A stretch of 64,000 bases of DNA, taken from Ostreococcus lucimarinus. Its lineage: Eukaryota. The notes beneath the pieces were generated by a model. It was given only the letters and a program-made list of their open reading frames with translations. It was not told the origin of the DNA and ran no database searches. The position numbers and the translations under genes are program-made. This document shows positions 1 through 64,000 of the stretch, one piece after another. Positions within the stretch are counted from its first letter, which is position 1. The number at the start of each line of letters is the position of its first letter. The stretch is from the NCBI GenBank assembly GCA_000092065.1, contig CP000587.1; one strand, 5' to 3'.

Positions 1-1100
1 AGCTTACGAATCTCCTTGCAAGGAACTTTGATGCGCCAAATCTTCTCCGGGTCGTTTTTATCTACGACGAGCTTGGAGCCCTTCTTTGACACGCGTTCGC
101 CCACTAAAGCTTCGTGATCAACCTGCTCTAAGCACATGTCTCGCCCATCTTGGCCGCACAGCAATGGATACGCAGTATCGCGATCTAAAATGACAGCGTT
201 ATCGAAATGTAACACCTTGAGCGTCAAGTACATCGGCCCCGTCCAGGCGTTCGCGATGCAGTGCTCGTCGAACGGAATGGCGTCGAGATATTCCTTATTG
301 GTGATCAGCGACGCAAACAGTGCGGAATGCTTCTCCAGCGCCCCCATGAAACCAGCTGATGCGAATCGTTTGTCTCCCCCGGGATCCGCCACTAAGAAAA
401 CCTCCTTACCGAGCGTCGCCGTGACGGAGAACAAATCCGTCGGGTCTCTCAAGAGCTCGATGTTTGTATCCATGTACAGCCCACCGTGGTGATACATGAT
501 CTCAAACTTCATCAAATCCCCAATCATCGAAAACACGTTTTCATGATGCTTTAAGTTGTACTTTAACGCACGCTTGATGGTGTGATAGGTGTACGGAAAG
601 TTTTCAGGCGTAATGTCCGCGCTCCGCCAAAGCTTGATCTTCCATCCCACCTTGTGAAGAATCTTCTTGTTCTGGTTCAAGAACGCGCGCTTCACGTTCG
701 GCAGCTCTGAGCCGAGCCAAATCGCGTGCCCCACGGGTTTCACCTTCAAGTGATGCACCTTGCCATCCGTCGGGTACTCATTCGTGGGATACCCATCGCC
801 GGGATACCCGTCGCCGGGATACCCGGTCGCCCCGAGCGAGGCGAATCGCCTCGCACGCGCGTGTCTCTCACCCTCTCGCACGTACCCAAACGCCACCGCT
901 ACGACAACAGCGACGAATGAAACTAAACTCACGATCCCACGCACGCTCACCAACCCATCTCTCCGCGTTCGACGCCCCGGACTCGTCGTCGGCTCGTCCT
1001 CGAGCGCGCGATCCTCGCTCGCCGCCGCGCTCGTCGACGTCCCCAGCAACGCCACGCGCTCCGTCGCGCTCGCTCGCGCGCTCGGTATCATCCCGAGCAT
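1..1100 (-). CDS. GT32-family glycosyltransferase (Och1/Sur1 'Gly_transf_sug', DXD-type). Type-II membrane topology. 3' end runs off the window start.
   Basis: My own minus-strand translation (edge-truncated, so absent from the ORF track): MLGMIPSARAS...VSFVAVVVAVAFGYV (signal anchor)...GYPGDGYPGDGYPTNE...FEIMYHHGGLYMDTN. The last motif is the GT32 sugar-binding signature. In-frame ATGs at 1100 and 1091. Confidence 0.6.
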   Translation of the reverse strand, partial: MLGMIPSARASATERVALLGTSTSAAASEDRALEDEPTTSPGRRTRRDGLVSVRGIVSLVSFVAVVVAVAFGYVREGERHARARRFASLGATGYPGDGYPGDGYPTNEYPTDGKVHHLKVKPVGHAIWLGSELPNVKRAFLNQNKKILHKVGWKIKLWRSADITPENFPYTYHTIKRALKYNLKHHENVFSMIGDLMKFEIMYHHGGLYMDTNIELLRDPTDLFSVTATLGKEVFLVADPGGDKRFASAGFMGALEKHSALFASLITNKEYLDAIPFDEHCIANAWTGPMYLTLKVLHFDNAVILDRDTAYPLLCGQDGRDMCLEQVDHEALVGERVSKKGSKLVVDKNDPEKIWRIKVPCKEIRK

Positions 1101-1503
1101 CCTTTCCCGCGCCTATCCTCGCGCCGCGCGCCCTATCCTTCGCGCACCCTCCGTCGCCACGCGCGATCGACGCCGCGCTCGCCGAAGGGTGTTGAGTCCT
1201 CGATTCGAACGCCTCGCGCGAGTTCGCGCGTTTCCCGTCCCCGCGCGTCGCGCTCGCGTCTCGCGCGACGTCGGGTCACGCGCGTTCGCGCTCTTCTCGA
1301 CGCCTCCCGTCGCTCGCCGCGGTCGTGCGCGCGGTCGCCGCGACCGCGGGGTGTGACGCCGTCGCGCGCCGCGGATTTGGCGCGTCGCGCGAGTCTCACT
1401 CTTTTACACACGGATCTTTCTGAACATCCGGCACTCCCGGGTGTTTTCGAACGACGCCGTTGACGCGACGCGACGCGCGCGCGGTCCGCGCACCGCCGCG
1501 ACG

Positions 1504-2757
1504 ATGTCGGCGTGCCTGGGGGCGTGCTGCGGGGCGTGCGCCGCGAGCGCGTGCCGCGGGTGCTTCGCGCGGGGACGGACGCGCGAGAGGCGCGACGGTG
1601 CGAAGGACGGCGACGTCGAACGCGGGGACGATGATTCGGGCGCGCCGCGCGACGTCGGGGTCGCGTCGTGGCGGCGGAAGTACGCGGGCGCGTTCGTGGC
1701 GTTGGCGTTCGCGACGTGGGCGCTGAGAGATGGGAGAGGGGCGTCGTCGCGGCTCGGGAAGGCGTTCGGGTGGGCGTGTCGAGACGCGCTCGCGGCGAGG
1801 AGCTGCGCGCACGAGACGGCGGTGCGCGTCGGACTGGGAAACTCGTTGTTTTTCGCGTTCATGCTCGTGGTGACGTTCATGGTGAAGGAAAGCGATCGGA
1901 CGAGCGCGCGCGTGAGGTTTAACGAAGGTTTTTGGTTGGTGAAAGGGGTCATTTGGCTCGGGTTGCTCGTCGCCGCGTTCGCGGTGACGTTGAACGACTA
2001 CTCTGGGCTGGTGAACGTCGATCGGTTCTTCGCGGCGGTGTTCCTGCTGATCCAACTCATCGTTTTGCTCGGTTGGGTGTACGATTTGAACGATAAGCTC
2101 ATGTCAGGCATGGATGAAGGGGGAAATCGGAGTTTCGCGCTCTTGCTGACTTCGTCCGCGGCGACGTACGCGTTCGCGTTCACCCTGGTCGGCTTTCTCT
2201 ACAAGCTCTGGGCGCCGTCGAGCGAATGTCATCGAAACATCGCGCTTATCACGTGCATGTTGATCGTGTGCGTGATATTTTCGGTGATTTCTCTGCACGC
2301 CCGCGTCAACGGAGGCTTGTTCACGTCGGGCGCGATGACGTTTTATTGCATGTACGTGCTCGCCTCGGCGTTGGCGTCCGAACCGAACAATTACGCGTGC
2401 ACGCCCGCATCAAAAGATGGTGATTTGAGCTCAATACTCTCGGTCATCGGATTCGTCTTTGCCCTGTTCGCGCTCGGCGTCACCGCGCACAGCGCCTCGT
2501 CCAAGAGCGCGTTCGCCGGCGAAGGCGCCGAGGGAAGCGAAGATCCCACGTCGACGTTCAACGTCACCTTCTTCCATTTCGTCTTCTTCACCGCGAGTTC
2601 TTACTGCGCCATGACTTTCACGGAGTGGACGAACGGGCGGAGCGCCGCCGGTTGGGAGAGCGCTTGGGCCAAGGTCGCGGCGGCGTACGCGAGCGCCGCG
2701 CTCTACACGTGGGCCTTGCTCGCCCCCTTCGTCTTGCGCAACCGCGAATTCCGCTAG
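1504..2757 (+). CDS. Serine incorporator (Serinc/TMS1/TDE) family multi-pass membrane protein
   Basis: Track ORF 1441..2757. First ATG at 1504 gives MSACLGACCGACAASACRGC, the typical Cys-rich Serinc N-terminus, followed by about 10 hydrophobic segments. TAG stop at 2755-2757. Confidence 0.7.
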   Translation: MSACLGACCGACAASACRGCFARGRTRERRDGAKDGDVERGDDDSGAPRDVGVASWRRKYAGAFVALAFATWALRDGRGASSRLGKAFGWACRDALAARSCAHETAVRVGLGNSLFFAFMLVVTFMVKESDRTSARVRFNEGFWLVKGVIWLGLLVAAFAVTLNDYSGLVNVDRFFAAVFLLIQLIVLLGWVYDLNDKLMSGMDEGGNRSFALLLTSSAATYAFAFTLVGFLYKLWAPSSECHRNIALITCMLIVCVIFSVISLHARVNGGLFTSGAMTFYCMYVLASALASEPNNYACTPASKDGDLSSILSVIGFVFALFALGVTAHSASSKSAFAGEGAEGSEDPTSTFNVTFFHFVFFTASSYCAMTFTEWTNGRSAAGWESAWAKVAAAYASAALYTWALLAPFVLRNREFR

Positions 2758-3208
2758 CGTCGATCGTCGCGAAATCGTCTTAGACACTAGTACACTAGTC
2801 ACATCATTACAAAAAATCGCCCAGTCGCTCGCTCACTTCCTTCGCGTCGTCCTCGACGTCTTCGTCTTCGCCGACGACTCCCTCGCCGCCTTCTCGTTCC
2901 CGAGCTTCGCCAGGTACGCCAGCACCGCCAGCGCCGCGACGTCCACCGCGCCCGCGAACGGCGAGATCTCCTGTCCGCTTCCCTCCATCGCCATCGCCAT
3001 CGTCGGCGTCGCCGTCGCCGTCGCCGTCGCCATCGCCACCGCCGTCGCGACGCGTCCCACCGTCGTCGTCGTCTCGTCCCGTCGCGCGTCGCGCGCGCGC
3101 GTCGCCGCCCGCGTCGTTCGCGCGCGCGTTCGCGTCGTCGGACGCGTCGTCGTCGCCGTCGTCGTCGTCGTCGTCGCGATCATCGTCGTCGTCGTCGCGA
3201 TGTGCGTC

Positions 3209-3231
3209 GTCGGTCGGTCGGTCGGTCGGTC
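3209..3231. repeat. (CGGT/GGTC)n tetranucleotide repeat, preceded by GTC/GAC triplet and (GCCGTC)n tracts (2990-3200), upstream of the ENR gene
   Basis: cggtcggtcggtcggtcggtc. The same motif recurs at 49981-50020 and, as its complement, at 61081-61100. Confidence 0.85.
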
Positions 3232-3441
3232 TCACGACGAAAGCTAAAAACACGGACCTCCACCGCGGACTAACCTGACCCGGAACGGATAAAGCGACCG
3301 CGCGACGACGGCGACGGCGACGACGACTCGACGCGCGCGCGGGCGACACTGCGCGACGCACCGACGCGCGACCGCGAGCGACGCGAACGAGCGCGCCGGA
3401 CCGCGGACGACGGACGGAGAACGACACCGCGAAGAGGAAAG

Positions 3442-4452
3442 ATGCGCGCGACGACGATGCGACAATCGAGCGCGGTGACGGGGACGCGCGCGCGAACGAC
3501 GCGCGGGGCGCGCGCGGCGCGACCGCGAGCGACGACGACGACGCGGGCGGGATTGAACGTCGATCTGCGAGGGAAGAAGGCGTTCGTCGCGGGCGTGGCG
3601 GACGATAACGGGTTCGGGTGGGCCATCTCGAAGGCGCTGAGCGAAGCCGGCGCGGAGGTGATCCTCGGGACTTGGGTTCCGGCGCTGAACATCTTCGAGA
3701 CGTCGTACCGACGGGGGAAGTTTGACGAATCGCGTAAATTGAGCGATGGATCGATGATGACGTTCTCGAAGATTTACCCGATGGACGCCGTGTTCGACGC
3801 GATGGACGACGTTCCGGAGGACATCGCGACGAACAAGCGCTACGCGGGTAACGAAAAGTGGACCGTGAGCGAAGTCGCGAAGTGCGTCGAGGAAGATTTC
3901 GGTAAGATTGATGTTCTCGTGCACTCCTTGGCCAACGGCCCGGAAGTCGCCAAGCCTTTGCTCGAAACGAGCCGTAAGGGTTACTTGGCCGCCATCTCGG
4001 CGTCTTCTTACTCCAACGTGTCCATGATCCAACACTTCGGACCGTTGATGAACAAGGGTGGTGCCGCCATCTCTTTGACCTACCTCGCCTCCGAACAAAT
4101 CATTCCGGGCTACGGTGGTGGTATGTCCTCCGCGAAGGCGGCGCTCGAGTCCGACACCCGCGTCCTCGCGTACGAAGCCGGTCGCAAGTGGGGCATCCGC
4201 GTCAACACCATCTCCGCCGGTCCTCTCGGTTCTCGCGCGGCCAAGGCGATTGGGTTCATCGACAAGATGATCAACTACTCTCTCTCCAACGCGCCGCTCA
4301 AGGAGAAGCCGCTCGAAGCCATCGAAATCGGTAACACCGCCGCCTTCTTGTGCTCTCCGCTCGCCTCCGGCATCACCGGTGCGACCATCTACGTCGACAA
4401 CGGCCTCAACGCCATGGGTCTCGCCGAGACCGCTCCGGAGATTTCCGGTTAA
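3442..4452 (+). CDS. FABI: Enoyl-[acyl-carrier-protein] reductase (NADH), plastid-type FabI/ENR, with an N-terminal Arg/Thr-rich transit-like extension
   Basis: Near-identity to plant ENR/MOD1 across [23 protein letters not shown]...[12 protein letters not shown]...[20 protein letters not shown]...[14 protein letters not shown] at 3442, TAA at 4450-4452. Confidence 0.9.
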
Positions 4453-4719
4453 GCGCGCGTCCAGAACGTTTTGTTGAGGATGGCGAACACGGTCGGCAGT
4501 CGCGGACTCTGCGTTTCGAACGCACCGCGGCGACGACGCCTTCGTCTTCGCTCTCCTTTAGATGACGCAATTCAATATTTTAATTAGAGTCTCAGTGCTG
4601 ACGCCGAGGATCCTTCATCGTCACAATCGTCGTCCCGCGTCTTCACGGCGCGGACACCTCTTCGAACTCGAGGGTTTTCCGGGTGTTTTCAGGCCGTGGC
4701 TCACTTCGCGACGCGACGC

Positions 4720-4971
4720 ATGTCCCACCTCCTCGTCACCTTACGTCGAGGTACCGCGGGCAAACCGAAGACTATCCTCCAGACCTTGTCCGCGCTCGGT
4801 CTGCGCAAGACTCGAGACGCGCGCATCGTGCCGAACGACGCCGGCGCGCGAGGAAAGTTGAATCAAGTCAAGCACTTGGTCTCCGTGGAAACGCTGGAAG
4901 ACGCCGAACGACGCGTCGAAGCGCTGGCGAAGAAGCGCGCGCTGCGAACGCCGATCGTGAGCGAGCACTGA
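4720..4971 (+). CDS. Organellar (bacterial-type) ribosomal protein bL30
   Basis: Ribosomal_L30 fold: LLVTLRRGTAGKPKTILQTLSALGLRKTRDARIVPNDAGARGKLNQVKHLVSVE. The track ORF begins at a GTG (4696). First ATG at 4720. TGA at 4969-4971. A presequence may be supplied by an upstream exon (unresolved). Confidence 0.7.
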   Translation: MSHLLVTLRRGTAGKPKTILQTLSALGLRKTRDARIVPNDAGARGKLNQVKHLVSVETLEDAERRVEALAKKRALRTPIVSEH

Positions 4972-4975
4972 GGCG

Positions 4976-5785
4976 ATGCTGCTGCGCACGGCGAGCTGCG
5001 AGTCGCTGAGCGGGGGACGAGGGATGGCGAAACGCTCGGGACGAGGTCGAGGGACGGGGACGACGACGACGCGAGCGGTGTCGTCGTCGAGCGCGCCGCG
5101 AGCGCCGCACGTTTCGGTGTTGGATATGTGGCGCACGTGTGATGCGGTGGCGTTCGATGTGGATAGCACGGTGTGCGAAGATGAGGGCATCGACGAGCTC
5201 GGGGCGTACGTCGGTGCGGGCGAACGCGTAGAGGCCATCACAAAAAAGGCGATGGAGGGAGGGATGCCTTTCGGTGAGGCTTTACAAGCGAGATTAGAGG
5301 CCATGGCGATCACTCGGGAGCAGTTGGAGACGTACGTGGCGAAAAACCCGCCGAAATATTCACCGGGGATCAAAGAACTCACTGCCGCGTTGCGCGCGAG
5401 CGGTAAAGAAGTATACCTCGTCTCCGGTGGGTTCAGACAGATGATCGCTCCCGTGGCGAAAGGTTTGGGTATTCCAGTCGAAAATATCTACGCCAATACG
5501 ATAACGTTCAACGAGGACGGCTCGCTGAAAGGTTACGACGCCGGCGAGTTCACCTCGCGTTCGGGTGGCAAAGCCGAGGCGGTCAAGCACATCAAATCGA
5601 GTCGAGGGTACAACACGATGGTCATGGTCGGCGACGGCGCCACCGATCTTGAAGCGAAGATCCCCGGCGGTGCCGACATCGTTGTCGGCTACGGCGGCGC
5701 CCAGCGTCGCGCCAAAGTTGAAGCCGAAGCCGACTGGTTCGTGCTCGATTTATTCGTCCTCGCGGAAGCTCTCAAAGGTGCGTGA
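4976..5785 (+). CDS. PSP: Phosphoserine phosphatase (HAD family, SerB/PSP), with an N-terminal transit-like extension
   Basis: DAVAFDVDSTVCEDEGIDELGAYVG...SGGFRQMIAPVAKGLGIP...MVGDGATDLEA aligns with human PSPH and plant PSP. ATG at 4976, only 4 nt after the bL30 stop. Alternative ATG at 5023. Confidence 0.85.
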   Translation: MLLRTASCESLSGGRGMAKRSGRGRGTGTTTTRAVSSSSAPRAPHVSVLDMWRTCDAVAFDVDSTVCEDEGIDELGAYVGAGERVEAITKKAMEGGMPFGEALQARLEAMAITREQLETYVAKNPPKYSPGIKELTAALRASGKEVYLVSGGFRQMIAPVAKGLGIPVENIYANTITFNEDGSLKGYDAGEFTSRSGGKAEAVKHIKSSRGYNTMVMVGDGATDLEAKIPGGADIVVGYGGAQRRAKVEAEADWFVLDLFVLAEALKGA

Positions 5786-5998
5786 TTCGCACGCAAGTAT
5801 GTTTAGATGCGTTTTAAAGATAAAGTCATCGCATTGTGTATCACCGACTCCACACCAACCCTCGATGCGCCGCGATGACTTCGCGAGCTCGCGTTCGCGC
5901 GCGCCGCCAAAACCTGCGGCGCCTCGCTCGCGTGCCTCACTCACGCGCGCACGACGTCGACGGACGACGCGTCCGTCGAACGCGCGTGCGTCGCCGTC

Positions 5999-8900
5999 AT
6001 GGATGCCGCCGAACGCGGCGCGATCGCGTCGATGCCTCACGACGATGCGCCGACGACGACCGCCGGAACGACGGAGCTGTTCGGCAAGATTGACGGCGAG
6101 ACCGTGCGGTTCCTCGTCCAGAGCTCGTTCGCGGGCGATCAGCTCGATGAGTTGAAGCGGCAAATAGCGATGTTGCGCAGGCTGCGCGCGGGCGATCGGT
6201 TCGTGCTGCCGGGTCAAGGGACGCCGCGCGCGACGAAGGAGCGCGTTTTTGGCTTGTTGGACTTGGGGTGCGGGGCGGAGTTGCGCCTGAGCGATGCGAC
6301 GAAGACGTACTTCACGCACGCCGAGTGGATGTACTCGTATAGAGAATTACCGCTGTTTTCTCAACTTTCGGATGAAAGGTCGACCGATGCGGCCAAGGCG
6401 AAGTTTGCGAGGAAGCGCGACGGTGACGGTCGAGCCGAGTTGAATCTAGCCGACGTGAATAGATTGGCGACGAAACCGGTGGAGATTTTAGAACGCGAGG
6501 GGAAGAGGTTGTTGGAACACGCACATTTGCGAGAAATCGAACGGCTGCGAGAGGAAGCAGATGCTTTGAATGAGATGGACGACGACGGACAACGGCTCGC
6601 CTTGGAAAATCGCATCAAACAGCTTGAGTTGGTGAGGGTTCAACAGCGAGTAAGAAATGAGCTCGTGTTTGCGCAACAGGAGATAATGCAGATGCCGGAG
6701 CGAGCGTATAAGAAGATGGTCAAGGACAACATCAAAATACTCGCTGAGAAGAAGAAGAAGGCTGAGAAGAAGGAGAAGCAAGAACAGACAGCGTTCTATC
6801 GCAGTGTGCTAGCAATGCGTAAACGTATCAACGAAGAGTCGAACAACGCTCGCGATGAGCGCTTAGCAAGAAACAAAGCTGTGCTGAAAATGCACGAAAA
6901 GTTGAACCGCGAATTCATGCGAAAGGCTCGCGATGAAAATTCAGAACGTTTGTTGCGCCTGGAAGCGTTAAAGGCGAACGATTTAGCCGCATATCGCGAG
7001 TTACTCGCAGAGGCGAGAGGTCGCGAGACTGATATGACAGCTGAAGGCGAGGGTGACAAATATGAAGCTTTGACTTCGTTCTTAAACGCAACTGAATCGT
7101 ACTTAACCAAGCTTGGAGGGAAAATTGCCGCGGTGAAGATTGAGCAAGCGCGTTCAGAAGCCGCCGCCGCCGCCGCATCAGAGGCCGAGGCCAAAGGTCT
7201 TACTGAGGAAGAAGTCAAAGTCGTCGCGGAAGAAGCGGCAAACAGTGCAGCTATTGATCATGGTGAAGCCATTTTAGACGGTGCTGCGGATGGTGGAGAC
7301 ACGAAGGAGCGATACTATGCCATGGCGCATAGTACGCAAGAAATCATCACACATCAACCGCGCATGTTGACCTTTGGAAAACTTCGCGATTATCAGCTCG
7401 TGTCCCTGCAATGGATGATTTCGCTGTATAACAATAAGTTAAATGGTATTTTAGCTGATGAAATGGGTCTCGGGAAAACAGTTCAGGTGTGTGCGTTGAT
7501 TGCTTACTTGTTCGAAAGCAAGCAAAACTTTGGACCGCATCTCATCATCGTACCAAACGCCGTGATTGTGAACTGGAAAGCCGAAATCAGGCGATGGTTG
7601 CCGAAACTATCCACCGTGTTTTACGTCGGCTCAAAGGATGCGCGCGCTAAAATTTTCCAGCAACAAGTTTTGCAGCTCAAGTTCAACGTCCTCGTCACTT
7701 CTTACGAGTTCATCATGCGAGATCGATCCAAGTTGAGCAAAGTGGCATGGAAGTACATCATCATCGACGAAGCGCATCGGCTGAAGGATCGCGAAGGTCG
7801 CTTGAGTCGGGATTTGGATAAATTTAGAGCGCAACGTCGCTTACTTCTCACCGGTACTCCGTTACAAAACGAGTTGTCCGAGCTTTGGTCTCTCCTAAAC
7901 TTGCTCTTACCTGAGGTGTTCGACTCGTCAAAAGTGTTTCAAGAATGGTTTGGAGGGAACTCGAAGGTTAGTAACGACGCCGACGGCGAAGATTGGATCG
8001 AGAGAGAAAAGAAGGTTATCGTCATTAGTCGTTTGCATCAGATTCTTGAGCCTTTCATGCTGAGACGATTAGTGCAAGATGTTGAGAGCAAGCTTCCGCC
8101 TCGCGTCACCGTCATCGTCCACTGTCCGTTCAGCGCCTTTCAGTCAGCTTGTTACGACTGGATTCGTAAAACGGCCTCCATTCGCGTTGAACCAGGAACT
8201 AGAATAGGACTGGCGGCACAGCAAAACTTCCGTGGGTACTTGCCACTCCAAAACAGGGCGATGGAACTCCGCAAGCTCTGCAATCATCCGTCGCTGAGTT
8301 ACCCTCCTGAAAAGGGTGGAGATTTCCGAGGTCCGAACCTTGTGCGCGCGGGCGGTAAGTTTTGGATATTGGATCGATTGCTCGTGAAGTTGCAACGCTC
8401 AGGGCATCGAGTGTTGTTATTCTGTACTATGACAAAGCTCCTTGACTTGTTGGAAAACTACTTACAGTGGAGATGGACCACTCCGGATGGTCAAGACTTG
8501 AAGTATTGTCGCATCGATGGAAACACTTCATTGGAGCAGCGCGAGATTGCTATTAACGATTTCAACGCACCTCACAGCGATAAGTTTATCTTCTTGCTCT
8601 CTATCAGAGCCGCTGGTCGTGGTTTGAATCTTCAGACGGCGGATACCGTGGTAGTGTACGATCCAGATCCAAACCCGAAAAATGAAGAACAAGCCATCGC
8701 ACGAGCGCATCGCATCGGCCAAACGCGAGAAGTGCGTGTGATCCACTTTGAAGCAGTCGACGATGACATCGTGCAGAAAAAGAAGGGAAGCAAGAAGGAA
8801 GAAGTTGGTTGGGGCGGTCCAAATAGAAGCTACTGCGAATCCCTCGAGTCGTCCGTTCGCAACGTCATTCAAAAACAAAAGATTGAAATGGCTGCTGAAA

Positions 8901-9535
8901 TTGTTGATGCCGGTAGATTTGATGGTCAGACGACGCATGCCGAACGACGGGAAACTCTCGAAAACCTTCTTCAGCAGCAAGCAAATGGCACGCGAACAGG
9001 CGTAAGCGTGCCTCCGTTAAAAGAACTTAACGGCAAGATCGCTCGCTCTCAAGAAGAATGGGACTTGTTCAACCGTTTGGACGAAGAGCTCGATTGGCCA
9101 GGCGCTTTGCTGAGCTCGGCAGAGTGTCCGTCGTGGATCAAGTACACGCAAGACGAAATCGATCAAGCTGTTTTTGCAAACACTAAAGTTGGACAGTCGA
9201 GTGTTACGCAGTTCAACGAGAACATGGGTAGAGGCGCTCGGTCGACAAACAACTTGAACGCGAGCGGATCGGCGGTGTGGACCCACGCCGACAGACAAGA
9301 GGGTGACTTTATCGATAGAACTGGCATAGCCGACGACGATGGCGATGAAGATGAAGAGAGTGATGACGTAGCCGTACGGGAGGACTCCATAGAAGATATT
9401 GGAGATATTGATATCGATGATATCGAAGACGCTGAAGATGACGACGACACCACGACTTTGAATACGGTTGAGATGAACGACGCCGACGAAGACGACGGCG
9501 GCGAATCACCCAAGAGGCGACGATTAGAGTATTGA
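5999..9535 (+). CDS. SWI2/SNF2 chromatin-remodelling ATPase, Snf2 subfamily (BRM/SYD-like), 1178 aa, with an acidic C-terminal tail
   Basis: Helicase motifs LRDYQLVSLQWMISLYNNKLNGILADEMGLGKTVQ, DEAHRLKDRE, LLLTGTPLQNELSELWSLLNLLLP and SIRAAGRGLNLQTADTVVVYDPDPNPKNEEQAIARAHRIGQTREV are near-identical to Arabidopsis BRM. Confidence 0.9.
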   Translation: MDAAERGAIASMPHDDAPTTTAGTTELFGKIDGETVRFLVQSSFAGDQLDELKRQIAMLRRLRAGDRFVLPGQGTPRATKERVFGLLDLGCGAELRLSDATKTYFTHAEWMYSYRELPLFSQLSDERSTDAAKAKFARKRDGDGRAELNLADVNRLATKPVEILEREGKRLLEHAHLREIERLREEADALNEMDDDGQRLALENRIKQLELVRVQQRVRNELVFAQQEIMQMPERAYKKMVKDNIKILAEKKKKAEKKEKQEQTAFYRSVLAMRKRINEESNNARDERLARNKAVLKMHEKLNREFMRKARDENSERLLRLEALKANDLAAYRELLAEARGRETDMTAEGEGDKYEALTSFLNATESYLTKLGGKIAAVKIEQARSEAAAAAASEAEAKGLTEEEVKVVAEEAANSAAIDHGEAILDGAADGGDTKERYYAMAHSTQEIITHQPRMLTFGKLRDYQLVSLQWMISLYNNKLNGILADEMGLGKTVQVCALIAYLFESKQNFGPHLIIVPNAVIVNWKAEIRRWLPKLSTVFYVGSKDARAKIFQQQVLQLKFNVLVTSYEFIMRDRSKLSKVAWKYIIIDEAHRLKDREGRLSRDLDKFRAQRRLLLTGTPLQNELSELWSLLNLLLPEVFDSSKVFQEWFGGNSKVSNDADGEDWIEREKKVIVISRLHQILEPFMLRRLVQDVESKLPPRVTVIVHCPFSAFQSACYDWIRKTASIRVEPGTRIGLAAQQNFRGYLPLQNRAMELRKLCNHPSLSYPPEKGGDFRGPNLVRAGGKFWILDRLLVKLQRSGHRVLLFCTMTKLLDLLENYLQWRWTTPDGQDLKYCRIDGNTSLEQREIAINDFNAPHSDKFIFLLSIRAAGRGLNLQTADTVVVYDPDPNPKNEEQAIARAHRIGQTREVRVIHFEAVDDDIVQKKKGSKKEEVGWGGPNRSYCESLESSVRNVIQKQKIEMAAEIVDAGRFDGQTTHAERRETLENLLQQQANGTRTGVSVPPLKELNGKIARSQEEWDLFNRLDEELDWPGALLSSAECPSWIKYTQDEIDQAVFANTKVGQSSVTQFNENMGRGARSTNNLNASGSAVWTHADRQEGDFIDRTGIADDDGDEDEESDDVAVREDSIEDIGDIDIDDIEDAEDDDDTTTLNTVEMNDADEDDGGESPKRRRLEY

Positions 9536-9582
9536 TTTGATTGTAATTTTACACAAACATCTAGAAGTCATCATGAACTCGC

Positions 9583-12333
9583 TCAAATTTTTGTTGCGTC
9601 CTTCTCGCGCTGTTCCGCGGCTTCCAACAGCGTAACAACTTCGGCGATGAGTCGCTGAGCGCTGCCATTCGCCGCGATGGTCGGAATTATCACTTCACGA
9701 AGGAGCGTGCGCTTCTTGATGCCGAGGATTTCTGAAGCCCACGTGTCGACTGACGTGCTCGCACTCAGAGGCCCGAGGAATTCGGTGCAAACTTCGCGAA
9801 GTTGTGATTCTGCCCCGACAAACGTAGTGCGAGGATCATCACCGCACTCAGTCGCCAAGTGACGCACGTACGCCGCAAGCCACGATTTGAATTCGTCCGC
9901 GGATTGCAACATGGCTGCACCCGCAACTAGAATTTCTAAGTGTCTGCCAGTTTCGCGGCGTGCTGTCAGTCCACTTGTCTGCAGCAGTGCAGCTGGTCCT
10001 ACGTGCGCGGCAGCGCGGGCAGCGGCGATTTGCAATGCTTGCATTTCCCCAAAGCCTGAACTACCCGGCTGACGAAGCCGAGATGTAAACTCCGATCGCA
10101 TGAAGCTTTGGTCGGCAACTCGAGCCCACGTTTGCAGATCACTGTGATAGACGTAAGCGTAACCATTCGTGAAGGTGAAAATCGGAGCCCCGGACTTTGA
10201 CAGTCGCACCGTCGCGAGCGCAACTCCAGAGCGCGAGGAACTACGCACGAGCGCCGAGCAGTCCGCCTTGAGCGTGCAAGTTTCTTTGCCCACGGCCACG
10301 TTCCACACAAGGAGCGTGTAGTCTCTAGTAACGATCAAAAGGGACGAATCATCTTTGCCGGACACTAAGAACGCAGCTCGATCAGGCAAAAGCAGAGACG
10401 GCATGTAACGCCGACCGCATGGGGTGTAGAGTTGCAATGAACCATCCTCAAGAGCAACAGCGCAGAAGTTCTTATTTCCACTGAGATGAGTAGCTTTCAT
10501 ATCGATGCGATCCGTCCACTTCATCTTACCCGCTTGCGAGCAAACCAGCTCCACATAAGAGCGCTCATGGTGGTTCTTTGCCTCGAGAAGTAGTGGTGCG
10601 CGTTCCTCGCTTCCTTCATCCGCCTCTAAGTTTGGCTCAACGAGTTGTATGTGCATCGAACCGGGCGCCGGAGCCACGGGAAGAGGCGGTGGTGCGGGCA
10701 ATGCTGTAGTAGGAATTTGCGAACGCTGCGGCATCGACGGAGTAGTCGGTGGAACCTGCTGCACTTGCGTCGGTTGAAGCGCCACTCGCTTCGGTGCGGG
10801 CGCAGATGGCGCCTCAAAAGCACTCTGCACTCCATTGCCCCCATTCATTGCCGTAGGTTCTATTCTACGTTTCAATCCATTCGTAGCATCCTGCAAATTT
10901 TGAGGCTGCGGATTCGCTGGCAAAGGCTGGAGCTGCACGCGTTGCGGTGCCTTGACTGGAGTGCCCACAGATGGACCGGTGGCTGCGACGGGAACAATGC
11001 GTCGACGACCGTCGTTACTCACCGTCTCGCGTTGCGCTGATATTGTCGCCACTCCGTTTTGTGCTACGCCATTATTACTTCGAATCGGCGCGGGCTGAAT
11101 TCGCTTCGGGGGCGGCGGAGTTGTCTTCACACCCTTGGACACGTCGTCTAACTCGCCCGGCGCAGCCGCCGCGAATCCAAGCAACGTGGGATCTTCCAGC
11201 ATGGGCGCGCGGTTGCGTTTGATATCACCGTACGTCTCGGACAAAAAGGCTTCAGCGGCGGTGTCGTCCAACTTTTCACCGATTTCAGCCGGGTCAAACT
11301 TAAACGTGCACAGTGTCCCGTCGGTGCTGCACGCCAGCAATGTGTACCCATCCGGAGTCCAGCACAAGTCCACCACGGACTGCGAGAAGCATTTACGCAC
11401 GATACACACTGGCTTTGGCCTGTTCGTGGTCCAAATTGTCAGTTTGCAGTCTTGCGACCCACACGCGATGACTGTGTGAACTTTATCTCGCTTCTCGTCG
11501 TGGAAAAGCACGGGCGAGAAGCGCACGGCAACGACGGGTCCTTTGTGTCCGACGAAGTCAAAGTTGCTCCCCCAAGACCCGCGTTCCAACACCGATGCCG
11601 TGTGAGACGGCTTTTTGTACGAGTTACAAGTCGTCACCGCCTTGCCGTCCGGGCTCCAGCACAGGCGCATCGAAAACGTTGCGCCCATGGACGCCTGGTA
11701 CGGTTCCTCAACCTTGGCCACTTGCGTCCAATCATCCGTACGCCATATGATGCACGTCTTATCATCGCTCTGCGTCGCCAGAAATTTCCCTATCGGATCC
11801 CACGCCACGCCTTTGACAAAGCTCGTGTGCCCTCGAAGCGTCGCCACCGGATTCCCCGTGCGACAGTCCCAGATAATCACCAAGTTGTCGAGCGAGCACG
11901 ACGCCAACATGGAATCATCCGGCGACCACGCGATATCGATCACATCCGATCCGTGTCCCCTATACCTCGCCGCGATCGTCCAATTCTCCACGTTCGGCGC
12001 ATCCGCGCTCCCGAACGCCGCCTTTCCCGGTCCCTCTCGCAGCGCGTACACCAACACGCTCGTATCCGTCGACCCGCTCGCCAAATACCGTCCATTCCGC
12101 GAGAACCGCACGCAATTCACCGGTCCGAAGTGATCGCTCAGCGTCGCCAAGCACTTCGGCGCGTTTTCATCCGCCTCAATCTCGCGTTCAAGCACCGGCG
12201 CGAGCGCCCAAACCTTCACCTTTTGATCGCCTCCCGCCGTGGCGAATCTCGACCCATCCGGCGCGGCGTCCACGGAGAATATCGGCGCCGTCCCGTCGTG
12301 CGCGACGAACTCGGGTTTATACACCACCACCAT
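9583..12333 (-). CDS. HIRA: HIRA histone chaperone (N-terminal WD40 propeller plus C-terminal Hira domain)
   Basis: Matches the HIRA N-terminus (KPEFVAHDGTAPIFSVDAAPDGSRFATAGGDQKVKVW...LASGSTD...LASCSLDN). The track start (12339) is a GTG. First ATG at 12333 (MVVVYKPEF). Confidence 0.85.
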   Translation of the reverse strand: MVVVYKPEFVAHDGTAPIFSVDAAPDGSRFATAGGDQKVKVWALAPVLEREIEADENAPKCLATLSDHFGPVNCVRFSRNGRYLASGSTDTSVLVYALREGPGKAAFGSADAPNVENWTIAARYRGHGSDVIDIAWSPDDSMLASCSLDNLVIIWDCRTGNPVATLRGHTSFVKGVAWDPIGKFLATQSDDKTCIIWRTDDWTQVAKVEEPYQASMGATFSMRLCWSPDGKAVTTCNSYKKPSHTASVLERGSWGSNFDFVGHKGPVVAVRFSPVLFHDEKRDKVHTVIACGSQDCKLTIWTTNRPKPVCIVRKCFSQSVVDLCWTPDGYTLLACSTDGTLCTFKFDPAEIGEKLDDTAAEAFLSETYGDIKRNRAPMLEDPTLLGFAAAAPGELDDVSKGVKTTPPPPKRIQPAPIRSNNGVAQNGVATISAQRETVSNDGRRRIVPVAATGPSVGTPVKAPQRVQLQPLPANPQPQNLQDATNGLKRRIEPTAMNGGNGVQSAFEAPSAPAPKRVALQPTQVQQVPPTTPSMPQRSQIPTTALPAPPPLPVAPAPGSMHIQLVEPNLEADEGSEERAPLLLEAKNHHERSYVELVCSQAGKMKWTDRIDMKATHLSGNKNFCAVALEDGSLQLYTPCGRRYMPSLLLPDRAAFLVSGKDDSSLLIVTRDYTLLVWNVAVGKETCTLKADCSALVRSSSRSGVALATVRLSKSGAPIFTFTNGYAYVYHSDLQTWARVADQSFMRSEFTSRLRQPGSSGFGEMQALQIAAARAAAHVGPAALLQTSGLTARRETGRHLEILVAGAAMLQSADEFKSWLAAYVRHLATECGDDPRTTFVGAESQLREVCTEFLGPLSASTSVDTWASEILGIKKRTLLREVIIPTIAANGSAQRLIAEVVTLLEAAEQREKDATKI

Positions 12334-12827
12334 CGTCACCGCCGCGACGCCCGTCGGCGTCGATCTCGCGCGCGCGCGTCACGCTCGCGAGTGCGGCGTC
12401 CGTCGCGGCGTCGTCGCGGCGTCATTTCAAAAAAAACCGACCGCCGGACCGCGGCGACCGCGTCCATCGACCGACCGACGCGCGATCGATCGCGAGACCG
12501 CGAATCGCGCGATCGCGCGAACCTCGAGGCGTCGATCGACCGATCGCGCGATCGGTCGATCGATGGACGCGCGCGCGTAACGACCGCGGACGGCGACGGC
12601 GACGGCGACGGCGCGACGCGACGCGCGATGGCGACGGCGCGACGCGGTGCGCGGGCGACGGTGCGCGCGGGACGAGGGTGCGGCGCGCGCGACGCGCGAC
12701 GGCGAGGCGAGGCGGCGGCGAGGCGAGGACGAGACGCGGGCGAGCGACGAGGACGCGCGCGCGCGGCGGCGAGGGTGGATTTGGACGACGAGGACGTGGA
12801 CGCTGGGTACGTCCCGGGACGAGGTGC

Positions 12828-12866
12828 GCGATGCGATGCGATGCGATGCGATGCGATGCGATGCGC
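12828..12866. repeat. (GCGAT)7 pentanucleotide microsatellite in the HIRA / Mini-III divergent intergenic region
   Basis: gcgatgcgatgcgatgcgatgcgatgcgatgcg. A (GACGGC)n run lies at about 12590-12615 in the same spacer. Confidence 0.85.
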
Positions 12867-12945
12867 GCGAACGGCGGGGTGCGGTTTGGTCGAAAGACGC
12901 GGTGACTGACGGGGAGACGACGAGGACGCAGACGCGCTCGAACGC

Positions 12946-13446
12946 GTGGAGGCGAGCGGGACGGCGCGGTCGAGCTCGCCGGGGGAGGTTTGGGTGCCCG
13001 AAGATTTGGTCGATTTGCGAGGGAAATCGGCGAGGCAGTGGAGTCCGATCGCGTTGGCGTTTTTAGGCGACGCCGTGTTCGAGTTGTACGCGCGAGGGGT
13101 GTTTTTTTACCCGCCCGCGAAACCGCTCGAATACGATTTGAAGACAAAGCGACTGGCGCGCGCCGAGGCGCAGGATTTTTTGCTCAGGCTCTTGATCGAC
13201 GGCGACGCGTTGAGCGAGGAGGAGGTTTCAATCGTAAAATGGGGGCGGAACGCGGCGTACGGGAACATTCCGACGCGATTAAAAGGGAAAGGGAAGGGCG
13301 GGCACGGGACGTATCGCAACGCGAGCGCGCTCGAGTGCCTCGTGGGCTACCTCTACGTCGTCGATCGCGCGCGACTGCAGGAAGTGATGACGATCGTCAT
13401 GTCTGAGACCGCCATCGAGGGCGCGTTGGCGCTGTCTTCGAAATAG
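12946..13446 (+). CDS. Mini-ribonuclease III (Mini-III/RNC3-4-like single RNase III domain, plastid type). The 5' end is unresolved.
   Basis: ALAFLGDAVFELYAR is the RNase III catalytic signature, and the ORF is short and single-domain. The frame is open from 12910 with no ATG until near the C-terminus. The track 'M' at 12946 is a GTG. Confidence 0.65.
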   Translation: MEASGTARSSSPGEVWVPEDLVDLRGKSARQWSPIALAFLGDAVFELYARGVFFYPPAKPLEYDLKTKRLARAEAQDFLLRLLIDGDALSEEEVSIVKWGRNAAYGNIPTRLKGKGKGGHGTYRNASALECLVGYLYVVDRARLQEVMTIVMSETAIEGALALSSK

Positions 13447-13528
13447 TTGTTGTCGTTATCTATCTGTACACGTTCTTTCTTCTAGCGAGCGCCTCTCCCC
13501 TCTCCTCGCGCCTCTCTACCGCCCGCGT

Positions 13529-13792
13529 CTACCGCCCGCGCGCGCGATTGACGTACAAATTCGCGATGGACAGCCCTAAAAACAACCCATACAACCCCGC
13601 CGCCTGCGACAGATTCGCGCTCGCGATCTCGTGCGTCATTCCCGGCGCTTTCCAATCCGAACCGAGGTGCGCGTAGTGCTTCTTAAACAGATGCGACAGC
13701 GCCGCGCAGACGACGACACCGAACGCGCTGAGTCCGGCGCAGCACGTCGCGCTTTGCGAGCTCGTCGCGATCGCGAGCACGCGGCCGAACAT
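13529..13792 (-). CDS. Small two-helix membrane protein (87 aa), function unknown
   Basis: Genuine ATG at 13792. Two hydrophobic helices (VLAIATSS...VVVCAALSHLF and AAGLYGLFLGLSIANLYV). Sits in a gap between converging genes. Confidence 0.4.
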   Translation of the reverse strand: MFGRVLAIATSSQSATCCAGLSAFGVVVCAALSHLFKKHYAHLGSDWKAPGMTHEIASANLSQAAGLYGLFLGLSIANLYVNRARGR

Positions 13793-13875
13793 CGTTCGCG
13801 CGCGCGTCGCGTCGCGGAATCACGTCACGCGCGCCGGACTCAGCGCGTCGTCACATCGCGACGACGCCGCGTTCG

Positions 13876-14415
13876 ATGGGCGAGCGCGGCGACGACGGCG
13901 CTCGCGATGGCGCCGAGCCGTCGTCGTCGTCATCGTCGCCGTCCTTCGCCCTGGTCTTGCTCCCGAGCGGGTTCGTCGTGCGCCCCGTGCCGCCGTGGCC
14001 CGATGCGCGTCGGACGTCCCGGTTGGCGCACGCGCAGCGCGCGCTGGACGCGCTGACGCATCAGTACGACCGGGCGTGGCGAGAGATCGCGAGCGACGTA
14101 TTGCACCGAGGCGTGATGCCGGCAAACGGGGCGCTGAGCGCGCTGCCGATCGTGTACGTCGACGGTGGATGCGCGTGCGAGGTTTGGGACTATCGCGGCG
14201 GCGCGGCGAACGCCGTCGCCGACGTTCGGACGGTGCGGTTGCGAGCGACGTCGGCGACGATCGCGCGGGACGCGGAGATAGAAGCAAATGCGATGGAGGC
14301 GTTGGAAGACGAGGACGCGGCGACGATGCGGCGGTTGCGTTTAGAGGGAGCTCTGCTCGCGGCGACGAAGCCGGCGCTGCGCCTGGAATCGCCTTCGCGC
14401 GAAGACGCTTCTTAG
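13876..14415 (+). CDS. Hypothetical protein (179 aa)
   Basis: ATG at 13876, stop at 14413-14415, followed by an AT-rich promoter-like stretch before the next gene. No recognisable motif. Confidence 0.35.
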   Translation: MGERGDDGARDGAEPSSSSSSPSFALVLLPSGFVVRPVPPWPDARRTSRLAHAQRALDALTHQYDRAWREIASDVLHRGVMPANGALSALPIVYVDGGCACEVWDYRGGAANAVADVRTVRLRATSATIARDAEIEANAMEALEDEDAATMRRLRLEGALLAATKPALRLESPSREDAS

Positions 14416-14708
14416 TTGCCACGACGCGCGCGCGCGCGTCGAGACGGCGAATAGCTCGCTCGCCCATAGTGTATTTTTATATATTGCAGTTTTCTAGCGA
14501 ATCTAGGCGCGATCGCACCGCGCGCGCGCGCGTCGAGACTGCGCTGACAAGCCCTCGAGAGCGTGGCCCGAAATCTCGAGGCCGTTGGCGTGCGAGCCGC
14601 GGCATAGCACGCCTCGCATATCACGCCCGCGAGCGTCCATGCGCACCGACGACGCGCGCAAAACGTAAAACACGCGCGTCCGCGCGCGTCTTCGCGTCGA
14701 ACGGCGCG

Positions 14709-17700
14709 ATGCGCGCCGCGAGGTACCGTCGCGCGCGTCGACGCGTCGACGACCGGGACAGCGGCCGCGGCCGTGGTGTCGTCGCGCTGTGCGCGGTCGT
14801 CGTCGCGCTCGCGCGGGTGAGAACGAGCGGTGGTGAAGCGATATGGGGGTTAGAGACCGTGTACGATGGTTTGGGGTATAATCCAGAGTTCCCGACGCAG
14901 GTTTGCGGCCCGTCCAAGGATGGGAACTCTTTTCGCGCCGCGGGTTGCAAACCGGCGATTACAGAGAAGGATTCGTACGGCACCGCGGGTGATCCGGGAT
15001 TTAGTTTCGCGAGGTACGCGTATAAAGGAAAATCATACGGGCCACCATATAATAATGTAGCGGACGTGGCGGCGTGTACGTACTCGTTGACGTACGCCGC
15101 GGCGGAGGCGGCGGGCCTGGAGCACTGCTTTTACGCTCCGTACACGGGTGGCGTGCCGACGACGACGGTGCAGAAGACGACGACGAACTTGGGATACTCC
15201 ACTCTAGGTTGGCGTCTACCCTTGGCTGAATGGCGAGATAAGTTGCCGGATTACGTGGTGGAACGATACGAATTACCGCCGCTTCGGTTGGGCTTCGAGG
15301 AGGGGACGTTTTGGCCGAATTGGAAGCTACTCTCGAGCGGTTTGCCAAACTTTGCCGTGACGAAGACATGTTTTCTTGAAGCGCACAGCGGAGACTATCA
15401 GCTGTGTAGCGCCTATCCGACGGAGCGTCGCGAAGATATTCACGGCGTCCTTCAAGTGCAAAGCATCTCATTCGCACTCGGGCGTGGGAGCTTGTTCTTT
15501 GAGGCAAACGGCGGAGATAAAAACGTCCCAGACATACCTCAAGACCCGTATCCCATAGCTTCGCACGGGAAAGGTGCGCTTGGAGTTGCGTTAACGAGGA
15601 TTAGCGATGGGTATCGAGTGCTGACAAAACCTGTGCGCGCGAGAAGATATTGGGAAACCTTACGTTGGGAGGAGTCTTTACTCGCACAGTATTACGGGGA
15701 GGTTTTTAGGTTGGAGATTTTCGATTATCGTTCGGGTTCGTTCGGTTGGCTCGCGGTGGATTCTTTCGTAATTCCGCAGGCGCCTGTTATCATCACGGAG
15801 GTGACTCCATCGATTGGACCTCGAGTCGGTGGCACGAGAATCACTATCAGCGGGCAAAACTTTGGAAGTTCCGTTGACGACAAAACCGTGTTCATCGGCG
15901 ATAAAGAATGCATCGACTTACGCATGAGTTATTCTCGTTGTTCGTCCGATACCACCGTTTGTGCTGGTGCGTTGAGCTGTACTACACCAGCAGGTTCCGG
16001 GGTAGGTCTCACAGTAGCGGTGGTGATTGGAGACCCAACCGTCGTCCGCATCGCAGGGCCGCGAGGTGGGTTCCAAGCGGGTTTTTGCGGCGATGAATCG
16101 ACCGAGCATCCCTTCTCCGAATGTGCAATAGATGCAATCGATGCTGTCGCTGGAGCGCGAAAGCGTGGCTTTACTTACGCTGATCCTCCGACGGTGACAA
16201 GTACGCCAGTCACGAGTGCGATCCAAGACATTCAGTACGAGTACACGCTCATTGCTACGGACCCAGACGAGAACGACTTATTGACGTATACGGCAATTAC
16301 GTTACCAACGTTTTTGCAGTTTGATCCAACGACTCGTCTACTTACTGGCGTGCCATTACGGTCAGATGTACAATGTAGGAGCAACAATTGGCACCCAGCT
16401 TCTGAGCGCTGCGCGTTGGGAGCAACGTATCAAGTTGAGTTTGAGATCTCGGACTCAATATACAGAGTTCAGCACAACTTTGAAGTGAAAGTGACGACGA
16501 ATGAGACCTCACTTCTTGTTGATAAGTCCTTTCACTGGGAAAACGCGTTACAAATCTTTGAAAAATACGAAGCCGTCGTTGCTTTGGGGTCGGTTACAGA
16601 ATCGCTCAAAGCCTTGGAAAATAGGAACGTGACGAGTCCGACAGAAATCGTTGGCTTCAATTATAGAAATCCTTTGAATGATGAGGATAAAACGATCCGT
16701 AATGCCCTCATCGCTATTGCAGAGAAGCCGAATATCGATGAAGTCGACGTCGATGCGGCCATTCAGTGGCTGCAAACGAACAACTCTGACGCCGTAAACC
16801 TTGATATGATCCAGGCGCTCAAAGAGCAAGTTGCGGTACAGAAGCGAGGAGACGTATCCAGCGGTGCTTCGGCACCAGCGTTGCAAGGCGTCAGCTGGAA
16901 AGGCTGGTTAAATTATTTTAAAAAACTAGGAACGTCGCTCGGCGCTGGATCTGCCGTTTACACAAATGTTGCTGGGCTCCCCGTTCCAGCCGGCGCAACG
17001 AAAATGCTTACGCGGGAGAAGATAATTGTCATCAAACTATCGACTCCTTGCAACTCGACCGCGTTGAACACGGACAGATATATTCCATCATGTGACGCGG
17101 TTGTGGGTATGTCATCACAGCACGAGGTCTGGCTCGGATTCAGTGACTACGGAACAACGTTGGAGGATGTCATCGTGTTCCCCGAGGATTTTGAGTTTGC
17201 GGATCTTGTTACGTCGGCCGTCTTTACACAAGACGTTCCAGGTTTTCTCGGTCAATTAACTAGACGAATGGTGGCGCAATCAGCAAAGCTACAGGAAATC
17301 GCAACATTGGGCGAAACACACCTTGTATGGTTCGATACATCCACGTCTATGCTAACCGTGAACATGACCATCAAGTCTTCACCGGTGAAAGCAGTCATGC
17401 AACTTGCAACTTCGTATCCTTATCCCGAACCTGGAAAGTATGGATTACCCGAGATTAGCGTTGTGAGCTGCGATAACGTGGCGTACGACTATGAAAACGC
17501 GCTCATTTCATTCAGCAATACCATGACGAGAACTGGTGGATCTTTGACCAGTCGTCTCGCAGCGTTGGCGAACGATGTCTCAACATTTGCGTCACGGTGC
17601 AAAAATTTATGCAACGGTCAGGGTCTGTGCCAAGATTCGCAACTGCCACCCGTTTGTCAGTGTTATCAGGACTACTTCGGCGATGATTGCTCGCAAGTAA

Positions 17701-19148
17701 CGTGTCCGAATGATTGCAGTAATAATGGCGCCTGCGATTCGAGGCAAGTATGTACGCACTTCCCGGAAAGCGGCGAAACAGACTGCTCCGGTGGAACTGG
17801 AAAGTGTGCGTGTAATTACCCTTACTTTGGCAAGGATTGCTCGTTAAAAACATGTGCGAAGAATTTCATCGTTTTTGAAGGTAATTCGACGCACAAGCTC
17901 GACGTCACGGCCGGAACGCAACCTATCAAGGACAAATACACCGCGCTCGGTCTCGATGTGTATGACGTGAAGATTAGCGAAACCAATGGTGACCAACCTG
18001 CAGCTTGGGCAATTCAAGGAGACGAGCTTAGCTTGGCGCATCTTGTTGGATCGGCTTACGTGGAATTTACCAGCTCTGAAGACGGAGAAACGGCGAGATC
18101 ACTGGAGCCATTTTACGTTGACTCTATCCCCAGTCGTGGCGTCGCAATCGAGGCACAATATTTTGCGCAGGAGTACCGCACTTTCGTAAAGCGTGAGCAA
18201 CAGCTACTAGATTTGTTCGGCAAAAGCTCATCAGAGTGCAACGCCGCCGGTGCTTGTGCCTTTGAAACCGGTACGTGCTTCTGTGCGACGCAGTATTATG
18301 GGGCCGGTTGTGAATTTCAGTACTGCGCAAATGATTGTGCAGGTCACGGTACGTGCAATAAGCTTACCGGTGTGTGTACGTGCGAAACACACTACGTGAC
18401 AGATGAAACATATGGATGCGCTTTGAAGGACTATAGTTTGATTTCAACCACGTGCACTGACGAAGCACTTGATAGAGAGGTTGATGACGCTGATCTGCGC
18501 GTGCGTCCATTACACGCATCATGTCTCTTTGGTACAAGATTGGGTAGCCCTGTGACTGGCACGACGACGACTTATATCACTGACTTACAAGGTAATGTGT
18601 GTTTGGATTGCTCTGGTTATACTCTAGAGTCGAACTCCAGGATTTATTTTTACGAAGACGAACCATGCACTTCGTCTGCTGGGAACCGCGAAGACTTTTG
18701 CGACAACACGAAAGAGTCCTACGACACCATCGTTCGCGGCATTGGCATGATACCCGCTGGAGACAGTGGGTCGACTCTTTCATTCAACCTCGCCGCCATG
18801 CGTACATCGGATATTCAGTTTTCTATTTTCAAGGCAAAGGCGGGGATCGTAAGAGAGCATTTAGCTGACATCGATGCGGGCGGTTGTGGTGCATGTACGG
18901 ACGATAATCCCCAGTGCGGCGCCATATTCACTATCGCCGTCGATGGTGTTACCGTATGGACTTCGTTGGTGAACAACAAGTACTCCGAGATCAACATCGA
19001 TATCAGCGCTGCCAGTACCATGACACTCTCCACAGCAAAGTACACCCCGCCGTATTGGCGTTCCAACGTCTTGCCTGGTCTCGCAGGACAAGACGCACCT
19101 GCCGTTTGGTGCGATGGCGCCGCTTGGGCGGACGCAGAGTTCTATTAG
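14709..19148 (+). CDS. Large secreted multidomain protein (about 1480 aa) with a signal peptide, an IPT/TIG domain, a cadherin-like domain and several tenascin-type EGF repeats
   Basis: Signal peptide: MRAARYRRARRRVDDRDSGRGRGVVALCAVVVALARV. TIG-like: APVIITEVTPSIGPRVGGTRITISGQNFG. Cadherin-like: IQDIQYEYTLIATDPDENDLLTYTAITLP. EGF repeats: CNGQGLCQD...CQCYQDYFGDDCSQVTCPNDCSNNGACD and CFCATQYYGAGCEFQYCANDCAGHGTCNKLTGVCTC. The track ORF start (13995) is read-through of the GC-rich upstream region. First ATG that gives a signal peptide is 14709. Confidence 0.7.
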   Translation: MRAARYRRARRRVDDRDSGRGRGVVALCAVVVALARVRTSGGEAIWGLETVYDGLGYNPEFPTQVCGPSKDGNSFRAAGCKPAITEKDSYGTAGDPGFSFARYAYKGKSYGPPYNNVADVAACTYSLTYAAAEAAGLEHCFYAPYTGGVPTTTVQKTTTNLGYSTLGWRLPLAEWRDKLPDYVVERYELPPLRLGFEEGTFWPNWKLLSSGLPNFAVTKTCFLEAHSGDYQLCSAYPTERREDIHGVLQVQSISFALGRGSLFFEANGGDKNVPDIPQDPYPIASHGKGALGVALTRISDGYRVLTKPVRARRYWETLRWEESLLAQYYGEVFRLEIFDYRSGSFGWLAVDSFVIPQAPVIITEVTPSIGPRVGGTRITISGQNFGSSVDDKTVFIGDKECIDLRMSYSRCSSDTTVCAGALSCTTPAGSGVGLTVAVVIGDPTVVRIAGPRGGFQAGFCGDESTEHPFSECAIDAIDAVAGARKRGFTYADPPTVTSTPVTSAIQDIQYEYTLIATDPDENDLLTYTAITLPTFLQFDPTTRLLTGVPLRSDVQCRSNNWHPASERCALGATYQVEFEISDSIYRVQHNFEVKVTTNETSLLVDKSFHWENALQIFEKYEAVVALGSVTESLKALENRNVTSPTEIVGFNYRNPLNDEDKTIRNALIAIAEKPNIDEVDVDAAIQWLQTNNSDAVNLDMIQALKEQVAVQKRGDVSSGASAPALQGVSWKGWLNYFKKLGTSLGAGSAVYTNVAGLPVPAGATKMLTREKIIVIKLSTPCNSTALNTDRYIPSCDAVVGMSSQHEVWLGFSDYGTTLEDVIVFPEDFEFADLVTSAVFTQDVPGFLGQLTRRMVAQSAKLQEIATLGETHLVWFDTSTSMLTVNMTIKSSPVKAVMQLATSYPYPEPGKYGLPEISVVSCDNVAYDYENALISFSNTMTRTGGSLTSRLAALANDVSTFASRCKNLCNGQGLCQDSQLPPVCQCYQDYFGDDCSQVTCPNDCSNNGACDSRQVCTHFPESGETDCSGGTGKCACNYPYFGKDCSLKTCAKNFIVFEGNSTHKLDVTAGTQPIKDKYTALGLDVYDVKISETNGDQPAAWAIQGDELSLAHLVGSAYVEFTSSEDGETARSLEPFYVDSIPSRGVAIEAQYFAQEYRTFVKREQQLLDLFGKSSSECNAAGACAFETGTCFCATQYYGAGCEFQYCANDCAGHGTCNKLTGVCTCETHYVTDETYGCALKDYSLISTTCTDEALDREVDDADLRVRPLHASCLFGTRLGSPVTGTTTTYITDLQGNVCLDCSGYTLESNSRIYFYEDEPCTSSAGNREDFCDNTKESYDTIVRGIGMIPAGDSGSTLSFNLAAMRTSDIQFSIFKAKAGIVREHLADIDAGGCGACTDDNPQCGAIFTIAVDGVTVWTSLVNNKYSEINIDISAASTMTLSTAKYTPPYWRSNVLPGLAGQDAPAVWCDGAAWADAEFY

Positions 19149-19330
19149 CTTTTAGCCGAGTATTCACACGAATGCCATTTAATAGACATTAAATTCCTAG
19201 CGCATCTCCATCTCTTGCCAGACCAACCGCCGGTCTCCAGGCGTGCTAAAACACCAAGTGGGCGTCACTTCGTGGCGTTCACGCACGTTCTATAGTCCAG
19301 CGCGCGCGCTGCTAGCGATCAAAAAGCGTC

Positions 19331-21794
19331 ATGCGCTCCGTGCAGCTCGGCACGCACGCGCATAACGCCCTGCTCGGCGTCACAAGCGCGGGCGACGGTC
19401 GATGCGTGAGCACCGTAGCAAAAGACGGCGTCGTGACGTACGACGTCGAGGAAGAGGTAAAAGAGCGTTCACGCAATCGACGCGAAATATATGACAATAT
19501 TTGACGCACGCGTTGCGTCGCGTGCGTGCGGACGACGTTGTGCGCGCGCCGATCGCTCGAAGTTTGCGACGTCGTAAAAGTGGCGGCTGAGGGCGAAGGG
19601 CGAGTCGAGCACGTCGCTCTCGAGGCGTTCAAACGAAGCAAACGCGATCGAATGGAGCGAGAACTGACGATGAAAACGTTTTTACGCTTCGCAGAAACGA
19701 GAGCGAACGTTGGCGCTCGATCGAGGGCGAAAGTTTGCTTGCGCGGTGGCGTGTGGGTCGAATGGCAGGTATTACGCGTGTTTGGAGAAGGAACAAGAAA
19801 GTGATTCATCGTATTTGTGCGCGTGGGAGACGGAGCAAAGCGCAAACGCGGCGACGGTTGGTGAAGCATCGAAAGAGTGCGTCACAACTCTCGATTTAGG
19901 ACGCAGTGGTCGAGTGCGTGAGTTGGTGGCGGTGGACGGCGGCGCTCTCGTGGTGACGACAACGGGGGAGGTCCAACTCTTCGGGATGTCGGCGGAACAC
20001 ATTGACAAAGCGCGCACGAGTGGAGAGTTAGGCTCTCGACGAGTAGAGACGGCGTCGGTTTTACCTGAATCAGTTGGTGCACTCGTAGTGACGACGGATG
20101 GTAACTTTCAGGGTCGCAAAATAGCCACATTTCTTGCCCGCGCGCAAACCGTGACATTGGCTTGGGAGCTGGACATCGAGCACCCGGACGGCGCGGCAAA
20201 AGCCAGAGTGGCGAGCGCGGCAAGTGATGGGGAGACTTTCATGGTATTATGGGACGATGGCGTCTGGGCCCTGCACGACGCGAGCGATGGGTCTCTCAAG
20301 CACAAGCTGCGACTCGACGGGCTCGATGTGCATTGTGATGAAGCCACATCTGGGAAGCGGAGTAAGAAGAGCGAAGATACCTCACCGTTAGCAAGTGCGG
20401 CGTCTTTGTGCCTTTCTCAGGATTATTACGCCGTCGTGGCGAACTCGAAGGAAGAAAATACCGTGGTAGTGGCCGTTTTTGATTCGCGTTACGGCGCCGT
20501 GCACTTGGCGGAGGACGTTAGCCGAGGCTTAGAACACAAAGTTGGCCGAACGTCCGGGGTGAGCCTCGCCGCAACTTCGGGTAATCTGATCGTTGGTCTT
20601 TCTGATCAAGTGGTTTCGGTACAGTTCGATCTTCCTGAACTCTCTTTAGCTTCGCTCGTGGGATCGCTCAGCATACACTCGCAACCGGAGGCGAGCGCAG
20701 CGGCAATTCGAGTTTTGGGTGCGGAGACAGCATCTACGGCACTCGTACCGCCGCAACACGCGGCTGTGACACCTGGCTGGAAACTAGAGGAGTTAAAACT
20801 TGATGGCCAAGGAGTCGTCAGTTTGAGCAATGTCTGGGACGACGACGACGCACAGACCAGGGAGAAGAAGGTCCGGTCGACTGCTGAAGCTTTGGCGAGC
20901 GGTAGCAAAAAGGCGGGCTCATCGTTACAGACTCTGATGAAATCCCTTCCGATTCCGCAAATTCTCATAGAAAGTGCCATTAGTGGTGGTTTAAATCATC
21001 GAGTGTGGGATTCAGTGACACTTTTGCTCGCCGGTGGACACATTCGTGGCTCTTCGACGGCGAGACAATTAGTGACGGCGCTTCTTGAGGAAGACATGCT
21101 TGACGAAGTCAAGGACTTCTTAGTGTACGCCAAGGACGTTTCTGCTGAAGATATCGTTGCGATTTTACACTCTGCAATGATGCGAGACGAAGACGACCCT
21201 GGGTTGAAGAAGCGCGCTTCAGCGAACAAAAAGCTCGCAGAAAAGGTACTCGACGAAGCAGAGGCATGCGCGTCTGATGAAAAGTTCAATGGCGAAGCTA
21301 AACAAAAGCTGTTTGCCAGAGCTCAACTCTTAGTGAGTGCGTACGATAGTTTTGCACCATGGGCACAACAACTTCATCCCCTCATCGCTCGTCCGTTGGA
21401 TCCAACGATGGGTATGCTAGTGTTGCGTGATCTCTCCAAGCAAGACGCGGTTTCGCTACTTCAGTATTTGCTCGTCTGGGCTAACTTTTACGCTTCATCG
21501 GGCGGCTATTTCGCCCGGATCAACACTCTAGTCGAACCTGGGATTCCCAGCGCGCACGCGGTCGTGACGTGGACGTCCGCGTTGCTCGACGCGCAGTTCA
21601 CGACGTTTTGTCTCTCAGACGACGTCGCCGAACCCGTGCGCGCGCTGCGAGAGTCTTCGAGCCAAATGCTCGATATGATGCGCTCTTTAGCCGCCCTCGG
21701 AGGTGCGTTCAGACACGTCGGCGAGAACTCTCCGCTTCCCGAACAACACGGCGTACAGTCCACGACGTACACCGTAGAGAGCGTGGCTTGGTAA
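19331..21794 (+). CDS. Two-exon gene join(19331..19456,19695..21794) encoding a beta-propeller-like N-terminus plus a helical C-terminus (about 740 aa). Possibly nucleolar, but identity is uncertain.
   Basis: The track ORF starts at a TTG (19710). An upstream exon, ATG19331-MRSVQLGTHAHNALLGVTSAGDGRCVSTVAKDGVVTYDVEEE, ends at a GTAAAAG donor. The acceptor CAG at 19692-19694 restores the frame. GAACTGACG lies 26 nt upstream of the AG. Confidence 0.5.
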
Positions 21795-21839
21795 CTAAAA
21801 ACGTCGCGTTCACGTTGTTACAAATCGTCCAAAGCGCAC

Positions 21840-22097
21840 TCACTTCTTCGAACCGAACCATCTACTCTTTTTCTTCGCCTCTCGCGCCTTCCTCGCCTCC
21901 TCCGTCGCCTTTCTGTACCTCGCCGCGGTGTCTCCCTGTCGCATCAGCTTCTTCCCCTGTTGAAACCGTTCCTCGCGCGCGCGCTCCTTTTGCCATTGGT
22001 CCAGCGCGCCGAGCTGTCCACCGTACGCCGCGAGTCCGCCGGCGGCGAGAACGGCGACGCCCCACGCCGCCGCGCCGCCGTTTCGCACGCCGAGCAT
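21840..22097 (-). CDS. Small protein (85 aa) with an N-terminal Gly/Ala-rich hydrophobic helix and a Lys/Arg-rich tail. Function unknown.
   Basis: Genuine ATG at 22097. Fits exactly between converging and diverging neighbours. Sequence: MLGVRNGGAAAWGVAVLAAGGLAAYGG...KAREAKKKSRWFGSKK. Confidence 0.4.
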   Translation of the reverse strand: MLGVRNGGAAAWGVAVLAAGGLAAYGGQLGALDQWQKERAREERFQQGKKLMRQGDTAARYRKATEEARKAREAKKKSRWFGSKK

Positions 22098-22263
22098 CGC
22101 GACGCGCGCGCGTCGGCGAGTGTCGTCCCGCGTCGCCGGTGTCTCGGCGACGACGACGGACGACGGACGACGTCAACCCTAGGCCGAGGCTGAAATCGAC
22201 GAGGTCGGCGCGCGTCGAGCGACGCGCGATACACGAGGACGCGCGCGCGCGCGACGGACGCAG

Positions 22264-24513
22264 ATGCGCTCGAAACGCGCCCTGGATGCGCTTCGCGCGC
22301 TGCGACGCGCCGCACCGCGAGACGTCGACGCGCGATGGCGAGCGATGACGCTCGCGACCGCACCGCGAGGCGGCGGCGCGATGACGCAGCGCGAGCGCGC
22401 GAGCGATGCGATGGGACGACGGACGTACGCGAGCGAGTCAGCAGAAGCGTTGCGAAGAAATATTGGAATCTCGGCGCACATCGATAGCGGGAAGACGACG
22501 CTCACGGAACGCATCTTGTTTTACACGGGGAGGATCAACGCGATTCACGAGGTGCGCGGGAAGGATGGCGTGGGGGCGAAGATGGACTCCATGGAGCTCG
22601 AACGTGAGAAAGGTATCACGATTCAATCCGCGGCGACGTATTGTCGATGGAAGGAGAGCGATATTAACATCATCGATACCCCAGGGCACGTGGACTTTAC
22701 CATCGAAGTCGAACGCGCGCTGCGCGTGCTGGACGGCGCGGTGCTCGTTCTGTGCTCGGTGGGTGGTGTGCAGTCGCAATCGATCACGGTGGATAGACAG
22801 ATGCGGCGATACAACGTGCCGAGATTGTGCTTCGTGAACAAGTGCGATCGCGCGGGGGCGAATCCGTGGAAGGTTCTCGCGCAGGCGCGCGACAAACTGA
22901 AGCTCAACGCGGCGGCGGTGCAAATTCCAATCGGATTAGAAGACGAGCACGAGGGTGTCGTTGACTTAGTGCGAATGCAATCTGTTGTGTTTTCCGGTGA
23001 AAACGGGCAGACGCTGACAGTGGGTGAAATTCCGGCGAATTTGAAGGAACTCGCCGATGAGAAGCGCAAAGTTCTCATCGAGTGCGTTTCCGAAGTCGAC
23101 GAAGAATTGGGAGACTTGTTTTTGATGGGTGAAGAGCCAACGACGGAGCAACTGTTGGCGGCGATCAGAAGGGCGACAATCGCAAATACGTTTTCTCCGT
23201 TGTTCATGGGCAGTGCGTACAAGAACCGCGGCGTTCAGCTTCTTTTAGACGGCGTCGTGGACTATCTCCCAGCGCCGTCGGAGGTGCAAAACGTCGCTTT
23301 AGATTTGAAGAACGAAGAAGCACCGGTCGTTTTGTCCAACGACCCATCGAAGCCGCTCGTTTCTTTGGCATTCAAACTCGAGGAGGGTAAATTCGGGCAA
23401 CTCACGTATTTGCGCGTGTACCAAGGCCAAATTGATAAGGGCATGACCATCGTCAACACGTCGACTGGGAAGAAGCTCAAAGTTCCTCGACTCGTGCGAA
23501 TGCATAGTGATGACATGGAAGACGTGAACTCCGCTCCAAACGGTGACATCGTCGCACTTTTTGGTGTTGAGTGTAAGAGCGGTGACACATTTACGGATGG
23601 CAGTGTGAACTACGCGATGACTTCGATGAAGGTTCCTGACCCCGTCATGTCTCTCGCAGTGAGTCCGAAGAGTAAAGCCGAAAGCGGCAACTTTAGCAAG
23701 GCCCTGCAGCGCTTTCAAAAGGAAGACCCCACGTTCCGCGTGCACATGGACGAAGAAAGTGGGCAGACTATCATTAGTGGTATGGGTGAGTTACATCTCG
23801 ACATTTATGTCGAGCGAATGCGGCGAGAGTACAAGGTTGACTGTGAAGTCGGTCAGCCGCGCGTAAACTACCGAGAAGCCATCACAAAACGAGCCGAGTT
23901 TGATTACTTGCATAAAAAGCAATCTGGTGGACAAGGTCAATACGGTAAGGTTGTTGGATATATCGAGCCATTAGAAAATACCACCGAAGTCATCTTTGAG
24001 AACGGCATCATTGGTAACGCCATCGCCCCTTCGTTTATTCAAGCCGTGGAAAAGGGTTTCAAAGAGGCTGCGCTCAACGGTGGCTTGGTCGGTTATCCCG
24101 TTGAGGGCATTAAAATTGTGCTGACGGACGGTGCTTCGCACGCTGTTGATTCGTCTGAGTTGGCTTTCAAACTCGCCGCGCTCGCGGCGTTCCGACAATC
24201 GTTTCACAACGCGTCGCCGAAACTCTTGGAACCCATCATGAAGGTGGACATCACTGTCCCTTCTGAATTTCAAGGTACGGTCATCGGTAACATTAACCGA
24301 CGTAAAGGGACGATTAACGACTCTACGGCGGAAGGTGATGACGTGATAATTAGTTCGATGGTCCCTCTGAGCCAGATGTTTGGTTACAGCACCGAGTTGA
24401 GAAGCATGACGCAAGGCAAGGGAGAGTTTACGATGGAGTACGGCTCTCACCAGGCTGTGACGCAGGACGTGCAAGCTGAGTTGATCTCCACGTTGGGCAA
24501 AGTAAAAAATTGA
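22264..24513 (+). CDS. EFG1: Mitochondrial translation elongation factor G1 (EF-G1)
   Basis: [67 protein letters not shown] and NKCDR match mitochondrial EF-G1 (GFM1) along the full length. Arg-rich presequence. Confidence 0.9.
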
Positions 24514-24549
24514 TAGCTGTCGCTGCTTAAATAACTAACAGTAGTTCTA

Positions 24550-25332
24550 CTATTTTTTAAATTCGAAGTGTCCGCTTTGCGTTAACAAGACGTGCAATTC
24601 ATTCATGTCCGCGCACACGAAATGTGGCACCATCTGCTCGGGAACTTTATCCACACCGAATTCCTCCGCCCATTTCCCCGTACGTCCGCTATCCAAGAGC
24701 ACAGTCAGCGCTCCCGCGGCGTTCCCACTCACTACGTCGTCTTTTGCGCTGTCACCCACCATGATAATCTCGCTCGGCGAGCACCCCCATAACTCGCAAA
24801 TGTGCAGCAACGAATCCGGCGCCGGTTTGTACGGCTTGAACTCCCGACTCAACCACGGTGAAAACGGCGCCATCGTCCACACGGTGTCGTGAAAAAACTC
24901 CACCGAGCTCGCCGCGTTCCGCGTCACCAACGCTCGCGGGATTCCCATCCCGTCCAGCGTCGCCGCCACCTCCATCGCTCCCGGCGCGATGACCGTCGTC
25001 TTCAGCGCCTCTCTCTCCATCTCTCCGATGATCTCGTACGCCTTCGTCCGTCGCGCCTCGTTCCACGAGTCGACTTCACCTAAAATATCACTCGTTTCGC
25101 ACCCGACTCTGCGTCGCATCTCCGTGAAGTCCAGCGCCGCGCTGACGCACAGCGTTCCATCCATGTCGAACACGACACCGCGCACGAGGCGTCGCGACGT
25201 CGACGTCGACGTGGGACTCGTCGCGGGAGACATGGCGCGCGTCGTGTGCGTCGCGCGCGGTGCGCGCGAGTGGGATTTTTCACGAGCGATGCGGTGACAC
25301 GCCGTCGACGCTCGAGCGATGCGACGAAGCAT
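24550..25332 (-). CDS. HAD-superfamily hydrolase with an organelle-presequence-like N-terminus
   Basis: HAD motif I GVVFDMDGTLCVS and motif IV MVGDSAKDDVVSGNAAGA. ATG at 25332. Confidence 0.65.
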   Translation of the reverse strand: MLRRIARASTACHRIAREKSHSRAPRATHTTRAMSPATSPTSTSTSRRLVRGVVFDMDGTLCVSAALDFTEMRRRVGCETSDILGEVDSWNEARRTKAYEIIGEMEREALKTTVIAPGAMEVAATLDGMGIPRALVTRNAASSVEFFHDTVWTMAPFSPWLSREFKPYKPAPDSLLHICELWGCSPSEIIMVGDSAKDDVVSGNAAGALTVLLDSGRTGKWAEEFGVDKVPEQMVPHFVCADMNELHVLLTQSGHFEFKK

Positions 25333-25480
25333 GAACGACGACGAGTGGCGCGGCGTGGGGGCGTGGTCGTTTTAACGTTTGCGCGTCAACACGAGTTTCT
25401 GACTGTTTGCGTTTCAACGTATAAGATCTCTGTCGTCCGTGCGTCGAGCGTTGAGATGAGATGAAAAGCGGTGCGATGTA

Positions 25481-26791
25481 TTAGTCGCTGTCCTCGTCCT
25501 CGCTCTCGTCGAGCCAGTCGATGAACTTGGCGGCTTGCTTGCGAACGGCTTGGGCGACTTTGGGCTCGACGTCGATGCACGAGGCGGCGTCCACGTCTTC
25601 ATTCCAAGCCTTGATGACGTCTTCTTCGATGAGATCGAACTCGTAGAGCTGATTGAGAATAAGAGAGAACGCCTTAAAACCAGAAGTGGCGGTTTCGGTG
25701 ACGTAACGTTCGAAGGCGCACAAGAGCGCGCGTTGAAGCGCAGCATCCGGGCACGCGGCGCTCAAGTAATCCTTCTTCGCTTTGATTTGCGGAGGAATGG
25801 CCTCGTCTTCGTCAAAAACGGCTTCGAGGAGGAACAAGACGCCCATTTCCTTGGATTCGACGCCAAGGGCATCAGAGACGAGATATTCGGCCGTTTTCAC
25901 GGCGTCATTTTTCGCCGCGTACGCGCGAAGCTTGGACACTCGAGGATCCTCCTCTTCTTCCGAGCTCTCGTCCTCGATGGCGGCGTCCGCCATCTTATCC
26001 GCGACCACGGTGACCATGTTCGCCGCGCCGTCAGTAAGCTGTTCGATTGCTCGCGCTTTCGCGGCGGCGGCAGAAGTATCAGTCGCCCACTGGACTTCGT
26101 CATCGTCGTCGTCGTCGGCTTCAGAGGCGGAGGAAGCGTCGCCCGCCTCGGCGGGCGCGTCGTCGGTTTTTTCCTTCTTCTCCTTCTTCTCCTTCTTCTC
26201 TTTCTTCTCTTTCTTCTCTTTCTTCTCTTTCTTTTCCTTCTTTTCAGACTTACGTCGTCGACGTTCTTCGTCATCGATCGCTGCACCAGCCTCTTCGCGT
26301 TCGCGTTCGGCGCGGCGCAGTTGCTTTTCCTTTTTGTCCTTTTTAATTTCCGGAGGATTCTTGCAAATGTAACCACACAGCTTGTGTCGCATATCGACGT
26401 CGGAAAGCGCCCCGCACGCCTTACATTTCAAGTGAATCGTCTCTCGCTTGGTAATCTCAATCATCGTCTCCGGATTACCGCACGAAAAGCACTGCACGAA
26501 ACGTTTGATGAAACTCTCCAAACTCTGCGCGAGCTTCCCCGCGTCGTGCGCCCCGTTCACGATCGCGCGTCCTTCCTTTTCGTTAAAAGTCGTCTGCGCC
26601 CCGAGATCGTTCCCTAAAAACTTCAACGTGTACATCGGCGGTCGCGCCAACGCCTTGGACACCTCCACGAGGTTCGTCACGTTTGTCTTGATCCCGTTCC
26701 CGCGCCCCTCGATTTTAGACTGAATGGCTGGCATTTTATACCGATAAAACTGGTCCCCGGCGTTGGACGCCCCGATGTTTATCATCGCCAT
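25481..26791 (-). CDS. EIF5: Eukaryotic translation initiation factor 5 (eIF5), with Zn-ribbon and W2 domains
   Basis: N-terminus DQFYRYKMPAIQSKIEGRGNGIKTNVTNLVEVSKALARPP...CFSCGNPET...CKACG is eIF5. A long (KEK/EKK)n charged linker is encoded by TTCTCCTTCTTC-type repeats at about 26170-26250. Confidence 0.9.
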   Translation of the reverse strand: MAMINIGASNAGDQFYRYKMPAIQSKIEGRGNGIKTNVTNLVEVSKALARPPMYTLKFLGNDLGAQTTFNEKEGRAIVNGAHDAGKLAQSLESFIKRFVQCFSCGNPETMIEITKRETIHLKCKACGALSDVDMRHKLCGYICKNPPEIKKDKKEKQLRRAEREREEAGAAIDDEERRRRKSEKKEKKEKKEKKEKKEKKEKKEKKEKTDDAPAEAGDASSASEADDDDDDEVQWATDTSAAAAKARAIEQLTDGAANMVTVVADKMADAAIEDESSEEEEDPRVSKLRAYAAKNDAVKTAEYLVSDALGVESKEMGVLFLLEAVFDEDEAIPPQIKAKKDYLSAACPDAALQRALLCAFERYVTETATSGFKAFSLILNQLYEFDLIEEDVIKAWNEDVDAASCIDVEPKVAQAVRKQAAKFIDWLDESEDEDSD

Positions 26792-27059
26792 CGCGCCTCA
26801 CCTCTCGCGCTTCCGCGTCGCTCGTCCCGTTCGCGCCCCTCGCTCGTCTCTCGCGGCGCGTTCCGTCGTCGCTCGCCGACGCCCCCGCGCGCCGCCCTTC
26901 GTCCTTCGCCAGCCGTCGTCGCCGGTCGCCTCTCTTCTCGGCGTCGCGTGCGTCTCGCTCGCGCATGCACGTCTCGGTTCGCGTCGCGTTCGTCCTCGTC
27001 CGTGGCCTCGCGAGTCGTCACATGCACGTCTTCGTCGACGCGTCGCGGTGTCGCGATCG

Positions 27060-28631
27060 ATGCGATTCGATCGCATCGCTCGATCGCGGCGGCGATTCGG
27101 TGGATTCGGTGTGATTCGCACTTCGCGGCGCGCGACGACGACCATGGGCGCGCGAGATGGGCTGCGACACGCGCAGTTCAAACCTATGAAACGCGCCATG
27201 GACGGCGCGTTCGGCGATCGAGAGCACGGCGCGGCGGCGAACGTCGAGGGGACGACGCGCGCGCACGCGAGCGACGGATCGAGCTTCGTCATGACGCAGC
27301 CGAGCGGACTGGCGCGGTCGCAGCAGGTGTTCCTGGCGCAAAAGTTTTTAAATCTGCCGGCGATGCCGAGCTACGTCGAGAGCGAGGGAGGGATGGTGCT
27401 CGATCGAGTGGTGCTGAACGCGGGACGGGGGAATTGGTGGACGACGCTCACGGCGCGCGCGCGAGCGCAACGCGCGTGGAACACGGAACAAGTGCAAGAG
27501 GGGAAGGCGCATCGAGCGCTGTTGGATCCATCGATGTACGCGTTGGGAGGGAGGTTCAGGGCAAACGCGTTGGAGAACGTGGCGGTGAAAGCGATCGGGG
27601 AGTTGGGGTCGGTGAAGGGCGTCACGCGCGCGTTTGCGAAAAAGTTCAAGCTGAGCGACGAGAAGGACGACGACGCCGAGGCGGCGTTGAATCCACGCGG
27701 CAGGGTCTCCGTGCAAGCGAAACTTCCGTCGCATTTACTCAGTGTGGATTTGTCGCACAATGAGAGGTACCAAACGGACGATAGGTACGTGGACGGTCCC
27801 ACGTCGGCGTCGGTGAGCGTGTCCTCGCGCGGTCGTCGAGCGATCAACTACCGCGTGAGCGCGCGCAAGTGGTTGGGGGACTTGGTACCGTTCGATAGGA
27901 AGCACGGAGGAGGGATGCGAACGCCGCCGAGGAAAGAATTACAAGCTGGTGTGTCGTACGAGCAACAAGCGGTGTTATGGCGCGGTCGTCGACGCCGCAA
28001 ACCGAAATCATCGAGCGCGGTGAGCGGGTACACCGCGCTGCCGCAAGTGCCGACGATTACGGTGGGGGGAATTTACGGGGCGGTCGTGCGGAAGAGTTTA
28101 GATGATGATTACAAAGATGGCGAGCAAACTGAACTGCAAAATTTCGGCTCGTTATCTGTGAATGCACAAGTTGGGTCTTTCGCACGTCCTTTGCTCGATT
28201 TCACGTCGATCAATCTGCGACTCGACGCGGGCGGTATGGGAACGCCCAACAAGCCGCTCGACGCGGCGGCTCAAACACCACTGCCTCTGGCGGATCGTTT
28301 GATCACCATGGGGGGTCGATTGAAAGCAAATCCGGTTTCAGTGACGCTAAGTCTTGGACAGCAACTTCTCGGTCCGCTGCGATTCAGAGCCGAAGTGCGC
28401 GCCAGCGGCGCGGAGGCTTTGTCCGCCACGCGCGCGGGCCTCTCCGCGCTCAAGGAACGAAAGACCATGACGGAGGTTCGCGAGTCCATTCAAAAGCAAA
28501 TCGTGAAGCCAGAAGTTGTGTACGGCTTAGATTGTGCATTACCTCCAACGATCGGTAGTGCGCGCGTCGTAGCGTGGTACAACGCGACGAGACAGGAAGC
28601 CATGGCGGAGCTCCGACTGTTCGACTTGTAG
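27060..28631 (+). CDS. TGD4-like (DUF3769/LptD-like) plastid outer-envelope beta-barrel lipid-trafficking protein. Assignment is tentative.
   Basis: C-terminal LSLGQQLLGPLRFRAEVR...ARVVAWYNATRQEAMAELRLFDL resembles my recollection of the Arabidopsis TGD4 C-terminus (…VSYSPKQNEFMVELRFFET). Terminal aromatic/Leu is beta-barrel-like. The track ORF start (26763) is TTG overlapping eIF5. ATGs at 27060 and 27144. Confidence 0.45.
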   Translation: MRFDRIARSRRRFGGFGVIRTSRRATTTMGARDGLRHAQFKPMKRAMDGAFGDREHGAAANVEGTTRAHASDGSSFVMTQPSGLARSQQVFLAQKFLNLPAMPSYVESEGGMVLDRVVLNAGRGNWWTTLTARARAQRAWNTEQVQEGKAHRALLDPSMYALGGRFRANALENVAVKAIGELGSVKGVTRAFAKKFKLSDEKDDDAEAALNPRGRVSVQAKLPSHLLSVDLSHNERYQTDDRYVDGPTSASVSVSSRGRRAINYRVSARKWLGDLVPFDRKHGGGMRTPPRKELQAGVSYEQQAVLWRGRRRRKPKSSSAVSGYTALPQVPTITVGGIYGAVVRKSLDDDYKDGEQTELQNFGSLSVNAQVGSFARPLLDFTSINLRLDAGGMGTPNKPLDAAAQTPLPLADRLITMGGRLKANPVSVTLSLGQQLLGPLRFRAEVRASGAEALSATRAGLSALKERKTMTEVRESIQKQIVKPEVVYGLDCALPPTIGSARVVAWYNATRQEAMAELRLFDL

Positions 28632-28695
28632 GAAAATATGTTTAGCAGCGCTGCAATGAATTAAAAGTGAATTCTAGTGTAACCAACAATCTCGT

Positions 28696-30090
28696 CTATC
28701 GCTTCGCGTCCTCTTCTTTCATGAGTTTATCTAAAGTGCTCATAAACTCAGGCACGCCCGTGCCTTCTTTCGCGCTTATGGGAAGAATTGCCACAGGCTG
28801 GTCGCCTATGGTTTCCTCGTCGAGCGCCTTGATGCCTTGAGTAATCTCATCCGTACGCAGGGCCGCCCACTCGAGGTCGGTTTTGTTCAGAACCAAGATG
28901 TGCGGTCTTTTGACGTACTCTGGGTTGTATAACTTCAACTCTTGACGCACCACGACGTAATCGCTCACCGGGTCTTGCCCCGAGGCGTCAACGACACAAA
29001 CCATTGAACGCGTGCGGCGCAAGTGTCGTAAAAACGCTCGACCAAGGCCCAAGCCCTTATGTGCACCCTCGATTAAACCTGGCAAATCAGCCATGACAGT
29101 CGATGACTCACCCGTCGGGGCGAGATCATCTTCGGTCTTAATCACCCCGAGATTCGGCATGAGTGTCGTAAAGGCGTAGTTGGCGATTTCCGGCGACGCC
29201 CGCGTGACGGCTTTCAACAGAGATGATTTCCCAACGTTAGGCAAACCAACCAAGCCACAATCGGCGACGACTCGCATCAATAACTCAATTGACAGCTCTT
29301 CGCCGTCCTCGCCCACCGTCGAAACCAACGAAGCGGTATCGATGGCGATGTCTGAAGCCTCAAAGTCTTCCTCCTTGCCGTTGCGCATTTTGCGATTCAC
29401 CTGACGCTGTTGTCTGCGCGCGGCTAATCCACCGCCCCCACCCTCGGCGACGAGTAAAGTCTGCCCGTGCTTGGTCATATCACCCAAGAGCTCGCCTGTG
29501 CGTTTGCGTCGGACCACCGTCCCCGGAGGCACTGGAATGTACATGTGTTCCTGATCCGGCGCCACGCGATGCCGCTCGCGGCCGCCGCTCGCGTGTTCCG
29601 CCGCGCTTCCGTGATACCCCTTCTTCGCTCGCCACGTCTTGCGTTCGTGTAAATGCAACAGCGAATCACACGTGCGATCGACTCGCAGGTACACGTTCCC
29701 TCCTCGTCCCCCATCCGCGGGTTCTGCCGCCGGTAACTCGATATACTTTTTCAAGTTGCGTCCCCACTGGTACTTGAAATTCTTGACCACTTTCGGTTTA
29801 GACGTCCCCGTCCACGACTCGCCCTCGCCGCCCTGCCCGCCGACGACGATGATTTGCGCCTCGTCAAAGTACAGGTGTTTCTCCTTCGCCGCGATCGTCG
29901 CGCCGCCGTCGCTCGGCCTCTTCCCCGCGCGCTTCGCCCCCTCCCCCCACGCCGCCTTGCCGCCGCCGCCTCGACGTCGCGGGACGTTGGACGCGGACGA
30001 TTTACCGCCGCCGGGCCCGCTCGCGGACGCGCGACGTCCGCTCGAGCTCGGTTCCGGTTTCGCCATCGCCACGCATCGCATCGCGCGCAT
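28696..30090 (-). CDS. OBG: Obg-family GTPase (organellar ObgC/ObgM-like)
   Basis: Obg fold GGRGGNVYLRVDRTCDSLL plus G-domain ADCGLVGLPNVGKSSLLKAV...DLPGLIEGAHKGLGLGRAFLRHLRRT. The track start (30273) is TTG. First ATG at 30090 (MRAMRCVAMA, presequence-like). Confidence 0.8.
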   Translation of the reverse strand: MRAMRCVAMAKPEPSSSGRRASASGPGGGKSSASNVPRRRGGGGKAAWGEGAKRAGKRPSDGGATIAAKEKHLYFDEAQIIVVGGQGGEGESWTGTSKPKVVKNFKYQWGRNLKKYIELPAAEPADGGRGGNVYLRVDRTCDSLLHLHERKTWRAKKGYHGSAAEHASGGRERHRVAPDQEHMYIPVPPGTVVRRKRTGELLGDMTKHGQTLLVAEGGGGGLAARRQQRQVNRKMRNGKEEDFEASDIAIDTASLVSTVGEDGEELSIELLMRVVADCGLVGLPNVGKSSLLKAVTRASPEIANYAFTTLMPNLGVIKTEDDLAPTGESSTVMADLPGLIEGAHKGLGLGRAFLRHLRRTRSMVCVVDASGQDPVSDYVVVRQELKLYNPEYVKRPHILVLNKTDLEWAALRTDEITQGIKALDEETIGDQPVAILPISAKEGTGVPEFMSTLDKLMKEEDAKR

Positions 30091-30512
30091 CGTCGTCGTC
30101 GTCGTCGCGCGTCGCGCGTCCACGTCGCGCGCGACGCGGCGAAGTGCGGCCGCGGACGCGACGACGCGAAAAAGCGAAAAAAGGGCGCGTCCACGGTTTT
30201 CGTTCGCAAACGTCGTATGTAGATCGTTCGCGACGCGAAGAGTCAGAGCGGGTTGACGCCTCGAAAGTAACAAGGTGTGGGGCGGTGGCCGACGTCTCCA
30301 TCATAATTTCGAAAAATTCAATGGTTAAAACCGTCTCATCATATGGATAAAACCGTGGAATCGCCTCCCGACGATTCCGGAAGAATCAATACCGGCGAAA
30401 CACGACGCGCGAGGCGTGATTGCGCGGCGAAAAAGGGTGAAAAACTTGGGCGTTACGGTTGAGGTCGAGTTACAACGAACGACGAACTTCTAAAGACTAA
30501 TGCGCGCGTCGT

Positions 30513-33482
30513 TCACGTGAGAACCTTTTCCACGAAGTCGGCGCCGGCGATGGTGGCGATTTCTTCGATGACATCCTCTCGCGCGGGGGGATCGGGGTTG
30601 GGTAACCAAGACAAAGAGTCGGGAAGCGCCGCGTCCGCGTGGACGGCGTTTGGCTTGAACGCGACGCCGACGACGTCGCCTCCGTATTTATCCACAAACA
30701 TCAGCGCAGTGCCACCGACTCGATCTTCGGCATCCTTAATGAAACATTCGGTCGGGTCGAATCCTATGAGTAACGCCTCTCGCGCCTTGTCCGGACCTTT
30801 GTTCAAAAGCTTGGGCGGAAGTTTCGCGAGCTTGATGCTTTGCGCCAAGGTTTCTTCCTCGTCCTCATCTACGACGCTCATTTCGTTCTCGAACTGCGCT
30901 CGCATTCGCTTGTACAAGCGCTTGCTAGGGAACAACGCATGTTTTGGGAACGGCAGCGCGGTTCGACGTAGAACAAAAGCGGCATCGAATCCACTGAGAG
31001 ACGGTTTGAAGAAGCGCTCCCAGCACTCCGTCTCAAACATAGAGTGCTTCGACACGCCTTCGAGCACGGCTTGCATCTCCGACTGCGCTCGAGCTGCGAT
31101 GGAAACGAGTCGTTTCAGAACGACTGCGCCTGGCCCACTTTGTGTGAGCCGAATCCCGCTCCTATCGTGCGGCGTGACTATGCACATTGCTGGCGCTGTT
31201 TTCGCCGTTCTGTCGATGCTCTCAATCTCGGCGTCGCTCACGATACCTTCGGGATCTAATACTACCGGATCGAACCAAATGTGCGACGCAAATAGATTCA
31301 AGAAGCGCAAAAATGCCACCTCGCGGGACATCGGAGGCAAAGCTGCGCCTGGGTTGACGAACAACAACGCCACGAGGGCCTCGATCGCTTCGTCAGAAAG
31401 GTGTGGCGAAAACATGTGCGACGAGACCCAACGATTGATGAGCTGCGTCGAAAGGCCATACATCGGAAATCTTGCAGCAATTGATGCAATCAATCCAGCG
31501 TGAGATGCTCTCTCGATGAGTTTTCCCTCCGTCGCCTTGACGTGCGGACCACCGGCAGAGGCATTTACGTGAATGCGAAAAGCGTATCCTTCAAACAAAA
31601 TGTCAATCGCCTCTTCAGCGATGACACTTGGCATCGCGTAACTCTTTCGAAGAGACTCTGCGAGCTGTATGGCCATCATCGATCGCGTCTTTGCGATCGC
31701 GTCGGGGTCCTCTGGCCATCGACCGCTGCCCTCGAGGGACACCATGATGTCAAGAGTTTTGGGACATACAGCAATGTCGTCTTCGCTCTTTCCCAAGCCA
31801 ACGCCCGCACCGTGTGCTAGTGGATGCGGCGTCGGCGGAAATGGATCGGTTCCACGAAATGCTCCGCTCAAAGGCTGGACGTTGTTCACTTTGAGGGGCA
31901 TTTCTTTCAAATCCTTCATTCGTTTCGCCAAGCGATCCAACGTCTGAAGCAAACTCGCCGGAGAAGTACCTTCTTTCGAGCTGGCAATCTTGCTCAGAGG
32001 CTCGTCGAACATCTTTGAGCTCCATTCTATCTCATCGACGTTTGCCAGGTTGAGCTTCAGCGCTTGTTCGGCGACAATAGCTGGTATGTGATGTCGATTC
32101 GTCGGCGGAACAAAATCCCACACCACCGATTCACAGATTCGTCCATCCTTGAAGCGACGGAGCTCGGACCGTTCGCCCCAAAACTTGCGAAATTCTTTAG
32201 CTTCTTTGTCATCAGCCGAACTCGGACCGATGTCGACCAGTCGCAACGCGTGTTCAGGATCCAAAATTACCCCAACCCATATCTTGCACGATGCACTCCC
32301 GACGGTGTCGACGCTCGAACTTTGCGGCTCAAACGCACGAACGAGTTTTGCACGATCGCTCAAAGCGCGAGTAACAATACGTGCTACGTCTGATTCTGCG
32401 GTACGACGCCCACCCAAGTCACATTCGCCTTCATCTGCATTAACCATCACGTCGACGTGCATATGCAAATCGTACCGAACCGCGGCGGGACATTGGCCAA
32501 GTAACACGTTGCTAAACGCGGAATGACTAGATCTCTTCAACTCAGACGCTGAAAGTATCGCCTCGTGAATTAGCTCCTGCACCGCGCTCGCAGACATTCT
32601 CGCCATAATATTCACATGTCCACAAGGTCCAAGGAAAACGTTTGCGAAAGCGCGCTGCCACTCGCCCGCTTCTGCGGGTTTACCGCTTGCGTACAAACCC
32701 TTCTTAAAGAAGCCAGGCTTAGCGAGCGCGTTAATCGCGGCCCGAAACATCTGGCTAGTGTCCATACTACTACTCAATTGACCACCTCGCTCTAGCATGT
32801 ATGCGAAGAGCATCGAAATGAAAAATCCACTGACGCCATCCGCTGCGTCCAGCAACCGCCTTCCCTGCGCCCATCGCTTGAATAGCACCACCGCACCGGG
32901 CAAACTCTTCGCTTTCTTCGATGCTGCGGCAAAGAACTGTGCATGCATGCGTGCATACATGTCTTCCGCGATGGACTGGTTGTAATGCGGGCTCGCCGGC
33001 CGCACGTCTCCCCGTGCCAGCCTTCGCACGTTTGCTCTGTTAGGCAACAATCGAACCGATGCGAAAGTTTCGGGGTCTATCGTCAAAAACAAACGAAGTG
33101 CTTTTTTATTTTGCTTTTCTCCAAAGTGTACCGTGATATACGGCTTCCTTGCATCGCGGTGCTGGTCCATCACTTCGCACGACCACTCGGACGACTTCGA
33201 CAACTTTTTATGCAACACGTCCAGGTACACCGCTCGCTTGAAGTGATACCTGTGATCTAAATAATCCTTTTCTTGAAAGAACGACCGAGGCATTTCTACC
33301 GCGACGTCCACGACGACCCCTCCGTCACCATTCATGGGTACGTTGAAGCACCCTCCCTCTGCGTGACTCCCAATCGAGACGACCCGCGTCGGCGGCGCGA
33401 ATTTCAACGTCTTCCCCTCCACCTCCTCGCACTCCACCGCAAACCACGCCGGTGATTTGGCTTTAATTTCCTTCTCTTTCAA
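30513..33482 (-). CDS. NOL6: Nucleolar protein 6 / Nrap (UTP22-like SSU processome component). The 5' end is unresolved.
   Basis: VVSIGSHAEGGCFNV...FFQEKDYLDHRYHFKRAVYL matches the NOL6 Nrap nucleotidyltransferase-like domain, and the C-terminal domains align. The track start is a TTG with no in-frame ATG upstream of the conserved domain. Confidence 0.8.
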   Translation of the reverse strand: MKEKEIKAKSPAWFAVECEEVEGKTLKFAPPTRVVSIGSHAEGGCFNVPMNGDGGVVVDVAVEMPRSFFQEKDYLDHRYHFKRAVYLDVLHKKLSKSSEWSCEVMDQHRDARKPYITVHFGEKQNKKALRLFLTIDPETFASVRLLPNRANVRRLARGDVRPASPHYNQSIAEDMYARMHAQFFAAASKKAKSLPGAVVLFKRWAQGRRLLDAADGVSGFFISMLFAYMLERGGQLSSSMDTSQMFRAAINALAKPGFFKKGLYASGKPAEAGEWQRAFANVFLGPCGHVNIMARMSASAVQELIHEAILSASELKRSSHSAFSNVLLGQCPAAVRYDLHMHVDVMVNADEGECDLGGRRTAESDVARIVTRALSDRAKLVRAFEPQSSSVDTVGSASCKIWVGVILDPEHALRLVDIGPSSADDKEAKEFRKFWGERSELRRFKDGRICESVVWDFVPPTNRHHIPAIVAEQALKLNLANVDEIEWSSKMFDEPLSKIASSKEGTSPASLLQTLDRLAKRMKDLKEMPLKVNNVQPLSGAFRGTDPFPPTPHPLAHGAGVGLGKSEDDIAVCPKTLDIMVSLEGSGRWPEDPDAIAKTRSMMAIQLAESLRKSYAMPSVIAEEAIDILFEGYAFRIHVNASAGGPHVKATEGKLIERASHAGLIASIAARFPMYGLSTQLINRWVSSHMFSPHLSDEAIEALVALLFVNPGAALPPMSREVAFLRFLNLFASHIWFDPVVLDPEGIVSDAEIESIDRTAKTAPAMCIVTPHDRSGIRLTQSGPGAVVLKRLVSIAARAQSEMQAVLEGVSKHSMFETECWERFFKPSLSGFDAAFVLRRTALPFPKHALFPSKRLYKRMRAQFENEMSVVDEDEEETLAQSIKLAKLPPKLLNKGPDKAREALLIGFDPTECFIKDAEDRVGGTALMFVDKYGGDVVGVAFKPNAVHADAALPDSLSWLPNPDPPAREDVIEEIATIAGADFVEKVLT

Positions 33483-34144
33483 CTCTACGTCGGTGTGTCG
33501 TCGATCAAACGTCTCGTCAGTCTCGTTTCTTCGCGACTCGTTCGCCCGTTCGTCCTCGTCGTCCTCCTCGCGCGTCTTCGGTCTCAGTCATATGCTTGTC
33601 AATGTAAACATCACGAGGATATTCAGTTCTCAAAGATTAATATGTCTTCATCACCGACCGTCGACGCGCGTGGATGAGCCCTCGGCCCGGCTCCTCCTCG
33701 CTCACCGCGCGTTCGCTCGCTTCGTCGCACCTCGCACCGCCTCGCGCACCGCCCCGAGCGCGTCCTCGCTCGACGCCCGCGCGCGCGCTGTCGCCGCGCA
33801 TTCGTTCACGATCTCTCGCGCCAGCGTCTCGTCGTACGACGCGGCGGCGAACGCTTCGTCGTCCATCGTTCGTTTCCCTCGCTTCCCTCGCGAGCGCGCC
33901 TCCGGGACGACGACGCGACGACGCGCCGTCGCGATGTGAGGCGCGCCGCAGCCGCCACTCGGCGCGTCGAGGGATCGATTGATTGGTTGATTGCGGCGTG
34001 CGATGACTCGAATGCGTCATCGCACGGCGCGCGAATCGCGAATCGTGAAAACTCGCGACGAAAGCGCGGACGCGACGCGGACCGAGGCGCGTCAACGGCG
34101 CGCGACGCGCGTCTAGAACGAGCGAAGGACGAACGAAGGCGAGG

Positions 34145-34915
34145 ATGAATGCTCTGACGCAGATTAAGAATACGCAAAAGGCGACGATGCGGGAGATTGA
34201 GAGCGGGATGGGGGAGGAGGCGTCGTGGCACGCGAGATATAAGCACTCGGCGTACGTCTATGCCGGTGGATTAGCGTTCAACATGACGGAAGGGGACATT
34301 CTGGCGGTGTTCTCACAGTTTGGGGAGGTCGTCGACGTCAACTTGGTGCGCGACGAGGAGAAGGGTAGGAGTCGAGGATTCGCGTTCATTTGTTACGCCG
34401 ATCAGCGCTCGACGGTGTTAGCGGTGGATAACTTAAACGGTGCCACCGTTGTGGGACGAACGATCAAAGTCGATCACGTGGATGATTACAAGATGAAGAA
34501 CGAAGACGACGCGAACGCGAGAGAGTGGAAGTGCGCGTGCGGGTCTGAGAATTTCAAGTTCCGAGAAGCGTGTTTTAAGTGCGGTGCGCCTCGACCGGTG
34601 GTTAAGAGTGCGGTAGAGGAAGAACTAGAAAGACCCATCGCGGCAGACGGTGGTCGTGAAACTCGCGTTGAGGATAGTCGAGACGTCGTTGACGCGGCGG
34701 GTCCTCGAAACGCCGACGCGGAGGACGAAGATGCGCGAATCATTCGTGAGCTTATGGAGCGTAAAGCCGCGGCTATCGCGCGTGCAGAGGCTGCGGCGAA
34801 AGGTCTAACTATTCCTGGGGACGAGAAGGATGAGAAGAGAGATAGAAAACGGCATAAGAAGGAAAAAAAGGAGAAGAAGGAACGTCGCAGAGAACGCAGT
34901 CGGAGCCGAGACTAA
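34145..34915 (+). CDS. RBMX2/Snu17(Ist3)-like RRM splicing factor (RES complex) with a RanBP2-type zinc finger and a basic K/R tail
   Basis: WHARYKHSAYVYAGGLAFNMTEGDILAVFSQFGEVVDVNLVRDEEKGRSRGFAFICYADQRSTVLAVDNLNG is near-identical to RBMX2. WKCACGSENFKFREACFKCG is a ZnF_RBZ. Confidence 0.8.
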   Translation: MNALTQIKNTQKATMREIESGMGEEASWHARYKHSAYVYAGGLAFNMTEGDILAVFSQFGEVVDVNLVRDEEKGRSRGFAFICYADQRSTVLAVDNLNGATVVGRTIKVDHVDDYKMKNEDDANAREWKCACGSENFKFREACFKCGAPRPVVKSAVEEELERPIAADGGRETRVEDSRDVVDAAGPRNADAEDEDARIIRELMERKAAAIARAEAAAKGLTIPGDEKDEKRDRKRHKKEKKEKKERRRERSRSRD

Positions 34916-34974
34916 CTAGTTGTAGCATCATTTGTAGCGAGATATCATGATTTTAGCGTCTATTACAAATATAT

Positions 34975-36213
34975 CTAGTAAGTATCATCAATCGCGGCCT
35001 GCTCAGCTGATGGTAAATGCAACAAATGGTTGATGCATACGGCGACGGGATCTTTTGCCGGTCCACCCTTCATATTAATTACCGACATCCCACCGGGCGA
35101 AAGACTAAACATTTCTCCGCTATTCCTCTCTAGAGCGTGCGCTAGGAAATCTTGGCATACAACTTTGTCGTGAATGACGAAAGTAGAGCCCCCACCTTGA
35201 GTGCCTTCGGCCAAACTGGTCAAGATATCGTCCACAGAGTTCACGACTTTGGCTTCAAACGGGCACGTGCCGCTCATCTCGCGCTGGCATCGATCGAATA
35301 TCTTCTCCGCCAAACGAGCCGAGGGTCCGTCCGGCGAGTGCAACAGCGCGCCGACTGAGGTATTTTTCAACACGTTCACCATACTCCTTGTAATTTTAGC
35401 CTCTTCCTCTATGCTCGTCGGTGCGTGGACCAAAACGAGGGCGTCCTTCTTTCCAACCGGCGCCTCCGGCGTTTGATTGAAAACTTCTAGCTTAACCCCT
35501 CGCCCTGTGTTCGGCTCAAAGGACTCGTCGATGATCAACCTGCTCACTGCGCAATTACTTTGCACGATGCGTCTAAAATATTCCGGTCCGAGCCCGAGCG
35601 CGCTGCCAATCAGCGCTTGATTTACCGCGTTGTGCGCGACGACGAGAATTTTCGTTTCGCGTCTCGCGAGCAACGCCTCGTTCCACACCCGCGTCGCTCG
35701 ATCCCACAGCTCTCGCACGGGGTAATGTCCGTCGATTTCAAACTCGCTCGGATTCTTTTTCCAATTCGCATAGCTCTGACCGTATCTCTCCATCCCATCT
35801 TCCTTCAACAGCCCCTCAAACGCGTATAAATCAATCTCTCTCAAGTCGTCGACGTCCACGAACGCCGTCCCCGAGCGCGTCCCCCACGCGATTTCCGCCG
35901 TTTCTCGCGCCCGCGCCAGAGGTGATCGCAAGCACACGTCAAATTTATCCAACGCGATCACGTCTTTCGTCAAGTTCGCCTGCGCTTGACCTTTCGCCGT
36001 CAACACGGAAAAATTCGAACTCCCCTGAATCCGTCCTTCCTCGTTCCACGTGCTTTGGCCGTGTCTGACAAAGGTGAAGGCGCGACGCGTCGACGGTGGT
36101 GCGGGCGCTTTCGCGTCGAACGAGCGCGCGACGATCGAGCGACGCGACGATGCACGCACGAAGCGAGACGCCGCCGACCGGGACGGCGCACCGAACGACG
36201 ACGACGTCCGCAT
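34975..36213 (-). CDS. Tandem histidine-phosphatase (PGAM-like) protein resembling plant 2-carboxy-D-arabinitol-1-phosphatase (CA1Pase), with a plastid-transit-like N-terminus
   Basis: FVRHGQSTWNEEGRIQGSSNFSVLTAKGQAQA...DGHYPVRELWDRA...LVVAHNAVNQALIGSALGLGPEYFRRIVQSNCAVS matches Arabidopsis CA1Pase. A second, degenerate PGAM domain follows. Confidence 0.75.
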   Translation of the reverse strand: MRTSSSFGAPSRSAASRFVRASSRRSIVARSFDAKAPAPPSTRRAFTFVRHGQSTWNEEGRIQGSSNFSVLTAKGQAQANLTKDVIALDKFDVCLRSPLARARETAEIAWGTRSGTAFVDVDDLREIDLYAFEGLLKEDGMERYGQSYANWKKNPSEFEIDGHYPVRELWDRATRVWNEALLARRETKILVVAHNAVNQALIGSALGLGPEYFRRIVQSNCAVSRLIIDESFEPNTGRGVKLEVFNQTPEAPVGKKDALVLVHAPTSIEEEAKITRSMVNVLKNTSVGALLHSPDGPSARLAEKIFDRCQREMSGTCPFEAKVVNSVDDILTSLAEGTQGGGSTFVIHDKVVCQDFLAHALERNSGEMFSLSPGGMSVINMKGGPAKDPVAVCINHLLHLPSAEQAAIDDTY

Positions 36214-37187
36214 GGCGTCGCGCAGTGCAGCCGCGGCGGTTGGTCGGAAAAATCTAAAATTGCGAGCCGAAGGACGAGGGACGAATTTTCAAAGTCAGAC
36301 TAAGCGATGCAAGAAACTAATAGACTACTCACGCCCACGCGGAGACGGAAGAAACACTACGAACGAGCACGTCGTTGAACCACGCGACGAAGGCGACGGT
36401 AAGAAACACCATGACGAGTCCGACGAATGGCGTCACCGCTTCTTCCCGCGCGCTCGAGTCGTCAAACGCCCCGCTCGATAACTTTGTCATCGACGGCTTG
36501 CGCTCAGGAAACCCGTTCGGCAGCGAGCTTTCGAATCGCACCTTCGACCGCTGTCGTTTCTCCGCGAAACTCCCCGACGGCGATAAGATCCCTCTCGCGC
36601 TTCCGTGTCGTCCCACCGCTCGCGCGCTCGCGGAGACGCCGTCCTCGTCCTCGTCCTCGCCTCGCGCGTCTAACAAATCCTCTTCGAAATCGTCCTCCTC
36701 ATCGATCCCTCGTCGAAACGGTCGTCCGCGCGCGTCGTTCTCTTTCCCATCCAACCACCGCGTCGTCTTCCTCGCGTCGCGTCCGCGCGGCGACGTCCCA
36801 TTCGTCGGCGACGCGCCCATCGTCGCGCGTCCGCCCTCGCGGTGTGCGCGATCGTCCGCCGTCGACGGTGCCGCGTCGTCGCGCGCGCGCGCCTCGCGCG
36901 TGGGTTCACCCATCACTCGCTCGTCCGGTCTCGGACGCGCGCGCGACGCCGTGTGTCCATCACACGAGTCCCGAACGCCGTCGCACCATCCATCCATCGC
37001 GCCATCCATCGGCGGTCCGACGGATCCGGATCGGGACGCGGGCGCGATGGACGGATGGCGTGACGACGACGACGCGTCGACGTCCGCACGCGGTGGCGCG
37101 CGAATCGAATGTTCACCGCGTCGTGCGCGCGAAGAGCGACGACGAGGACGACGGCGCACGCGTTGCGCGCGCTGAAACGCGCGCGAC

Positions 37188-37220
<33 letters not shown>

Positions 37221-37246
37221 CGGCATCGCGCTCGACGCCGTCCGCG

Positions 37247-37744
37247 ATGCGAGGGGTGAAGAAGGAAAACTTGCCGAGCAAGGTGTGCGTGGTGTGCGAC
37301 AGACCGTTCACGTGGAGGAAAAAGTGGGAAAACTGTTGGGACGAAGTGACGACGTGCTCGAAGTCGTGCAACGGTAAGAGGAAGAGCGAACGACAGCGAG
37401 AGAACAAGGAAACGCGAGGCGAAGACGAAGACGAAGACGCGCGAGCGGCGCATAAGAAGTCGGTCAAGGCGCAAAAGGCGGAACGGAGGGCGCGATTAGA
37501 ATTCAATGGTAATCCAACGAGCGGGCAAAAGGCGTGCGATGAATGCTCGAAGATGGTGAACGAGCTGATTCGATGTCAAACGGACGCGACGAAACGGTGG
37601 CGTATGGTCTGCGGTTCGTGTTGGGTGAAAGTGAGCGGCGGCGTGGTGGATGGTGACGCAAATCACCCGCATTATCGATACGGTGGGTTATGGAAGAATA
37701 GACGCGCGCAAAATGCCGACGGAGGCGAGCCTTTAGTCTGTTAG
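37247..37744 (+). CDS. DUF2256-type zinc-finger protein with an additional C-terminal Cys-rich module (165 aa)
   Basis: [30 protein letters not shown] matches the DUF2256 signature (CxxCxRPFxWRKKW...W..V.YCS..C). The second module is [15 protein letters not shown]...WRMVCGSCW. The track ORF (37109) is TTG-initiated. First ATG at 37247. Confidence 0.6.
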
Positions 37745-37774
37745 CGGCTTAGAAGTAGCTATATTAATCATTTT

Positions 37775-38817
37775 TTACAGTTCCGCCTTGGCTTCCTTCG
37801 TCGCGTATTTACCGAGTCCGATGGTATTTTTTGATCGCTTGTCCGCACGTTTGATGGGAAACGGCATGCGTCCTCGTTGTGCTTCCTCGGGTAACATCGC
37901 CAAATACTTGTTGCAGAATTGAATCAGGGTGTTTTCGTTGAAACTATCGATCAGCCTCGCCTCGGCGTCGCGCTTCTTGCTCACGGGATCGTAACCGACG
38001 ATCGCAAGCCTTCCCCCAGCGAGCACGTCCATGTACTCCTGCTCCTCACCCTCGTAAACGGCAGTTTGCAAATATATGAGATCCTTTGTCGTCGGCGGCA
38101 CGACGTGAATGAGAACCATAAAGCCAGAAATGGCCTCTCCGACCTTTTCTAATGTTTTGTGAATGCGCACCCCATACTCGTCCGCGAATTCTTTAAGCAT
38201 GAACACAAACACTTTGGGCATGTCATTTTTCGCGTGCAGATTCGCTCGTTGAACTTCATCGACGGTACCTCTATTATCGGGAAACTCGGGCCATTTCGCG
38301 TACGGCGGAATGAGAGTGAAGAATGCGAAGCGCACTATGCTCGACACGTTGCGTTGCAAGCTCTCGGTCATCTCAGTCATGTGGTCGCTGTCCATGTAAT
38401 GTGGCGCCGGAATGAACACCTTGGCGAGTGCGTGCTCAGACTTCAATTTCAACGCTCGGCCGAAAGTGACATCATCGTGTCCGTACGAGCGAAACGTGTT
38501 TTCCGCGTCGGTGAACGCGTCAATCGCCGCTTGATGAACGCTCCCGGGCCGAAACAAAGCCAGAACCGCCAGCGTCTCCGTGCGTGAATCTTCGACAAAT
38601 TTGAGCAAGTCTCTTTCGGCGTCGAACTCCTCGACTGCGCGCACACCGGTGAACCGCTACGATCGAGGAATCCTCCGGTCAGTCTCACCACGCGCGCTCA
38701 TCGTGTCGATCAATTCAAGGCCATACGAGAACGAGTTCGAGGCGCCGTCGCTGCGCTTACCTCGCTCGCGAAGCACAACGCGAGGATAAGTGCGATTACT
38801 GATAACGATCGTCGCAT
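37775..38817 (-). CDS. Two-exon gene join(37775..38656,38761..38817) for an ER-luminal protein (312 aa): signal peptide plus a thioredoxin-fold-like body, ending in KAEL (a KDEL/KEEL-like retrieval signal)
   Basis: Exon 1 is ATG38817-MRRSLSVIALILALCFASE followed by a GTAAGC donor. A 104-nt intron ends CGATCGTAG and contains GAGACTGACC 23 nt upstream of the AG. Exon 2 begins RFTGVRAVEEFDAERD and is in frame to the stop at 37775. The track ORF began at a GTG inside exon 2. Confidence 0.6.
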
Positions 38818-38934
38818 GTTCGCTGCGGTTGATCTCGCAAGTGCGCCGACGTGTGCTGTCTGTCGCCCACGCGCGATGTCGACATCAATCACTCTGCGCT
38901 CCACTCGAGCCAACATCCAGAAACGACTTGTCAA

Positions 38935-39768
38935 ACAGTCGAGGCCGAGTTGTGAACGTCAACATGGAAAGTCTTACCCAGGTATCCATATGGATTTCGA
39001 TGCCCGCTCACAAATCGCGGAGAATTCAAGGAAATCCCCGACGGCGTACGCTGCACACCATGAACGCGCGTCGCGGTCGATTCGGCCGGCGTCGCGGTCG
39101 CTACCTCGGCGCGCGAGAAATAAATGAAATAATTAAATAATTTCTATGCGAACGCCACGGGCTCGCCAGCGAAGCGTCAATCGCGCGTCGCGCTCGACGC
39201 CCGTAATAATGCGATCACGAATCACCAATGGAATTAATTTCACGCGAAACCACGCGCATCTCGGTCGTCTGATATCAAATTCACACTTTCGACGACTGCT
39301 GGGCGAAAATTTCTCACATCGAGATGATCTGTCAAAACACATGCATGTCGCGTCGATAGGCGTAGAACCACCAAAAGTGCATTTGTTGGAGGTAAATGGT
39401 GTGTCGAAACTCATAGCCGCAACTTTTACAAAACCTTGACGCGATTCAGTGCTTGTGCATTCACGTTCCATGATGACGATAATTAAATATAATCTGAGCG
39501 CTTAAAATAATTAATTGCGCGGCGGAAACAATTCATTCGCGCTTGATATTGCACGTGCTATCTTGCTAAGTTTTCTAGTACTCTATCCTTGCGAGACTCC
39601 TCAAAATCATCGAGTCTCGCGCGAGTAGCGAAATAAATCCACCCGCGACGAAAATTAATAAGCCAATTAAATAAATCAGTCCGTGAAGAAATCGCCTGTG
39701 AGCGCACGTAATTTTGTTAGTCATCCTACGGAGAGCGTTCTGCGAGTGTGAGCGATCTTAGTGAACAC
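38935..39768. other. Atypically AT-rich intergenic island (about 830 bp) with reiterated AATTAAATAA-like motifs
   Basis: Contains taaatgaaataattaaataattt, gataattaaatataatc, aaaataattaattgcg and aaaattaataagccaattaaataaatcag. Base composition contrasts sharply with the flanking GC-rich DNA. No ORF or recognisable RNA gene. Confidence 0.5.
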
Positions 39769-41106
39769 TCACCTGAAGCACAGGGCAATCACGGGTCGGC
39801 CTTCGAACTTTTTCGCTGCTGCAATTAATTCTCCGAGTGGCGGTCCTAGAATCGTGAGAACGCTCACCACGCCAACGTGAGCGTACGTTCTCAGGATTTC
39901 ACGTATCTCAGGTAGGAAACATAATTTATGTTGAATTAATCCCGATCCGCTGGCGTCGAAACTCTCGCCTGCGGCTTCGGGAACGGTCAACATTAAATAA
40001 CTCGGTTGGTCGTTTCCATTCAACGCACTCACGGTGCCGACGGTTATTTCGGTCACTGCGACTGTTCCTCCCGCAAGTGCCGACTCGTACGCGTGCGTTA
40101 CCTCACACTGATCGTGGTCGTGCCCCGACAACACCAACACCGGCTCAACCGCCCGGAGCAATCGCTGCGCAGACTCGTCCGAGAGGTAGTCTTGATAAAT
40201 AATTTCCTTGTCTGAACCGAGCGTGCGGCCTTGAATTGCTTGCGAGTTTCGAAATGGCCCGCATCGCTGCGATGGATTGGGAAGCGGCAAGTGCGTCACG
40301 AGCACTCTCTTTACGTACGGCTCTTTCTTTTGAGCGCTTAAGCCATCCACGAACGCCCACGTCTCGTCTGTGGCCGGTCCTTTGCCGTCGAGGACCATGG
40401 CGTTGACGCCTACGAAGTCAACGCCGCCGATGCGCTCGACAAAGTTACTTTTTCCATACCATTCTTCGAACCGTGCGAGGATTCTGGGATGATGGCGAAT
40501 GACTTCGGAATAACCAACGTCATGGTTACCGGCGACGGTGTGGTACAACGGCCCACCATCGCCGTTTCTCGGCCACCAGAGCGCGGCGTCGACGCGACGC
40601 CGCAACGCGCGCCACTCGTCGTCGTTTCTACGTGCACCTTGCCCGAACAAGTCCCCCAGAAACACCACGTTTCTCGGTGCAAATCTTCTCAACCCTGCCT
40701 TCATCGTCCGTCGCACGTAGGCATCGCACACGGCTTCCGCAAACGCGAGCGCGCGCGACCGTCTGCCGAGCTCCCTGTACGTGTACTCGTCCACCAACTG
40801 TGGGTCCGCGGTCACCATCACCCTCGTCCCGTTCGCGCCGTGCGGCCACGAACATCGACGCTGCGCTACGACGTGCGAGTAGACTTCGCCGTGATGAAGC
40901 ACCGCGCCCCAAATCACGAATAACGACGCGTACAAAACGCGCGGTGGCCGCCCGCCGCGCCTTTCCGCGCGCCCATCTTCGTCGCCCTCGCGCGGTCGCC
41001 CGACGTCGCCTCGGCGCCGCGCGTTCGACGTCGACGACGCCGCGCGCGACGTCGAACGCGCGCGCGCTTCCGCGTCGTCGTTCGCGCGCCGTCGACGCGT
41101 CGACAT
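39769..41106 (-). CDS. Metallophosphoesterase of the MPPE1/PGAP5/Cdc1 family, with an N-terminal TM anchor
   Basis: Calcineurin-like phosphoesterase motifs: VTADPQL, FLGDLFGQG, VAGNHD and SGHDHDQC. N-terminal TM helix LYASLFVIWGAVL. ATG at 41106. Confidence 0.7.
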   Translation of the reverse strand: MSTRRRRANDDAEARARSTSRAASSTSNARRRGDVGRPREGDEDGRAERRGGRPPRVLYASLFVIWGAVLHHGEVYSHVVAQRRCSWPHGANGTRVMVTADPQLVDEYTYRELGRRSRALAFAEAVCDAYVRRTMKAGLRRFAPRNVVFLGDLFGQGARRNDDEWRALRRRVDAALWWPRNGDGGPLYHTVAGNHDVGYSEVIRHHPRILARFEEWYGKSNFVERIGGVDFVGVNAMVLDGKGPATDETWAFVDGLSAQKKEPYVKRVLVTHLPLPNPSQRCGPFRNSQAIQGRTLGSDKEIIYQDYLSDESAQRLLRAVEPVLVLSGHDHDQCEVTHAYESALAGGTVAVTEITVGTVSALNGNDQPSYLMLTVPEAAGESFDASGSGLIQHKLCFLPEIREILRTYAHVGVVSVLTILGPPLGELIAAAKKFEGRPVIALCFR

Positions 41107-41437
41107 CCCGCGCGCGCTGCGGCGGTCGCCGCGCGCGTGTAGGCGGGTTTAGGCCTCGACCCGGGACGCCCTGAAATCCGACCGCGACGCGCCCGTTTCG
41201 CCGACGCGTCGAGGCGCGGTCGCGGCGCGCGGGGTCGTCCCGGCGAGTTCGCGCCTCGACGGTCGAGCGCCGAGCGGTGCCGATCGAGCGTCGATCGCGC
41301 GATAGACGATAACGGGGGAAGCCAAGCCGTGAAGCCAGCGCTCGGTGCGACCGCGCGCGGCGGCGACGGCGACGCCAGACTGCGGTCGACGAGGGACAAA
41401 TTTTAGATTGGATTGCGAGCGGCGCCGGTGACGCGTC

Positions 41438-43849
41438 ATGGACCGGCGAGATGAGGCTGGTGCGGTCGCGTCCTCGTCTGCACCCGCGACGCGCGCTCGA
41501 GCGTTGTTCGCGCGCAGGAAGCCGGCGTTTTCAGCCTCGTTCGCGCGATCACGATCGAACGCGGGAGAGGTGGAAGCCGCGCTTCGCGCCGTCGAGAGCA
41601 AGCTCGCGGAGGAAAAGGGAAAACTCGACGACAGCCAAAGAGCGCACCCACTCGCGGGGAAGGCGCGAGTTGAATTGAACGACGGTGATGTCTATCGCGG
41701 GCCGTGGAACGATCACTCGCCGGTGGGATACGGACGATATTCGTGGGCGAACGGGAACGAATACGTGGGCGAATTCCACGACGGCAAGCCGAGCGGGCGA
41801 GGAACGTACGAGTGGGCGCACGGCGGGGTGTACAAGGGCAATTTCGAACACGGTTTGATGCACGGGGAAGGGACGTATACGGCGTCGGACGGTGCGAAGT
41901 ACCACGGGTCTTGGAGACGGGGGAAAAAGCATGGTTTAGGCATACAGCATTTTACCAACGGCGACTGCTACGAGGGACTGTGGAACGATGGGGTCGGCCA
42001 CGGACCGGGAACGTACAGATGGAAGGCGCTCGAAGGCGAAGAAGGACACGACGAGTTCGATGGTGAGTGGCTTAATGGGAAAATGCACGGATGGGGCACC
42101 TTGCGGTGGGGATCGGGCGATCGATACGATGGTAACTGGTCCGTGGGACAAATTTCCGGCAGCGGTGTCATGACTTGGTGCGACGGGTCATCTTTTAGTG
42201 GGCGATGGAAATGCGGTAAGAAGGACGGGTCGGGTGCGTTCATGTTGTCTGGGGGTGAAAGTTCTAGTGTTACTCGAAACAATATCAAACTCAGCGTGCA
42301 AATCAACCGATCAGCGAGGCCCAAGACAAGTTTTGATGACAGCGAAGGCGAGGAAATTATCGCCGCAGATCTAGGCAACACATACTTGTTGCTCTGCGAG
42401 TGCTCTGAGGATCAAATCTTGAAGAAAGAAGTCGTCGAGACCGATGGTGTGGCCCACAAACATTCGTTGTGGACGAGTCCGATGGCGAGTAGATCACGAA
42501 AGGTCCGTAAAGTCCGGCATGGAGAAACTATTTACAAAGGTCACGGGAGTTACGACTTGATGCTACAACTGCGCGTTGGCATTCGTTGGAGTGTGAGCAG
42601 CATGCAAGAGTTCTCGGACGTCGCTTTGCAAACTTGTAGCTTTGACGTAAGCCTCAAGCAACAGTTTCCTCGCGGTGGCTCTGCGAAAACGCCGCCGCAC
42701 TTCGCTCGAACGTTCAAGTGGAAAGAATATAGACCAGAAGTTTTTCGACATTTACGTGCGCGTTGGCGAGTAGATCCCGCACAGTTTATGCTGTCGCTGT
42801 GTGGTGATCAAGCGCTGAGAGAGCTGTCTTCGCCTGGTAAGTCCGGGAGTGTGTTTTACATATCTCACGACGATCAATTCATCATCAAAACGATGCGAAA
42901 GTCGGAAATGGTGCGACTCAAGTCTTGGTTGCATGTGTATTACCAACACGTTCACGATTACCCCGAGACGTTATTGCCAAAGTTTTACGGCTTGTATAGC
43001 ATCAAAGCGGCTGGCACTGCGAGGAAGGTACGGGTGGTTGTCATGTCGAATCTCTTCTCCGCCAAGCACCCGATACACAAGACTTTTGATCTCAAAGGCT
43101 CGACACACGGACGTTTCACGAAGCTGGAAAACGCGACGCCACACACCGTGTTGAAAGACTTGGATATTTCTAGAAAATTCCGCGTTGAAGAAGGGAAACG
43201 AGATAAACTCATCGAGCAATTGAACAAAGATTGTATATTTCTGCAGAAATTACGTGTCATGGATTACAGTCTCCTCGTTGGAGTACACGTCCTGCCTCCA
43301 GCGTTGGGGCGCGGACGACTCGCTTCCCCACGTTACAGCGAAGTCGGCGCCACCTCGCCAGTACAAGAAGAATCTGGTTCGCCTTGGGGCGGGGCGGAAT
43401 GGCGAGATCACGTCATGCAATCGGTTCGTCGAAATATGAAAGCACTCGACTTGTACAACGACCGAAAACAGTTTGGCTTCGCGCACGGGATGGAGGAAGT
43501 CTCGCCGAGCGAGCAAGCCTCGCTGCGACCGCCACCGGGAACAGACGACCTCATCGCGCACTCTACTGGAGCAGCAAAGTCCAAGTTGGGCGTCGCTATG
43601 GCCGCAGTCTCCGTGCACGGGCGTATTTTGACGAAGCAACCTCCAGTTGAGTCCCCTATCGAAGAGCACACGGAGCCTCAAGACGTCATTCTATACCTCG
43701 GCATCATTGATATCTTGCAGGAATACACGACGTCGAAAAATTTAGAGACCAAGATGATGGGTGTGATGGGTAAAAAGTCTTTCTCCTCCATCGATCCGAC
43801 GAATTACGCGAAACGGTTCCTGAACTTCATGTCTAATTTGTTTGAATAG
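41438..43849 (+). CDS. PIP5K: Phosphatidylinositol-4-phosphate 5-kinase with N-terminal MORN repeats (plant-type PIP5K)
   Basis: About 8 MORN repeats (YRGPWNDHSPVGYGRYSWANGNEYVGEFHDGKPSGRGTYEWAHGGVYKGNF...). C-terminal PIPK catalytic region GKSGSVFYISHDDQFIIKTMRKSE...MDYSLLVGVH...GIIDILQEY. Confidence 0.9.
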   Translation: MDRRDEAGAVASSSAPATRARALFARRKPAFSASFARSRSNAGEVEAALRAVESKLAEEKGKLDDSQRAHPLAGKARVELNDGDVYRGPWNDHSPVGYGRYSWANGNEYVGEFHDGKPSGRGTYEWAHGGVYKGNFEHGLMHGEGTYTASDGAKYHGSWRRGKKHGLGIQHFTNGDCYEGLWNDGVGHGPGTYRWKALEGEEGHDEFDGEWLNGKMHGWGTLRWGSGDRYDGNWSVGQISGSGVMTWCDGSSFSGRWKCGKKDGSGAFMLSGGESSSVTRNNIKLSVQINRSARPKTSFDDSEGEEIIAADLGNTYLLLCECSEDQILKKEVVETDGVAHKHSLWTSPMASRSRKVRKVRHGETIYKGHGSYDLMLQLRVGIRWSVSSMQEFSDVALQTCSFDVSLKQQFPRGGSAKTPPHFARTFKWKEYRPEVFRHLRARWRVDPAQFMLSLCGDQALRELSSPGKSGSVFYISHDDQFIIKTMRKSEMVRLKSWLHVYYQHVHDYPETLLPKFYGLYSIKAAGTARKVRVVVMSNLFSAKHPIHKTFDLKGSTHGRFTKLENATPHTVLKDLDISRKFRVEEGKRDKLIEQLNKDCIFLQKLRVMDYSLLVGVHVLPPALGRGRLASPRYSEVGATSPVQEESGSPWGGAEWRDHVMQSVRRNMKALDLYNDRKQFGFAHGMEEVSPSEQASLRPPPGTDDLIAHSTGAAKSKLGVAMAAVSVHGRILTKQPPVESPIEEHTEPQDVILYLGIIDILQEYTTSKNLETKMMGVMGKKSFSSIDPTNYAKRFLNFMSNLFE

Positions 43850-43869
43850 TTAATTTAATTGCTAGCGCC

Positions 43870-44514
43870 CTACTTTACAGCCGACGACGACTTTTCATCC
43901 GCGCCATCGTCGTCAATTTTGTCCGTCTCAGTCTTCTCTGCCTTTTCTAACACGTCCTCCGCCTTCGAAATCAGCGACGCGGCCTTTCTAGAAAAGCTCT
44001 CGCCCGTCTCTAATTCTTCGCTCGCTTCTCGAAACCCTTCTCTATACGCCTTAATGAACTCGCGAACGCCGTCTCTGTACGCCCGCCCTCTGGTCTCGTA
44101 CAAGTATGTCACGAAAGGTTTAAATCCAGCTTTTCCCGCTCGTAGCGTCTGCTTCGCCTCATCGGCGAGTAATCGCCCTTCGTTCGAGTCTTTGTCATCA
44201 CTTTTTATCGTCGTCGACGTTTCGCGCACCGCGCTTCGTCTCGCGTCCTCTGACTCGTCTCGCGTCGACGTCGCCTCTTCTTCCTCTCCTTCGTCTCTTC
44301 GAAACACGTTCACCCAGCTCTGTTTGTACATCTCCCACGCCTTCGTCCACACCTCTTTGTGTTCGTCCAACGTCAATTTCCGCGCGCGCTGCGCTTTATA
44401 CCACGGCGGGTCGTCCATCGCGCGCGGCCAGACGATGTCGCGCGCGTCGCGTTCGAGGTACCGCTTCAGGCGCTGCGCGAGCGTCGCCGTCGCGCGCGCG
44501 CGCGGTCGCGACAT
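43870..44514 (-). CDS. Hypothetical charged/coiled protein (214 aa)
   Basis: ATG at 44514 (MSRPRARATATLAQRLKRYLERDARDIVWPRAMDDPPWYK...). The upstream portion of the track ORF is GC-rich leader. No recognisable family. Confidence 0.4.
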   Translation of the reverse strand: MSRPRARATATLAQRLKRYLERDARDIVWPRAMDDPPWYKAQRARKLTLDEHKEVWTKAWEMYKQSWVNVFRRDEGEEEEATSTRDESEDARRSAVRETSTTIKSDDKDSNEGRLLADEAKQTLRAGKAGFKPFVTYLYETRGRAYRDGVREFIKAYREGFREASEELETGESFSRKAASLISKAEDVLEKAEKTETDKIDDDGADEKSSSAVK

Positions 44515-44720
44515 CGGATCGCCGTCGACGCGCGCGCGCGGTCGCGTGTTCGCACGCGCGCGCGTCGCTCGACCGGTGTCGCGACGCGGTGTCACGACGC
44601 GGACGCGAATGCGACGCGCGACGCGCGATTCGTTTGGACCGACGGCGTCGCCATTCACGCGCGCGCGAGCGTCGTACGCGGGCGCGTGATTCGAGGCGCG
44701 GTACCGACCGGAAGCGGTTT

Positions 44721-44766
<46 letters not shown>
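44721..44766. repeat. (GAC)n trinucleotide microsatellite, about 14 units, in the VHA-C 5' leader / divergent promoter
   Basis: Perfect gacgacgac... run immediately upstream of the VHA-C ATG (44797). Confidence 0.9.
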
Positions 44767-44767
<1 letters not shown>

Positions 44768-44796
44768 CGACGACGAGCGACGACTGAACGCGAACG

Positions 44797-45921
44797 ATGA
44801 CGACGACGTATTGGCTCGTGAGTCTACCTCTGCGCGGGTCGAGCGCGGACGCGGCGTGGGCGACGCTGCAGCGACACACGGGCGGGAGCAACGATCTGTC
44901 GCTGAACTATAAGATGCGATGCCCGGACCTGCGCGTGGGGACGCTGGACAGTCTGTTGGCGCTGAGCGATGATTTGGTCAAGGTGAACGCGCTGGCGGAG
45001 CAGGTGGTGGAGAAGGTGCGGCGACAGTTCGGCGAGCTCGGCGACGCGACGACGAGCGAACGAGAACTGCGCGTGGATGGTGAATCCGTCGAACGATATC
45101 TGACGACGTTCGAGTGGGATGAAGCGAAGAATCCGGCTCGACGAGCGTTGAAGGAGACGGTTGAGAAGCTCTCGGAGCGCTTGTCGCGCATCGACGAAGA
45201 GTTCAAATTGAAGTGCGGGCAGTTGGCGACGTCTAAAAATCATCTGAACGCCATCGTTCGTAAAGTTGGGAGCGGGGTGAACGCACAAGATTTGAGCGAC
45301 AAGGTCAATCCCGAGGATTTAGTTCAGACAGAAAACTTGACCACGCTCGTGGTGCAAGTGCCGAAACTGAAGACAGAGGTTTGGACGAGCTCGTACGAGA
45401 CGCTAGCGAGCTTCGTCGTGCCGCGTTCTTCAAAGATTATTCACGTCGAAGATGATTACGAGTTACGAACGGTGGTATTGTTCAGGCGTGTCGTCGATGC
45501 GTTCACGACCGCGGCGCGAGAGATCGGCTGCACTGCTAAGGAGTATTCGCACGATCCTGAAGCGTCGAGAGCGGCGAAATCGCAACGAGGTGCGCTAGAG
45601 CAAGAAGTTGTCCAGAGGAGAGATTCTTTGTTAGAGTGGTGTCAGATAAGCTACGGTGAGGCTTTTAGTACTATGATGCACGTGTGCACGGTGCGCGTAT
45701 TTGTGGAGAGTATTTTGCGCTATGGCTTACCGCCGGATTTTCAAGCCGTCCTCATGCGACCCAATATGAAGCACGTGAGCAAGCTGCGAAAAGTATTGAA
45801 TCAAGAGTTCGGCAAAGACGCCTCGTCGCATTGGGATGACGAAATCGGCGGTGATGAGAAATCTGGCGGCGGTTTGGTGGAAGACATGTACTCGTACGTG
45901 TCTCTGACAATGAAGGTTTAA
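44797..45921 (+). CDS. VHA-C: V-type H+-ATPase subunit C
   Basis: N-terminus YWLVSLPLRGSSADAAWATLQ...MRCPDLRVGTLDSLLALSDDLVKVNALAEQVVEKV aligns with V-ATPase C subunits. ATG at 44797. Confidence 0.9.
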   Translation: MTTTYWLVSLPLRGSSADAAWATLQRHTGGSNDLSLNYKMRCPDLRVGTLDSLLALSDDLVKVNALAEQVVEKVRRQFGELGDATTSERELRVDGESVERYLTTFEWDEAKNPARRALKETVEKLSERLSRIDEEFKLKCGQLATSKNHLNAIVRKVGSGVNAQDLSDKVNPEDLVQTENLTTLVVQVPKLKTEVWTSSYETLASFVVPRSSKIIHVEDDYELRTVVLFRRVVDAFTTAAREIGCTAKEYSHDPEASRAAKSQRGALEQEVVQRRDSLLEWCQISYGEAFSTMMHVCTVRVFVESILRYGLPPDFQAVLMRPNMKHVSKLRKVLNQEFGKDASSHWDDEIGGDEKSGGGLVEDMYSYVSLTMKV

Positions 45922-46040
45922 CAATGCTCGCAGCGACTAGCGCGCACACGCAACGATAGCATAGACATTAACGAATTCGCAACATCTTCATTGAAAAACA
46001 CTGCATCTACTATCTAAATTTGTCTGCCCTTTCCTCGAAA

Positions 46041-47624
46041 TTAACGGAACGAGAACAACTTACTGAACTTTTCAGCAACCTTGCTAGTCAAGTCGCTGCC
46101 CGATTGAGACTTCGTAACCGAGTCGTCAGCCTCCTGCAACTTGCGCTGTGCTTTCGCAACGCGGACTTCAATCTCTTTGAGAAGTTCAGTGGCTTCATCT
46201 TGGATCTCTCCCGCGCAATCTCGTCCCTCGGCATCCGTGGCGAGATCCGTGGCAATTTCGAAGTATGCCTTTGCCTCTTTGGAATTACCAACTTGCACGT
46301 AGTGACAAGCCAAAGCAACATTTTGTCGCGCCTTGAGCAGCATGACTTCTGCTTCACAGTCTACTTCGAATTCCTCGATATGCTTGTCGGCATCTTCGGG
46401 CTTGAGCCGGAGCAACATCGGCGCCGTTTCCATCAAGTCCTCGTAGTCGACAGTCGCGGCATCGTACATTCGAGCGAGATCGCCAAAATTCAGTTTCTTA
46501 TCAGCCTTCTCTTTCTTCGCGCGACCACTGAGCTTTTTGTCAAGCTGATCGCAAACGAACTTGTTTCGATCGATGAGTTTATCCTTAACGATCAGAGATA
46601 ACGCAATCTCGGTTAACTTGATGCGATCGGCTTTGTCTTCGTCATCCCCCTGCTGATACAGAGCCTTGGCAGTCTCCTTCTCGACGTCGTCGTTGAGTTT
46701 CATGCGAGCTTCATCGTAAAAGGCGATTCCCTTAGCGAATAACATGCCCGCCTTGTGCCCAGTGGCGTTCTTAAGCGCGTCAACCTTGGCCAAGCAGTCT
46801 TGCGCTTGAGCAATGAGCACGCGAGCGTCGCGGTTCTTGAGCTCGAAGTCCATCGCATGCCATCTAATTTTATCTTCAATCTCCGGTGGTGCCTCAACTT
46901 TCATGGTGAACACCTTATTTGATGACAAACCGATCGCGGCTTCCTTCTCCATGGCTTTCAAATCCGCCGTTCGACCTTGTTTGTAGTGCGCAAACCGAAC
47001 GAGGTCCGCGAGGTCCTCCGTTCGCTCTCGGTACAACTCCAAGCGCTTCTGATCCCCGAGCACACCGAGCTTGGCGTACGCAAGCTTTGCGCGAAGAAGT
47101 TTTGTAATAGCACCGACGTAATCCTTCCCTTGCTCCACCGCGCAGACGCCGCCTATGTAGTTGGCGTATGCGTCGCCCTCCAACGCCGTCTGGTCGTTTC
47201 CGAGTCGCTCGCAAAACGTCGCCAACTCGTTCGCGTGCGTCACCGCCTTCTTCAAACGACGAAGCATGTGCTGTCTTAGATCACTCCGCCTTCTCTTGAC
47301 GTTGGTTAAATCCTTCATCTCCATCGCATACGCCCACGCCCGTTCGCTTTGCACGAGCGGAACCAAAAGCGCGCGTTCGTCCGCGATCGTGTTTGCCACC
47401 AAAGGTTTCTTCACGAAGCGTCCTTTACCGTGCTTCATCTTGCACGCCTGGTACAAACGAGCAAGACGACGCGCGCAGTATCCTCGATATCGCGCGTAAT
47501 CGCGGTGTCGTAGCCCGTGCTCACGCTGCGCTGCGGAGATGATCGAGAGAATCTCCAGGGACACATTCGACAGCACAGGTTCCGCGGGCGCGGTGTCGAC
47601 CTGCATGGTGTCCACGGTATCCAT
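46041..47624 (-). CDS. SRP68: Signal recognition particle 68 kDa subunit (SRP68)
   Basis: SLEILSIISAAQREHGLRHRDYARYRGYCARRLARL...ERAWAYAMEMK...LRRLKKAVTHANEL matches SRP68 RNA-binding/TPR regions. The track start is GTG. First ATG at 47624. Confidence 0.85.
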   Translation of the reverse strand: MDTVDTMQVDTAPAEPVLSNVSLEILSIISAAQREHGLRHRDYARYRGYCARRLARLYQACKMKHGKGRFVKKPLVANTIADERALLVPLVQSERAWAYAMEMKDLTNVKRRRSDLRQHMLRRLKKAVTHANELATFCERLGNDQTALEGDAYANYIGGVCAVEQGKDYVGAITKLLRAKLAYAKLGVLGDQKRLELYRERTEDLADLVRFAHYKQGRTADLKAMEKEAAIGLSSNKVFTMKVEAPPEIEDKIRWHAMDFELKNRDARVLIAQAQDCLAKVDALKNATGHKAGMLFAKGIAFYDEARMKLNDDVEKETAKALYQQGDDEDKADRIKLTEIALSLIVKDKLIDRNKFVCDQLDKKLSGRAKKEKADKKLNFGDLARMYDAATVDYEDLMETAPMLLRLKPEDADKHIEEFEVDCEAEVMLLKARQNVALACHYVQVGNSKEAKAYFEIATDLATDAEGRDCAGEIQDEATELLKEIEVRVAKAQRKLQEADDSVTKSQSGSDLTSKVAEKFSKLFSFR

Positions 47625-47791
47625 CGCTCGCGCGACCGACGCTACCGACGTCGATTCGTTTCGCGGTCGCGACGCGCGGTGGTCTCGTCGCGAGCACGGA
47701 CGCGAGTGCACGTTTTGGAATGAAGACTGTCTTAGGGCAACAGAACTCGGCGTGTGCGTTTCTCAACGTTTTGAATAAATATAACAAATGC

Positions 47792-48574
47792 TTAAATGGC
47801 ACCGATGTTTTTCAGGAGCGCGGTGTGAGTCGGGAACGGGTCCGATTTACCATCTGCGATCGCTTTTTCGGATAAGCCGTAGAAGTAACCGTTTCGCCAA
47901 GGAAATTCCTTGACGCCGCACGGGAAATGTGCGACAGTCTTTGCGTACGCGATCAGTCGATCGACGGCTCCGGGGGCGAATTTCGCCCCAGTGCACGCGG
48001 TAGTACCAGACAACAATTCTTCGATCAAAGCCACGACTTCATCTTTGTACGTCGTCGCGACGTCGCCAACCTTGGCGCCTTCGTGTTGAGCGCCGACCAG
48101 CATCATCGCGCAAATCCATATCAATTTCTCGTACATGGAACCTTCGTACGTCGGAGCGTCTAAAACGTGGCAACTCAAATCACCGTTATGGAAACGCGCG
48201 GCGACGGCGTCGGCCCACTTGCCCGTCGCCGCCGTGAGACCTTCGGGGTTTAACTCAGTTACCCCGTCGGTTGGCTTGTCGCCGAGAGCGGCGACCGCAA
48301 AATAAATTAGCGCTTGAGTGTTCGCCCCAAGACCTTGCGCATCGAGAAACTGCTGCAGCATCCCGTTTTGCATGAAAACCAAATCTTCTCTGCGGTCGGC
48401 CGGACAATTTTTGATCACATCTTCCAGCACGTCGTTGCGAGTGGCGACGTAAATCGGCCCCGTCTTGGGCTCGCTCGGAAACGCCTCGCCTCGGCGCACG
48501 ACGACGTCGCCCTCGACGCCCATATCCCTCAACGCTTGCCCGACGCGTCCACCACCGATGATAATGGACGGCAT
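47792..48574 (-). CDS. NAD(P)-binding oxidoreductase, ketopantoate-reductase (ApbA/PanE)-like fold. Assignment is tentative.
   Basis: N-terminal Rossmann GxGxxG (IIIGGGRVGQAL). The C-terminal half resembles the ApbA_C helical domain. ATG at 48574 (the track start codon is a GTG 3 nt upstream). Confidence 0.4.
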   Translation of the reverse strand: MPSIIIGGGRVGQALRDMGVEGDVVVRRGEAFPSEPKTGPIYVATRNDVLEDVIKNCPADRREDLVFMQNGMLQQFLDAQGLGANTQALIYFAVAALGDKPTDGVTELNPEGLTAATGKWADAVAARFHNGDLSCHVLDAPTYEGSMYEKLIWICAMMLVGAQHEGAKVGDVATTYKDEVVALIEELLSGTTACTGAKFAPGAVDRLIAYAKTVAHFPCGVKEFPWRNGYFYGLSEKAIADGKSDPFPTHTALLKNIGAI

Positions 48575-48863
48575 CACTTCACCTTTCGTCGCGTTCTGCG
48601 CGCGCGACGTTCACACGTCAGTCATTAATCCACGTCTGCAAATCAATCGGCGCGTGGCGGGGTCGCGTCGATGCGTCCTGAACGCACCGTCATGACGCTC
48701 CAGACGCGTCGAACGGAGGTTTTCGCGGCGTGAACGCGAGCGTTAGGGACGATGTTTACTTTCGCGATCGCAGCGTTGGCGTGCATAACGATCTGCGCGC
48801 GCTGGACTGAGGCGCTTCTCGACAGGTGGGGGCTTCGTGTTTTTACAAATATCCACACACGAA

Positions 48864-49919
48864 TCACTCGCGTTGGAGCGCTCGCTCGGCTAAGTACAGG
48901 GCGCTCGTGAGACCGGTTTGATAGCCCCACGCGGGAGGAACGATGAAGTGTCGTAAATAAGCATCGTCCATGATTTGATCGACGGCTAGGTAGCCCTGCA
49001 AGATGTCTCGGACGTTGGCACGAATCTTGCTGAATAAGCACTCGCGCTGCATGACGCCACCGCCGAGGACGATGCGCTCAGGGGCGAGGGTTAAGATGAG
49101 ATTGACGCACATGCCGGCAAGATAATGTGCGGCATGTTCCCAAATGTCATCGTCATCCGGAAGCGATGCGAGCTCGGCGGCTGAGACGCCCCGTCGTTTT
49201 GCCAACGCTCCGCTTCCGACCATGCCTTCCACGCAGTTGCCATGAAACGGACACGTTCCCGCAAACGTTTCCCCTGCTCTCATCTTGACGAACATGTGAC
49301 CCGCCTCAGGATGTAGCATACCGTGCACTGGTAAGCCATTGCACACCACACCAACCCCGACGCCCGTACCCACGGTGACGTAACAACACGACTCGCCGCC
49401 CACGAGATGGACGTGTTTCAACTCGTGTTTCAACGCCCTATGTTCCAACATCGCCGGCGCATTGACGTCCGTTTCAAACGCCAAAGGCACCTGATCGATC
49501 GTGTGCAATCGAGCGCGTCCTCGCCACGCCCTTTCCTCCTCCTCCGTCGCGTCCTTTTTCCCGAACAGACTGCCCAAGACGTCGACGTCTTGCCACCCCG
49601 CCTTCGGCGTCGTCGTGATGTATCCGTACTTGTCTTTATCTGGATTCAGCTCCAACGGCCCGAAAGTCGCCACCCCGATCGCATCCGCGTCCCACGCGTT
49701 GATTTCGATCCACTCTCGTATCGTTCGCAGCGTCTCCTCCGGCGTCGTCGTCTCAAACCTCTGTTCCCGCCCGCCGTCCCTCTTGTTGAAATGCTCCTCC
49801 CCTCGCGCGCTCGACGCGCTGCTCACGCTCGCACCGCCCTCGACGTCGATCTCGATCGCGCGCGCGATCCACGTCGTCCCTCCGCCTTCGATCCCGAGCA
49901 GTTTCATCCGCCTGCCCAT
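48864..49919 (-). CDS. ROK-family sugar kinase (fructokinase/N-acetylglucosamine-kinase-like)
   Basis: ROK N-terminus LLGIEGGGTTWIARAIE and zinc motif GTCPFHGNCVEGMVGSGA. ATG at 49919 (MGRRMKLLG). The upstream part of the track ORF is GC-rich leader. Confidence 0.7.
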   Translation of the reverse strand: MGRRMKLLGIEGGGTTWIARAIEIDVEGGASVSSASSARGEEHFNKRDGGREQRFETTTPEETLRTIREWIEINAWDADAIGVATFGPLELNPDKDKYGYITTTPKAGWQDVDVLGSLFGKKDATEEEERAWRGRARLHTIDQVPLAFETDVNAPAMLEHRALKHELKHVHLVGGESCCYVTVGTGVGVGVVCNGLPVHGMLHPEAGHMFVKMRAGETFAGTCPFHGNCVEGMVGSGALAKRRGVSAAELASLPDDDDIWEHAAHYLAGMCVNLILTLAPERIVLGGGVMQRECLFSKIRANVRDILQGYLAVDQIMDDAYLRHFIVPPAWGYQTGLTSALYLAERALQRE

Positions 49920-49980
49920 CGCGCGCGCTCGCGCGTCGGCGCGCGTCGAGCAATCCCAATCGTTCGCGCGCGGCAACGAC

Positions 49981-50020
49981 CGCGGTCGGTCGGTCGGTCG
50001 GTCGTCGGTCGCGGTCGGTC
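49981..50020. repeat. (GGTC)n-rich tetranucleotide tract in the ROK / eL37 divergent promoter
   Basis: cgcggtcggtcggtcggtcggtcgtcggtcgcggtcggtcg. Confidence 0.85.
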
Positions 50021-50198
50021 GACGCGCGTTCGAAATCGCGTACAACGCGTAAATGCGCGCCCAAGAGACGCGCGCGTGCGCGTCGTCATAAGTCTTAAAC
50101 ACTGATCACAAACACGGACACCACGGCCCGATCGCGCGCGCACGCCCTCGCCCTCGCCCCGTCGCATCGACCTCTTTACGCGACGCGAGCGACGAGAC

Positions 50199-50780
50199 AT
50201 GGGTAAGAAAGGAAAAGGTACCGGGTCCTTCGGTTCCCGACGTAACAAATCGCACACTCTGTGCCGACGGTGCGTGTGCGCTCGAGACGACGCGCGCGAC
50301 GCGAGGGAGGCGACGACGCGGGAAGACGACGGTGACCCTAGTAGGGCTTTGGGATGACGACGACTGACGACGACGACGCGACGCCGACGCGTCGTTCGCG
50401 CGCGCAGATGCGGGAAGCGATCGTACCACATTCAAAAGTCTACGTGCGCGGCCTGCGGGTATCCGTCCGCGCGGACGCGTTCATGTACGTGTGCACGATG
50501 CGAAGTCGACTCGACTCGATCGCGGCGGAGCGTCGATCGCGGGCGACGAGCGCCGCGAGACGTGGCGTCTCGCGACGCGCGACGGCGAGCGAGAGCTCGA
50601 AGCGCGCGAGATTGGTGACTGACCTTTCCTTGTTTTCAACGCACAGACAACTGGAGCGTGAAGGCGATCGGCCGCAAGACCACGGGTACCGGCCGCATGC
50701 GCTACTTGAAGACCTTGCCCAGAAGATTTAAGAATGGTTTCCGGGAAGGTACGGAGGCGAAAAAGAAGGTCGCTGCGTAA
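50199..50780 (+). CDS. RPL37: Cytosolic ribosomal protein eL37, three exons: join(50199..50269,50408..50484,50647..50780), 93 aa. Missed by the ORF track.
   Basis: Spliced product [23 protein letters not shown]|[26 protein letters not shown]|[44 protein letters not shown] carries the C4 zinc ribbon and the conserved eL37 C-terminus. Introns are GTGCGT...CGCGCAG (138 nt) and GTACGT...ACGCACAG (162 nt), each with ACTGAC upstream of the AG. Confidence 0.85.
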
Positions 50781-51019
50781 ACGCGACGTGGTTTCTTTTA
50801 GCGGGGAAGAGTAGGGCGAGTTCTTTTAGGAAGACGAATTTCGAGATGAGTAGTGGGTTGTAACACGATGCGTACTCGGTTGGAATTTTACCTCGAACGA
50901 GTCGACGACGCGCGGGCGAGACGACGACGCGCGCGTCGGTGGCGCGCAAACGCTTGGATGTCGCGCTAAGCTGGCTATATATTCTTACGACATAACTCGG
51001 ACTACGAATTTGAGTCGCG

Positions 51020-51967
51020 TCACATGATGTTGTTGTCGCGCATCAATTTGCGCACTTGCTCGAGCGTCAGAAACATGCACACGTTCCAGCCCCCGAGTCT
51101 GGCAAAGTTGGGTAAGAACCCACCGTAGAACGCCATCGGACCCTCGTTTGCGAGCGTCTTCGTGACGCAATCGACGAAACCTTTGTACTTACCCGTGCTA
51201 TCTCCCATCACTCGCGATTTAACCACGTCCACCGGGCTCCCGACGCAGCACGCGACGAATCCCGCGCCCAACGCCGAGGCGATGTGCGTGACGACGTCGT
51301 CCTTCATCCCCACGCCCAAGAAACTTTGCTTGAACTGATCGTACGACGCGAGCTCGGCGGCATTAACAATCGAGTTACGCATGATGTTGGGCGTCAATCC
51401 CGTCCACAGCGCGGCGAGGCCCTCTTGCCTGACGATGACGCCGTACGCCCCGACTGCGCTTGGATACTTTTTCGGCGTCCCCGGCGCGAGTTTTCCCTCC
51501 GCTTGCATGCGAACCTTGACCAAATCCGTCGGCGACGCCACCATTATCCCAATCCCACCCGTCGTGAGCCCCGCCGCGATTTTCAGGTGCAAGGGCACGT
51601 CCCCCACGTGTTCCTCGCCGACGTAAAACGTCTTCACGGGTTCGTACAACCCGATGCGCAAGCCGCCGAACAGCACCTGGCGATGGATCCCCGGGGTGAT
51701 TCCTTTCCACAGCGCCCCGATCCCCTCCTCCGCCGCCACCGCGCGCATCGTTCCGAGCATCCCAGCGCCCCGGCCGCGCGTCGTCGCCGTCGCCGTCGCG
51801 CTCGCGCCTCGCAGCTGCAGTCGCACCTTGACCGTGTCGAGAGGAATCGTGCAAAACTCCGCGAACGACGCCGAGAACGCGCTCGCGGCGAGGCCGCCGA
51901 GGAAGGGATTCACGAGCGGCGTTTTCGTTTTCGTTCTCGTCGCCGTCGCGTCGCCCTCGCGCGCCAT
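51020..51967 (-). CDS. Mitochondrial carrier family protein (SLC25), uncoupling-protein/dicarboxylate-carrier-like
   Basis: Three carrier repeats with the signature PLDTVKVRLQL, PTDLVKVRMQ, PVDVVKSRVM. The track start is GTG. First ATG at 51967. Confidence 0.85.
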   Translation of the reverse strand: MAREGDATATRTKTKTPLVNPFLGGLAASAFSASFAEFCTIPLDTVKVRLQLRGASATATATTRGRGAGMLGTMRAVAAEEGIGALWKGITPGIHRQVLFGGLRIGLYEPVKTFYVGEEHVGDVPLHLKIAAGLTTGGIGIMVASPTDLVKVRMQAEGKLAPGTPKKYPSAVGAYGVIVRQEGLAALWTGLTPNIMRNSIVNAAELASYDQFKQSFLGVGMKDDVVTHIASALGAGFVACCVGSPVDVVKSRVMGDSTGKYKGFVDCVTKTLANEGPMAFYGGFLPNFARLGGWNVCMFLTLEQVRKLMRDNNIM

Positions 51968-52263
51968 CTCGAGACCCCGCGCCGAACGCGCGACGCGACG
52001 CACTGCGGACGACAGCCCCGCGCGCGCGCCGACCGACCGACGACTGGGCGACGCGGGATCGTCCTGGGGTTCATCCTGGGGTTCAGGCTGAATCCTCGAT
52101 TATTTTTAGCGATCGTCGAGACGCCCTCTCGTCGCGCATTGAAGGATGCGAATGCGCCGTGATGTGTCCCCTCCGCGCGCGACCGCGACCGCGACGCCAC
52201 ACGGCGACGCGCGACGTCACGCGCGATTGATTTGATTTGATTTGGATTGGATTCGATTCATCG

Positions 52264-53214
52264 ATGGCGATCGCGGCGCGGCGAACGGCGTTCGCGGGCG
52301 CGAGCGCGAAGACGGGGAGAGACGCGCGAACGACGCGAACGACGCGACGCGCGGTGCGGCGAACGACGACGCGCGCGAGCGCGGACATCATGGATGAAGT
52401 CGGAACGCTGACGGTGTCGGACGACCAACTGAAGCGCGAGCGATACGTGGCGAGCAATCGATTTCGGGTGCAGGAGGGGAAGGGACCGGCGTTTGAAAAG
52501 CGATGGGCCGAACGACCGAGCCGATTGGCCAAGCTGCCGGGATTTAGGTACTTCACGCTGATGCGACGAGTGGAACCGCCGAGCGACGTCGCGACGACGT
52601 ACGACGAAGACGAGGCAAACTACGTGAGTTTTACGATCTGGGAGACCAAGGATGGGTTCGATGGTTGGCGCAAGGGTGACGCGTTTAAGGAAGCGCACGG
52701 GGGTGGTACGATTTTTGGGTTCATGTCCATGTTGGTGAGCTCGCTTATGATTTTGAAGGGCGGGCCGAAGCCGGCGTTTTACGACGGGTTGTTGTCGCTC
52801 TCCGCGGCGCCGTCGGAGAACTCGAGAAAGTGGCAAGCCGAAGACGGATGGCGACAAATCCCCGCTGACGGTAAGAATCCAATCGATGCCGACGTGTTCG
52901 TGGCGATGAATCGTTTCAAGGTTCGCCCGGGCAAAGAGGCGGCTTTCGAGAAACAGTGGGCCGAGCGCGAGTCCGAGCTTAAAGAGATGCCAGGTTTCAC
53001 GACGTTTTTACTCTTGCGTCGCGATGCGGTGACGCCGGACGATGGGTACAACTACTCGACGTACACGGTGTGGGAAAATCGCGCGGCGTTCGATAACTGG
53101 CGCGCGACGAAGAAGAAGCCGGCGGCGCGCGAGGGAGAACCTCTCTTTGAAGGCGCGCCGAAGCCAGTGTTTTACGAGGGCGTTCTAGCACTTCTCGACG
53201 CCGCGGGGGCTTAG
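52264..53214 (+). CDS. Tandem ABM (antibiotic-biosynthesis-monooxygenase-like, dimeric alpha/beta-barrel) domain protein with a plastid-transit-like N-terminus
   Basis: Two homologous halves: FRVQEGKGPAFEKRWAERPSRLAKLPGFRYFTLMRR and FKVRPGKEAAFEKQWAERESELKEMPGFTTFLLLRR. The track start is TTG. First ATG at 52264. Confidence 0.6.
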   Translation: MAIAARRTAFAGASAKTGRDARTTRTTRRAVRRTTTRASADIMDEVGTLTVSDDQLKRERYVASNRFRVQEGKGPAFEKRWAERPSRLAKLPGFRYFTLMRRVEPPSDVATTYDEDEANYVSFTIWETKDGFDGWRKGDAFKEAHGGGTIFGFMSMLVSSLMILKGGPKPAFYDGLLSLSAAPSENSRKWQAEDGWRQIPADGKNPIDADVFVAMNRFKVRPGKEAAFEKQWAERESELKEMPGFTTFLLLRRDAVTPDDGYNYSTYTVWENRAAFDNWRATKKKPAAREGEPLFEGAPKPVFYEGVLALLDAAGA

Positions 53215-53266
53215 AACTGCTGCTACTACTACTATTTTTAAAGAATGCGCTTTGCTACGTCTAAAA

Positions 53267-56200
53267 CTAAAGCTTGATCGCGTAAAGCAAATCCTCGACG
53301 TCCCGCGTGGACGCCGAGCCAATATCGAGCTTGGCTTGGAGCACGCGTTCGATGTATCCGTACGCTTCCTCAAACGCGCTCGATAACCTCATCGCGTCTT
53401 CTTCCGATACCGCCCCGTCACCTGCTTGACACGCCGCGTACTCGCACGCCACGGCGAGTATGGTTCGGATTTGTTCCGCCACCAAAGTCCACGTGGGATC
53501 CGGGGAAACCAAACACCTCTTCGTGGCGTCCTGTAAAAACTCGTCGTGCGCCGCGCGAATGGCTTCGAGCGTCATGGCGTCATCGATTTTCTTCATCAAG
53601 ACGTCCCAGTCGACGTGCAAAATTCGTACGATGACGTGATCGCGGAGAGACGTGATAAAGTGTCGCAATCGAGGCTCGAGATGACGAGCTTTTGCGCCAC
53701 CCATACCGCTCCCTCGAGCGCAACGAATGTGCTCCGACCACCGCGCCGTCGCAACGGACTGCATCGCGGTGTGCGCGCGGCGAAGTTGTCCGAGAAACAC
53801 AGCCACTGCGTTGTATTGTGCCATCGTACTTGGAGGAATGACGATATTGTGCGGCCACTTAACGTCGAAACTATATCGAAGAGAGGCAATCTTTTCCAGA
53901 GCTCCGGTGCCGATGACGACGCGCGAAAAAATATTTTCTTCCGCCTCGGGGATGATTTCAACTTGCACACCTCGACATTCGGGGAATTCACCCGAGTTGT
54001 CAGCCGCGAACGCATCACTAAGTAATTCGTTCAGCGTCGTACTATTCCACTTGGCGTTGATCTTATCCGGGTCGTCAAGAATGCCGAAGATGGCTGAAAA
54101 GAAGTGCATCGCCGCGTCGCCAGCGCCGCCAAGGAAGACGGCGCGCAGTGCGTAGAGCTCCTTCTTAATGTCCAAGCTATCTCGTAACGACCTTGATAAG
54201 ACCACTTGGACCTCTTTAGCACGCTTGAGAATGTGCACACCGATGGACTGCTGGACGGCGAGACTGATTGGGCAAGAGGGAACTTGTGTCGTCAAAAATT
54301 CATCGAGCCAAGCGTTGAGCGTTGAGGCGCTTCCTTGGAGCGCCGTCTTCGATCGAACTCGACGTGTCGGAACGATACGAGTCGGTCGAGATAAAATCAT
54401 GTCTCGCACCACGTCTGTGTTCACATTTCTGATACCGACAAGCGAAGTGGGAGTTTCGAAGATGTTGTTCAGCCCGCTCGTGTTGACTTTGACACCATCG
54501 ACGAGTGCTCTCGCACGCTCACTAGCGTCGTCGCCACCGAAGGTCTCAGGCGAGGCGTGTATGGCGCTCAAATGCTTGCGTAAATGGAAACAAAACGAAT
54601 CGATCAAGTGTACGTCCAAGGTTGGTACTTTTTGAGACGTCTCGTTTTCAGTGTGATGCAACAACTCGAGCGAGCGACCGACGTCTAAAATATCCAACAT
54701 AAACTCCCGAAAGAAGCACGGCGTCTCAATGTCGTGGCGAAGGACGTGGCCGTGAAGCCAATGTTCTTTACTTCCGACGAAATCATCAATAGCTCGGCCT
54801 TTGGCGATGAATAACTCCTCAGCTGGATCGTCTAAGATCCCAAACGCGAGCCAGCGTTGCAAGCCTTGAAGGTACGGTTGAATTGTATCCACAAATATTG
54901 GCATCGTGACTGCGAAACCATGGATATTTGCAGTTGCTTGGTGTTCCACTGCGAGTTCATACACGGTTGTCAGACAATGACTCGCAGCTTCCGCAGCGGG
55001 CGTCCCTTCATGAGGAAACGCAGTCAGGGCGCAGCGCTCAAGCGCGTCGATTTTGGCTTCGAGCCGGCGGACAGTCGTTCTAAGCTCTAGTAGCGTAGGT
55101 TGGCCTCTTATCGTGGATTCACCAGCCAGACGCTTTTCAAGAGGAACGAGCGTACTCTTAATCCACTGCGCTCGGGAATCAAGCGCTTGAGTGAACGCCT
55201 GAATCGTCGGTCCGAGCGCCAAAGAAGTCTGTTTCATCTCTTTCAAGCGAGTCAGCACCGACGCCATACGACGAATTGAGATCAAAGCGCCATCGAGAGT
55301 CATGCAAGACACGTGAGGTAACGTGACACGATCTAGCTCCACGCTTCCACTACGAAGGGCGTGCAGAGCTTCTTGTACCAAGCTTGTTTCGCTCTGTAAA
55401 TTCTTCGCCGCAATCGAAGCGATTAATCTCTCGTCGCCTCGATGAACGTTGGAATCTCGCAGCACGCTCTGAAACTGTCTCGTCTGCGCGACTATTTCTG
55501 AAATATACTCTAACTCGGGTGCTGCTGAAGCCGTTTTGCCCAAATCTTTCGTCTCTGTCGAAGTCTCTGGAGGCACACAGTCTCCGAGTAAGCCGTCACG
55601 CCACGAAAATCCGGGATCGTCGCCCTCGCTCGCGTACCCCTCGACCAACCCATCATTGCCACCATCTCTACCATCCGATTGATCATCACTATCATCGTCT
55701 GACCATTCAGACAGCGTCGATGCACCACTCGCGTCGTGTTCGTCGTCGTACGCTTCGCCAAACGCGCCCGCCGCATCGCTCGCGTCCTCAAACGCGTACG
55801 CGTCCTCACTCGACAACGCATCGAACGCCCCGACGCTCACGGCACCCCCATCACTCATTTCATCCAATGTCGTCGTCATCGGTCGTCTCGACAACCGCAA
55901 CAGCATCAACGCCACCCGCGTCCCGACGTCTTCGTCCTCGCCGCCGCGCCACCGCTCCCGCAGCGCCTCCATCTTCCTCCCCAACGTCGCCGCCTTCGCG
56001 TCCTGCGCCATCGCCTCCATCCGTCGGCGTAATTCATCAATCTCTTCTCTCACCTCGTCCTCGCTCAGCGCCTTGTACGCGTGCACGCGCAGGTGATAAT
56101 CGCAATATCTTTTGCAGAGTTTAAAATTTCCAACCGCCGGGTCATCGTCTTCGTCGTCTCCGTCCTCCCCGGTCGGTCTGCGCGCGACGGCGACGTTTTG

Positions 56201-56269
56201 TTCGATCAAACGATCGACCAGCGCATCGATGCGTCGCGCCCGCGCGGCTTGCGCGGCGCTGCTCGCCAT
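53267..56269 (-). CDS. Gamma-tubulin complex component (GCP/Spc97-Spc98 family), 1000 aa
   Basis: Central GRIP1-like and C-terminal GRIP2-like regions (LRYSFDVKWPHNIVIPPSTMAQYNAVAVFLGQLRRAHTAMQSV...ILHVDWDVLMKKIDDAMTLEAIRAAHDEFL), with an acidic insert. ATG at 56269. Confidence 0.65.
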   Translation of the reverse strand: MASSAAQAARARRIDALVDRLIEQNVAVARRPTGEDGDDEDDDPAVGNFKLCKRYCDYHLRVHAYKALSEDEVREEIDELRRRMEAMAQDAKAATLGRKMEALRERWRGGEDEDVGTRVALMLLRLSRRPMTTTLDEMSDGGAVSVGAFDALSSEDAYAFEDASDAAGAFGEAYDDEHDASGASTLSEWSDDDSDDQSDGRDGGNDGLVEGYASEGDDPGFSWRDGLLGDCVPPETSTETKDLGKTASAAPELEYISEIVAQTRQFQSVLRDSNVHRGDERLIASIAAKNLQSETSLVQEALHALRSGSVELDRVTLPHVSCMTLDGALISIRRMASVLTRLKEMKQTSLALGPTIQAFTQALDSRAQWIKSTLVPLEKRLAGESTIRGQPTLLELRTTVRRLEAKIDALERCALTAFPHEGTPAAEAASHCLTTVYELAVEHQATANIHGFAVTMPIFVDTIQPYLQGLQRWLAFGILDDPAEELFIAKGRAIDDFVGSKEHWLHGHVLRHDIETPCFFREFMLDILDVGRSLELLHHTENETSQKVPTLDVHLIDSFCFHLRKHLSAIHASPETFGGDDASERARALVDGVKVNTSGLNNIFETPTSLVGIRNVNTDVVRDMILSRPTRIVPTRRVRSKTALQGSASTLNAWLDEFLTTQVPSCPISLAVQQSIGVHILKRAKEVQVVLSRSLRDSLDIKKELYALRAVFLGGAGDAAMHFFSAIFGILDDPDKINAKWNSTTLNELLSDAFAADNSGEFPECRGVQVEIIPEAEENIFSRVVIGTGALEKIASLRYSFDVKWPHNIVIPPSTMAQYNAVAVFLGQLRRAHTAMQSVATARWSEHIRCARGSGMGGAKARHLEPRLRHFITSLRDHVIVRILHVDWDVLMKKIDDAMTLEAIRAAHDEFLQDATKRCLVSPDPTWTLVAEQIRTILAVACEYAACQAGDGAVSEEDAMRLSSAFEEAYGYIERVLQAKLDIGSASTRDVEDLLYAIKL

Positions 56270-56397
56270 GGACGACGCGCGACGTCGTTGACCGACGCGT
56301 CGCGGTGTGCGCGCCCGAACCGCGGTCGCGTCGACACAGCGACGCGCGCGCGACGAGCGCGCGATCGACGACGACGACGGACGCGAGCGCGCGAACG

Positions 56398-57333
56398 ATG
56401 CGATCGTGTCGATCGCCCGCGGGCGACGCGGCGTGCGCGAGGACGTCGCGCGGGGCGCACGAACGCGCGCGAGTTGGACTTCGAGACGGCGCGAGACGAC
56501 GCTCTGACGCGCGCGCGCGCGCGCGAATCGACGTGCGGACGCGCGCGGTGGAGGACGAGGACGAGTTTGCGATATTTCGATTCACGCTCGGGATCCCAGG
56601 GTTCGACGACGAGGACATACCGCGCGCGGTGGGCGCGCTCGGGGCGCTCGGGCTTTGCGCGAACAGATTCGCCGCCGGTACCGATGGGGCGTCGGATGCG
56701 CTGGCGAGGAGTGAAATCGTGGGCGTTGGGCTGTGTTTGGCGTGCGCGCTGGCGCCTGAGCTCGGGCGAGCGCTGAAAGGTGACGAACGGGGGGGCGCGG
56801 CGAAGGGGAGGTCGAACGCGGATGTCGACGGCGCGAGTTCGGTGTTCGCGCTGAGCGAAGACGCGAGCGAGAGCGCCAAGGAGGACTGCGCGTGGGCGTC
56901 GTATGCGATTTTGACGAACACACTCGCGAGTGGGGTCGTTTTCGTGGATGGGCGAGGGAACGCGCGGCTCGCACGAGGGACGGTGCGCGGGCGGGACGAC
57001 GGCGCCCCAGACTCGAACAAAGCCGACGTCTTGGCGCGCGTCGGTCGGGCTTGGAGCGAGGTTTCATCGACGATTGGAACGGATAAAATCGCTTCGAGCG
57101 CGCCGCCGAGTGCGGAAGAAGAATATCACGCCAGTCGTTGGGAAATTGATCGCGCGGGCGCCAACGTTTGGGGCTTCCTTCCGCCCACCGCCGAAACCGT
57201 CTTCGCGCGTCGATCGCCCGAGAACGGCGGCGTGCTCATCGCTTGGAGCGATGCCTCGCGCGGCTTTAGCAAAAAGGATCGCTCTTGGCTCCAAGCCTTG
57301 GCGCGCAAGCTCGACCTCGCGTTCGCGTCTTAA
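56398..57333 (+). CDS. Hypothetical protein with a plastid-transit-like N-terminus (311 aa)
   Basis: ATG at 56398 after a GTG-initiated GC-rich leader. Diverges from the GCP gene 128 bp away. Globular, non-repetitive C-terminal two-thirds. No family recognised. Confidence 0.4.
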   Translation: MRSCRSPAGDAACARTSRGAHERARVGLRDGARRRSDARARARIDVRTRAVEDEDEFAIFRFTLGIPGFDDEDIPRAVGALGALGLCANRFAAGTDGASDALARSEIVGVGLCLACALAPELGRALKGDERGGAAKGRSNADVDGASSVFALSEDASESAKEDCAWASYAILTNTLASGVVFVDGRGNARLARGTVRGRDDGAPDSNKADVLARVGRAWSEVSSTIGTDKIASSAPPSAEEEYHASRWEIDRAGANVWGFLPPTAETVFARRSPENGGVLIAWSDASRGFSKKDRSWLQALARKLDLAFAS

Positions 57334-57642
57334 ATACTCGCGATATTTAAACACGTCTAGCCTAGCGGTGTGTTAGCGAGAGAAAACGCTCGAAAAATGC
57401 GTTATTTCGTGCGTCCCACGACGTCTTGTCGGTCAAAATCTTGCGCGCGCGAGCTCGGACGTTCGCACACCTCGACGCGAACGCGCACGAGCGTCCATCC
57501 CACGCCGTCGCGCACGAGGGTGCGGAGACGCGAGTACGAAGCGATCGACGCGCGTCCCGAACGCGCAAAGGGTGCGCCTCTTCGGTGAATCCACTCCAAT
57601 CCAACGCGACGACAAGTTCGAGACACGCGACGACGACGCTGA

Positions 57643-59244
57643 ATGGAGAGCGATTACGGCATCGTCGATGGGTTCGATGAACCTCCACACGCGTTCATCA
57701 AATCCTTGTTGTCCAAGCCGATCATCGTGCGCAAGCTCGCGGATAAATTCTTTGGAGGGGACAAGACGCGCGTGGAGGACGAGTACGAGGCGCTCACAGA
57801 GGAAGAATTGGACAAGTTTTTCATAAGCGAATTCGGTGGGGGAACGTTTCGAGCGGGACGAGAGTATTCATTCATCTTGTATGGCGCGAGTGGGTACACG
57901 GGGTCGCTGTGCTTGGAGTATATCCTTAAGACGGTGCAGAATCTCGGGAGCCGCGTGACGTTTGCGCTCGCGGGGCGAAACGAGGCGAAATTACGCAAGC
58001 GTTGGGCAGATGTGACGTCGAGATATCCGACGGAGTACGAACCCGGATTCATTACGTGCGACTTGGCAAATCCAGTAGCGATTCGTGAGATGGTTCTCCA
58101 GGCCAGAGTCGTGGTGAACATCGCCGGACCTTTCATGCTCACGCCCGCGGATATGTTGGTGCGCGTGTGCGCGACGTGACTTTTGCGCGAGCGCGTTGAG
58201 ACTACTATTTTCACGACGACTCGATGACTGACGGACAACCGCGTTTCCCTCAACTCGACGTAGGCCGAAGCTTGTATAGAGTACGATACGGATTACGTCG
58301 ACGTCAACGGCGAAGTACCGTTCACCAAGAAGCTCATCAAGTATCACGACTGGGCCAAGGCGAATAATGTTCTCGTCGTCCCAAACGCCGCGGGCGCCGG
58401 TGGCATTCCGGACGTCGGGTGCTTCTACACCGTTCGTGAGCTTCGCAAAAGAATCGGCAAGGATGTACCAGTGAGCAAGATGCACATGTATCTCTATGGT
58501 AGCGCCGGTGGGGCTCCATCTGGGGGGACGCTTGCGACTCGAGCCGCGATGACGGCGGCGATGAAGGACGTCGCCGGTTTGATGGCGAACCCGTTCGCGC
58601 TCGGAGGCTCAATCGAAGGCGGTAGCCGGCCCGAAGACGCCGATCGTAACTTGAGTCAAGTTGAGTATGACCCGGACTACGACGCGTGGAAAGCACCGTT
58701 CACGTACGCCTTCTATGAGACTCGCTTGATTCGTCGAGCGAATTGGCTCCTTCGTGATCTCGGACGGTTTCCGTACGGTCGCAACCTAAACTATCTCGAA
58801 CATCTCATCCTGCCGACGGAAAAATCGGCAAGAGATTTACAAAGCTCGAACACAAGCTCGAAGGCCGAGGAAGAGAAGCTGCGCAAGGAGGGTAGATTAT
58901 TCAAATTGGGCGAAGGTCTCGACGAGTCTGCGCGCGATTCCATTTGGTCTGAATACTGGTTCGACGCCGTCACGCCCGAAGGCGAAAAGATTCGTACTCG
59001 ATTGACCGGCAAGGATGGTTACGACGAAACCGCACACATGGCTATCGAACTCGCGATTCTGTGCTCGGAATATCGCGAAAAACTCCCTTTCAGGGGCGGC
59101 GTGCTCACCCCCGGTGTCGCCGGCGGCGACCCGTACATCGAAGCGCTTCACTCCACCGGTCTCAACTTCGAAGTCTTATCCAACGACGCCAAGGTTGATT
59201 TCTCGCGTCTCGCGAACGCAATCGTCGCGTCTTCCGCGGCATGA
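57643..59244 (+). CDS. Saccharopine-dehydrogenase-like oxidoreductase (SCCPDH-like), two exons: join(57643..58158,58264..59244)
   Basis: Exon 1 is FILYGASGYTGSLCLEYILK...VVVNIAGPFMLTPADML. A 105-nt intron runs GTGCGC...TCGACGTAG, with GACTGACGG 32 nt upstream of the AG. Exon 2 is in the second track ORF's frame: AEACIEYDTDYVDVNGEVPF..., which matches SCCPDH (…VKACIENGASCIDISGEP…). Confidence 0.75.
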
Positions 59245-59485
59245 TTTTATCTCTCTTTCATCGTTGTCCGCGCTCTCGAACGTAAATAATCAAGCACGAA
59301 CTAAACGCTCGCCGTCGCCGCCGAAACAGTTGCCAGAACGACTCACGACTCGACGCACTCGCCGACGCGAGTCCATGCACGTCGTCAGACTCGACGCCAT
59401 CGAACGAACGCGCATCCAACCTCACTTCGCACGCGCGTCGACGCCGTCGACACCACTCGCACGAGCCGCGCGCGCGCGCGCGAAC

Positions 59486-60238
59486 ATGTCGACCTCGAGT
59501 GCTGTCCCGCTCACCCTGGCCACGTTCGACGTCGACGGCACGTTAATTCGCGCCTCTGGAGCCGACGCGAACAAGTTCCACAAAGACGCGTTCGCGCACG
59601 GGTTACTCGAGGTCTACGGCATCGACGACGCGCGCGGAATCGACGTGGTACAACATCACGGGTCGACGGACATGCTCATCGTCGCCGCGGTGGCGCGGTT
59701 TCACGGCGTGCCGGAGGAAGTGATTTACGAGCGCATGGATGAATGCACGGCGGCGATGTCAAGATACGCGGTGGAAAAGAAGGCAGACGCGGCGGAAGGC
59801 CTTGAGTTGTTGGTTGGCGTCAGAGCGCTTTTGGAAAAATTGGCCGCGAGGGACGACGTCGCCGTGTGTCTCGTCACCGGAAATCTGGAGCCCATAGGCT
59901 GGGCGAAGATGCAACGATTGGGGATCGACGAGTTCTTCACAGCTCCGCGGTATGGAGGTTTCGGGAGCGACCACACCGATCGAGGTGAGCTCGTTGCGAT
60001 TGCGGCGAACAGGACGAAGGAATATTTGGGCGTGCGCGCCGAAAAACGGTTTCATTTCGGCGACACGCCCGCGGACGTCAAGGCGGCTGAGTTCGCCGGG
60101 GCGACGGCGATCGGGCTGCTCACTGGAATATTTTCCAAAGAAGAGCTCGTGGCGAGCTCGAAATTAGACGATCCGATTATTTTTGACGATTTGAGCGACA
60201 CCGCGGCCGTCGTGCGCGCGCTCGGTCTCGAAGAGTAG
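59486..60238 (+). CDS. HAD-superfamily hydrolase (subfamily IA, beta-phosphoglucomutase-like)
   Basis: Motif I ATFDVDGTLIRAS and motif IV HFGDTPADVKAAEFAGA. ATG at 59486. Confidence 0.65.
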   Translation: MSTSSAVPLTLATFDVDGTLIRASGADANKFHKDAFAHGLLEVYGIDDARGIDVVQHHGSTDMLIVAAVARFHGVPEEVIYERMDECTAAMSRYAVEKKADAAEGLELLVGVRALLEKLAARDDVAVCLVTGNLEPIGWAKMQRLGIDEFFTAPRYGGFGSDHTDRGELVAIAANRTKEYLGVRAEKRFHFGDTPADVKAAEFAGATAIGLLTGIFSKEELVASSKLDDPIIFDDLSDTAAVVRALGLEE

Positions 60239-60265
60239 CGCTATTATTTACAGAGTACAGTTTAG

Positions 60266-61000
60266 TTACATCGCAAACGCTGCAGCTAAAAGCGTGGATG
60301 CGACGACCACGACGCGCGGAGCGAGCGTCGCCCCCCCCGCGCTCGTCGTCGCCGTATTGTCTCGCACCAAACTCCACGCGTTCGTGTCGATATTAAACTC
60401 CCACACGTCATTCATACCGTTCCCTCCGAACACGAGACACGCCGCGCCCTGTTCCCCGTGCGGCGTCGTCGTCGCCGCCCCGCTTCGCCTCGGCGGTCTC
60501 GTCCCGCCCACCGGGGAAATCGCGCTCCACCGTCCCGCGGCGCGGTTAAACACCCACAAATCGTCGAAATCTCCCACCCCCCCCCCGTACCCTCCGAACA
60601 CGTACAGATTCCCGCGCAGCGCGCACGCGCTCGCCCCACTCCTCCCGCGCGGTTTCGCCCCCCCCCCCGTCCCTCCCTCGTGCAATCGCGTCCACATCCC
60701 GTCGTAAATCCCCGCGCTCGCGTTCCACCTCAAGTCGTACTCCCACACGTCGTTCGCGTCCCGTCCCGTCGCGAGCTCCCGTCCGCCGAACACCACCATC
60801 CGCGCGCTCGTCGTCGCCGTCGCCGCGAACGTCCCGCTCGCGCTCCCCGTCCGCCCCGTCGGCGTCGTCCCGAACCGCGTCGCGTCCTGGCTCGACACCC
60901 GCGGCGTCGTCGTCGTCGCGCGCGCGTCGTCGACGCGCGTCGCCGCGATCGCCAGCGCGACCGCCATCGCCAGCGCGCGCGCCGTCGCGAACCGCACCAT
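60266..61000 (-). CDS. Secreted or membrane-anchored kelch-repeat (galactose-oxidase-like beta-propeller) protein
   Basis: Signal peptide MVRFATARALAMAVALAIAA. Kelch blades: NDVWEYD, LYVFGGYGGG, DLWVFN, NDVWEFNIDTNAWS. C-terminal hydrophobic tail VVVVASTLLAAAFAM. Confidence 0.6.
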   Translation of the reverse strand: MVRFATARALAMAVALAIAATRVDDARATTTTPRVSSQDATRFGTTPTGRTGSASGTFAATATTSARMVVFGGRELATGRDANDVWEYDLRWNASAGIYDGMWTRLHEGGTGGGAKPRGRSGASACALRGNLYVFGGYGGGVGDFDDLWVFNRAAGRWSAISPVGGTRPPRRSGAATTTPHGEQGAACLVFGGNGMNDVWEFNIDTNAWSLVRDNTATTSAGGATLAPRVVVVASTLLAAAFAM

Positions 61001-61387
61001 CGCCGTCGACGCCGCGCGCGCGTCGCGTCGTCGCGTCGTCGCGTCGCGCGCGTCGACGGCCGCGGCGTCAACGGGCGCGGCGACCGACCGACCGACGGAC
61101 GGCCCGCGTTTTTGCGTTTTTACGTCGTCTCGAGACGCATTCGAGGGCTCGGAATCCCTAACGACGTCCAGGCGGTGCGGACGGTGCGGATGGATGTTTG
61201 ATGTGTGCGCACGCCACCAGATGCGCTTTCGAGCGCCCATTCGACCGATCGTGACTCGAGAACGACCCCGCACGCCGCGCGCGCGACGCGACAGGCTGTC
61301 TCGTAACGAGCGGGCCTAACGGCCGGGCGGCGCGATTGATTGATTTGATTGATTGATTGCGCGCGATTGCGATTGCGCGACGCGGCC

Positions 61388-63001
61388 ATGGCGTGCGCGG
61401 CGAGATCGGCGACGACGAACGCGACGACGGCGGCGCGGAGACGCGAAGCGACGACGCGCGCGGGACGACGACGCGGGATGACGGCGACGGCGCGCGCGAC
61501 GGCGGCGAACGGGGCGGGCGAAAAGTCGCGGATCGGGCTGTGCGGACTCGCGGTGATGGGACAAAACCTGGCGCTGAACGTGGCGGAGAAGGGATTCGAC
61601 ATCTCGGTGTACAATCGATCGAGCGATAAGACGGACGTGTGCGTCGAACGGGCGAAGAAGGAGGGATTGGGGGCGAAACTGCGAGGGTATCACGAGATGA
61701 AGGATTTCGTGGCGTCGCTGGCGAAGCCGCGATGCGTGATAATCTTGGTGAAAGCGGGCGCGCCCGTGGACGCCACGATCGCGGGATTGTCGCAGTTTCT
61801 CGAACCTGGAGATTGCATCATCGATGGTGGGAACGAGTGGTACGAAAACACCGAACGACGATCGAAGGAGGCGGCGGAGAAGGGATTGCTGTACGTCGGC
61901 ATGGGCGTGAGCGGAGGCGAGGAGGGCGCGCGCAACGGACCGTCCATGATGCCGGGTGGGTCCAAGGAAGCGTACGATATCATCGCTGATATCTTAAAGC
62001 CCGTGAGCGCGCAGACCGATTCGGGGGCGTGCGTGACGTACGTCGGCCCAGGAGGCGCCGGGAACTTTGTCAAGATGGTGCACAACGGCATCGAGTACGG
62101 CGACATGCAACTCATCTCCGAAGCGTACGACGTGTTGAAAACCGTCGGCGGGTTGACGAACGATGAACTCGCGGCTGCGTTCACGGAATGGAACGAGGCG
62201 GAGTTGGAATCGTACCTCATCGAGATCTCCAGCATCATTTTGGCCAAGAAGGACGACCAGTCTGGCAAGAGCGACGACTTTTTGGTGGACAAGATCCTCG
62301 ACAAGACTGGCATGAAGGGCACTGGAAAGTGGACGGTGCAGCAAGCCGCGGAATTGTCCATCGCTGCGCCGACGATCGCGAGCTCTCTTGACGCCCGATG
62401 CTTGTCCGGATTGAAGGATGAACGCGTCAACGCCGAGGCGTTTTACGCCAAGCTCGGCTTGGCACCCGCCGGCGCCATGGGCCCGGCGGACAAAAAGCAA
62501 CTCATCAACGACGTGCGATATGCTCTGTACGCTTCCAAGGTGACTTCCTACGCCCAAGGCATGAACCTGATTCGCGCCAAGTCCAACGAGCAAGGCTGGA
62601 ACTTGAACCTCGGCGAAATGGCGCGCATCTGGAAGGGCGGCTGCATCATTCGCGCCGGCTTCTTGGACCGCATCAAGAACGCTTACGACCGAGACTCCAA
62701 GCTCCCGTCTCTTCTCGTTGACGAGCAGTTCGCCAAGGAAATGATCGAACGCGAAGCTTCGTGGCGTCGCGTCGTCACCGCCGCCATCAACGCCGGTGTT
62801 TCCGTGCCGTCCATGAGCGGTTCTCTCGCGTACTTTGACACTTACCGCCGCGCGCGCTCGCCGGCAAACTTGGTGCAAGCGCAGCGTGACTTCTTCGGTT
62901 CGCACACGTACGAACGCACCGACATGGAAGGCTGGTATCACACGCTCTGGAGTGATATGAACAGCGCTGACAGCATCACCACGTCTGGCTACAAGGCGTA
63001 A
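61388..63001 (+). CDS. GND: 6-phosphogluconate dehydrogenase (decarboxylating), with an N-terminal transit-like extension
   Basis: IGLCGLAVMGQNLALNVAEKGF...IIDGGNEWYENTERR...GMGVSGGEEGARNGPSMMPGG...VKMVHNGIEYGDMQLI is full-length 6PGDH. ATG at 61388. Confidence 0.9.
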   Translation: MACAARSATTNATTAARRREATTRAGRRRGMTATARATAANGAGEKSRIGLCGLAVMGQNLALNVAEKGFDISVYNRSSDKTDVCVERAKKEGLGAKLRGYHEMKDFVASLAKPRCVIILVKAGAPVDATIAGLSQFLEPGDCIIDGGNEWYENTERRSKEAAEKGLLYVGMGVSGGEEGARNGPSMMPGGSKEAYDIIADILKPVSAQTDSGACVTYVGPGGAGNFVKMVHNGIEYGDMQLISEAYDVLKTVGGLTNDELAAAFTEWNEAELESYLIEISSIILAKKDDQSGKSDDFLVDKILDKTGMKGTGKWTVQQAAELSIAAPTIASSLDARCLSGLKDERVNAEAFYAKLGLAPAGAMGPADKKQLINDVRYALYASKVTSYAQGMNLIRAKSNEQGWNLNLGEMARIWKGGCIIRAGFLDRIKNAYDRDSKLPSLLVDEQFAKEMIEREASWRRVVTAAINAGVSVPSMSGSLAYFDTYRRARSPANLVQAQRDFFGSHTYERTDMEGWYHTLWSDMNSADSITTSGYKA

Positions 63002-63180
63002 ATAAAAGCGATGATGGTCCGTCGCCCGTCGGGATTTTTGTTTTATTCACCGATGAGGGAGCTTTTCCTTCTCTTAGCGCGCGCCGCAAGCATGCCTGCT
63101 TCATAGTAAATTCGCTCAGGCGTTTGTAACGATCACAACCGCGTGTACGCTGCAACTAATACTATCTAATCGCTATGATT

Positions 63181-64000
63181 CTAGAAAACCGCACCGATGC
63201 GCTCGTCGAGCGCGCCGCGAGACCGCTTCGCGTTTCTACGCTCGGCGCCCCTCTCCGGAGCGCTGTGCGTGCTAGGATACGTCGGCATCTCCGCCGGTGG
63301 TTTCGGAGGAGGCGATTCTTGAAAGAAAGGATGCGCCAACGCCTCCGTCGCCGTCCCTCTCTTCTCCGGATCAAACGTCAGTAACACATCGAGCAAGTTG
63401 ACGCCCGCGGCGGAGAGTTTTGGAAAATTAATCTCAAGAAAATTGTACGGTTGCTCGGGCAACTTGAACTTGCGCGCGTGCGGTAACGCGTCCCATCCAG
63501 GCCAAATGTGTGAGTTCGGGCTTCCGAGCAAAGCGCAAATCATGTTCAATTGCTCGATTTCCGTCGAGCCCGGAAACAAGGGCTCGTGCTTGAGAAATTC
63601 GGCGAATATACAACCGACGGCCCACATATCGATCGCGCTCGTGTACGTGTCGCACCCGAACAGCAGCTCCGGCGCGCGATACCAAAGTGTCACCACTTTT
63701 GGCGTGTAACTCCCTCTATCGATCGGTTCGAACGTTCGCGCCAAACCAAAATCGCAAAGCTTCAACTCCCCGCGTTGGTTGAGCAACAAGTTGCTCAGCT
63801 TTAAATCCCTATGAAAGATGAACCTCTCGTGCAGGTACTCCACCGCTCGCAGCGTCTGCGTCATCAGCGATTTCACCTCACTCGTCGTCAACGTCGTCTT
63901 GACGTTATCGATCAGCCTCGCCAAATCGTGTTCGCAATACTCAAACACCAGAAACACGTTATTCAGCGCGTCCCCTTGAATCACCCGCAGCAACCGCACG
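63181..64000 (-). CDS. CDK-like serine/threonine kinase (CDK10/11-CDKG-like). The N-terminus lies beyond the window end.
   Basis: HRDLKLSNLLL, KLCDFGLAR, YTPKVVTLWYRAPELLFG and the CDK C-lobe. Stop (TAG) at 63181-63183. The ORF is open to position 64000. Confidence 0.75.
   Translation of the reverse strand, partial: VRLLRVIQGDALNNVFLVFEYCEHDLARLIDNVKTTLTTSEVKSLMTQTLRAVEYLHERFIFHRDLKLSNLLLNQRGELKLCDFGLARTFEPIDRGSYTPKVVTLWYRAPELLFGCDTYTSAIDMWAVGCIFAEFLKHEPLFPGSTEIEQLNMICALLGSPNSHIWPGWDALPHARKFKLPEQPYNFLEINFPKLSAAGVNLLDVLLTFDPEKRGTATEALAHPFFQESPPPKPPAEMPTYPSTHSAPERGAERRNAKRSRGALDERIGAVF

Follow-up and report, generated by a model that had tools for sequence, protein, structure and literature searches.

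A pair of same-strand genes lies four nucleotides apart in a 64,000-nucleotide stretch of DNA (the window) from Ostreococcus lucimarinus CCE9901. The first open reading frame (ORF1) encodes a small ribosomal protein, uL30m, and the second (ORF2) a phosphoserine phosphatase (PSP). Here, we describe the locus (Table 1), the conservation and RNA of the pair among Mamiellales, and the likely route by which ribosomes reach the second ORF.

Genes and junction at the locus

Table 1. Features of the uL30m-PSP locus (window coordinates) and junctions of orthologous pairs
Feature	Position	Strand	Description
FabI-uL30m intergenic region	4453..4719	+	Follows the FabI (enoyl-ACP reductase) stop at 4452; probably contains the promoter and 5' leader of the unit
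ORF1, uL30m	4720..4971	+	Mitochondrial large-subunit ribosomal protein (by orthology); 83 aa, 252 nt; stop TGA 4969-4971
uL30m-PSP junction TGA-GGCG-ATG	4969..4978	+	ORF1 stop, 4-nt spacer, ORF2 start; ORF2 in a different frame
ORF2, PSP	4976..5785	+	Phosphoserine phosphatase (HAD-IB, SerB/PSPH type); 269 aa, 810 nt; stop TGA 5783-5785
PSP N-terminal extension	4976..5125	+	50 residues, R/S/T/A/G-rich, transit-peptide-like; left out of the RefSeq model
PSP second in-frame ATG (M17)	5024..5026	+	G at -3 and +4 (gagggATGgc); 89th percentile of the start-site matrix
PSP third in-frame ATG (M51)	5126..5128	+	Start of RefSeq XP_001418763.1 (219 aa); context in 6th percentile
PSP-SNF2 intergenic region	5786..5998	+	Probable 3' UTR and poly(A) region of the unit; SNF2-family ATPase ATG at 5999
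Orthologous junctions, overlapping			L012 TGATG; L014 TAATG (spacer -1 each)
Orthologous junctions, short			L016 TGAgATG (1 nt); L020/L021 TGA + 8 nt; L017 TAA + 19 nt
Orthologous junctions, longer			L015 TGA + 32 nt; L018/L019 TGA + 76/77 nt; L022 TGA + 124 nt

The junction letters, gagcacTGAggcgATGctg, read from the sequence as TGA (4969-4971), GGCG (4972-4975) and ATG (4976-4978), which bears out the 4-nt spacer between the uL30m stop and the PSP start given in a preliminary description of this DNA. Same-strand gaps in the window (heuristic gene set; median, ~300 nt) were -16 nt (an ambiguous ORF pair), 4 nt, and then 112 to 1373 nt. The uL30m-PSP gap of 4 nt thus compares with at least 112 nt for the others, that one ambiguous 16-nt overlap aside, and such spacing is beyond chance. 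A second candidate bicistron (48864-50431, minus strand) was rejected; its upstream 175-aa ORF matched no family and is possibly spurious.

GC content was 0.70 across the junction, with no AT-rich dip, versus 0.44 to 0.51 in the flanking true intergenic regions. Upstream of uL30m, it was 0.49 to 0.51 around 4500-4650, where an AT-rich tract (caattcaatattttaattag) lies, and no ATG was present between 4565 and 4719. Downstream of PSP, it fell to 0.44 at 5750-5850. No TGTAA was found in the PSP-SNF2 intergenic region, and a motif search for AATAAA and TGTAA at the O. lucimarinus locus gave no recognisable poly(A) signal. An Rfam scan of 4400-6100 returned no RNA element, only a single chance-level miRNA match on the other strand. 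The sequence TGAGGCGATG was unchanged in all 17 of the environmental O. lucimarinus-type contigs examined, and an exact-pattern scan of JGI metagenome contigs with the 28-nt junction gave four matches, all to long genomic contigs.

ORF1 matched Pfam Ribosomal_L30 (PF00327; E=1.1e-12) and NCBIfam rpmD_bact (TIGR01308; score, 48.4; cut-off, 44.65), and its product is identical to XP_001418762.1 (O. lucimarinus CCE9901). The protein aligned over its full length to the Arabidopsis mitoribosomal uL30m (PDB 6xyw_Az; E=4e-11), residues 4 to 83 lying opposite residues 19 to 98 of At5g55140 (6xyw structure), and it combines a bacterial-type L30 domain with a C-terminal extension as in plant mitoribosomal uL30m. 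By orthology, it is predicted to be mitochondrial. The name bL30 used previously was dropped, as the L30p/L7e family is universal (uL30, here uL30m). A protein search with uL30m gave 16 matches, all from close Mamiellales relatives.

The start of the phosphoserine phosphatase

ORF2 matched Pfam HAD/Hydrolase (E=1e-15) and TIGR01488 HAD-IB (score, 93.4; cut-off, 45). Its best match was TIGR00338 serB at 137 bits, just below a cut-off of 144 that comes from the library with which NCBI annotates bacteria and archaea. The product was 50 to 58% identical to plant proteins named "phosphoserine phosphatase, chloroplastic," and the motifs FDVDST, SGGF, GGKA and GDGATD were present in it and invariant across 23 orthologues. 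Judged by these matches, ORF2 is a plastid-type phosphoserine phosphatase.

Three in-frame ATGs compete as its start (Table 1); the second and third had earlier been placed at 5023 and 5129, and their positions were corrected here. Reading from ATG 4976 adds an N-terminal extension, and extensions of like length occur in the aligned green-lineage PSP orthologues. In the alignment, the N-terminus MLLRTASCESLSG is matched to MLRAASYESLSG in lineage P0005. In Micromonas-like genomes, the extension forms a separate exon 1 that is spliced in frame. The extension is a putative plastid transit peptide. An MMETSP transcript ORF from an O. lucimarinus-type strain (P0123; 269 aa, "complete") begins at ATG 4976, and RNA therefore covers the uL30m-PSP junction. 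The same transcript ORF disfavours a PSP transcription start site (TSS) downstream of 4971, the case that the preliminary description had set against a linked pair. Its suggestion that the first PSP exon lies elsewhere also fails: the ORF is unbroken from ATG 4976, conservation of its first 13 residues extends to another Ostreococcus lineage, and the PSP exon 1 of Micromonas-like genomes immediately follows uL30m.

RefSeq starts PSP at M51, and its model (P0122 is of this type) opens MWRTCDAV. Were that model right (XP_001418763.1; 219 aa, beginning MWRT), the protein would have no targeting extension, the two genes would lie 154 non-coding nucleotides apart and the upstream in-frame ATGs would be fortuitous. 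This is extremely improbable. Of the three in-frame ATGs, M51 is in the poorest context, and a start there cuts off not only the extension that the aligned green-lineage orthologues also have but also the residues that line up with a consensus PSxxVLxxW immediately before the HAD core. It also leaves unaccounted for the conservation of the first 13 residues from ATG 4976, the spliced exon dedicated to the extension in Micromonas-like genes and the MMETSP transcript ORFs that begin at the first ATG. The GC content of 4972-5125 (~0.7) is, moreover, unlike that of real intergenic DNA of the window. The RefSeq PSP model thus probably starts 50 codons late and lacks the transit peptide. Some prokaryote-style gene callers begin PSP at M17 (253 aa; P0131), and M17 is a possible additional initiation site inside the transit peptide.

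Conservation and RNA of the pair

The order FabI-uL30m-PSP was kept in 10 lineages (Ostreococcus and Micromonas-like relatives), which are not phylogenetically independent. Spacers between uL30m and PSP over these lineages were -1, -1, 1, 4, 8, 19, 32, 76, 77 and 124 nt, while at the same loci the FabI-uL30m gap and the gap from PSP to the next gene measured 170 to ~1,000 nt. In the Micromonas-like genomes, adjoining intergenic regions span 360-1000 nt and the uL30m-PSP pair is still tight; compaction alone therefore does not force the pairing.

Mature RNA was recovered from these relatives. Contig L021 (1,290 nt) contains a leader, the uL30m ORF, 8 nt, the PSP ORF, a 3' UTR of ~105 nt and 24 A residues; a TGTAA lies ~19 nt upstream of this tail. 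Compared with genomic contig L017, it is without the ~190-nt uL30m intron and the ~125-nt PSP intron. The tail is non-templated, because sister contig L020 reads non-A sequence where the tail begins. Both ORFs are also found on L020 and on L022, where they are 124 nt apart; L022 is a contig from a JGI sample carrying an MMETSP transcript ORF. The 5' leaders on the relatives' RNA contigs (at least 35 to 84 nt) are all free of ATG. A mature bicistronic uL30m-PSP RNA is thus shown in Micromonas-like relatives, and O. lucimarinus itself, for which the RNA evidence (P0123) is indirect, very likely produces such an mRNA.

Two Logan contigs, L027 (1,232 nt) and L028 (1,072 nt), span both ORFs but were not counted as RNA evidence; they have neither an intron nor a poly(A) tail. 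The end of L027 falls at a polymorphic indel (4693) and so looks more like a break in the assembly than a TSS. The sequencing-run accessions were looked up in the literature for library type, and no mention was found.

The interval between the two starts is depleted of ATG. ORF1 is free of internal ATG in all three frames, and between the uL30m and PSP starts none occurred in 2,866 nt over the 10 lineages, where 12 CAT, 23 GAT, 15 GTA and 41 TGA were counted. Of the 253-nt coding windows in this region of the genome, only 3.8% lack ATG. Resampling of synonymous codons gave probabilities for zero ATGs of 0.06 to 0.11 in four Ostreococcus-like lineages and 0.32 in a fifth; in the GC3-rich Micromonas-like lineages, out-of-frame ATG would be expected to be missing in about half of cases, and these lineages therefore add little statistical weight. 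The sole ATG inside the uL30m gene of L017 is intronic, and the Arabidopsis uL30m orthologue has four internal Met where these algae have none. The first 256 nt past the PSP ATG held 1 to 8 ATGs across lineages.

At the uL30m start codon of the window (cgacgcATGtcc), positions -3 and -1 are both C and +4 is T. The -1 base is C in 10 of 10 lineages and the -3 base a pyrimidine in 9 of 10, while the flanking bases vary. Gene starts in the window have G at -1 in 67% of cases, and the PSP AUG of the window, with GCG at -3 to -1, has the local consensus. Start-matrix percentiles were 31st for uL30m and 75th for PSP, from a window-derived matrix of 36 heuristic starts that holds little information, so "weak context" in O. 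lucimarinus rests mainly on the invariance across lineages. In the two lineages with overlapping codons, the PSP AUG has a pyrimidine at -3 and a context no better than that of the uL30m AUG.

Routes to the second reading frame

We propose, with a probability of about 0.6, that uL30m and PSP form one nuclear unit whose bicistronic mRNA yields PSP by leaky scanning past the uL30m AUG. The genes (4720-4971 and 4976-5785) would be transcribed as a single unit into a capped, polyadenylated bicistronic mRNA. Part of the 43S complexes would initiate at the uL30m AUG in its poor context (C at -3 and -1, U at +4), and the rest would scan beyond it. Since the following 256 nt hold no AUG in any frame, these scanning complexes would arrive at AUG 4976, where initiation would give PSP with its N-terminal targeting extension. 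Cotranscription was one of the options in the preliminary description, and it is now backed by the spliced, polyadenylated two-ORF RNA contigs of relatives, the AUG-free interval and the poor context of the first AUG.

Another of its options, a PSP promoter within the uL30m coding sequence, may hold for an additional isoform, but leaves the AUG depletion over the whole ORF unexplained. In its full form, that option means two overlapping monocistronic mRNAs, with the PSP TSS inside uL30m, the uL30m poly(A) site inside PSP, and any read-through RNA a by-product that yields uL30m protein alone. Ostreococcus intergenic regions are among the shortest of free-living eukaryotes (average, <200 bp; PMC2367439), and overlapping transcription units occur in other compact genomes. 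We nonetheless consider the arrangement very unlikely: it accounts neither for the total and specific absence of ATG over the uL30m ORF in 10 diverged lineages nor for the invariant poor -1 base of the uL30m AUG, the assembled mature RNA of relatives is bicistronic, spliced and polyadenylated after PSP, and the tight pair persists in Micromonas-like genomes beside neighbouring gaps of 360-1000 nt.

Two further readings were rejected. Stop-codon read-through or a frameshift fusion does not fit ORFs that are in different frames in all lineages, with no spacer a multiple of 3. Spliced-leader trans-splicing of a polycistronic precursor does not fit the mature polyadenylated bicistronic RNA of relatives, and a 4-nt or overlapping spacer is too small for processing.

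On a bicistronic mRNA, PSP could also be made mainly by termination-reinitiation, the 40S subunit staying on after the UGA and restarting at the AUG 4 nt on. The geometry is suggestive: stop and restart are -1, -1, 1 and 4 nt apart in four Ostreococcus-like lineages (UGAUG and UAAUG in sister lineages), as in viral reinitiation cassettes, and the PSP AUG has a poor -3 base where the codons overlap. The distance is, however, 32 nt in L015 and 8 to 124 nt in the Micromonas-like lineages, so that spacers reach 124 nt in relatives demonstrably making bicistronic RNA. Neither UGGGA (TURBS motif 1) in or after the uL30m ORF (4720-4980) nor an Rfam match was found. Reinitiation would favour a strong ORF1 AUG context, and the conserved context is poor. 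Efficient reinitiation without a special element usually requires much shorter ORFs. ORF1 runs to 81 to 87 codons, and a longer upstream ORF lowers reinitiation efficiency (PMC11892635). AUG depletion close to the stop is likewise expected under reinitiation (discussed in PMC11892635), but here AUGs are missing throughout ORF1, not merely by its stop. When bicistrons were tested in vivo in Auxenochlorella, leaky scanning was the favoured mechanism (PMC11892635). We thus regard reinitiation as an unlikely, if credible, main route, and suppose that leaky scanning, rather than reinitiation, probably brings ribosomes to PSP. It is quite doubtful that PSP synthesis in Ostreococcus is coupled, in prokaryote-like fashion, to termination of an 83- to 87-codon ORF with no recognisable TURBS-like tether; if it were, the uL30m:PSP ratio would be fixed and serine synthesis linked to mitoribosome production.

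Known viral termination-reinitiation cassettes include calicivirus VP1/VP2 and influenza B M1/BM2, with UAAUG or AUGA overlaps and a TURBS element. The uL30m-PSP pair is like them in that stop and start overlap or lie a few nucleotides apart and ORF2 is in another frame. Unlike them, it has no UGGGA/TURBS-like motif, an unconserved spacer (-1 to 124 nt), a conserved weak uL30m start and an ORF1 that is AUG-free throughout, and it is a cellular nuclear gene pair. Multigene or overlapping transcripts with tiny or no spacers also occur in the compact genomes of microsporidia and nucleomorphs. The downstream ORFs of such run-on transcripts are generally thought to be untranslated, and we know of no AUG-free ORF1 signature described for them. 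In contrast, the uL30m-PSP pair appears to bear a strong signature of selection for ORF2 translation, and the pairing persists in the less compact Micromonas-like genomes.

The closest likeness is to green-algal bicistrons, and uL30m-PSP is very likely a further bicistronic locus of the type already described there. Those loci have an ORF1 of median 291 to 357 nt, a short inter-ORF distance, a weak ORF1 Kozak context, AUG depletion before ORF2 and, in some, overlapping stop and start codons (PMC11892635, PMC7896298). Reported medians of the inter-ORF distance are 40 to 183 nt (PMC11892635), and leaky scanning has been demonstrated in vivo for published pairs (PMC11892635, PMC7896298). As in the bicistrons of Gallaher 2021 and Dueñas 2025, two unrelated conserved same-strand ORFs in different frames are joined here, a small ORF1 (252 nt) before a larger ORF2 (810 nt). 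The gap is likewise far below those of colinear neighbours, the ORF1 AUG appears to lie in a poor context and no AUG precedes ORF2; some members of the uL30m-PSP family have overlapping stop and start codons, and spliced, polyadenylated two-ORF RNA occurs in relatives. Small mitochondrial ribosomal proteins (MRPL63 and MRPL23) are found in other green-algal pairs, with MRPL63 annotated first. CDC26-TTM3, cited in PMC11892635, is a bicistronic locus of land plants and green algae that joins a cell-cycle peptide (CDC26) to a triphosphate tunnel metalloenzyme (TTM3). It too is a deeply conserved cellular bicistron of the green lineage, with a small ORF1 before a phosphatase ORF2. The proteins here differ (uL30m and a HAD-family PSP), and no homology is expected.

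The preliminary description had called such an arrangement unusual for a eukaryotic nuclear genome, which is generally true but no longer so for green algae, whose nuclear mRNAs are known to include polycistronic ones (PMC7896298, PMC11892635). The uL30m-PSP pair was absent from the searchable text of both papers (main text of both and supplements of Dueñas 2025). O. lucimarinus and M. pusilla had been covered through colinear orthologues of Chlamydomonas and Chromochloris pairs, without transcript support (PMC7896298, PMC11892635). Unlike in those studies, the present pair was identified starting from Mamiellales, and RNA from Micromonas-like lineages supports it.

Gene finders that bar near-zero spacing will repeat the late-start error in compact algal genomes, and late-start models distort the predicted location of the phosphorylated serine pathway. 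Short natural inter-ORF junctions are candidate co-expression cassettes in Ostreococcus. The drift of the spacer from 124 nt to a 1-nt overlap offers a natural series in which inter-ORF distance and overlap can be set against leaky scanning and reinitiation. Polycistrons of Mamiellophyceae were earlier inferred only via colinearity with Chlamydomonas pairs, and the uL30m-PSP pair adds a well-supported bicistronic nuclear locus from this class of ecologically dominant marine picoalgae.

The uL30m-PSP junction in O. lucimarinus

The junction sequence in the window (...agcgagcacTGAggcgATGctgctg...) carried the four-nucleotide gap (TGA-GGCG-ATG) of the preliminary description, at the same positions; the further in-frame PSP ATGs, placed there at 5023 and 5129, lay at 5024 and 5126. 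That so small a gap is unusual was borne out locally: same-strand stop-to-start gaps in the window ORF set (64 kb; heuristic, non-overlapping) were −16 nt (one ambiguous pair), 4 nt, and then 112 to 1,373 nt. GC content was 0.70 at the junction versus dips to 0.44-0.51 in true intergenic DNA on either side. Contigs near-identical to the locus were widespread in marine metagenomes, and TGAGGCGATG was kept in 17/17 environmental O. lucimarinus-type contigs compared. A single-base indel polymorphism (none/T/A) was present among such contigs at 4693, 27 nt 5′ of the uL30m ATG.

The upstream product, previously labeled bL30, belongs to the L30 family (Pfam; it also cleared TIGR01308, a bacterial-type L30 model), but the name is a misnomer: full-length alignment, including the C-terminal tail, with Arabidopsis mitoribosome uL30m (PDB 6xyw chain Az; E=4e-11) identifies it, as judged from sequence, as mitochondrial uL30m. 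Exact-sequence matches in O. lucimarinus CCE9901 were XP_001418762.1 (uL30m) and XP_001418763.1 (PSP). All PSP catalytic motifs were invariant, and plant chloroplastic phosphoserine phosphatase was 50-58% identical to the PSP ORF.

Features of the uL30m-PSP locus and its relatives (percentiles are from a small, weak, heuristic start-site matrix and are indicative only)
Feature	Coordinates	Source	Description
uL30m ORF	ATG 4720 to TGA 4971	Window	83 aa; Pfam Ribosomal_L30, E=1e-12; start at 31st percentile
PSP ORF	4976-5785	Window	269 aa; HAD-IB phosphatase, best model SerB; start at 75th percentile
PSP ATG	5024	Window	89th percentile
PSP ATG (RefSeq start)	5126	Window	6th percentile
Junction	TGA 4969-4971; GGCG 4972-4975; ATG 4976-4978	Window (O. 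lucimarinus)	TGAggcgATG, read from window sequence
Junction		L012 (Ostreococcus-like)	cacTGATG, 1-nt overlap
Junction		L014 (O. mediterraneus type)	cacTAATG, 1-nt overlap
Junction		L016 (Ostreococcus-like)	TGAgATG
Junction		L015 (Ostreococcus-like)	TGA + 32 nt
Junction		L020/L021 (Micromonas-like)	TGA + 8 nt
Junction		L017 (Micromonas-like)	TAA + 19 nt
Junction		L018/L019 (Micromonas-like)	TGA + 76/77 nt
Junction		L022 (Micromonas-like)	TGA + 124 nt
Transcript contig	uL30m 85-330; PSP 339-1160	L021, 1,290 nt	84-nt leader; spacer gctcagat; ~105-nt 3′ UTR, then 24 A

Five observations favor ATG 4976 as the PSP start: N-terminal residues MLLRTASCESLSG aligned with MLRAASYESLSG of a lineage only 67% identical overall; aligned green-lineage orthologues had N-terminal extensions of like length; Micromonas-like genes had a separate spliced exon for the extension; transcript-derived PSP ORFs started at the first ATG; and a start at M51 (the third in-frame Met) would drop residues aligned with the consensus PSxxVLxxW. 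The RefSeq model (XP_001418763.1; window 5126-5785, 219 aa from M51 versus 269 aa from 4976) is therefore probably truncated; both the comparisons and the transcripts point to a PSP of 269 aa with a 50-residue targeting-like extension. In silico location of PSP under the current model is probably wrong, and the bicistronic layout is hidden because the M51 start makes an apparent 154-nt spacer.

Elsewhere in the window (minus strand, 48864-50431), a 175-aa ORF (49904-50431; no Pfam match) and the start of a ROK-family sugar kinase ORF (351 aa, 48864-49919) shared 16 nt; the 175-aa frame might be spurious (GC-rich), have a mis-set start, or form a second tight gene pair. Long divergent ORFs (25481-26791, minus; 26775-28631, plus) had a 17-nt 5′ overlap from their first ATGs, and at least one probably starts downstream of its first ATG. 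Two stretches of ~1.36 kb each without a long ORF (12334-13690 and 38396-39768), the rest of the window being tightly packed, could accommodate short genes, genes with introns, or noncoding RNAs. A low-complexity Asp/Gly/Arg-rich ORF (2807-3427, minus) between the Serinc and FabI genes was called as a 116-151-aa gene by metagenome pipelines, without a family match.

Conservation and transcription of the pair

Gene order FabI-uL30m-PSP was present in all related loci retrieved (Ostreococcus- and Micromonas-like). The uL30m ORFs shared 50-76% nucleotide identity across lineages, which are related yet well diverged, not independent. Micromonas-like loci were GC-rich, with introns in the genomic ones (L017-L019), and neighboring intergenic DNA in these genomes spanned several hundred nucleotides, so genome compaction alone is insufficient to explain the pairing. 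Spacer lengths in the 10 lineages (−1, −1, 1, 4, 8, 19, 32, 76, 77, and 124 nt) included no multiple of three, which puts uL30m and PSP out of frame in every lineage; the cause might be avoidance of fusion proteins made by read-through, or chance among kindred lineages.

Because PSP protein P0015 arises by splicing, the contigs encoding it must be RNA-derived. Introns of ~190 nt (uL30m) and ~125 nt (PSP) in genomic L017 were absent from contig L021, and non-A sequence runs on in sister contig L020 where the A-run of L021 starts, so the tail is non-templated. L021 is a mature bicistronic mRNA, spliced and polyadenylated. Co-transcription, one earlier reading of the gap, thus holds for Micromonas-like relatives; in O. 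lucimarinus itself it is indicated indirectly: MMETSP transcript ORF P0123 (269 aa, "complete") starts at ATG 4976, and RNA therefore covers the junction. The O. mediterraneus MMETSP ORF P0152 starts at the ATG overlapping the uL30m TAA, and L022, a contig from a JGI sample carrying an MMETSP transcript ORF, held both ORFs, 124 nt apart. Short contigs L027 and L028, spanning both ORFs, were discounted as RNA (no tail or intron; L027 ends at the polymorphic indel, 4693).

RNA-derived L020 extends (1315-1822) beyond the PSP 3′ end, antisense to the convergent downstream gene, which suggests that, in the Micromonas-like lineage, convergent transcripts overlap at their 3′ ends. In L021 (about 1241-1266), TGTAA, the Chlamydomonas-type poly(A) signal, lay ~19 nt upstream of the tail. 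Neither TGTAA nor AATAAA was found in O. lucimarinus after FabI (4453-4719) or PSP (5786-5998), which leaves this species without an obvious poly(A) signal.

AUG depletion and proposed translation of PSP

No ATG, in any frame, lay between the uL30m and PSP ATGs (0/10 lineages); the 2,866 nt summed between starts held ATG 0, CAT 12, GAT 23, GTA 15, AGT 13, and TGA 41 times. Window coding sequences had 0.0134 ATG per nt (253-nt coding windows lacked one in just 3.8% of cases), and the first 256 nt past the PSP ATG held 1-8. Synonymous codon resampling, with the codon usage of each lineage, gave P(0) of 0.06-0.11 in four Ostreococcus-like lineages and 0.32 in the fifth. For the Micromonas-like lineages, which are GC3-rich, P(0) was 0.2-0.7, so these contribute little. 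The aligned uL30m region had four internal Met in Arabidopsis versus none in the algal proteins. The sole ATG anywhere between two starts was in the L017 uL30m intron (2350-2542, 193 nt; one Micromonas-like lineage), which is spliced out, leaving the mature mRNA AUG-free between starts. At the uL30m AUG, −1 was C in 10/10 lineages and −3 a pyrimidine in 9/10, with adjacent leader bases variable; heuristic window gene starts had G at −1 in 67%.

Nuclear bicistrons of Chlamydomonas, Chromochloris, and Auxenochlorella have a small ORF1 with a weak Kozak-like context, a short inter-ORF distance, and AUG depletion before ORF2, with overlapping stop/start codons in some; mutation of the ORF1 context showed leaky scanning in vivo (PMC7896298; PMC11892635). 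The uL30m-PSP pair resembles them in ORF1 size, inter-ORF distance, AUG depletion, stop/start overlap in some lineages, and, probably, ORF1 context, and from this match we propose that both ORFs are translated from one mRNA, PSP by leaky scanning: ribosomes recognizing the probably weak uL30m AUG would make uL30m, and those scanning past it, across the AUG-free stretch, would make PSP. The main rival, PSP translation by termination-reinitiation, would suit the overlapping or nearly overlapping stop and start in Ostreococcus, but sits poorly with an ORF1 of 81-87 codons, a spacer varying up to 124 nt, AUG depletion over the whole of ORF1, and a conserved, probably weak ORF1 start; no UGGGA/TURBS-like motif or Rfam element was found. 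Independent overlapping transcripts of uL30m and PSP, which would leave the AUG signature unaccounted for, may exist as additional isoforms beside the proposed leaky-scanned mRNA.

The text of the two papers and the searchable supplements of the 2025 one (PMC11892635) made no mention of an L30-phosphoserine phosphatase pair; O. lucimarinus and M. pusilla served there as colinearity-search targets only, without transcript support (PMC7896298; PMC11892635). Beyond these papers, we found no literature on protein-coding poly- or bicistrons in Mamiellophyceae. The pair is of value mainly because its spacers form a natural series (−1 to 124 nt) and because it gives rise to annotation error.

Follow-up and report, generated by a model that had tools for sequence, protein, structure and literature searches.

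Few free-living eukaryotes are as small as the Ostreococcus-type algae, whose genomes are very compact. The cells are naked, and the molecules on their surface, about which to our knowledge almost nothing is known, must take part when the cells mate, aggregate and sink, are recognised by grazers, or adsorb prasinoviruses. These compact genomes still retain a gene of 4.4 kb that encodes a secreted protein and is conserved from Prasinoderma to the Mamiellophyceae. The copy in Ostreococcus lucimarinus raises the question of what kind of protein the gene encodes, and what role this protein could have for the cell. It was analysed within a window of 64,000 nucleotides of contig CP000587.1 (assembly GCA_000092065.1), where a sequence-only reading had described a very large secreted protein with EGF, TIG and cadherin-like domains, of a kind typical of metazoan adhesion proteins.

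Coding sequence and genomic context

The plus strand of the window harbours an open frame without interruption from 13995 to 19148, in which the first ATG downstream of the upstream gene lies at 14709. The complete intronless coding sequence (14709..19148, plus strand) aligns with its orthologues from end to end and encodes 1479 aa plus stop. The frame and size given by the sequence-only reading are borne out, but its figure of 1480 aa had counted the stop codon. Given 1479 stop-free codons in DNA of about 52% GC, a chance origin is impossible. The gene is the largest of the window, as was proposed, the runner-up being a SNF2 helicase of only 1178 aa (5999..9535), and it is 100% identical to its copy on a Tara metagenome scaffold. 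Scanning the entire window for tRNAs and Rfam families detected nothing.

The setting is housekeeping-dense, in agreement with the earlier description, with neighbouring genes for ribosomal L30, HAD hydrolases, SNF2, WD40, RNase III, V-ATPase subunit f, EF-G, and OBG. The local gene order is fully syntenic with the O. tauri-like contig that carries the O. tauri-cluster orthologue, and partially syntenic with a Micromonas-like contig.

Signal peptide and topology

The protein possesses a signal peptide at aa 1-44 (14709..14840, plus strand), with an Arg-rich n-region and the h-region VVALCAVVVALA (aa 23-36, hydropathy peak at aa 23-24), which is predicted to be cleaved before a conserved IWGL motif. 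Full-length homologues possess classical signal peptides that stop right before the conserved [EA]xIWGL(E/D)xVY. This supports a cleavable signal peptide and a mature protein of approximately 1,435 residues. Hydrophobic windows of 19 residues with values >1.6 were found only in the N-terminal h-region and in a beta-strand within the C-terminal domain. The protein ends in "...WCDGAAWADAEFY", a polar and conserved stretch that therefore corresponds neither to a TM segment nor to a GPI-type tail. A signal peptide without TM or GPI signal, as had been suggested, is thus in agreement with the orthologues and the hydropathy profile.

An exported protein could also remain in the secretory or vacuolar lumen, as cargo, as a glycan-sorting lectin, or as a helper in wall or scale assembly. 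We consider this improbable. A KDEL/HDEL-type C-terminus is absent, since the protein ends in AEFY and the last residue varies across the family, and there is no TM sorting tail. Furthermore, family members occur in naked species as well as in those with scales or walls, therefore a wall- or scale-specific role is unlikely.

Domain architecture

The architecture is most likely that of a large secreted, disulfide-rich modular glycoprotein with a putative sugar-binding-type module at both ends. The mature protein contains 53 Cys, nearly all invariant among the aligned homologues. From the N- to the C-terminus, the predicted modules are the signal peptide, the Cys-loop region, the MAM/CBM-type jelly roll, TIG, He_PIG, the helical region, and the alpha+beta domain; then come two EGFs, a third one that carries the RRM/ferredoxin-like insert, the fourth EGF, and finally CBM51 behind a Cys-rich linker. 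The Pfam scan revealed the TIG, He_PIG and EGF modules, which together comprise about 330 out of the 1479 residues, approximately a quarter of the protein. The Pfam families of the window protein also match 19-25 out of 26 homologues. The TIG and EGF modules of the proposed metazoan-adhesion architecture are therefore present, but the jelly roll and CBM51 had been overlooked, and the lectin character resembles CBMs of bacterial type more than a metazoan receptor. These two overlooked regions are the most conserved and probably the functional parts. The family is uncharacterised and assembled from already known module types.

The N-terminal Cys-containing loop region (aa 45-189; 14841..15275, plus strand) has four conserved Cys (C66, C80, C123, C140) and low model confidence (pLDDT mostly <65); Pfam and PDB sequence searches found no match to it. 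The following jelly-roll beta-sandwich (aa 190-360; 15276..15788, plus strand) is of the MAM/CBM/reelin-subrepeat type. The confidence of the N-terminal model is moderate (mean pLDDT 63), and among the structure matches to the jelly roll, CBM, MAM, and reelin rank above GH16. The search for MAM (PF00629) with Pfam gave no sequence match in the window protein, and a profile search of the PDB with the N-terminal domain as query was empty as well. The profile search with this domain alone retrieved just seven further fragments, all from the same family. The fold class of the jelly roll spans protein-binding MAM domains, GH16-type enzymes, and CBMs.

The IPT/TIG Ig-like domain (aa 361-445; 15789..16043, plus strand) described earlier could be confirmed. 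PF01833 matches aa 361-442 with 42.5 bits, well above the cut-off of 20.9, and is also found in 25 out of 26 homologues. Its closest PDB sequence matches are the IPT domains of plexin-A4 and MET (E=2e-6). The domain described as cadherin-like is an Ig-like domain of the dystroglycan-type He_PIG family (aa 493-600; 16185..16508, plus strand) in which C556 and C568 form a conserved pair. PF05345 matches aa 493-550 with 33.1 bits (cut-off 24), as well as 21 out of 26 homologues. A classical cadherin is excluded, as Pfam found no PF00028 repeat at E<=1. Residues ~491-555 are matched by hundreds of multi-He_PIG proteins with 35-45% identity. The HMMER search with aa 41-960, a query that includes He_PIG, was swamped by giant multi-He_PIG proteins, with about 12 true family clusters among the best 150 matches, and weaker relatives of the other domains were possibly masked.

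The helical region (aa 613-743; 16545..16937, plus strand), delimited by AF2 secondary structure with pLDDT 45-80, is the fastest-evolving part of the protein, with 17% identity to distant family members and no match in Pfam and PDB sequence searches. The subsequent alpha+beta domain (aa 749-961; 16953..17591, plus strand) weakly resembles tandem RWD/UBC-like folds, and a profile search of the PDB starting from the middle region revealed nothing useful. SEA-type autoproteolysis at "G-SAYV" was considered and dropped, because the Ser varies among homologues.

A catalytic role could be located in the N-terminal jelly roll or in the aa 749-961 domain, with CBM51 for targeting, an arrangement known from bacterial glycosidases and M60 peptidases. 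We give little credence to such a secreted glycan-processing enzyme. Besides the rank of CBM, MAM, and reelin over GH16, the "FEEG" motif presumably occupies the position where MAM-type domains have their N-terminal "FE.G". No enzyme family was matched in the Pfam, PDB-sequence, and profile searches, and the RWD/UBC-like folds that the middle domain recalls are non-catalytic.

Multiple tenascin-type EGF modules had been claimed, and four are present, the third apparently split by an insert. EGF A and B (aa 964-1048), together with C1049 as the presumed first Cys of the split EGF C, extend over 17598..17855 (plus strand). They have the tenascin-type spacing C-x3-C-x5-C-x8-C-x-C-x8-C, and every Cys is kept in 23 out of 23 sequences. 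The ferredoxin/RRM-like alpha/beta domain (aa 1053-1169; 17865..18215, plus strand) apparently lies inside EGF C, in the loop between C1 and C2. In the PDB, a profile search for this insert gave just matches with E about 0.5 (nucleolin and NAM8), and for RRM (PF00076) neither a sequence match above the cut-off nor an RNA-binding role was found. The rest of EGF C together with EGF D comprises aa 1177-1237 (18237..18419, plus strand), with the best stretch for EGF_TEN at aa 1176-1233 and for EGF_2 at aa 1206-1229. EGF_2 scores 29.6 bits (cut-off 22.1). EGF_TEN scores 46.1 bits, under its cut-off of 65, and covers only profile positions 2-55 of 234; EGF_Teneurin was matched too. Among PDB sequences, EGF C and D also match EGF modules from the proteins of tubular mastigonemes (E=1.2e-5).

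The C-terminal part (18438..19145, plus strand) consists of a Cys-rich linker, in which five Cys pairs are conserved, and a CBM51 (NPCBM)-like beta-sandwich, core aa ~1340-1479, with putative carbohydrate-binding function. The NPCBM score of the window protein (PF08305, 18.8 bits) lies below the Pfam cut-off of 23.9. PF08305 is matched by six of the 26 homologues at E<=0.01 (best 6.7e-6), and the fold superimposes on solved CBM51 modules. Solved CBM51 modules are galactose-type glycan binders.

Conservation and expression

Orthologues were identified in O. tauri, O. mediterraneus, Micromonas, Pycnococcus, Pseudoscourfieldia, and Prasinoderma. The sequence-only reading had assumed that such a protein is rare in picoalgae; this is contradicted by a family that is conserved and syntenic across the Ostreococcus-like clusters and the four other genera. 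With orthologues across these algae, the gene is therefore a conserved prasinophyte gene and no metazoan-like oddity. As far as the sequences indicate, the family is restricted to early-branching marine green picoalgae. Identity tracks the species tree, with 62-67% in Ostreococcus (at least seven Ostreococcus-like clusters at 90% identity, including O. tauri and O. mediterraneus), about 40% in other Mamiellophyceae, 36% in Pycnococcus, and 33% in Prasinoderma. Complete MMETSP transcripts were found for the O. mediterraneus orthologue and two other clusters, three clusters in all. We take the MMETSP assemblies to stem from ordinary, presumably vegetative, cultures. The synteny, the species-tree-like divergence, and the transcripts rule out a spurious ORF or horizontal transfer; the gene is real and vertically inherited, and its orthologues are expressed. 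The literature search revealed nothing specific on the protein or its O. tauri orthologue.

These data also bear on a dedicated gamete recognition or adhesion protein, similar to a sexual agglutinin and confined to a cryptic sexual cycle. The extracellular location with a putative binding module per end would fit, as would the conservation in lineages that are thought to be cryptically sexual though their walls, scales, and flagella differ. The GC3 of 0.544, the lowest among the large genes of the window (others 0.576-0.79), might mean low expression. Nevertheless, this role is rather unlikely. Complete transcripts occur in three clusters from presumably vegetative cultures. The binding-type domains share 79% identity within Ostreococcus, while gamete-recognition proteins usually diverge fast, and the gene sits in a syntenic housekeeping block and not in a mating-type-like region of atypical GC.

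A host surface factor for or against prasinoviruses, either an attachment receptor or a decoy lectin, appears very improbable. A lectin-like, surface-exposed protein in prasinovirus hosts, with a fast-evolving helical middle, would fit such a role. However, the scan of IMG/VR viral contigs revealed no relatives, and the BFVD fold search gave generic weak matches only, with no prasinovirus proteins. The family is also present in Pycnococcus and Prasinoderma. Prasinovirus host ranges are strain-specific, in contrast to the highly conserved putative binding domains, and the gene region is no GC outlier.

Proposed function

We give about an even chance to a surface-retained, lectin-like adhesion or matrix protein that bridges two ligands. 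The protein would be exported and, without a membrane anchor, presumably held at the cell surface through binding. The C-terminal CBM51-type module may bind glycan, and the conserved N-terminal jelly roll may bind a second ligand, either glycan or protein. The Ig-like and EGF modules would form a stiff spacer in between. The molecule could thereby organise the surface coat of its own cell, or attach the cell to other cells or to particles. Conservation peaks in the jelly roll and is lowest in the helical spacer, which is what binding ends and a spacing middle would predict. The usual linkage of bacterial CBM51 to enzymes, the NPCBM score under the cut-off, and the moderate confidence and broad fold class of the N-terminal model speak against this function. 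The strong conservation and the transcripts from ordinary cultures speak mildly against a gamete-only or virus-arms-race role.

A bolder proposal, which we regard as unlikely, is an ancestral extracellular lectin of the green lineage, older than the Chlorophyta/Prasinodermophyta split and kept only in marine prasinophyte picoalgae. It could mediate cell-cell contact (mating or aggregation) or contact with viruses or particles, and its RRM-like domain nested in an EGF and its extracellular tandem RWD-like domain would be structurally unprecedented.

For the bridging adhesion or matrix protein, the putative lectin-type module at each end makes this a concrete and genetically testable surface candidate. 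Gene targeting via homologous recombination has reportedly been achieved in O. tauri.

Comparison with known systems

In bacteria, CBM51 (NPCBM, PF08305) accompanies glycoside hydrolases and M60 peptidases, for example GH95, GH98, and ZmpB of C. perfringens. Bacterial CBM51 modules are usually joined to enzymes, not to adhesins. In contrast, the module of the window protein, which scores under the Pfam cut-off, terminates a eukaryotic non-enzymatic mosaic and is preceded by a Cys-rich linker.

The likeness to MAM- and reelin-type animal proteins (RPTPmu, neuropilin, meprin, enteropeptidase; reelin repeats) is limited to fold and design, as the window protein lacks Pfam MAM or reelin matches, TM, phosphatase, protease, and BNR elements. 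With tenascin and teneurin EGF arrays it shares four tenascin-spaced EGFs and partial EGF_TEN and EGF_Teneurin matches. However, unlike tenascin, it matches neither FN3 nor fibrinogen_C at E<=1 and ends in a CBM51-like module, and unlike teneurin, it has no TM-grade segment beyond the signal peptide and no YD-shell or other teneurin domains. Similar to plexin/MET and dystroglycan, it possesses a TIG and a He_PIG domain, one each, with scores exceeding the Pfam cut-offs; the Sema, PSI, and cytoplasmic parts of plexin/MET are absent, and the single He_PIG differs from the long arrays of giant multi-He_PIG proteins. Membership in the tenascin, teneurin, or plexin families is excluded because their defining domains are missing.

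The closest known proteins are the annotated orthologues, which have the same family and architecture (64-67% identity to Ostreococcus entries, 36% to Pycnococcus). Their automated names are "EGF-like, conserved site" (O. tauri XP_022839501.1/CEF98842.1), "tenascin X" (O. tauri OUS47253.1), and "EGF-like domain-containing protein" (O. mediterraneus, Pycnococcus provasolii, and Pseudoscourfieldia marina). These names reflect the EGF modules alone, omitting the jelly roll, CBM51, and the RRM-like insert. Even if the function proves mundane, the architecture described here improves on the "EGF-like" and "tenascin X" labels.

Gene structure and genomic context

The frame of the target gene is open without interruption from 13995 to 19148 on the + strand. 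Beyond the end of the preceding gene, the earliest ATG is at 14709; 1479 codons follow, with a stop ending at 19148, so the coordinates 14709-19148 in the sequence-only reading were exact. Its size of 1480 aa is right once the stop is counted, although the protein itself has 1479 aa. A stop-free run of 1479 codons cannot be of chance origin. The ORF is the longest in the window, as had been claimed, ahead of an SNF2 helicase of 1178 aa. An identical gene is carried by a 96.6-kb Tara metagenome scaffold. Bacterial-code metagenome callers stretch the gene over window 14469-14708, starting 80 codons upstream at GTG (P0001, the scaffold version, 1559 aa), and thereby introduce a spurious N-terminal extension into public protein collections; other pipelines called the 1479-aa product for the same gene. 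For the eukaryotic gene, translation starts at ATG 14709.

Genes around the target encode ribosomal protein L30, HAD hydrolases, SNF2, a WD40 protein, RNase III, V-ATPase subunit f, EF-G, and OBG, so the description of the region as housekeeping-dense was fair. The preceding (13876-14415, + strand, 179 aa) and following (19710-21794, + strand, ~694 aa) neighbours, both without Pfam domain, occupy positions shared with an O. tauri-like contig, where their counterparts measure 184 and 679 aa, respectively; both are conserved genes of unknown function. The GC3 of the target (0.544) is the lowest among the twelve largest ORFs of the window (others 0.576-0.79), which may reflect low expression. GC goes down to 0.48-0.52 in the middle of the gene, and both ends are GC-rich (GC3 0.66-0.70). 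Neither tRNA genes nor Rfam families above the gathering score were detected by scans of the whole 64-kb window.

Secretion and topology

The N-terminus possesses an Arg-rich n-region and a hydrophobic core of 13 residues. Signal peptides of full-length homologues are more classical, e.g. 'LVVVALAYCAPGVSA|EGIWGL', and all of these homologues conserve the mature [EA]xIWGL(E/D)xVY directly after a small-residue c-region; the position of the cleavage site is a predicted one. Hydropathy analysis revealed no TM-grade segment beyond the N-terminus except a buried strand of the C-terminal CBM51 module. The C-terminus 'WCDGAAWADAEF[YHKT]' is polar, conserved and part of this module, so a GPI-type tail is absent. 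The mature protein contains 53 Cys, almost all conserved, and six N-X-S/T sequons. Secretion is well supported, and the proposed signal peptide without TM or GPI signal agrees with the n- and h-regions, the conserved mature start and the polar C-terminus. The target could instead be a luminal sorting lectin, a role that we consider improbable.

Domain architecture

A Pfam scan placed three domains above their cut-offs, namely the predicted IPT/TIG domain (aa 361-442, 42.5 bits vs 20.9), He_PIG (aa 493-550, 33.1 vs 24), and EGF_2 (29.6 vs 22.1). The teneurin-type model EGF_TEN reached 46 bits, under its cut-off of 65. Pfam detected no classical cadherin repeat in the target protein, so the term cadherin-like holds only in the He_PIG or dystroglycan-type sense. 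Among PDB sequences, the best matches came from the IPT domains of plexin and MET and from EGF modules present in tubular mastigoneme proteins. The multiple tenascin-type EGF repeats were recovered by Cys spacing as four modules, A (aa 964-994), B (aa 999-1044, with one additional Cys pair), C (C1049 and aa 1177-1201), and D (aa 1206-1237), with every Cys kept in 23 out of 23 aligned sequences.

These named domains jointly cover ~330 of the 1479 residues, and the earlier module list overlooked the lectin-type end modules, the N-terminal jelly roll (aa 190-360) and the C-terminal CBM51-like module (core aa ~1340-1479). The second structure model (aa 590-1479, mean pLDDT 78.9) contains a helical region (aa 613-743), an alpha+beta domain (aa 749-961), the EGF modules, a beta-alpha-beta-beta-alpha domain (aa 1053-1169), and a C-terminal beta-sandwich. 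Within window 17856-18236 (aa 1049-1177), the beta-alpha-beta-beta-alpha domain, ferredoxin/RRM-like in fold, apparently interrupts an EGF module in its C1-C2 loop; it is flanked by invariant Cys, and the rest of the EGF spacing is undisturbed. An extracellular, EGF-flanked position is an unusual setting for an RRM-like fold.

Conservation peaks in the jelly roll, where identity is 79% within a set of eight Ostreococcus sequences and 57% towards distant members, and is lowest in the helical region (57% and 17%, respectively). CBM51 shows 58% and 42%, and the EGFs and TIG lie in between jelly roll and helical region.

Distribution of the family

First searches yielded 26 homologues, followed by seven further fragments, all with the same architecture and none from outside the family. 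Homologues are present in O. tauri (CEF98842.1/XP_022839501.1, 'EGF-like, conserved site'; OUS47253.1, 'tenascin X'; 64% identity), O. mediterraneus (A0A6U0BAH8, a complete MMETSP transcript, 67%), Pycnococcus provasolii (XRA98808.1) and Pseudoscourfieldia marina (XRB14292.1; both 36%), and Prasinoderma coloniale (PRCOL_00004320, 33%). In the reference annotation of Micromonas pusilla CCMP1545 the gene is split into two partial models, XP_003057854.1 and XP_003057855.1 (clusters of proteins P0025 and P0016), so the family is under-represented in named databases. For the lone He_PIG domain (aa ~491-555), matches at 35-45% identity number in the hundreds and lie in giant proteins, P0072-P0216 among them, of up to 7654 aa and up to 44 repeats; these matches swamped the exhaustive search.

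Gene order around the orthologue is the same as in the window on the O. tauri-like contig, and is kept in part on the Micromonas-like contig L003 (V-ATPase subunit f and RNase III upstream, EF-G and HAD downstream). A B9-C2 ciliary transition-zone gene (L003 15829-16281) adjoins the latter orthologue, indicating that L003 derives from a flagellate relative. The Pycnococcus gene has introns. Together with identity to the target that drops in species-tree order, gene order points to an old prasinophyte gene, inherited vertically; rarity and horizontal transfer were rejected on these grounds. The window itself is accordingly assigned to a further Ostreococcus clade. The sequence-only reading was right in its observation, domain calls and secretion, and its interpretation holds in part, but its framing as metazoan-type and rare in picoalgae is misleading, given orthologues in Ostreococcus, Micromonas, Pycnococcus, Pseudoscourfieldia, and Prasinoderma and conserved synteny.

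MMETSP transcripts occur in three clusters, thus the family is transcribed in cultures. An adhesin restricted to gametes seems unlikely. Searches of viral contigs and of viral structure models gave no relatives, and a virus attachment or defence factor is very unlikely. We found no paper on the family.

Predicted function

The best-supported reading, to which we give about an even chance, is that the secreted and anchorless target is lectin-like, carries a binding module at each end and serves in adhesion or as matrix at the cell surface. The Ig-like, EGF and alpha/beta modules would serve as a spacer between the two ends, and the protein could stay on the cell through binding of its ligands, without a membrane anchor; the lectin-like ligand type and a bridging role are likewise putative. 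The target could instead be an enzyme with CBMs, a reading that we also consider improbable. The lectin-like adhesion or matrix protein would gain in significance if it mediates mating, aggregation or virus adsorption in minimal cells.

Membership of the cadherin, tenascin, teneurin, plexin, and MAM families was rejected because their defining features are missing. The target does possess a TIG domain, a He_PIG domain and, at fold level, CBM51. The family is uncharacterised, yet it is assembled from known kinds of modules.

Follow-up and report, generated by a model that had tools for sequence, protein, structure and literature searches.

Constrained splice signals shared by the introns of a 64-kb window of the Ostreococcus lucimarinus genome

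Introduction

Intron-poor genomes have strong splice signals, and Ostreococcus is a textbook case. A 64-kb stretch of nuclear DNA of Ostreococcus lucimarinus CCE9901 (hereafter the window) raises the question of what lies behind such uniformity at a single locus. Five introns in four of its genes, placed by eye in an original prediction, had been described as sharing one compact layout with the hexamer ACTGAC upstream of the acceptor, and either an introner-like common origin or simple splicing constraints had been offered as the cause. The window belongs to a 783-kb chromosome (783,246 nt) that is syntenic with O. tauri chromosome 7 (CAID01000007.2) and is therefore not part of the intron-rich half of chromosome 2. 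For EST-confirmed O. lucimarinus introns outside chromosome 2, ACTGAC has been reported in 87.2%, ACTRAC in 90% and the extended GACTGACG motif in 66.5%, together with a GTGCGTG donor consensus, a preference for CGCAG acceptors and a branch-to-AG distance of ~20-35 nt (Irimia and Roy, 2008, PLoS Genet 4:e1000148, PMC2483917). Our analysis indicates that the introns of the window are almost certainly canonical U2-type GT-AG spliceosomal introns of this intron-poor nuclear genome.

Results

All five introns were found in the sequence at the predicted coordinates and with the predicted lengths (104-238 nt), and each contains one ACTGAC:

19457-19694 (+): intron of the beta-propeller/NOL11-like gene (XP_001418767.1), 238 nt, donor GTAAAAG, acceptor CGCAG
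19663-19668 (+): its ACTGAC, context aACTGACg, putative branch A 27 nt from the 3' end
38657-38760 (-): intron of a secreted/ER-type protein gene, 104 nt, donor GTAAGCG, acceptor CGTAG
38678-38683 (-): its ACTGAC, context gACTGACc, putative branch A 22 nt from the 3' end
50270-50407 (+): eL37 intron 1, 138 nt, donor GTGCGTG, acceptor CGCAG
50363-50368 (+): its ACTGAC, context gACTGACg, putative branch A 40 nt from the 3' end
50485-50646 (+): eL37 intron 2, 162 nt, donor GTACGTG, acceptor CACAG
50618-50623 (+): its ACTGAC, context gACTGACc, putative branch A 24 nt from the 3' end
58159-58263 (+): intron of the saccharopine-dehydrogenase-like (SCCPDH-like) gene, 105 nt, donor GTGCGCG, acceptor CGTAG
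58227-58232 (+): its ACTGAC, context gACTGACg, putative branch A 32 nt from the 3' end

The proposed donor pattern GT[A/G][A/C]G fits four of these introns but not the 238-nt beta-propeller intron with its donor GTAAAA. Likewise, ACTGAC does precede the AG in all five, whereas the supposedly fixed distance is in fact a spread of 22-40 nt between branch A and 3' end. The expectation that the regularity would lead to missed exons was borne out by four further introns, one of them confirmed by transcripts and three by orthologous introns, which bring the total in the window to nine:

12824-12931 (+): intron of an RNase III-domain gene, 108 nt, donor GTGCGCG, ACTGAC at 12905-12910, acceptor CGCAG
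33485-33730 (-): intron of the Nrap/NOL6 gene, 246 nt, donor GTGCGAC, ACTGAC at 33516-33521, acceptor CGTAG
39696-39772 (-): intron near the 3' end of a metallophosphoesterase gene, 77 nt, donor GTGAGTG, ACTAAC at 39716-39721, acceptor CACAG
48596-48687 (-): intron of a ketopantoate-reductase-like gene conserved in the green lineage, 92 nt, donor GTGCGTT, ACTGAC at 48617-48622, acceptor CGCAG

Precise removal from the mRNA was seen directly for two of the nine introns. Exactly positions 19457-19694 are deleted in transcript contigs L013-L015 (99.96-100% identity), and exactly 48596-48687 in contigs L011 and L012 (99.8-99.9% identity). The spliced beta-propeller protein (741 aa) is identical to the O. 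lucimarinus GenBank protein; its alignment with the O. tauri orthologue is gapless over the junction, and the O. tauri gene has an intron at the same position, likewise of 238 nt. Exon 1 of the ketopantoate-reductase-like gene codes for a presequence of 33 aa. The spliced protein of 300 aa has a verbatim match in the protein collection, and the corresponding gene of a relative (L010) has the orthologous intron together with a 33-codon exon 1.

For three further junctions, two in eL37 and one in the SCCPDH-like gene, support is indirect and comes from unbroken Pfam profiles and from spliced products that match annotated proteins exactly. Spliced eL37 covers Ribosomal_L37e (1-52 of 53) without a break, which supports both junctions, and is identical to XP_001418774.1; intron 1 has an orthologue with GACTGACG at the same position in L010. 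Sacchrp_dh_NADP (2-129 of 129) is matched by the spliced SCCPDH-like protein only, while the separate exons give no match, and the product is identical to XP_001418777.1. In a relative with 80% identity, transcript contigs that lack the intron run contiguously over this junction, and L004, L010 and Bathycoccus have the intron at the same site. The regularity of the introns backs the gene models of the original prediction, and three of these four models reproduce GenBank proteins of CCE9901 on the 783,246-nt contig exactly, which identifies the species.

For the remaining four junctions (ER protein, RNase III, Nrap and metallophosphoesterase), the evidence consists of reading frame and orthologous introns. 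In the ER-protein gene, splicing keeps the frame and unspliced read-through runs into a stop; exon 1 contributes a signal peptide, and KAEL forms the C-terminus of the protein. The intron position is common to four other Ostreococcus lineages, with ACTGAC, TCTGAC or ACTGAT as branch motif, and Bathycoccus-like homologues are intron-less, their signal peptide being joined directly to the conserved VEEF region. A junction-spanning 24-mer of this gene had no match in the JGI metagenome contigs. The exon-2 reading frame of the RNase III gene contains the Ribonuclease_3 domain and lacks a start codon. Its intron, which holds a (GATGC)n microsatellite, allows one in-frame donor only, and its position is shared by a 63-nt intron (GTGCGA, GATTGACG) in the annotated orthologue of O. 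tauri.

In Nrap, no other donor maintains the reading frame from the upstream ATG, and the spliced protein of 1035 aa compares with 1037 aa in O. tauri. This intron also harbours a box C/D snoRNA (33580-33658, minus strand) with sub-threshold Rfam matches to snoR66 (29.9 bits, E 2e-4) and SNORD27 (25.2 bits, E 0.033). The metallophosphoesterase intron came to light when the window was scanned for branch motifs with one mismatch. Once it is spliced out, the protein gains a transmembrane segment at its C-terminus. The downstream exon shares 80% identity with that of L010, and the L010 orthologue is interrupted at the same site by an intron with GTGCGT and GACTGACG. No entry identical to the exact spliced ER, RNase III or Nrap proteins was present in the protein collection, so public annotation may differ from our models.

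Comparison of all nine introns revealed a consistent set of signals. Each starts with GT and ends with AG, and each has a CTRAY-type branch-site sequence within the range of about 18-40 nt before the 3' splice site that is characteristic of U2-type introns. ACTGAC occurs in eight of them and ACTRAC in all nine, the exception having ACTAAC; the full GACTGACG motif is found in 5/9. GTGCG is the most frequent donor (5/9), with GTACG, GTAAG, GTAAA and GTGAG used once each, and most acceptors are CGCAG (4/9) or CGTAG (3/9). The distance from the putative branch A to the 3' end ranges from 21 to 40 nt, and the 3' splice site is invariably the first YAG past the branch box, with only GAGs in between. 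The segment from branch box to acceptor contains 48% pyrimidines; eL37 intron 2 alone has a pyrimidine-rich 3' segment. Seven of the nine introns interrupt the first ~65 codons of a gene, and intron density is about 9 introns per ~39 genes. A minor, U12-type identity would call for an [AG]TATCCTT donor and a TCCTTAAC branch site, which fit neither the donors nor the ACTRAC box seen here.

The motif itself is not abundant. Both strands of the 64-kb window (128 kb) contain 18 copies of ACTGAC, fewer than the 25 +/- 5 in shuffled sequence, and eight of the 18 sit in the branch-site zone of an intron. Of 6132 AG dinucleotides, only 42 (0.7%) are preceded by ACTGAC at a distance of 20-48 nt. When each intron was shuffled with preserved dinucleotides, the chance of finding ACTGAC in the correct zone was 0.004-0.08 per intron, and the joint probability for the five introns was about 2e-9. 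Because the junctions have support independent of the motif, this enrichment test is not circular.

These observations are best explained by three strongly constrained signals that would define the introns: a G/C-rich donor (consensus GTGCGTG, with variants such as GTACG and GTAAG), a near-invariant branch box (G)ACTGAC(G) with the penultimate A as the putative branch nucleotide, and the first YAG 21-40 nt after the branch, mostly within CGCAG or CGTAG. We infer that the adenosine of ACTGAC serves as the lariat branch point and that the box pairs with U2 snRNA. Since a polypyrimidine tract is missing, the branch site probably serves as the anchor from which the 3' splice site is chosen, a mode shared with other intron-poor eukaryotes, and the first YAG would be selected by a scanning-type process. 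The sequence between the signals would drift freely, so that unrelated introns resemble each other only at the boxes. The cautious remark in the original prediction that the similarity may simply reflect splicing constraints is therefore the correct reading, and also the published one (Irimia and Roy, 2008, PMC2483917).

Strict and atypical signals such as GUGCGUG and GACUGACG could alternatively stem from changed machinery rather than from selection under a standard spliceosome, either by co-evolution of the U1, U2 and U6 snRNAs or through a second spliceosome apart from the one that handles the weak signals of chromosome 2. In 5/9 introns, GTGCG indeed departs from the U1-complementary GTAAGT at +3 and +4, and a preprint reportedly describes a co-evolved snRNA in another intron-poor lineage, Entamoeba (10.1101/2022.06.08.495308). 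We nevertheless consider changed machinery unlikely, as the variants GTAAGC, GTGAGT and ACTAAC, which fit standard snRNAs, occur in the same window and are apparently spliced in conserved genes. Irimia and Roy, who raised the possibility for O. lucimarinus as worth exploring, judged a single spliceosome likelier and cited a search of O. tauri that found single-copy spliceosomal RNA components only (PMC2483917). The 64-kb window contains no U1, U2 or other snRNA gene and so provides no evidence on the snRNAs.

Slightly less probable again is a broader pair of scenarios, neither of which is supported by the window. Either co-evolved U1/U2 snRNAs or a specialised spliceosome would read GACUGACG and GUGCGUG while the weak-signal introns of chromosome 2 were processed in another way, giving two regimes in one 13-Mb genome, or some Ostreococcus-specific introns, for example that of the ER-protein gene, would be what erosion has left of an old burst of introners akin to Micromonas IE-C, with its GACTGACG motif.

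That the introns are copies of a recently proliferating, introner-like mobile family, from which the common length, ACTGAC and a shared GAGCGCG...TGAGACT segment would derive, is very improbable. Two introns do measure about 105 nt, GAGCGCG-N(0-10)-TGAGACT occurs in the window only within the ER and SCCPDH-like introns, and GACTGACG is also the branch motif of the IE-C introner class in the related alga Micromonas RCC299 (Verhelst et al., 2013, PMC3879977). However, pairwise local alignment of the introns of this window, which included the shared splice signals, gave 0/28 pairs above dinucleotide shuffles (maximum z = 2.4), and the ER and SCCPDH-like pair reached z = 1.2, a score equalled by 16.5% of shuffles. 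The shared segment is a post hoc pattern whose register relative to the branch box varies: the two overlap in one intron, and in the other the segment is found 30 nt upstream of the box. The orthologous SCCPDH introns of L004 and L010 lack the segment. Neither the suggested introner-like origin nor the segment as a sign of relatedness is thus supported by the alignments or by conservation.

Each of the eight introns that allowed comparison (8/8) has a counterpart at exactly the same site in other Ostreococcus lineages, and the SCCPDH-like intron has one in Bathycoccus as well (58% protein identity). Shared positions imply that the introns predate the lineage splits, which argues against recent proliferation; the ER-protein intron, missing from the Bathycoccus-like homologues, may have been gained in the ancestor of Ostreococcus. 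The orthologous introns (L004, L010, O. tauri and others) have kept position and signals while length (63 vs 108 nt, 71 vs 105 nt) and sequence outside the signals have changed. With neither body-wide similarity among the introns of this window nor recent lineage-specific insertion, the introns do not qualify as introner elements.

Least credible of all is an artefact in which the introns were placed via ACTGAC, would share it by construction and would in part be unreal: the first introns were placed by eye, the motif served as a lead for three of the four additional ones, and the ER, RNase III, Nrap and metallophosphoesterase junctions are without transcript support here, but the junctions of the beta-propeller gene and gene 47795 are validated by transcripts independently of the motif and those of eL37 (both) and the SCCPDH-like gene by profile continuity and exact GenBank identity, the motif is kept at orthologous introns despite diverged surroundings, a transcript contig of 4.8 kb follows the genome colinearly apart from the intron, and the annotated syntenic region of O. 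tauri has introns only at the positions placed here.

Discussion

The introns of the window are a local sample of the constrained O. lucimarinus class described by Irimia and Roy, to which they correspond in host, in a locus outside chromosome 2 and in signals. Branch box, donors, acceptors, branch-to-AG distance and low intron density all agree, with ACTGAC in 8/9 and ACTRAC in 9/9 introns here compared to 87% and 90% in the paper. There is no substantive difference; two of the nine distances (40 and 21 nt) fall at the edges of the broad published peak. The strict ACTGAC architecture is therefore correct but not new, having been described for this species in 2008.

Among better-known systems, the TACTAAC introns of Saccharomyces and other hemiascomycetes are similar in their near-invariant CTRAY-type hexamer, strong donor, few introns per gene, weak or absent polypyrimidine tract and frequent location near the 5' end of genes. 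In contrast to these, the introns of the window use ACTGAC, with a G before the branch A, instead of ACTAAC, and GTGCGT instead of GTATGT as donor. Unlike in Yarrowia, Trichomonas and Giardia, the branch-to-AG distance is not tightly anchored. With the introners of Micromonas (IE-A/B in CCMP1545, IE-C in RCC299), the introns share a mamiellophycean host and short length, and IE-C has an identical GACTGACG. Introners, however, are multi-copy, similar over their full length and lineage-specific, whereas the introns of the window have only the splice signals in common and occupy positions conserved between species or genera.

The result carries little weight as a discovery, and its practical worth lies in annotation. 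A GTGCG-type donor, ACTGAC and the first YAG 21-40 nt downstream form a highly specific intron signature in this genome. It recovered the four introns missed earlier and also N-terminal presequence exons that are dropped by prokaryote-style gene callers; metagenome gene calls for these genes begin at exon 2.

Splice signals of the five introns

We re-read the sequence at each of the five introns of the original prediction, which lie in a beta-propeller (NOL11-like) gene, a gene for a secreted/ER-type protein (ER gene), eL37 and an SCCPDH-like gene. The observation was confirmed with small corrections, and coordinates and lengths were right in all five cases.

Introns of the original prediction, with branch A as the penultimate A of ACTGAC
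19457-19694 (+): beta-propeller intron; 238 nt; donor GTAAAAG; branch A 27 nt from the 3' end; acceptor CGCAG
38760..38657 (-): secreted/ER-type protein intron; 104 nt; donor GTAAGCG; branch A 22 nt from the 3' end; acceptor CGTAG
50270-50407 (+): eL37 intron 1; 138 nt; donor GTGCGTG; branch A 40 nt from the 3' end; acceptor CGCAG
50485-50646 (+): eL37 intron 2; 162 nt; donor GTACGTG; branch A 24 nt from the 3' end; acceptor CACAG
58159-58263 (+): SCCPDH-like intron; 105 nt; donor GTGCGCG; branch A 32 nt from the 3' end; acceptor CGTAG

Exactly one ACTGAC is present in each of the five introns, with the putative branch A (for example at 19667, 50367, 50622 and 58231, all +) 22-40 nt from the 3' end. 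The proposed donor pattern GT[A/G][A/C]G holds for four introns and fails for the beta-propeller donor, which begins GTAAA. In the window, ACTGAC is rarer than expected (18 copies on both strands vs 25 +/- 5 in shuffles), and the motif precedes just 0.7% of all AG dinucleotides at a distance of 20-48 nt. Using dinucleotide shuffles of each intron, the chance of finding ACTGAC in the right zone was 0.004-0.08 per intron and ~2e-9 jointly for all five, which places the claimed enrichment upstream of acceptors above chance in the window.

Support for the junctions does not depend on the motif, as it comes from Pfam, transcript contigs and identity to GenBank proteins. Spliced eL37 gives one unbroken match to positions 1-52 of 53 of Pfam Ribosomal_L37e. 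For the SCCPDH-like gene, positions 2-129 of 129 of Sacchrp_dh_NADP are covered only if the protein is spliced; the exons taken singly gave no hit. Three transcript contigs (L013-L015, Logan assemblies of sequencing runs) are 99.96-100% identical to the window and lack precisely 19457-19694; the runs behind the spliced Logan contigs include SRR28369157, ERR6349550, DRR066264 and SRR17229566. After splicing, the models of eL37, SCCPDH-like and beta-propeller give proteins identical letter for letter to XP_001418774.1, XP_001418777.1 and XP_001418767.1 of Ostreococcus lucimarinus CCE9901, respectively, all encoded on a contig of 783,246 nt. For the ER gene, a search of JGI metagenome contigs with the spliced-junction 24-mer returned no match and all 59 of 59 related loci were genomic with the intron retained, so this junction is without transcript support.

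The observation is correct but not new, each of its elements having been described for the same species under the heading 'The peculiar case of Ostreococcus' (Irimia & Roy 2008 PLoS Genet, PMC2483917). Among EST-confirmed O. lucimarinus introns outside chromosome 2, these authors found ACTGAC in 87.2%, ACTRAC in 90% and the extended branch motif GACTGACG in 66.5%, together with GTGCGTG as an atypical donor consensus, CGCAG as the preferred acceptor sequence and a broad peak of ~20-35 bp for the branch-to-AG distance (PMC2483917).

Four further introns in the window

The suggestion that the signature can be used to find missed exons was borne out, and with it its value for annotation. ORFs with coding signal or a Pfam domain beginning upstream of any ATG, combined with the signature, led to three more introns with ACTGAC; scanning for branch boxes with one mismatch added a ninth intron at the 3' end of its gene.

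Introns added by the census
12824-12931 (+): RNase III-domain gene intron; 108 nt; ACTGAC; annotated orthologous intron in O. tauri
33730..33485 (-): Nrap (NOL6) intron; 246 nt; ACTGAC; 33730 is the sole donor fitting the reading frame
48687..48596 (-): intron of the conserved ketopantoate-reductase-like gene (47795); 92 nt; ACTGAC; absent from transcript contigs
39772..39696 (-): metallophosphoesterase gene intron; 77 nt; GTGAGT, ACTAAC, CACAG

The intron 48596-48687 is proven by two transcript contigs (L011 and L012) without exactly this segment. Splicing of the metallophosphoesterase intron extends the protein by a transmembrane tail, and the orthologue in another Ostreococcus lineage (L010) has an intron at the identical position, with GTGCGT and GACTGACG. 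An exact look-up of the spliced RNase III, ER and Nrap model proteins in the protein collection returned none. A (GATGC)7 pentanucleotide microsatellite at 12829-12865 (+), right behind the donor, fills the 5' third of the RNase III gene intron.

Among the nine introns, ACTGAC is found in eight and ACTRAC in all. In 9/9 cases the acceptor coincides with the first YAG past the branch box, and the only AGs between box and acceptor are in GAG, 4-15 nt from the branch A. Pyrimidines make up 48% of this segment, so a polypyrimidine tract is lacking.

Gene density is high, at ~39 genes for the 64-kb window, and plastid-type genes (CCB2/CCB4, DUF3769) are among them. Its gene order from SNF2 via HIRA, RNase III, the TIG/EGF gene and beta-propeller onward to Nrap is that of O. 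tauri chromosome 7 (CAID01000007.2). Two comparisons served as a check of the census: complete genes in the annotated syntenic region of O. tauri have introns only at positions proposed for the window, and a transcript contig of 4.8 kb follows the genome without a break except at one intron. The ORF at 36332-37453 (-), a doubtful gene with a provisional start codon, is weakly coding, has a transmembrane tail at its end and overlaps a DUF2256 gene at 37109-37741 (+).

Several candidates were rejected. An intron at 36254-36332 (-) with GTGAGTA, TCTGAC and TTTTAG would fuse two ORFs in frame; here, the upstream ORF terminates behind a transmembrane tail, and the phosphatase gene downstream starts with a Met and a presequence of its own. 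Candidates with variant motifs at 5986-6121, 34746-34937, 45656-45933 and 62908-63184 (all +), and several more inside long ORFs, were not accepted because each falls within uninterrupted coding sequence or would remove conserved protein sequence; the one at 45.6-45.9 kb is also at odds with the colinear transcript contig L011. GTGAGC at 33705, a first guess for the Nrap donor, breaks the reading frame, and ACTGAC at 32829 (+) is antisense to Nrap coding sequence and does not belong to the ER-gene intron.

The Nrap intron contains a box C/D snoRNA.

33580-33658 (-): box C/D snoRNA inside the 246-nt Nrap/NOL6 intron 33485-33730

Its boxes are well formed (C GUGAUGA, D' CUGA, C' GUGAUGU, D CUGA) and closed by a 5-bp terminal stem (CGGUC/GACCG). 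Searching the whole window with Rfam at the gathering threshold gave no matches; below it, the snoRNA scored 29.9 bits for plant snoR66 (E 2e-4) and 25.2 bits for SNORD27 (E 0.033). The guides UUAAUCUUUGAGA and GACAAGCAUAUGA can presumably pair with neighbouring segments of 18S rRNA in its universally conserved 5' end, where two 2'-O-methylation sites are predicted. The snoRNA explains why this intron is unusually long and AT-rich in its core.

Conservation and origin of the introns

The original prediction had raised the possibility of a shared, introner-like (repeat-family) origin, based on similar lengths and on GAGCGCG...TGAGACT segments shared by two of the introns. Within the window, the composite GAGCGCG-N(0-10)-TGAGACT was indeed found only in the ER and SCCPDH introns. 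The composite was, however, defined after inspecting them, and the window has 85 copies of GAGCGCG by itself. TGAGACT and the branch box overlap in the ER intron, but in the SCCPDH intron TGAGACT is placed 30 nt upstream of the box, and the segment is absent from the relatives' orthologous SCCPDH introns. Smith-Waterman comparison of the eight ACTGAC-bearing introns, with the common splice signals kept in, placed all 28 pairs within the dinucleotide-shuffle distribution (maximum z = 2.4; ER vs SCCPDH z = 1.2).

Positions kept in other lineages also speak against a repeat family and show that the introns are old. The SCCPDH intron interrupts the same codon in two Ostreococcus lineages (L004, L010) and in Bathycoccus prasinos, the latter identified by cluster membership. 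Both eL37 introns and those of gene 47795, the ER gene and the metallophosphoesterase gene have the same positions in L010, and the beta-propeller and RNase III introns are common to O. tauri. The ER-gene intron occurs in five Ostreococcus lineages with the branch boxes ACTGAC, TCTGAC or ACTGAT; Bathycoccus-like homologues are without it. Across orthologues, only donor, branch box and acceptor persist while lengths vary (e.g. 63 vs 108 nt, 71 vs 105 nt), a pattern that argues for selective constraint on splice signals, the other reading offered originally. A shared introner-like origin is very unlikely for these introns. An ancient introner origin of some Ostreococcus-specific introns is conceivable, since the GACTGACG branch box of Ostreococcus introns recurs in the IE-C introners of Micromonas RCC299 (Verhelst et al. 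2013); nothing here supports it.

Bathycoccus prasinos differs in its signals. Its SCCPDH-like intron (L005-L008, 5887-6000) is 114 nt long, starts with GTACGT, is (CT)n-rich and contains no ACTGAC-like box, so that the strict branch box is, at this site, a feature of Ostreococcus and not of the sister genus.

Two introns retain internal sequence. The beta-propeller intron measures exactly 238 nt in O. lucimarinus and likewise in O. tauri (L009 10127-10364), and the 14-mer AAAAGTGGCGGCTG is exact in both, mid-intron, along with shorter blocks, with the proteins just 65% identical. An Rfam search of this intron found no family at E <= 5; the region may be a conserved intronic RNA or cis-element. 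The palindrome GTGACCCTAGTAGGGCTT at ~50333-50350 (+) in eL37 intron 1 is kept as GTGACCCTAAATAGGGCTT in L010, where the intron has otherwise diverged. It has a telomere-repeat-like CCCTAAA / TAGGG core, which we take to recall telo-box elements of plant ribosomal-protein genes.

Implications for splicing and annotation

Our observations comprise GT and AG at the intron ends, a CTRAY-type box with canonical spacing to the acceptor, removal from mRNA and signals conserved across species. By analogy with U2-type splicing, the A of ACUGAC would be the bulged branch nucleotide facing the GUAGUA region of U2 snRNA, and its G would form a G-U pair in place of the yeast A-U. Lacking a polypyrimidine tract, the introns would be cut at the first YAG lying more than ~20 nt past the branch. 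The strictness of the GUGCGUG / GACUGACG signals outside chromosome 2, a question discussed by Irimia & Roy (PMC2483917), may result from selection exerted by a scarce or strict spliceosome or from snRNAs that have co-evolved. Rfam found no snRNA genes in the window.

In three genes, exon 1 encodes a short presequence alone (signal peptide or transit-peptide-like), with the intron directly after.

Loci with a presequence exon
47792-48786 (-)
38657-38817 (-)
12628-12823 (+)

Prokaryote-style gene calls in public metagenomes begin at exon 2 in both of these genes that were searched; the call P0198, for example, has 260 aa instead of the true 300 aa. Targeting sequences of Ostreococcus proteins are thus systematically lost from such catalogues.
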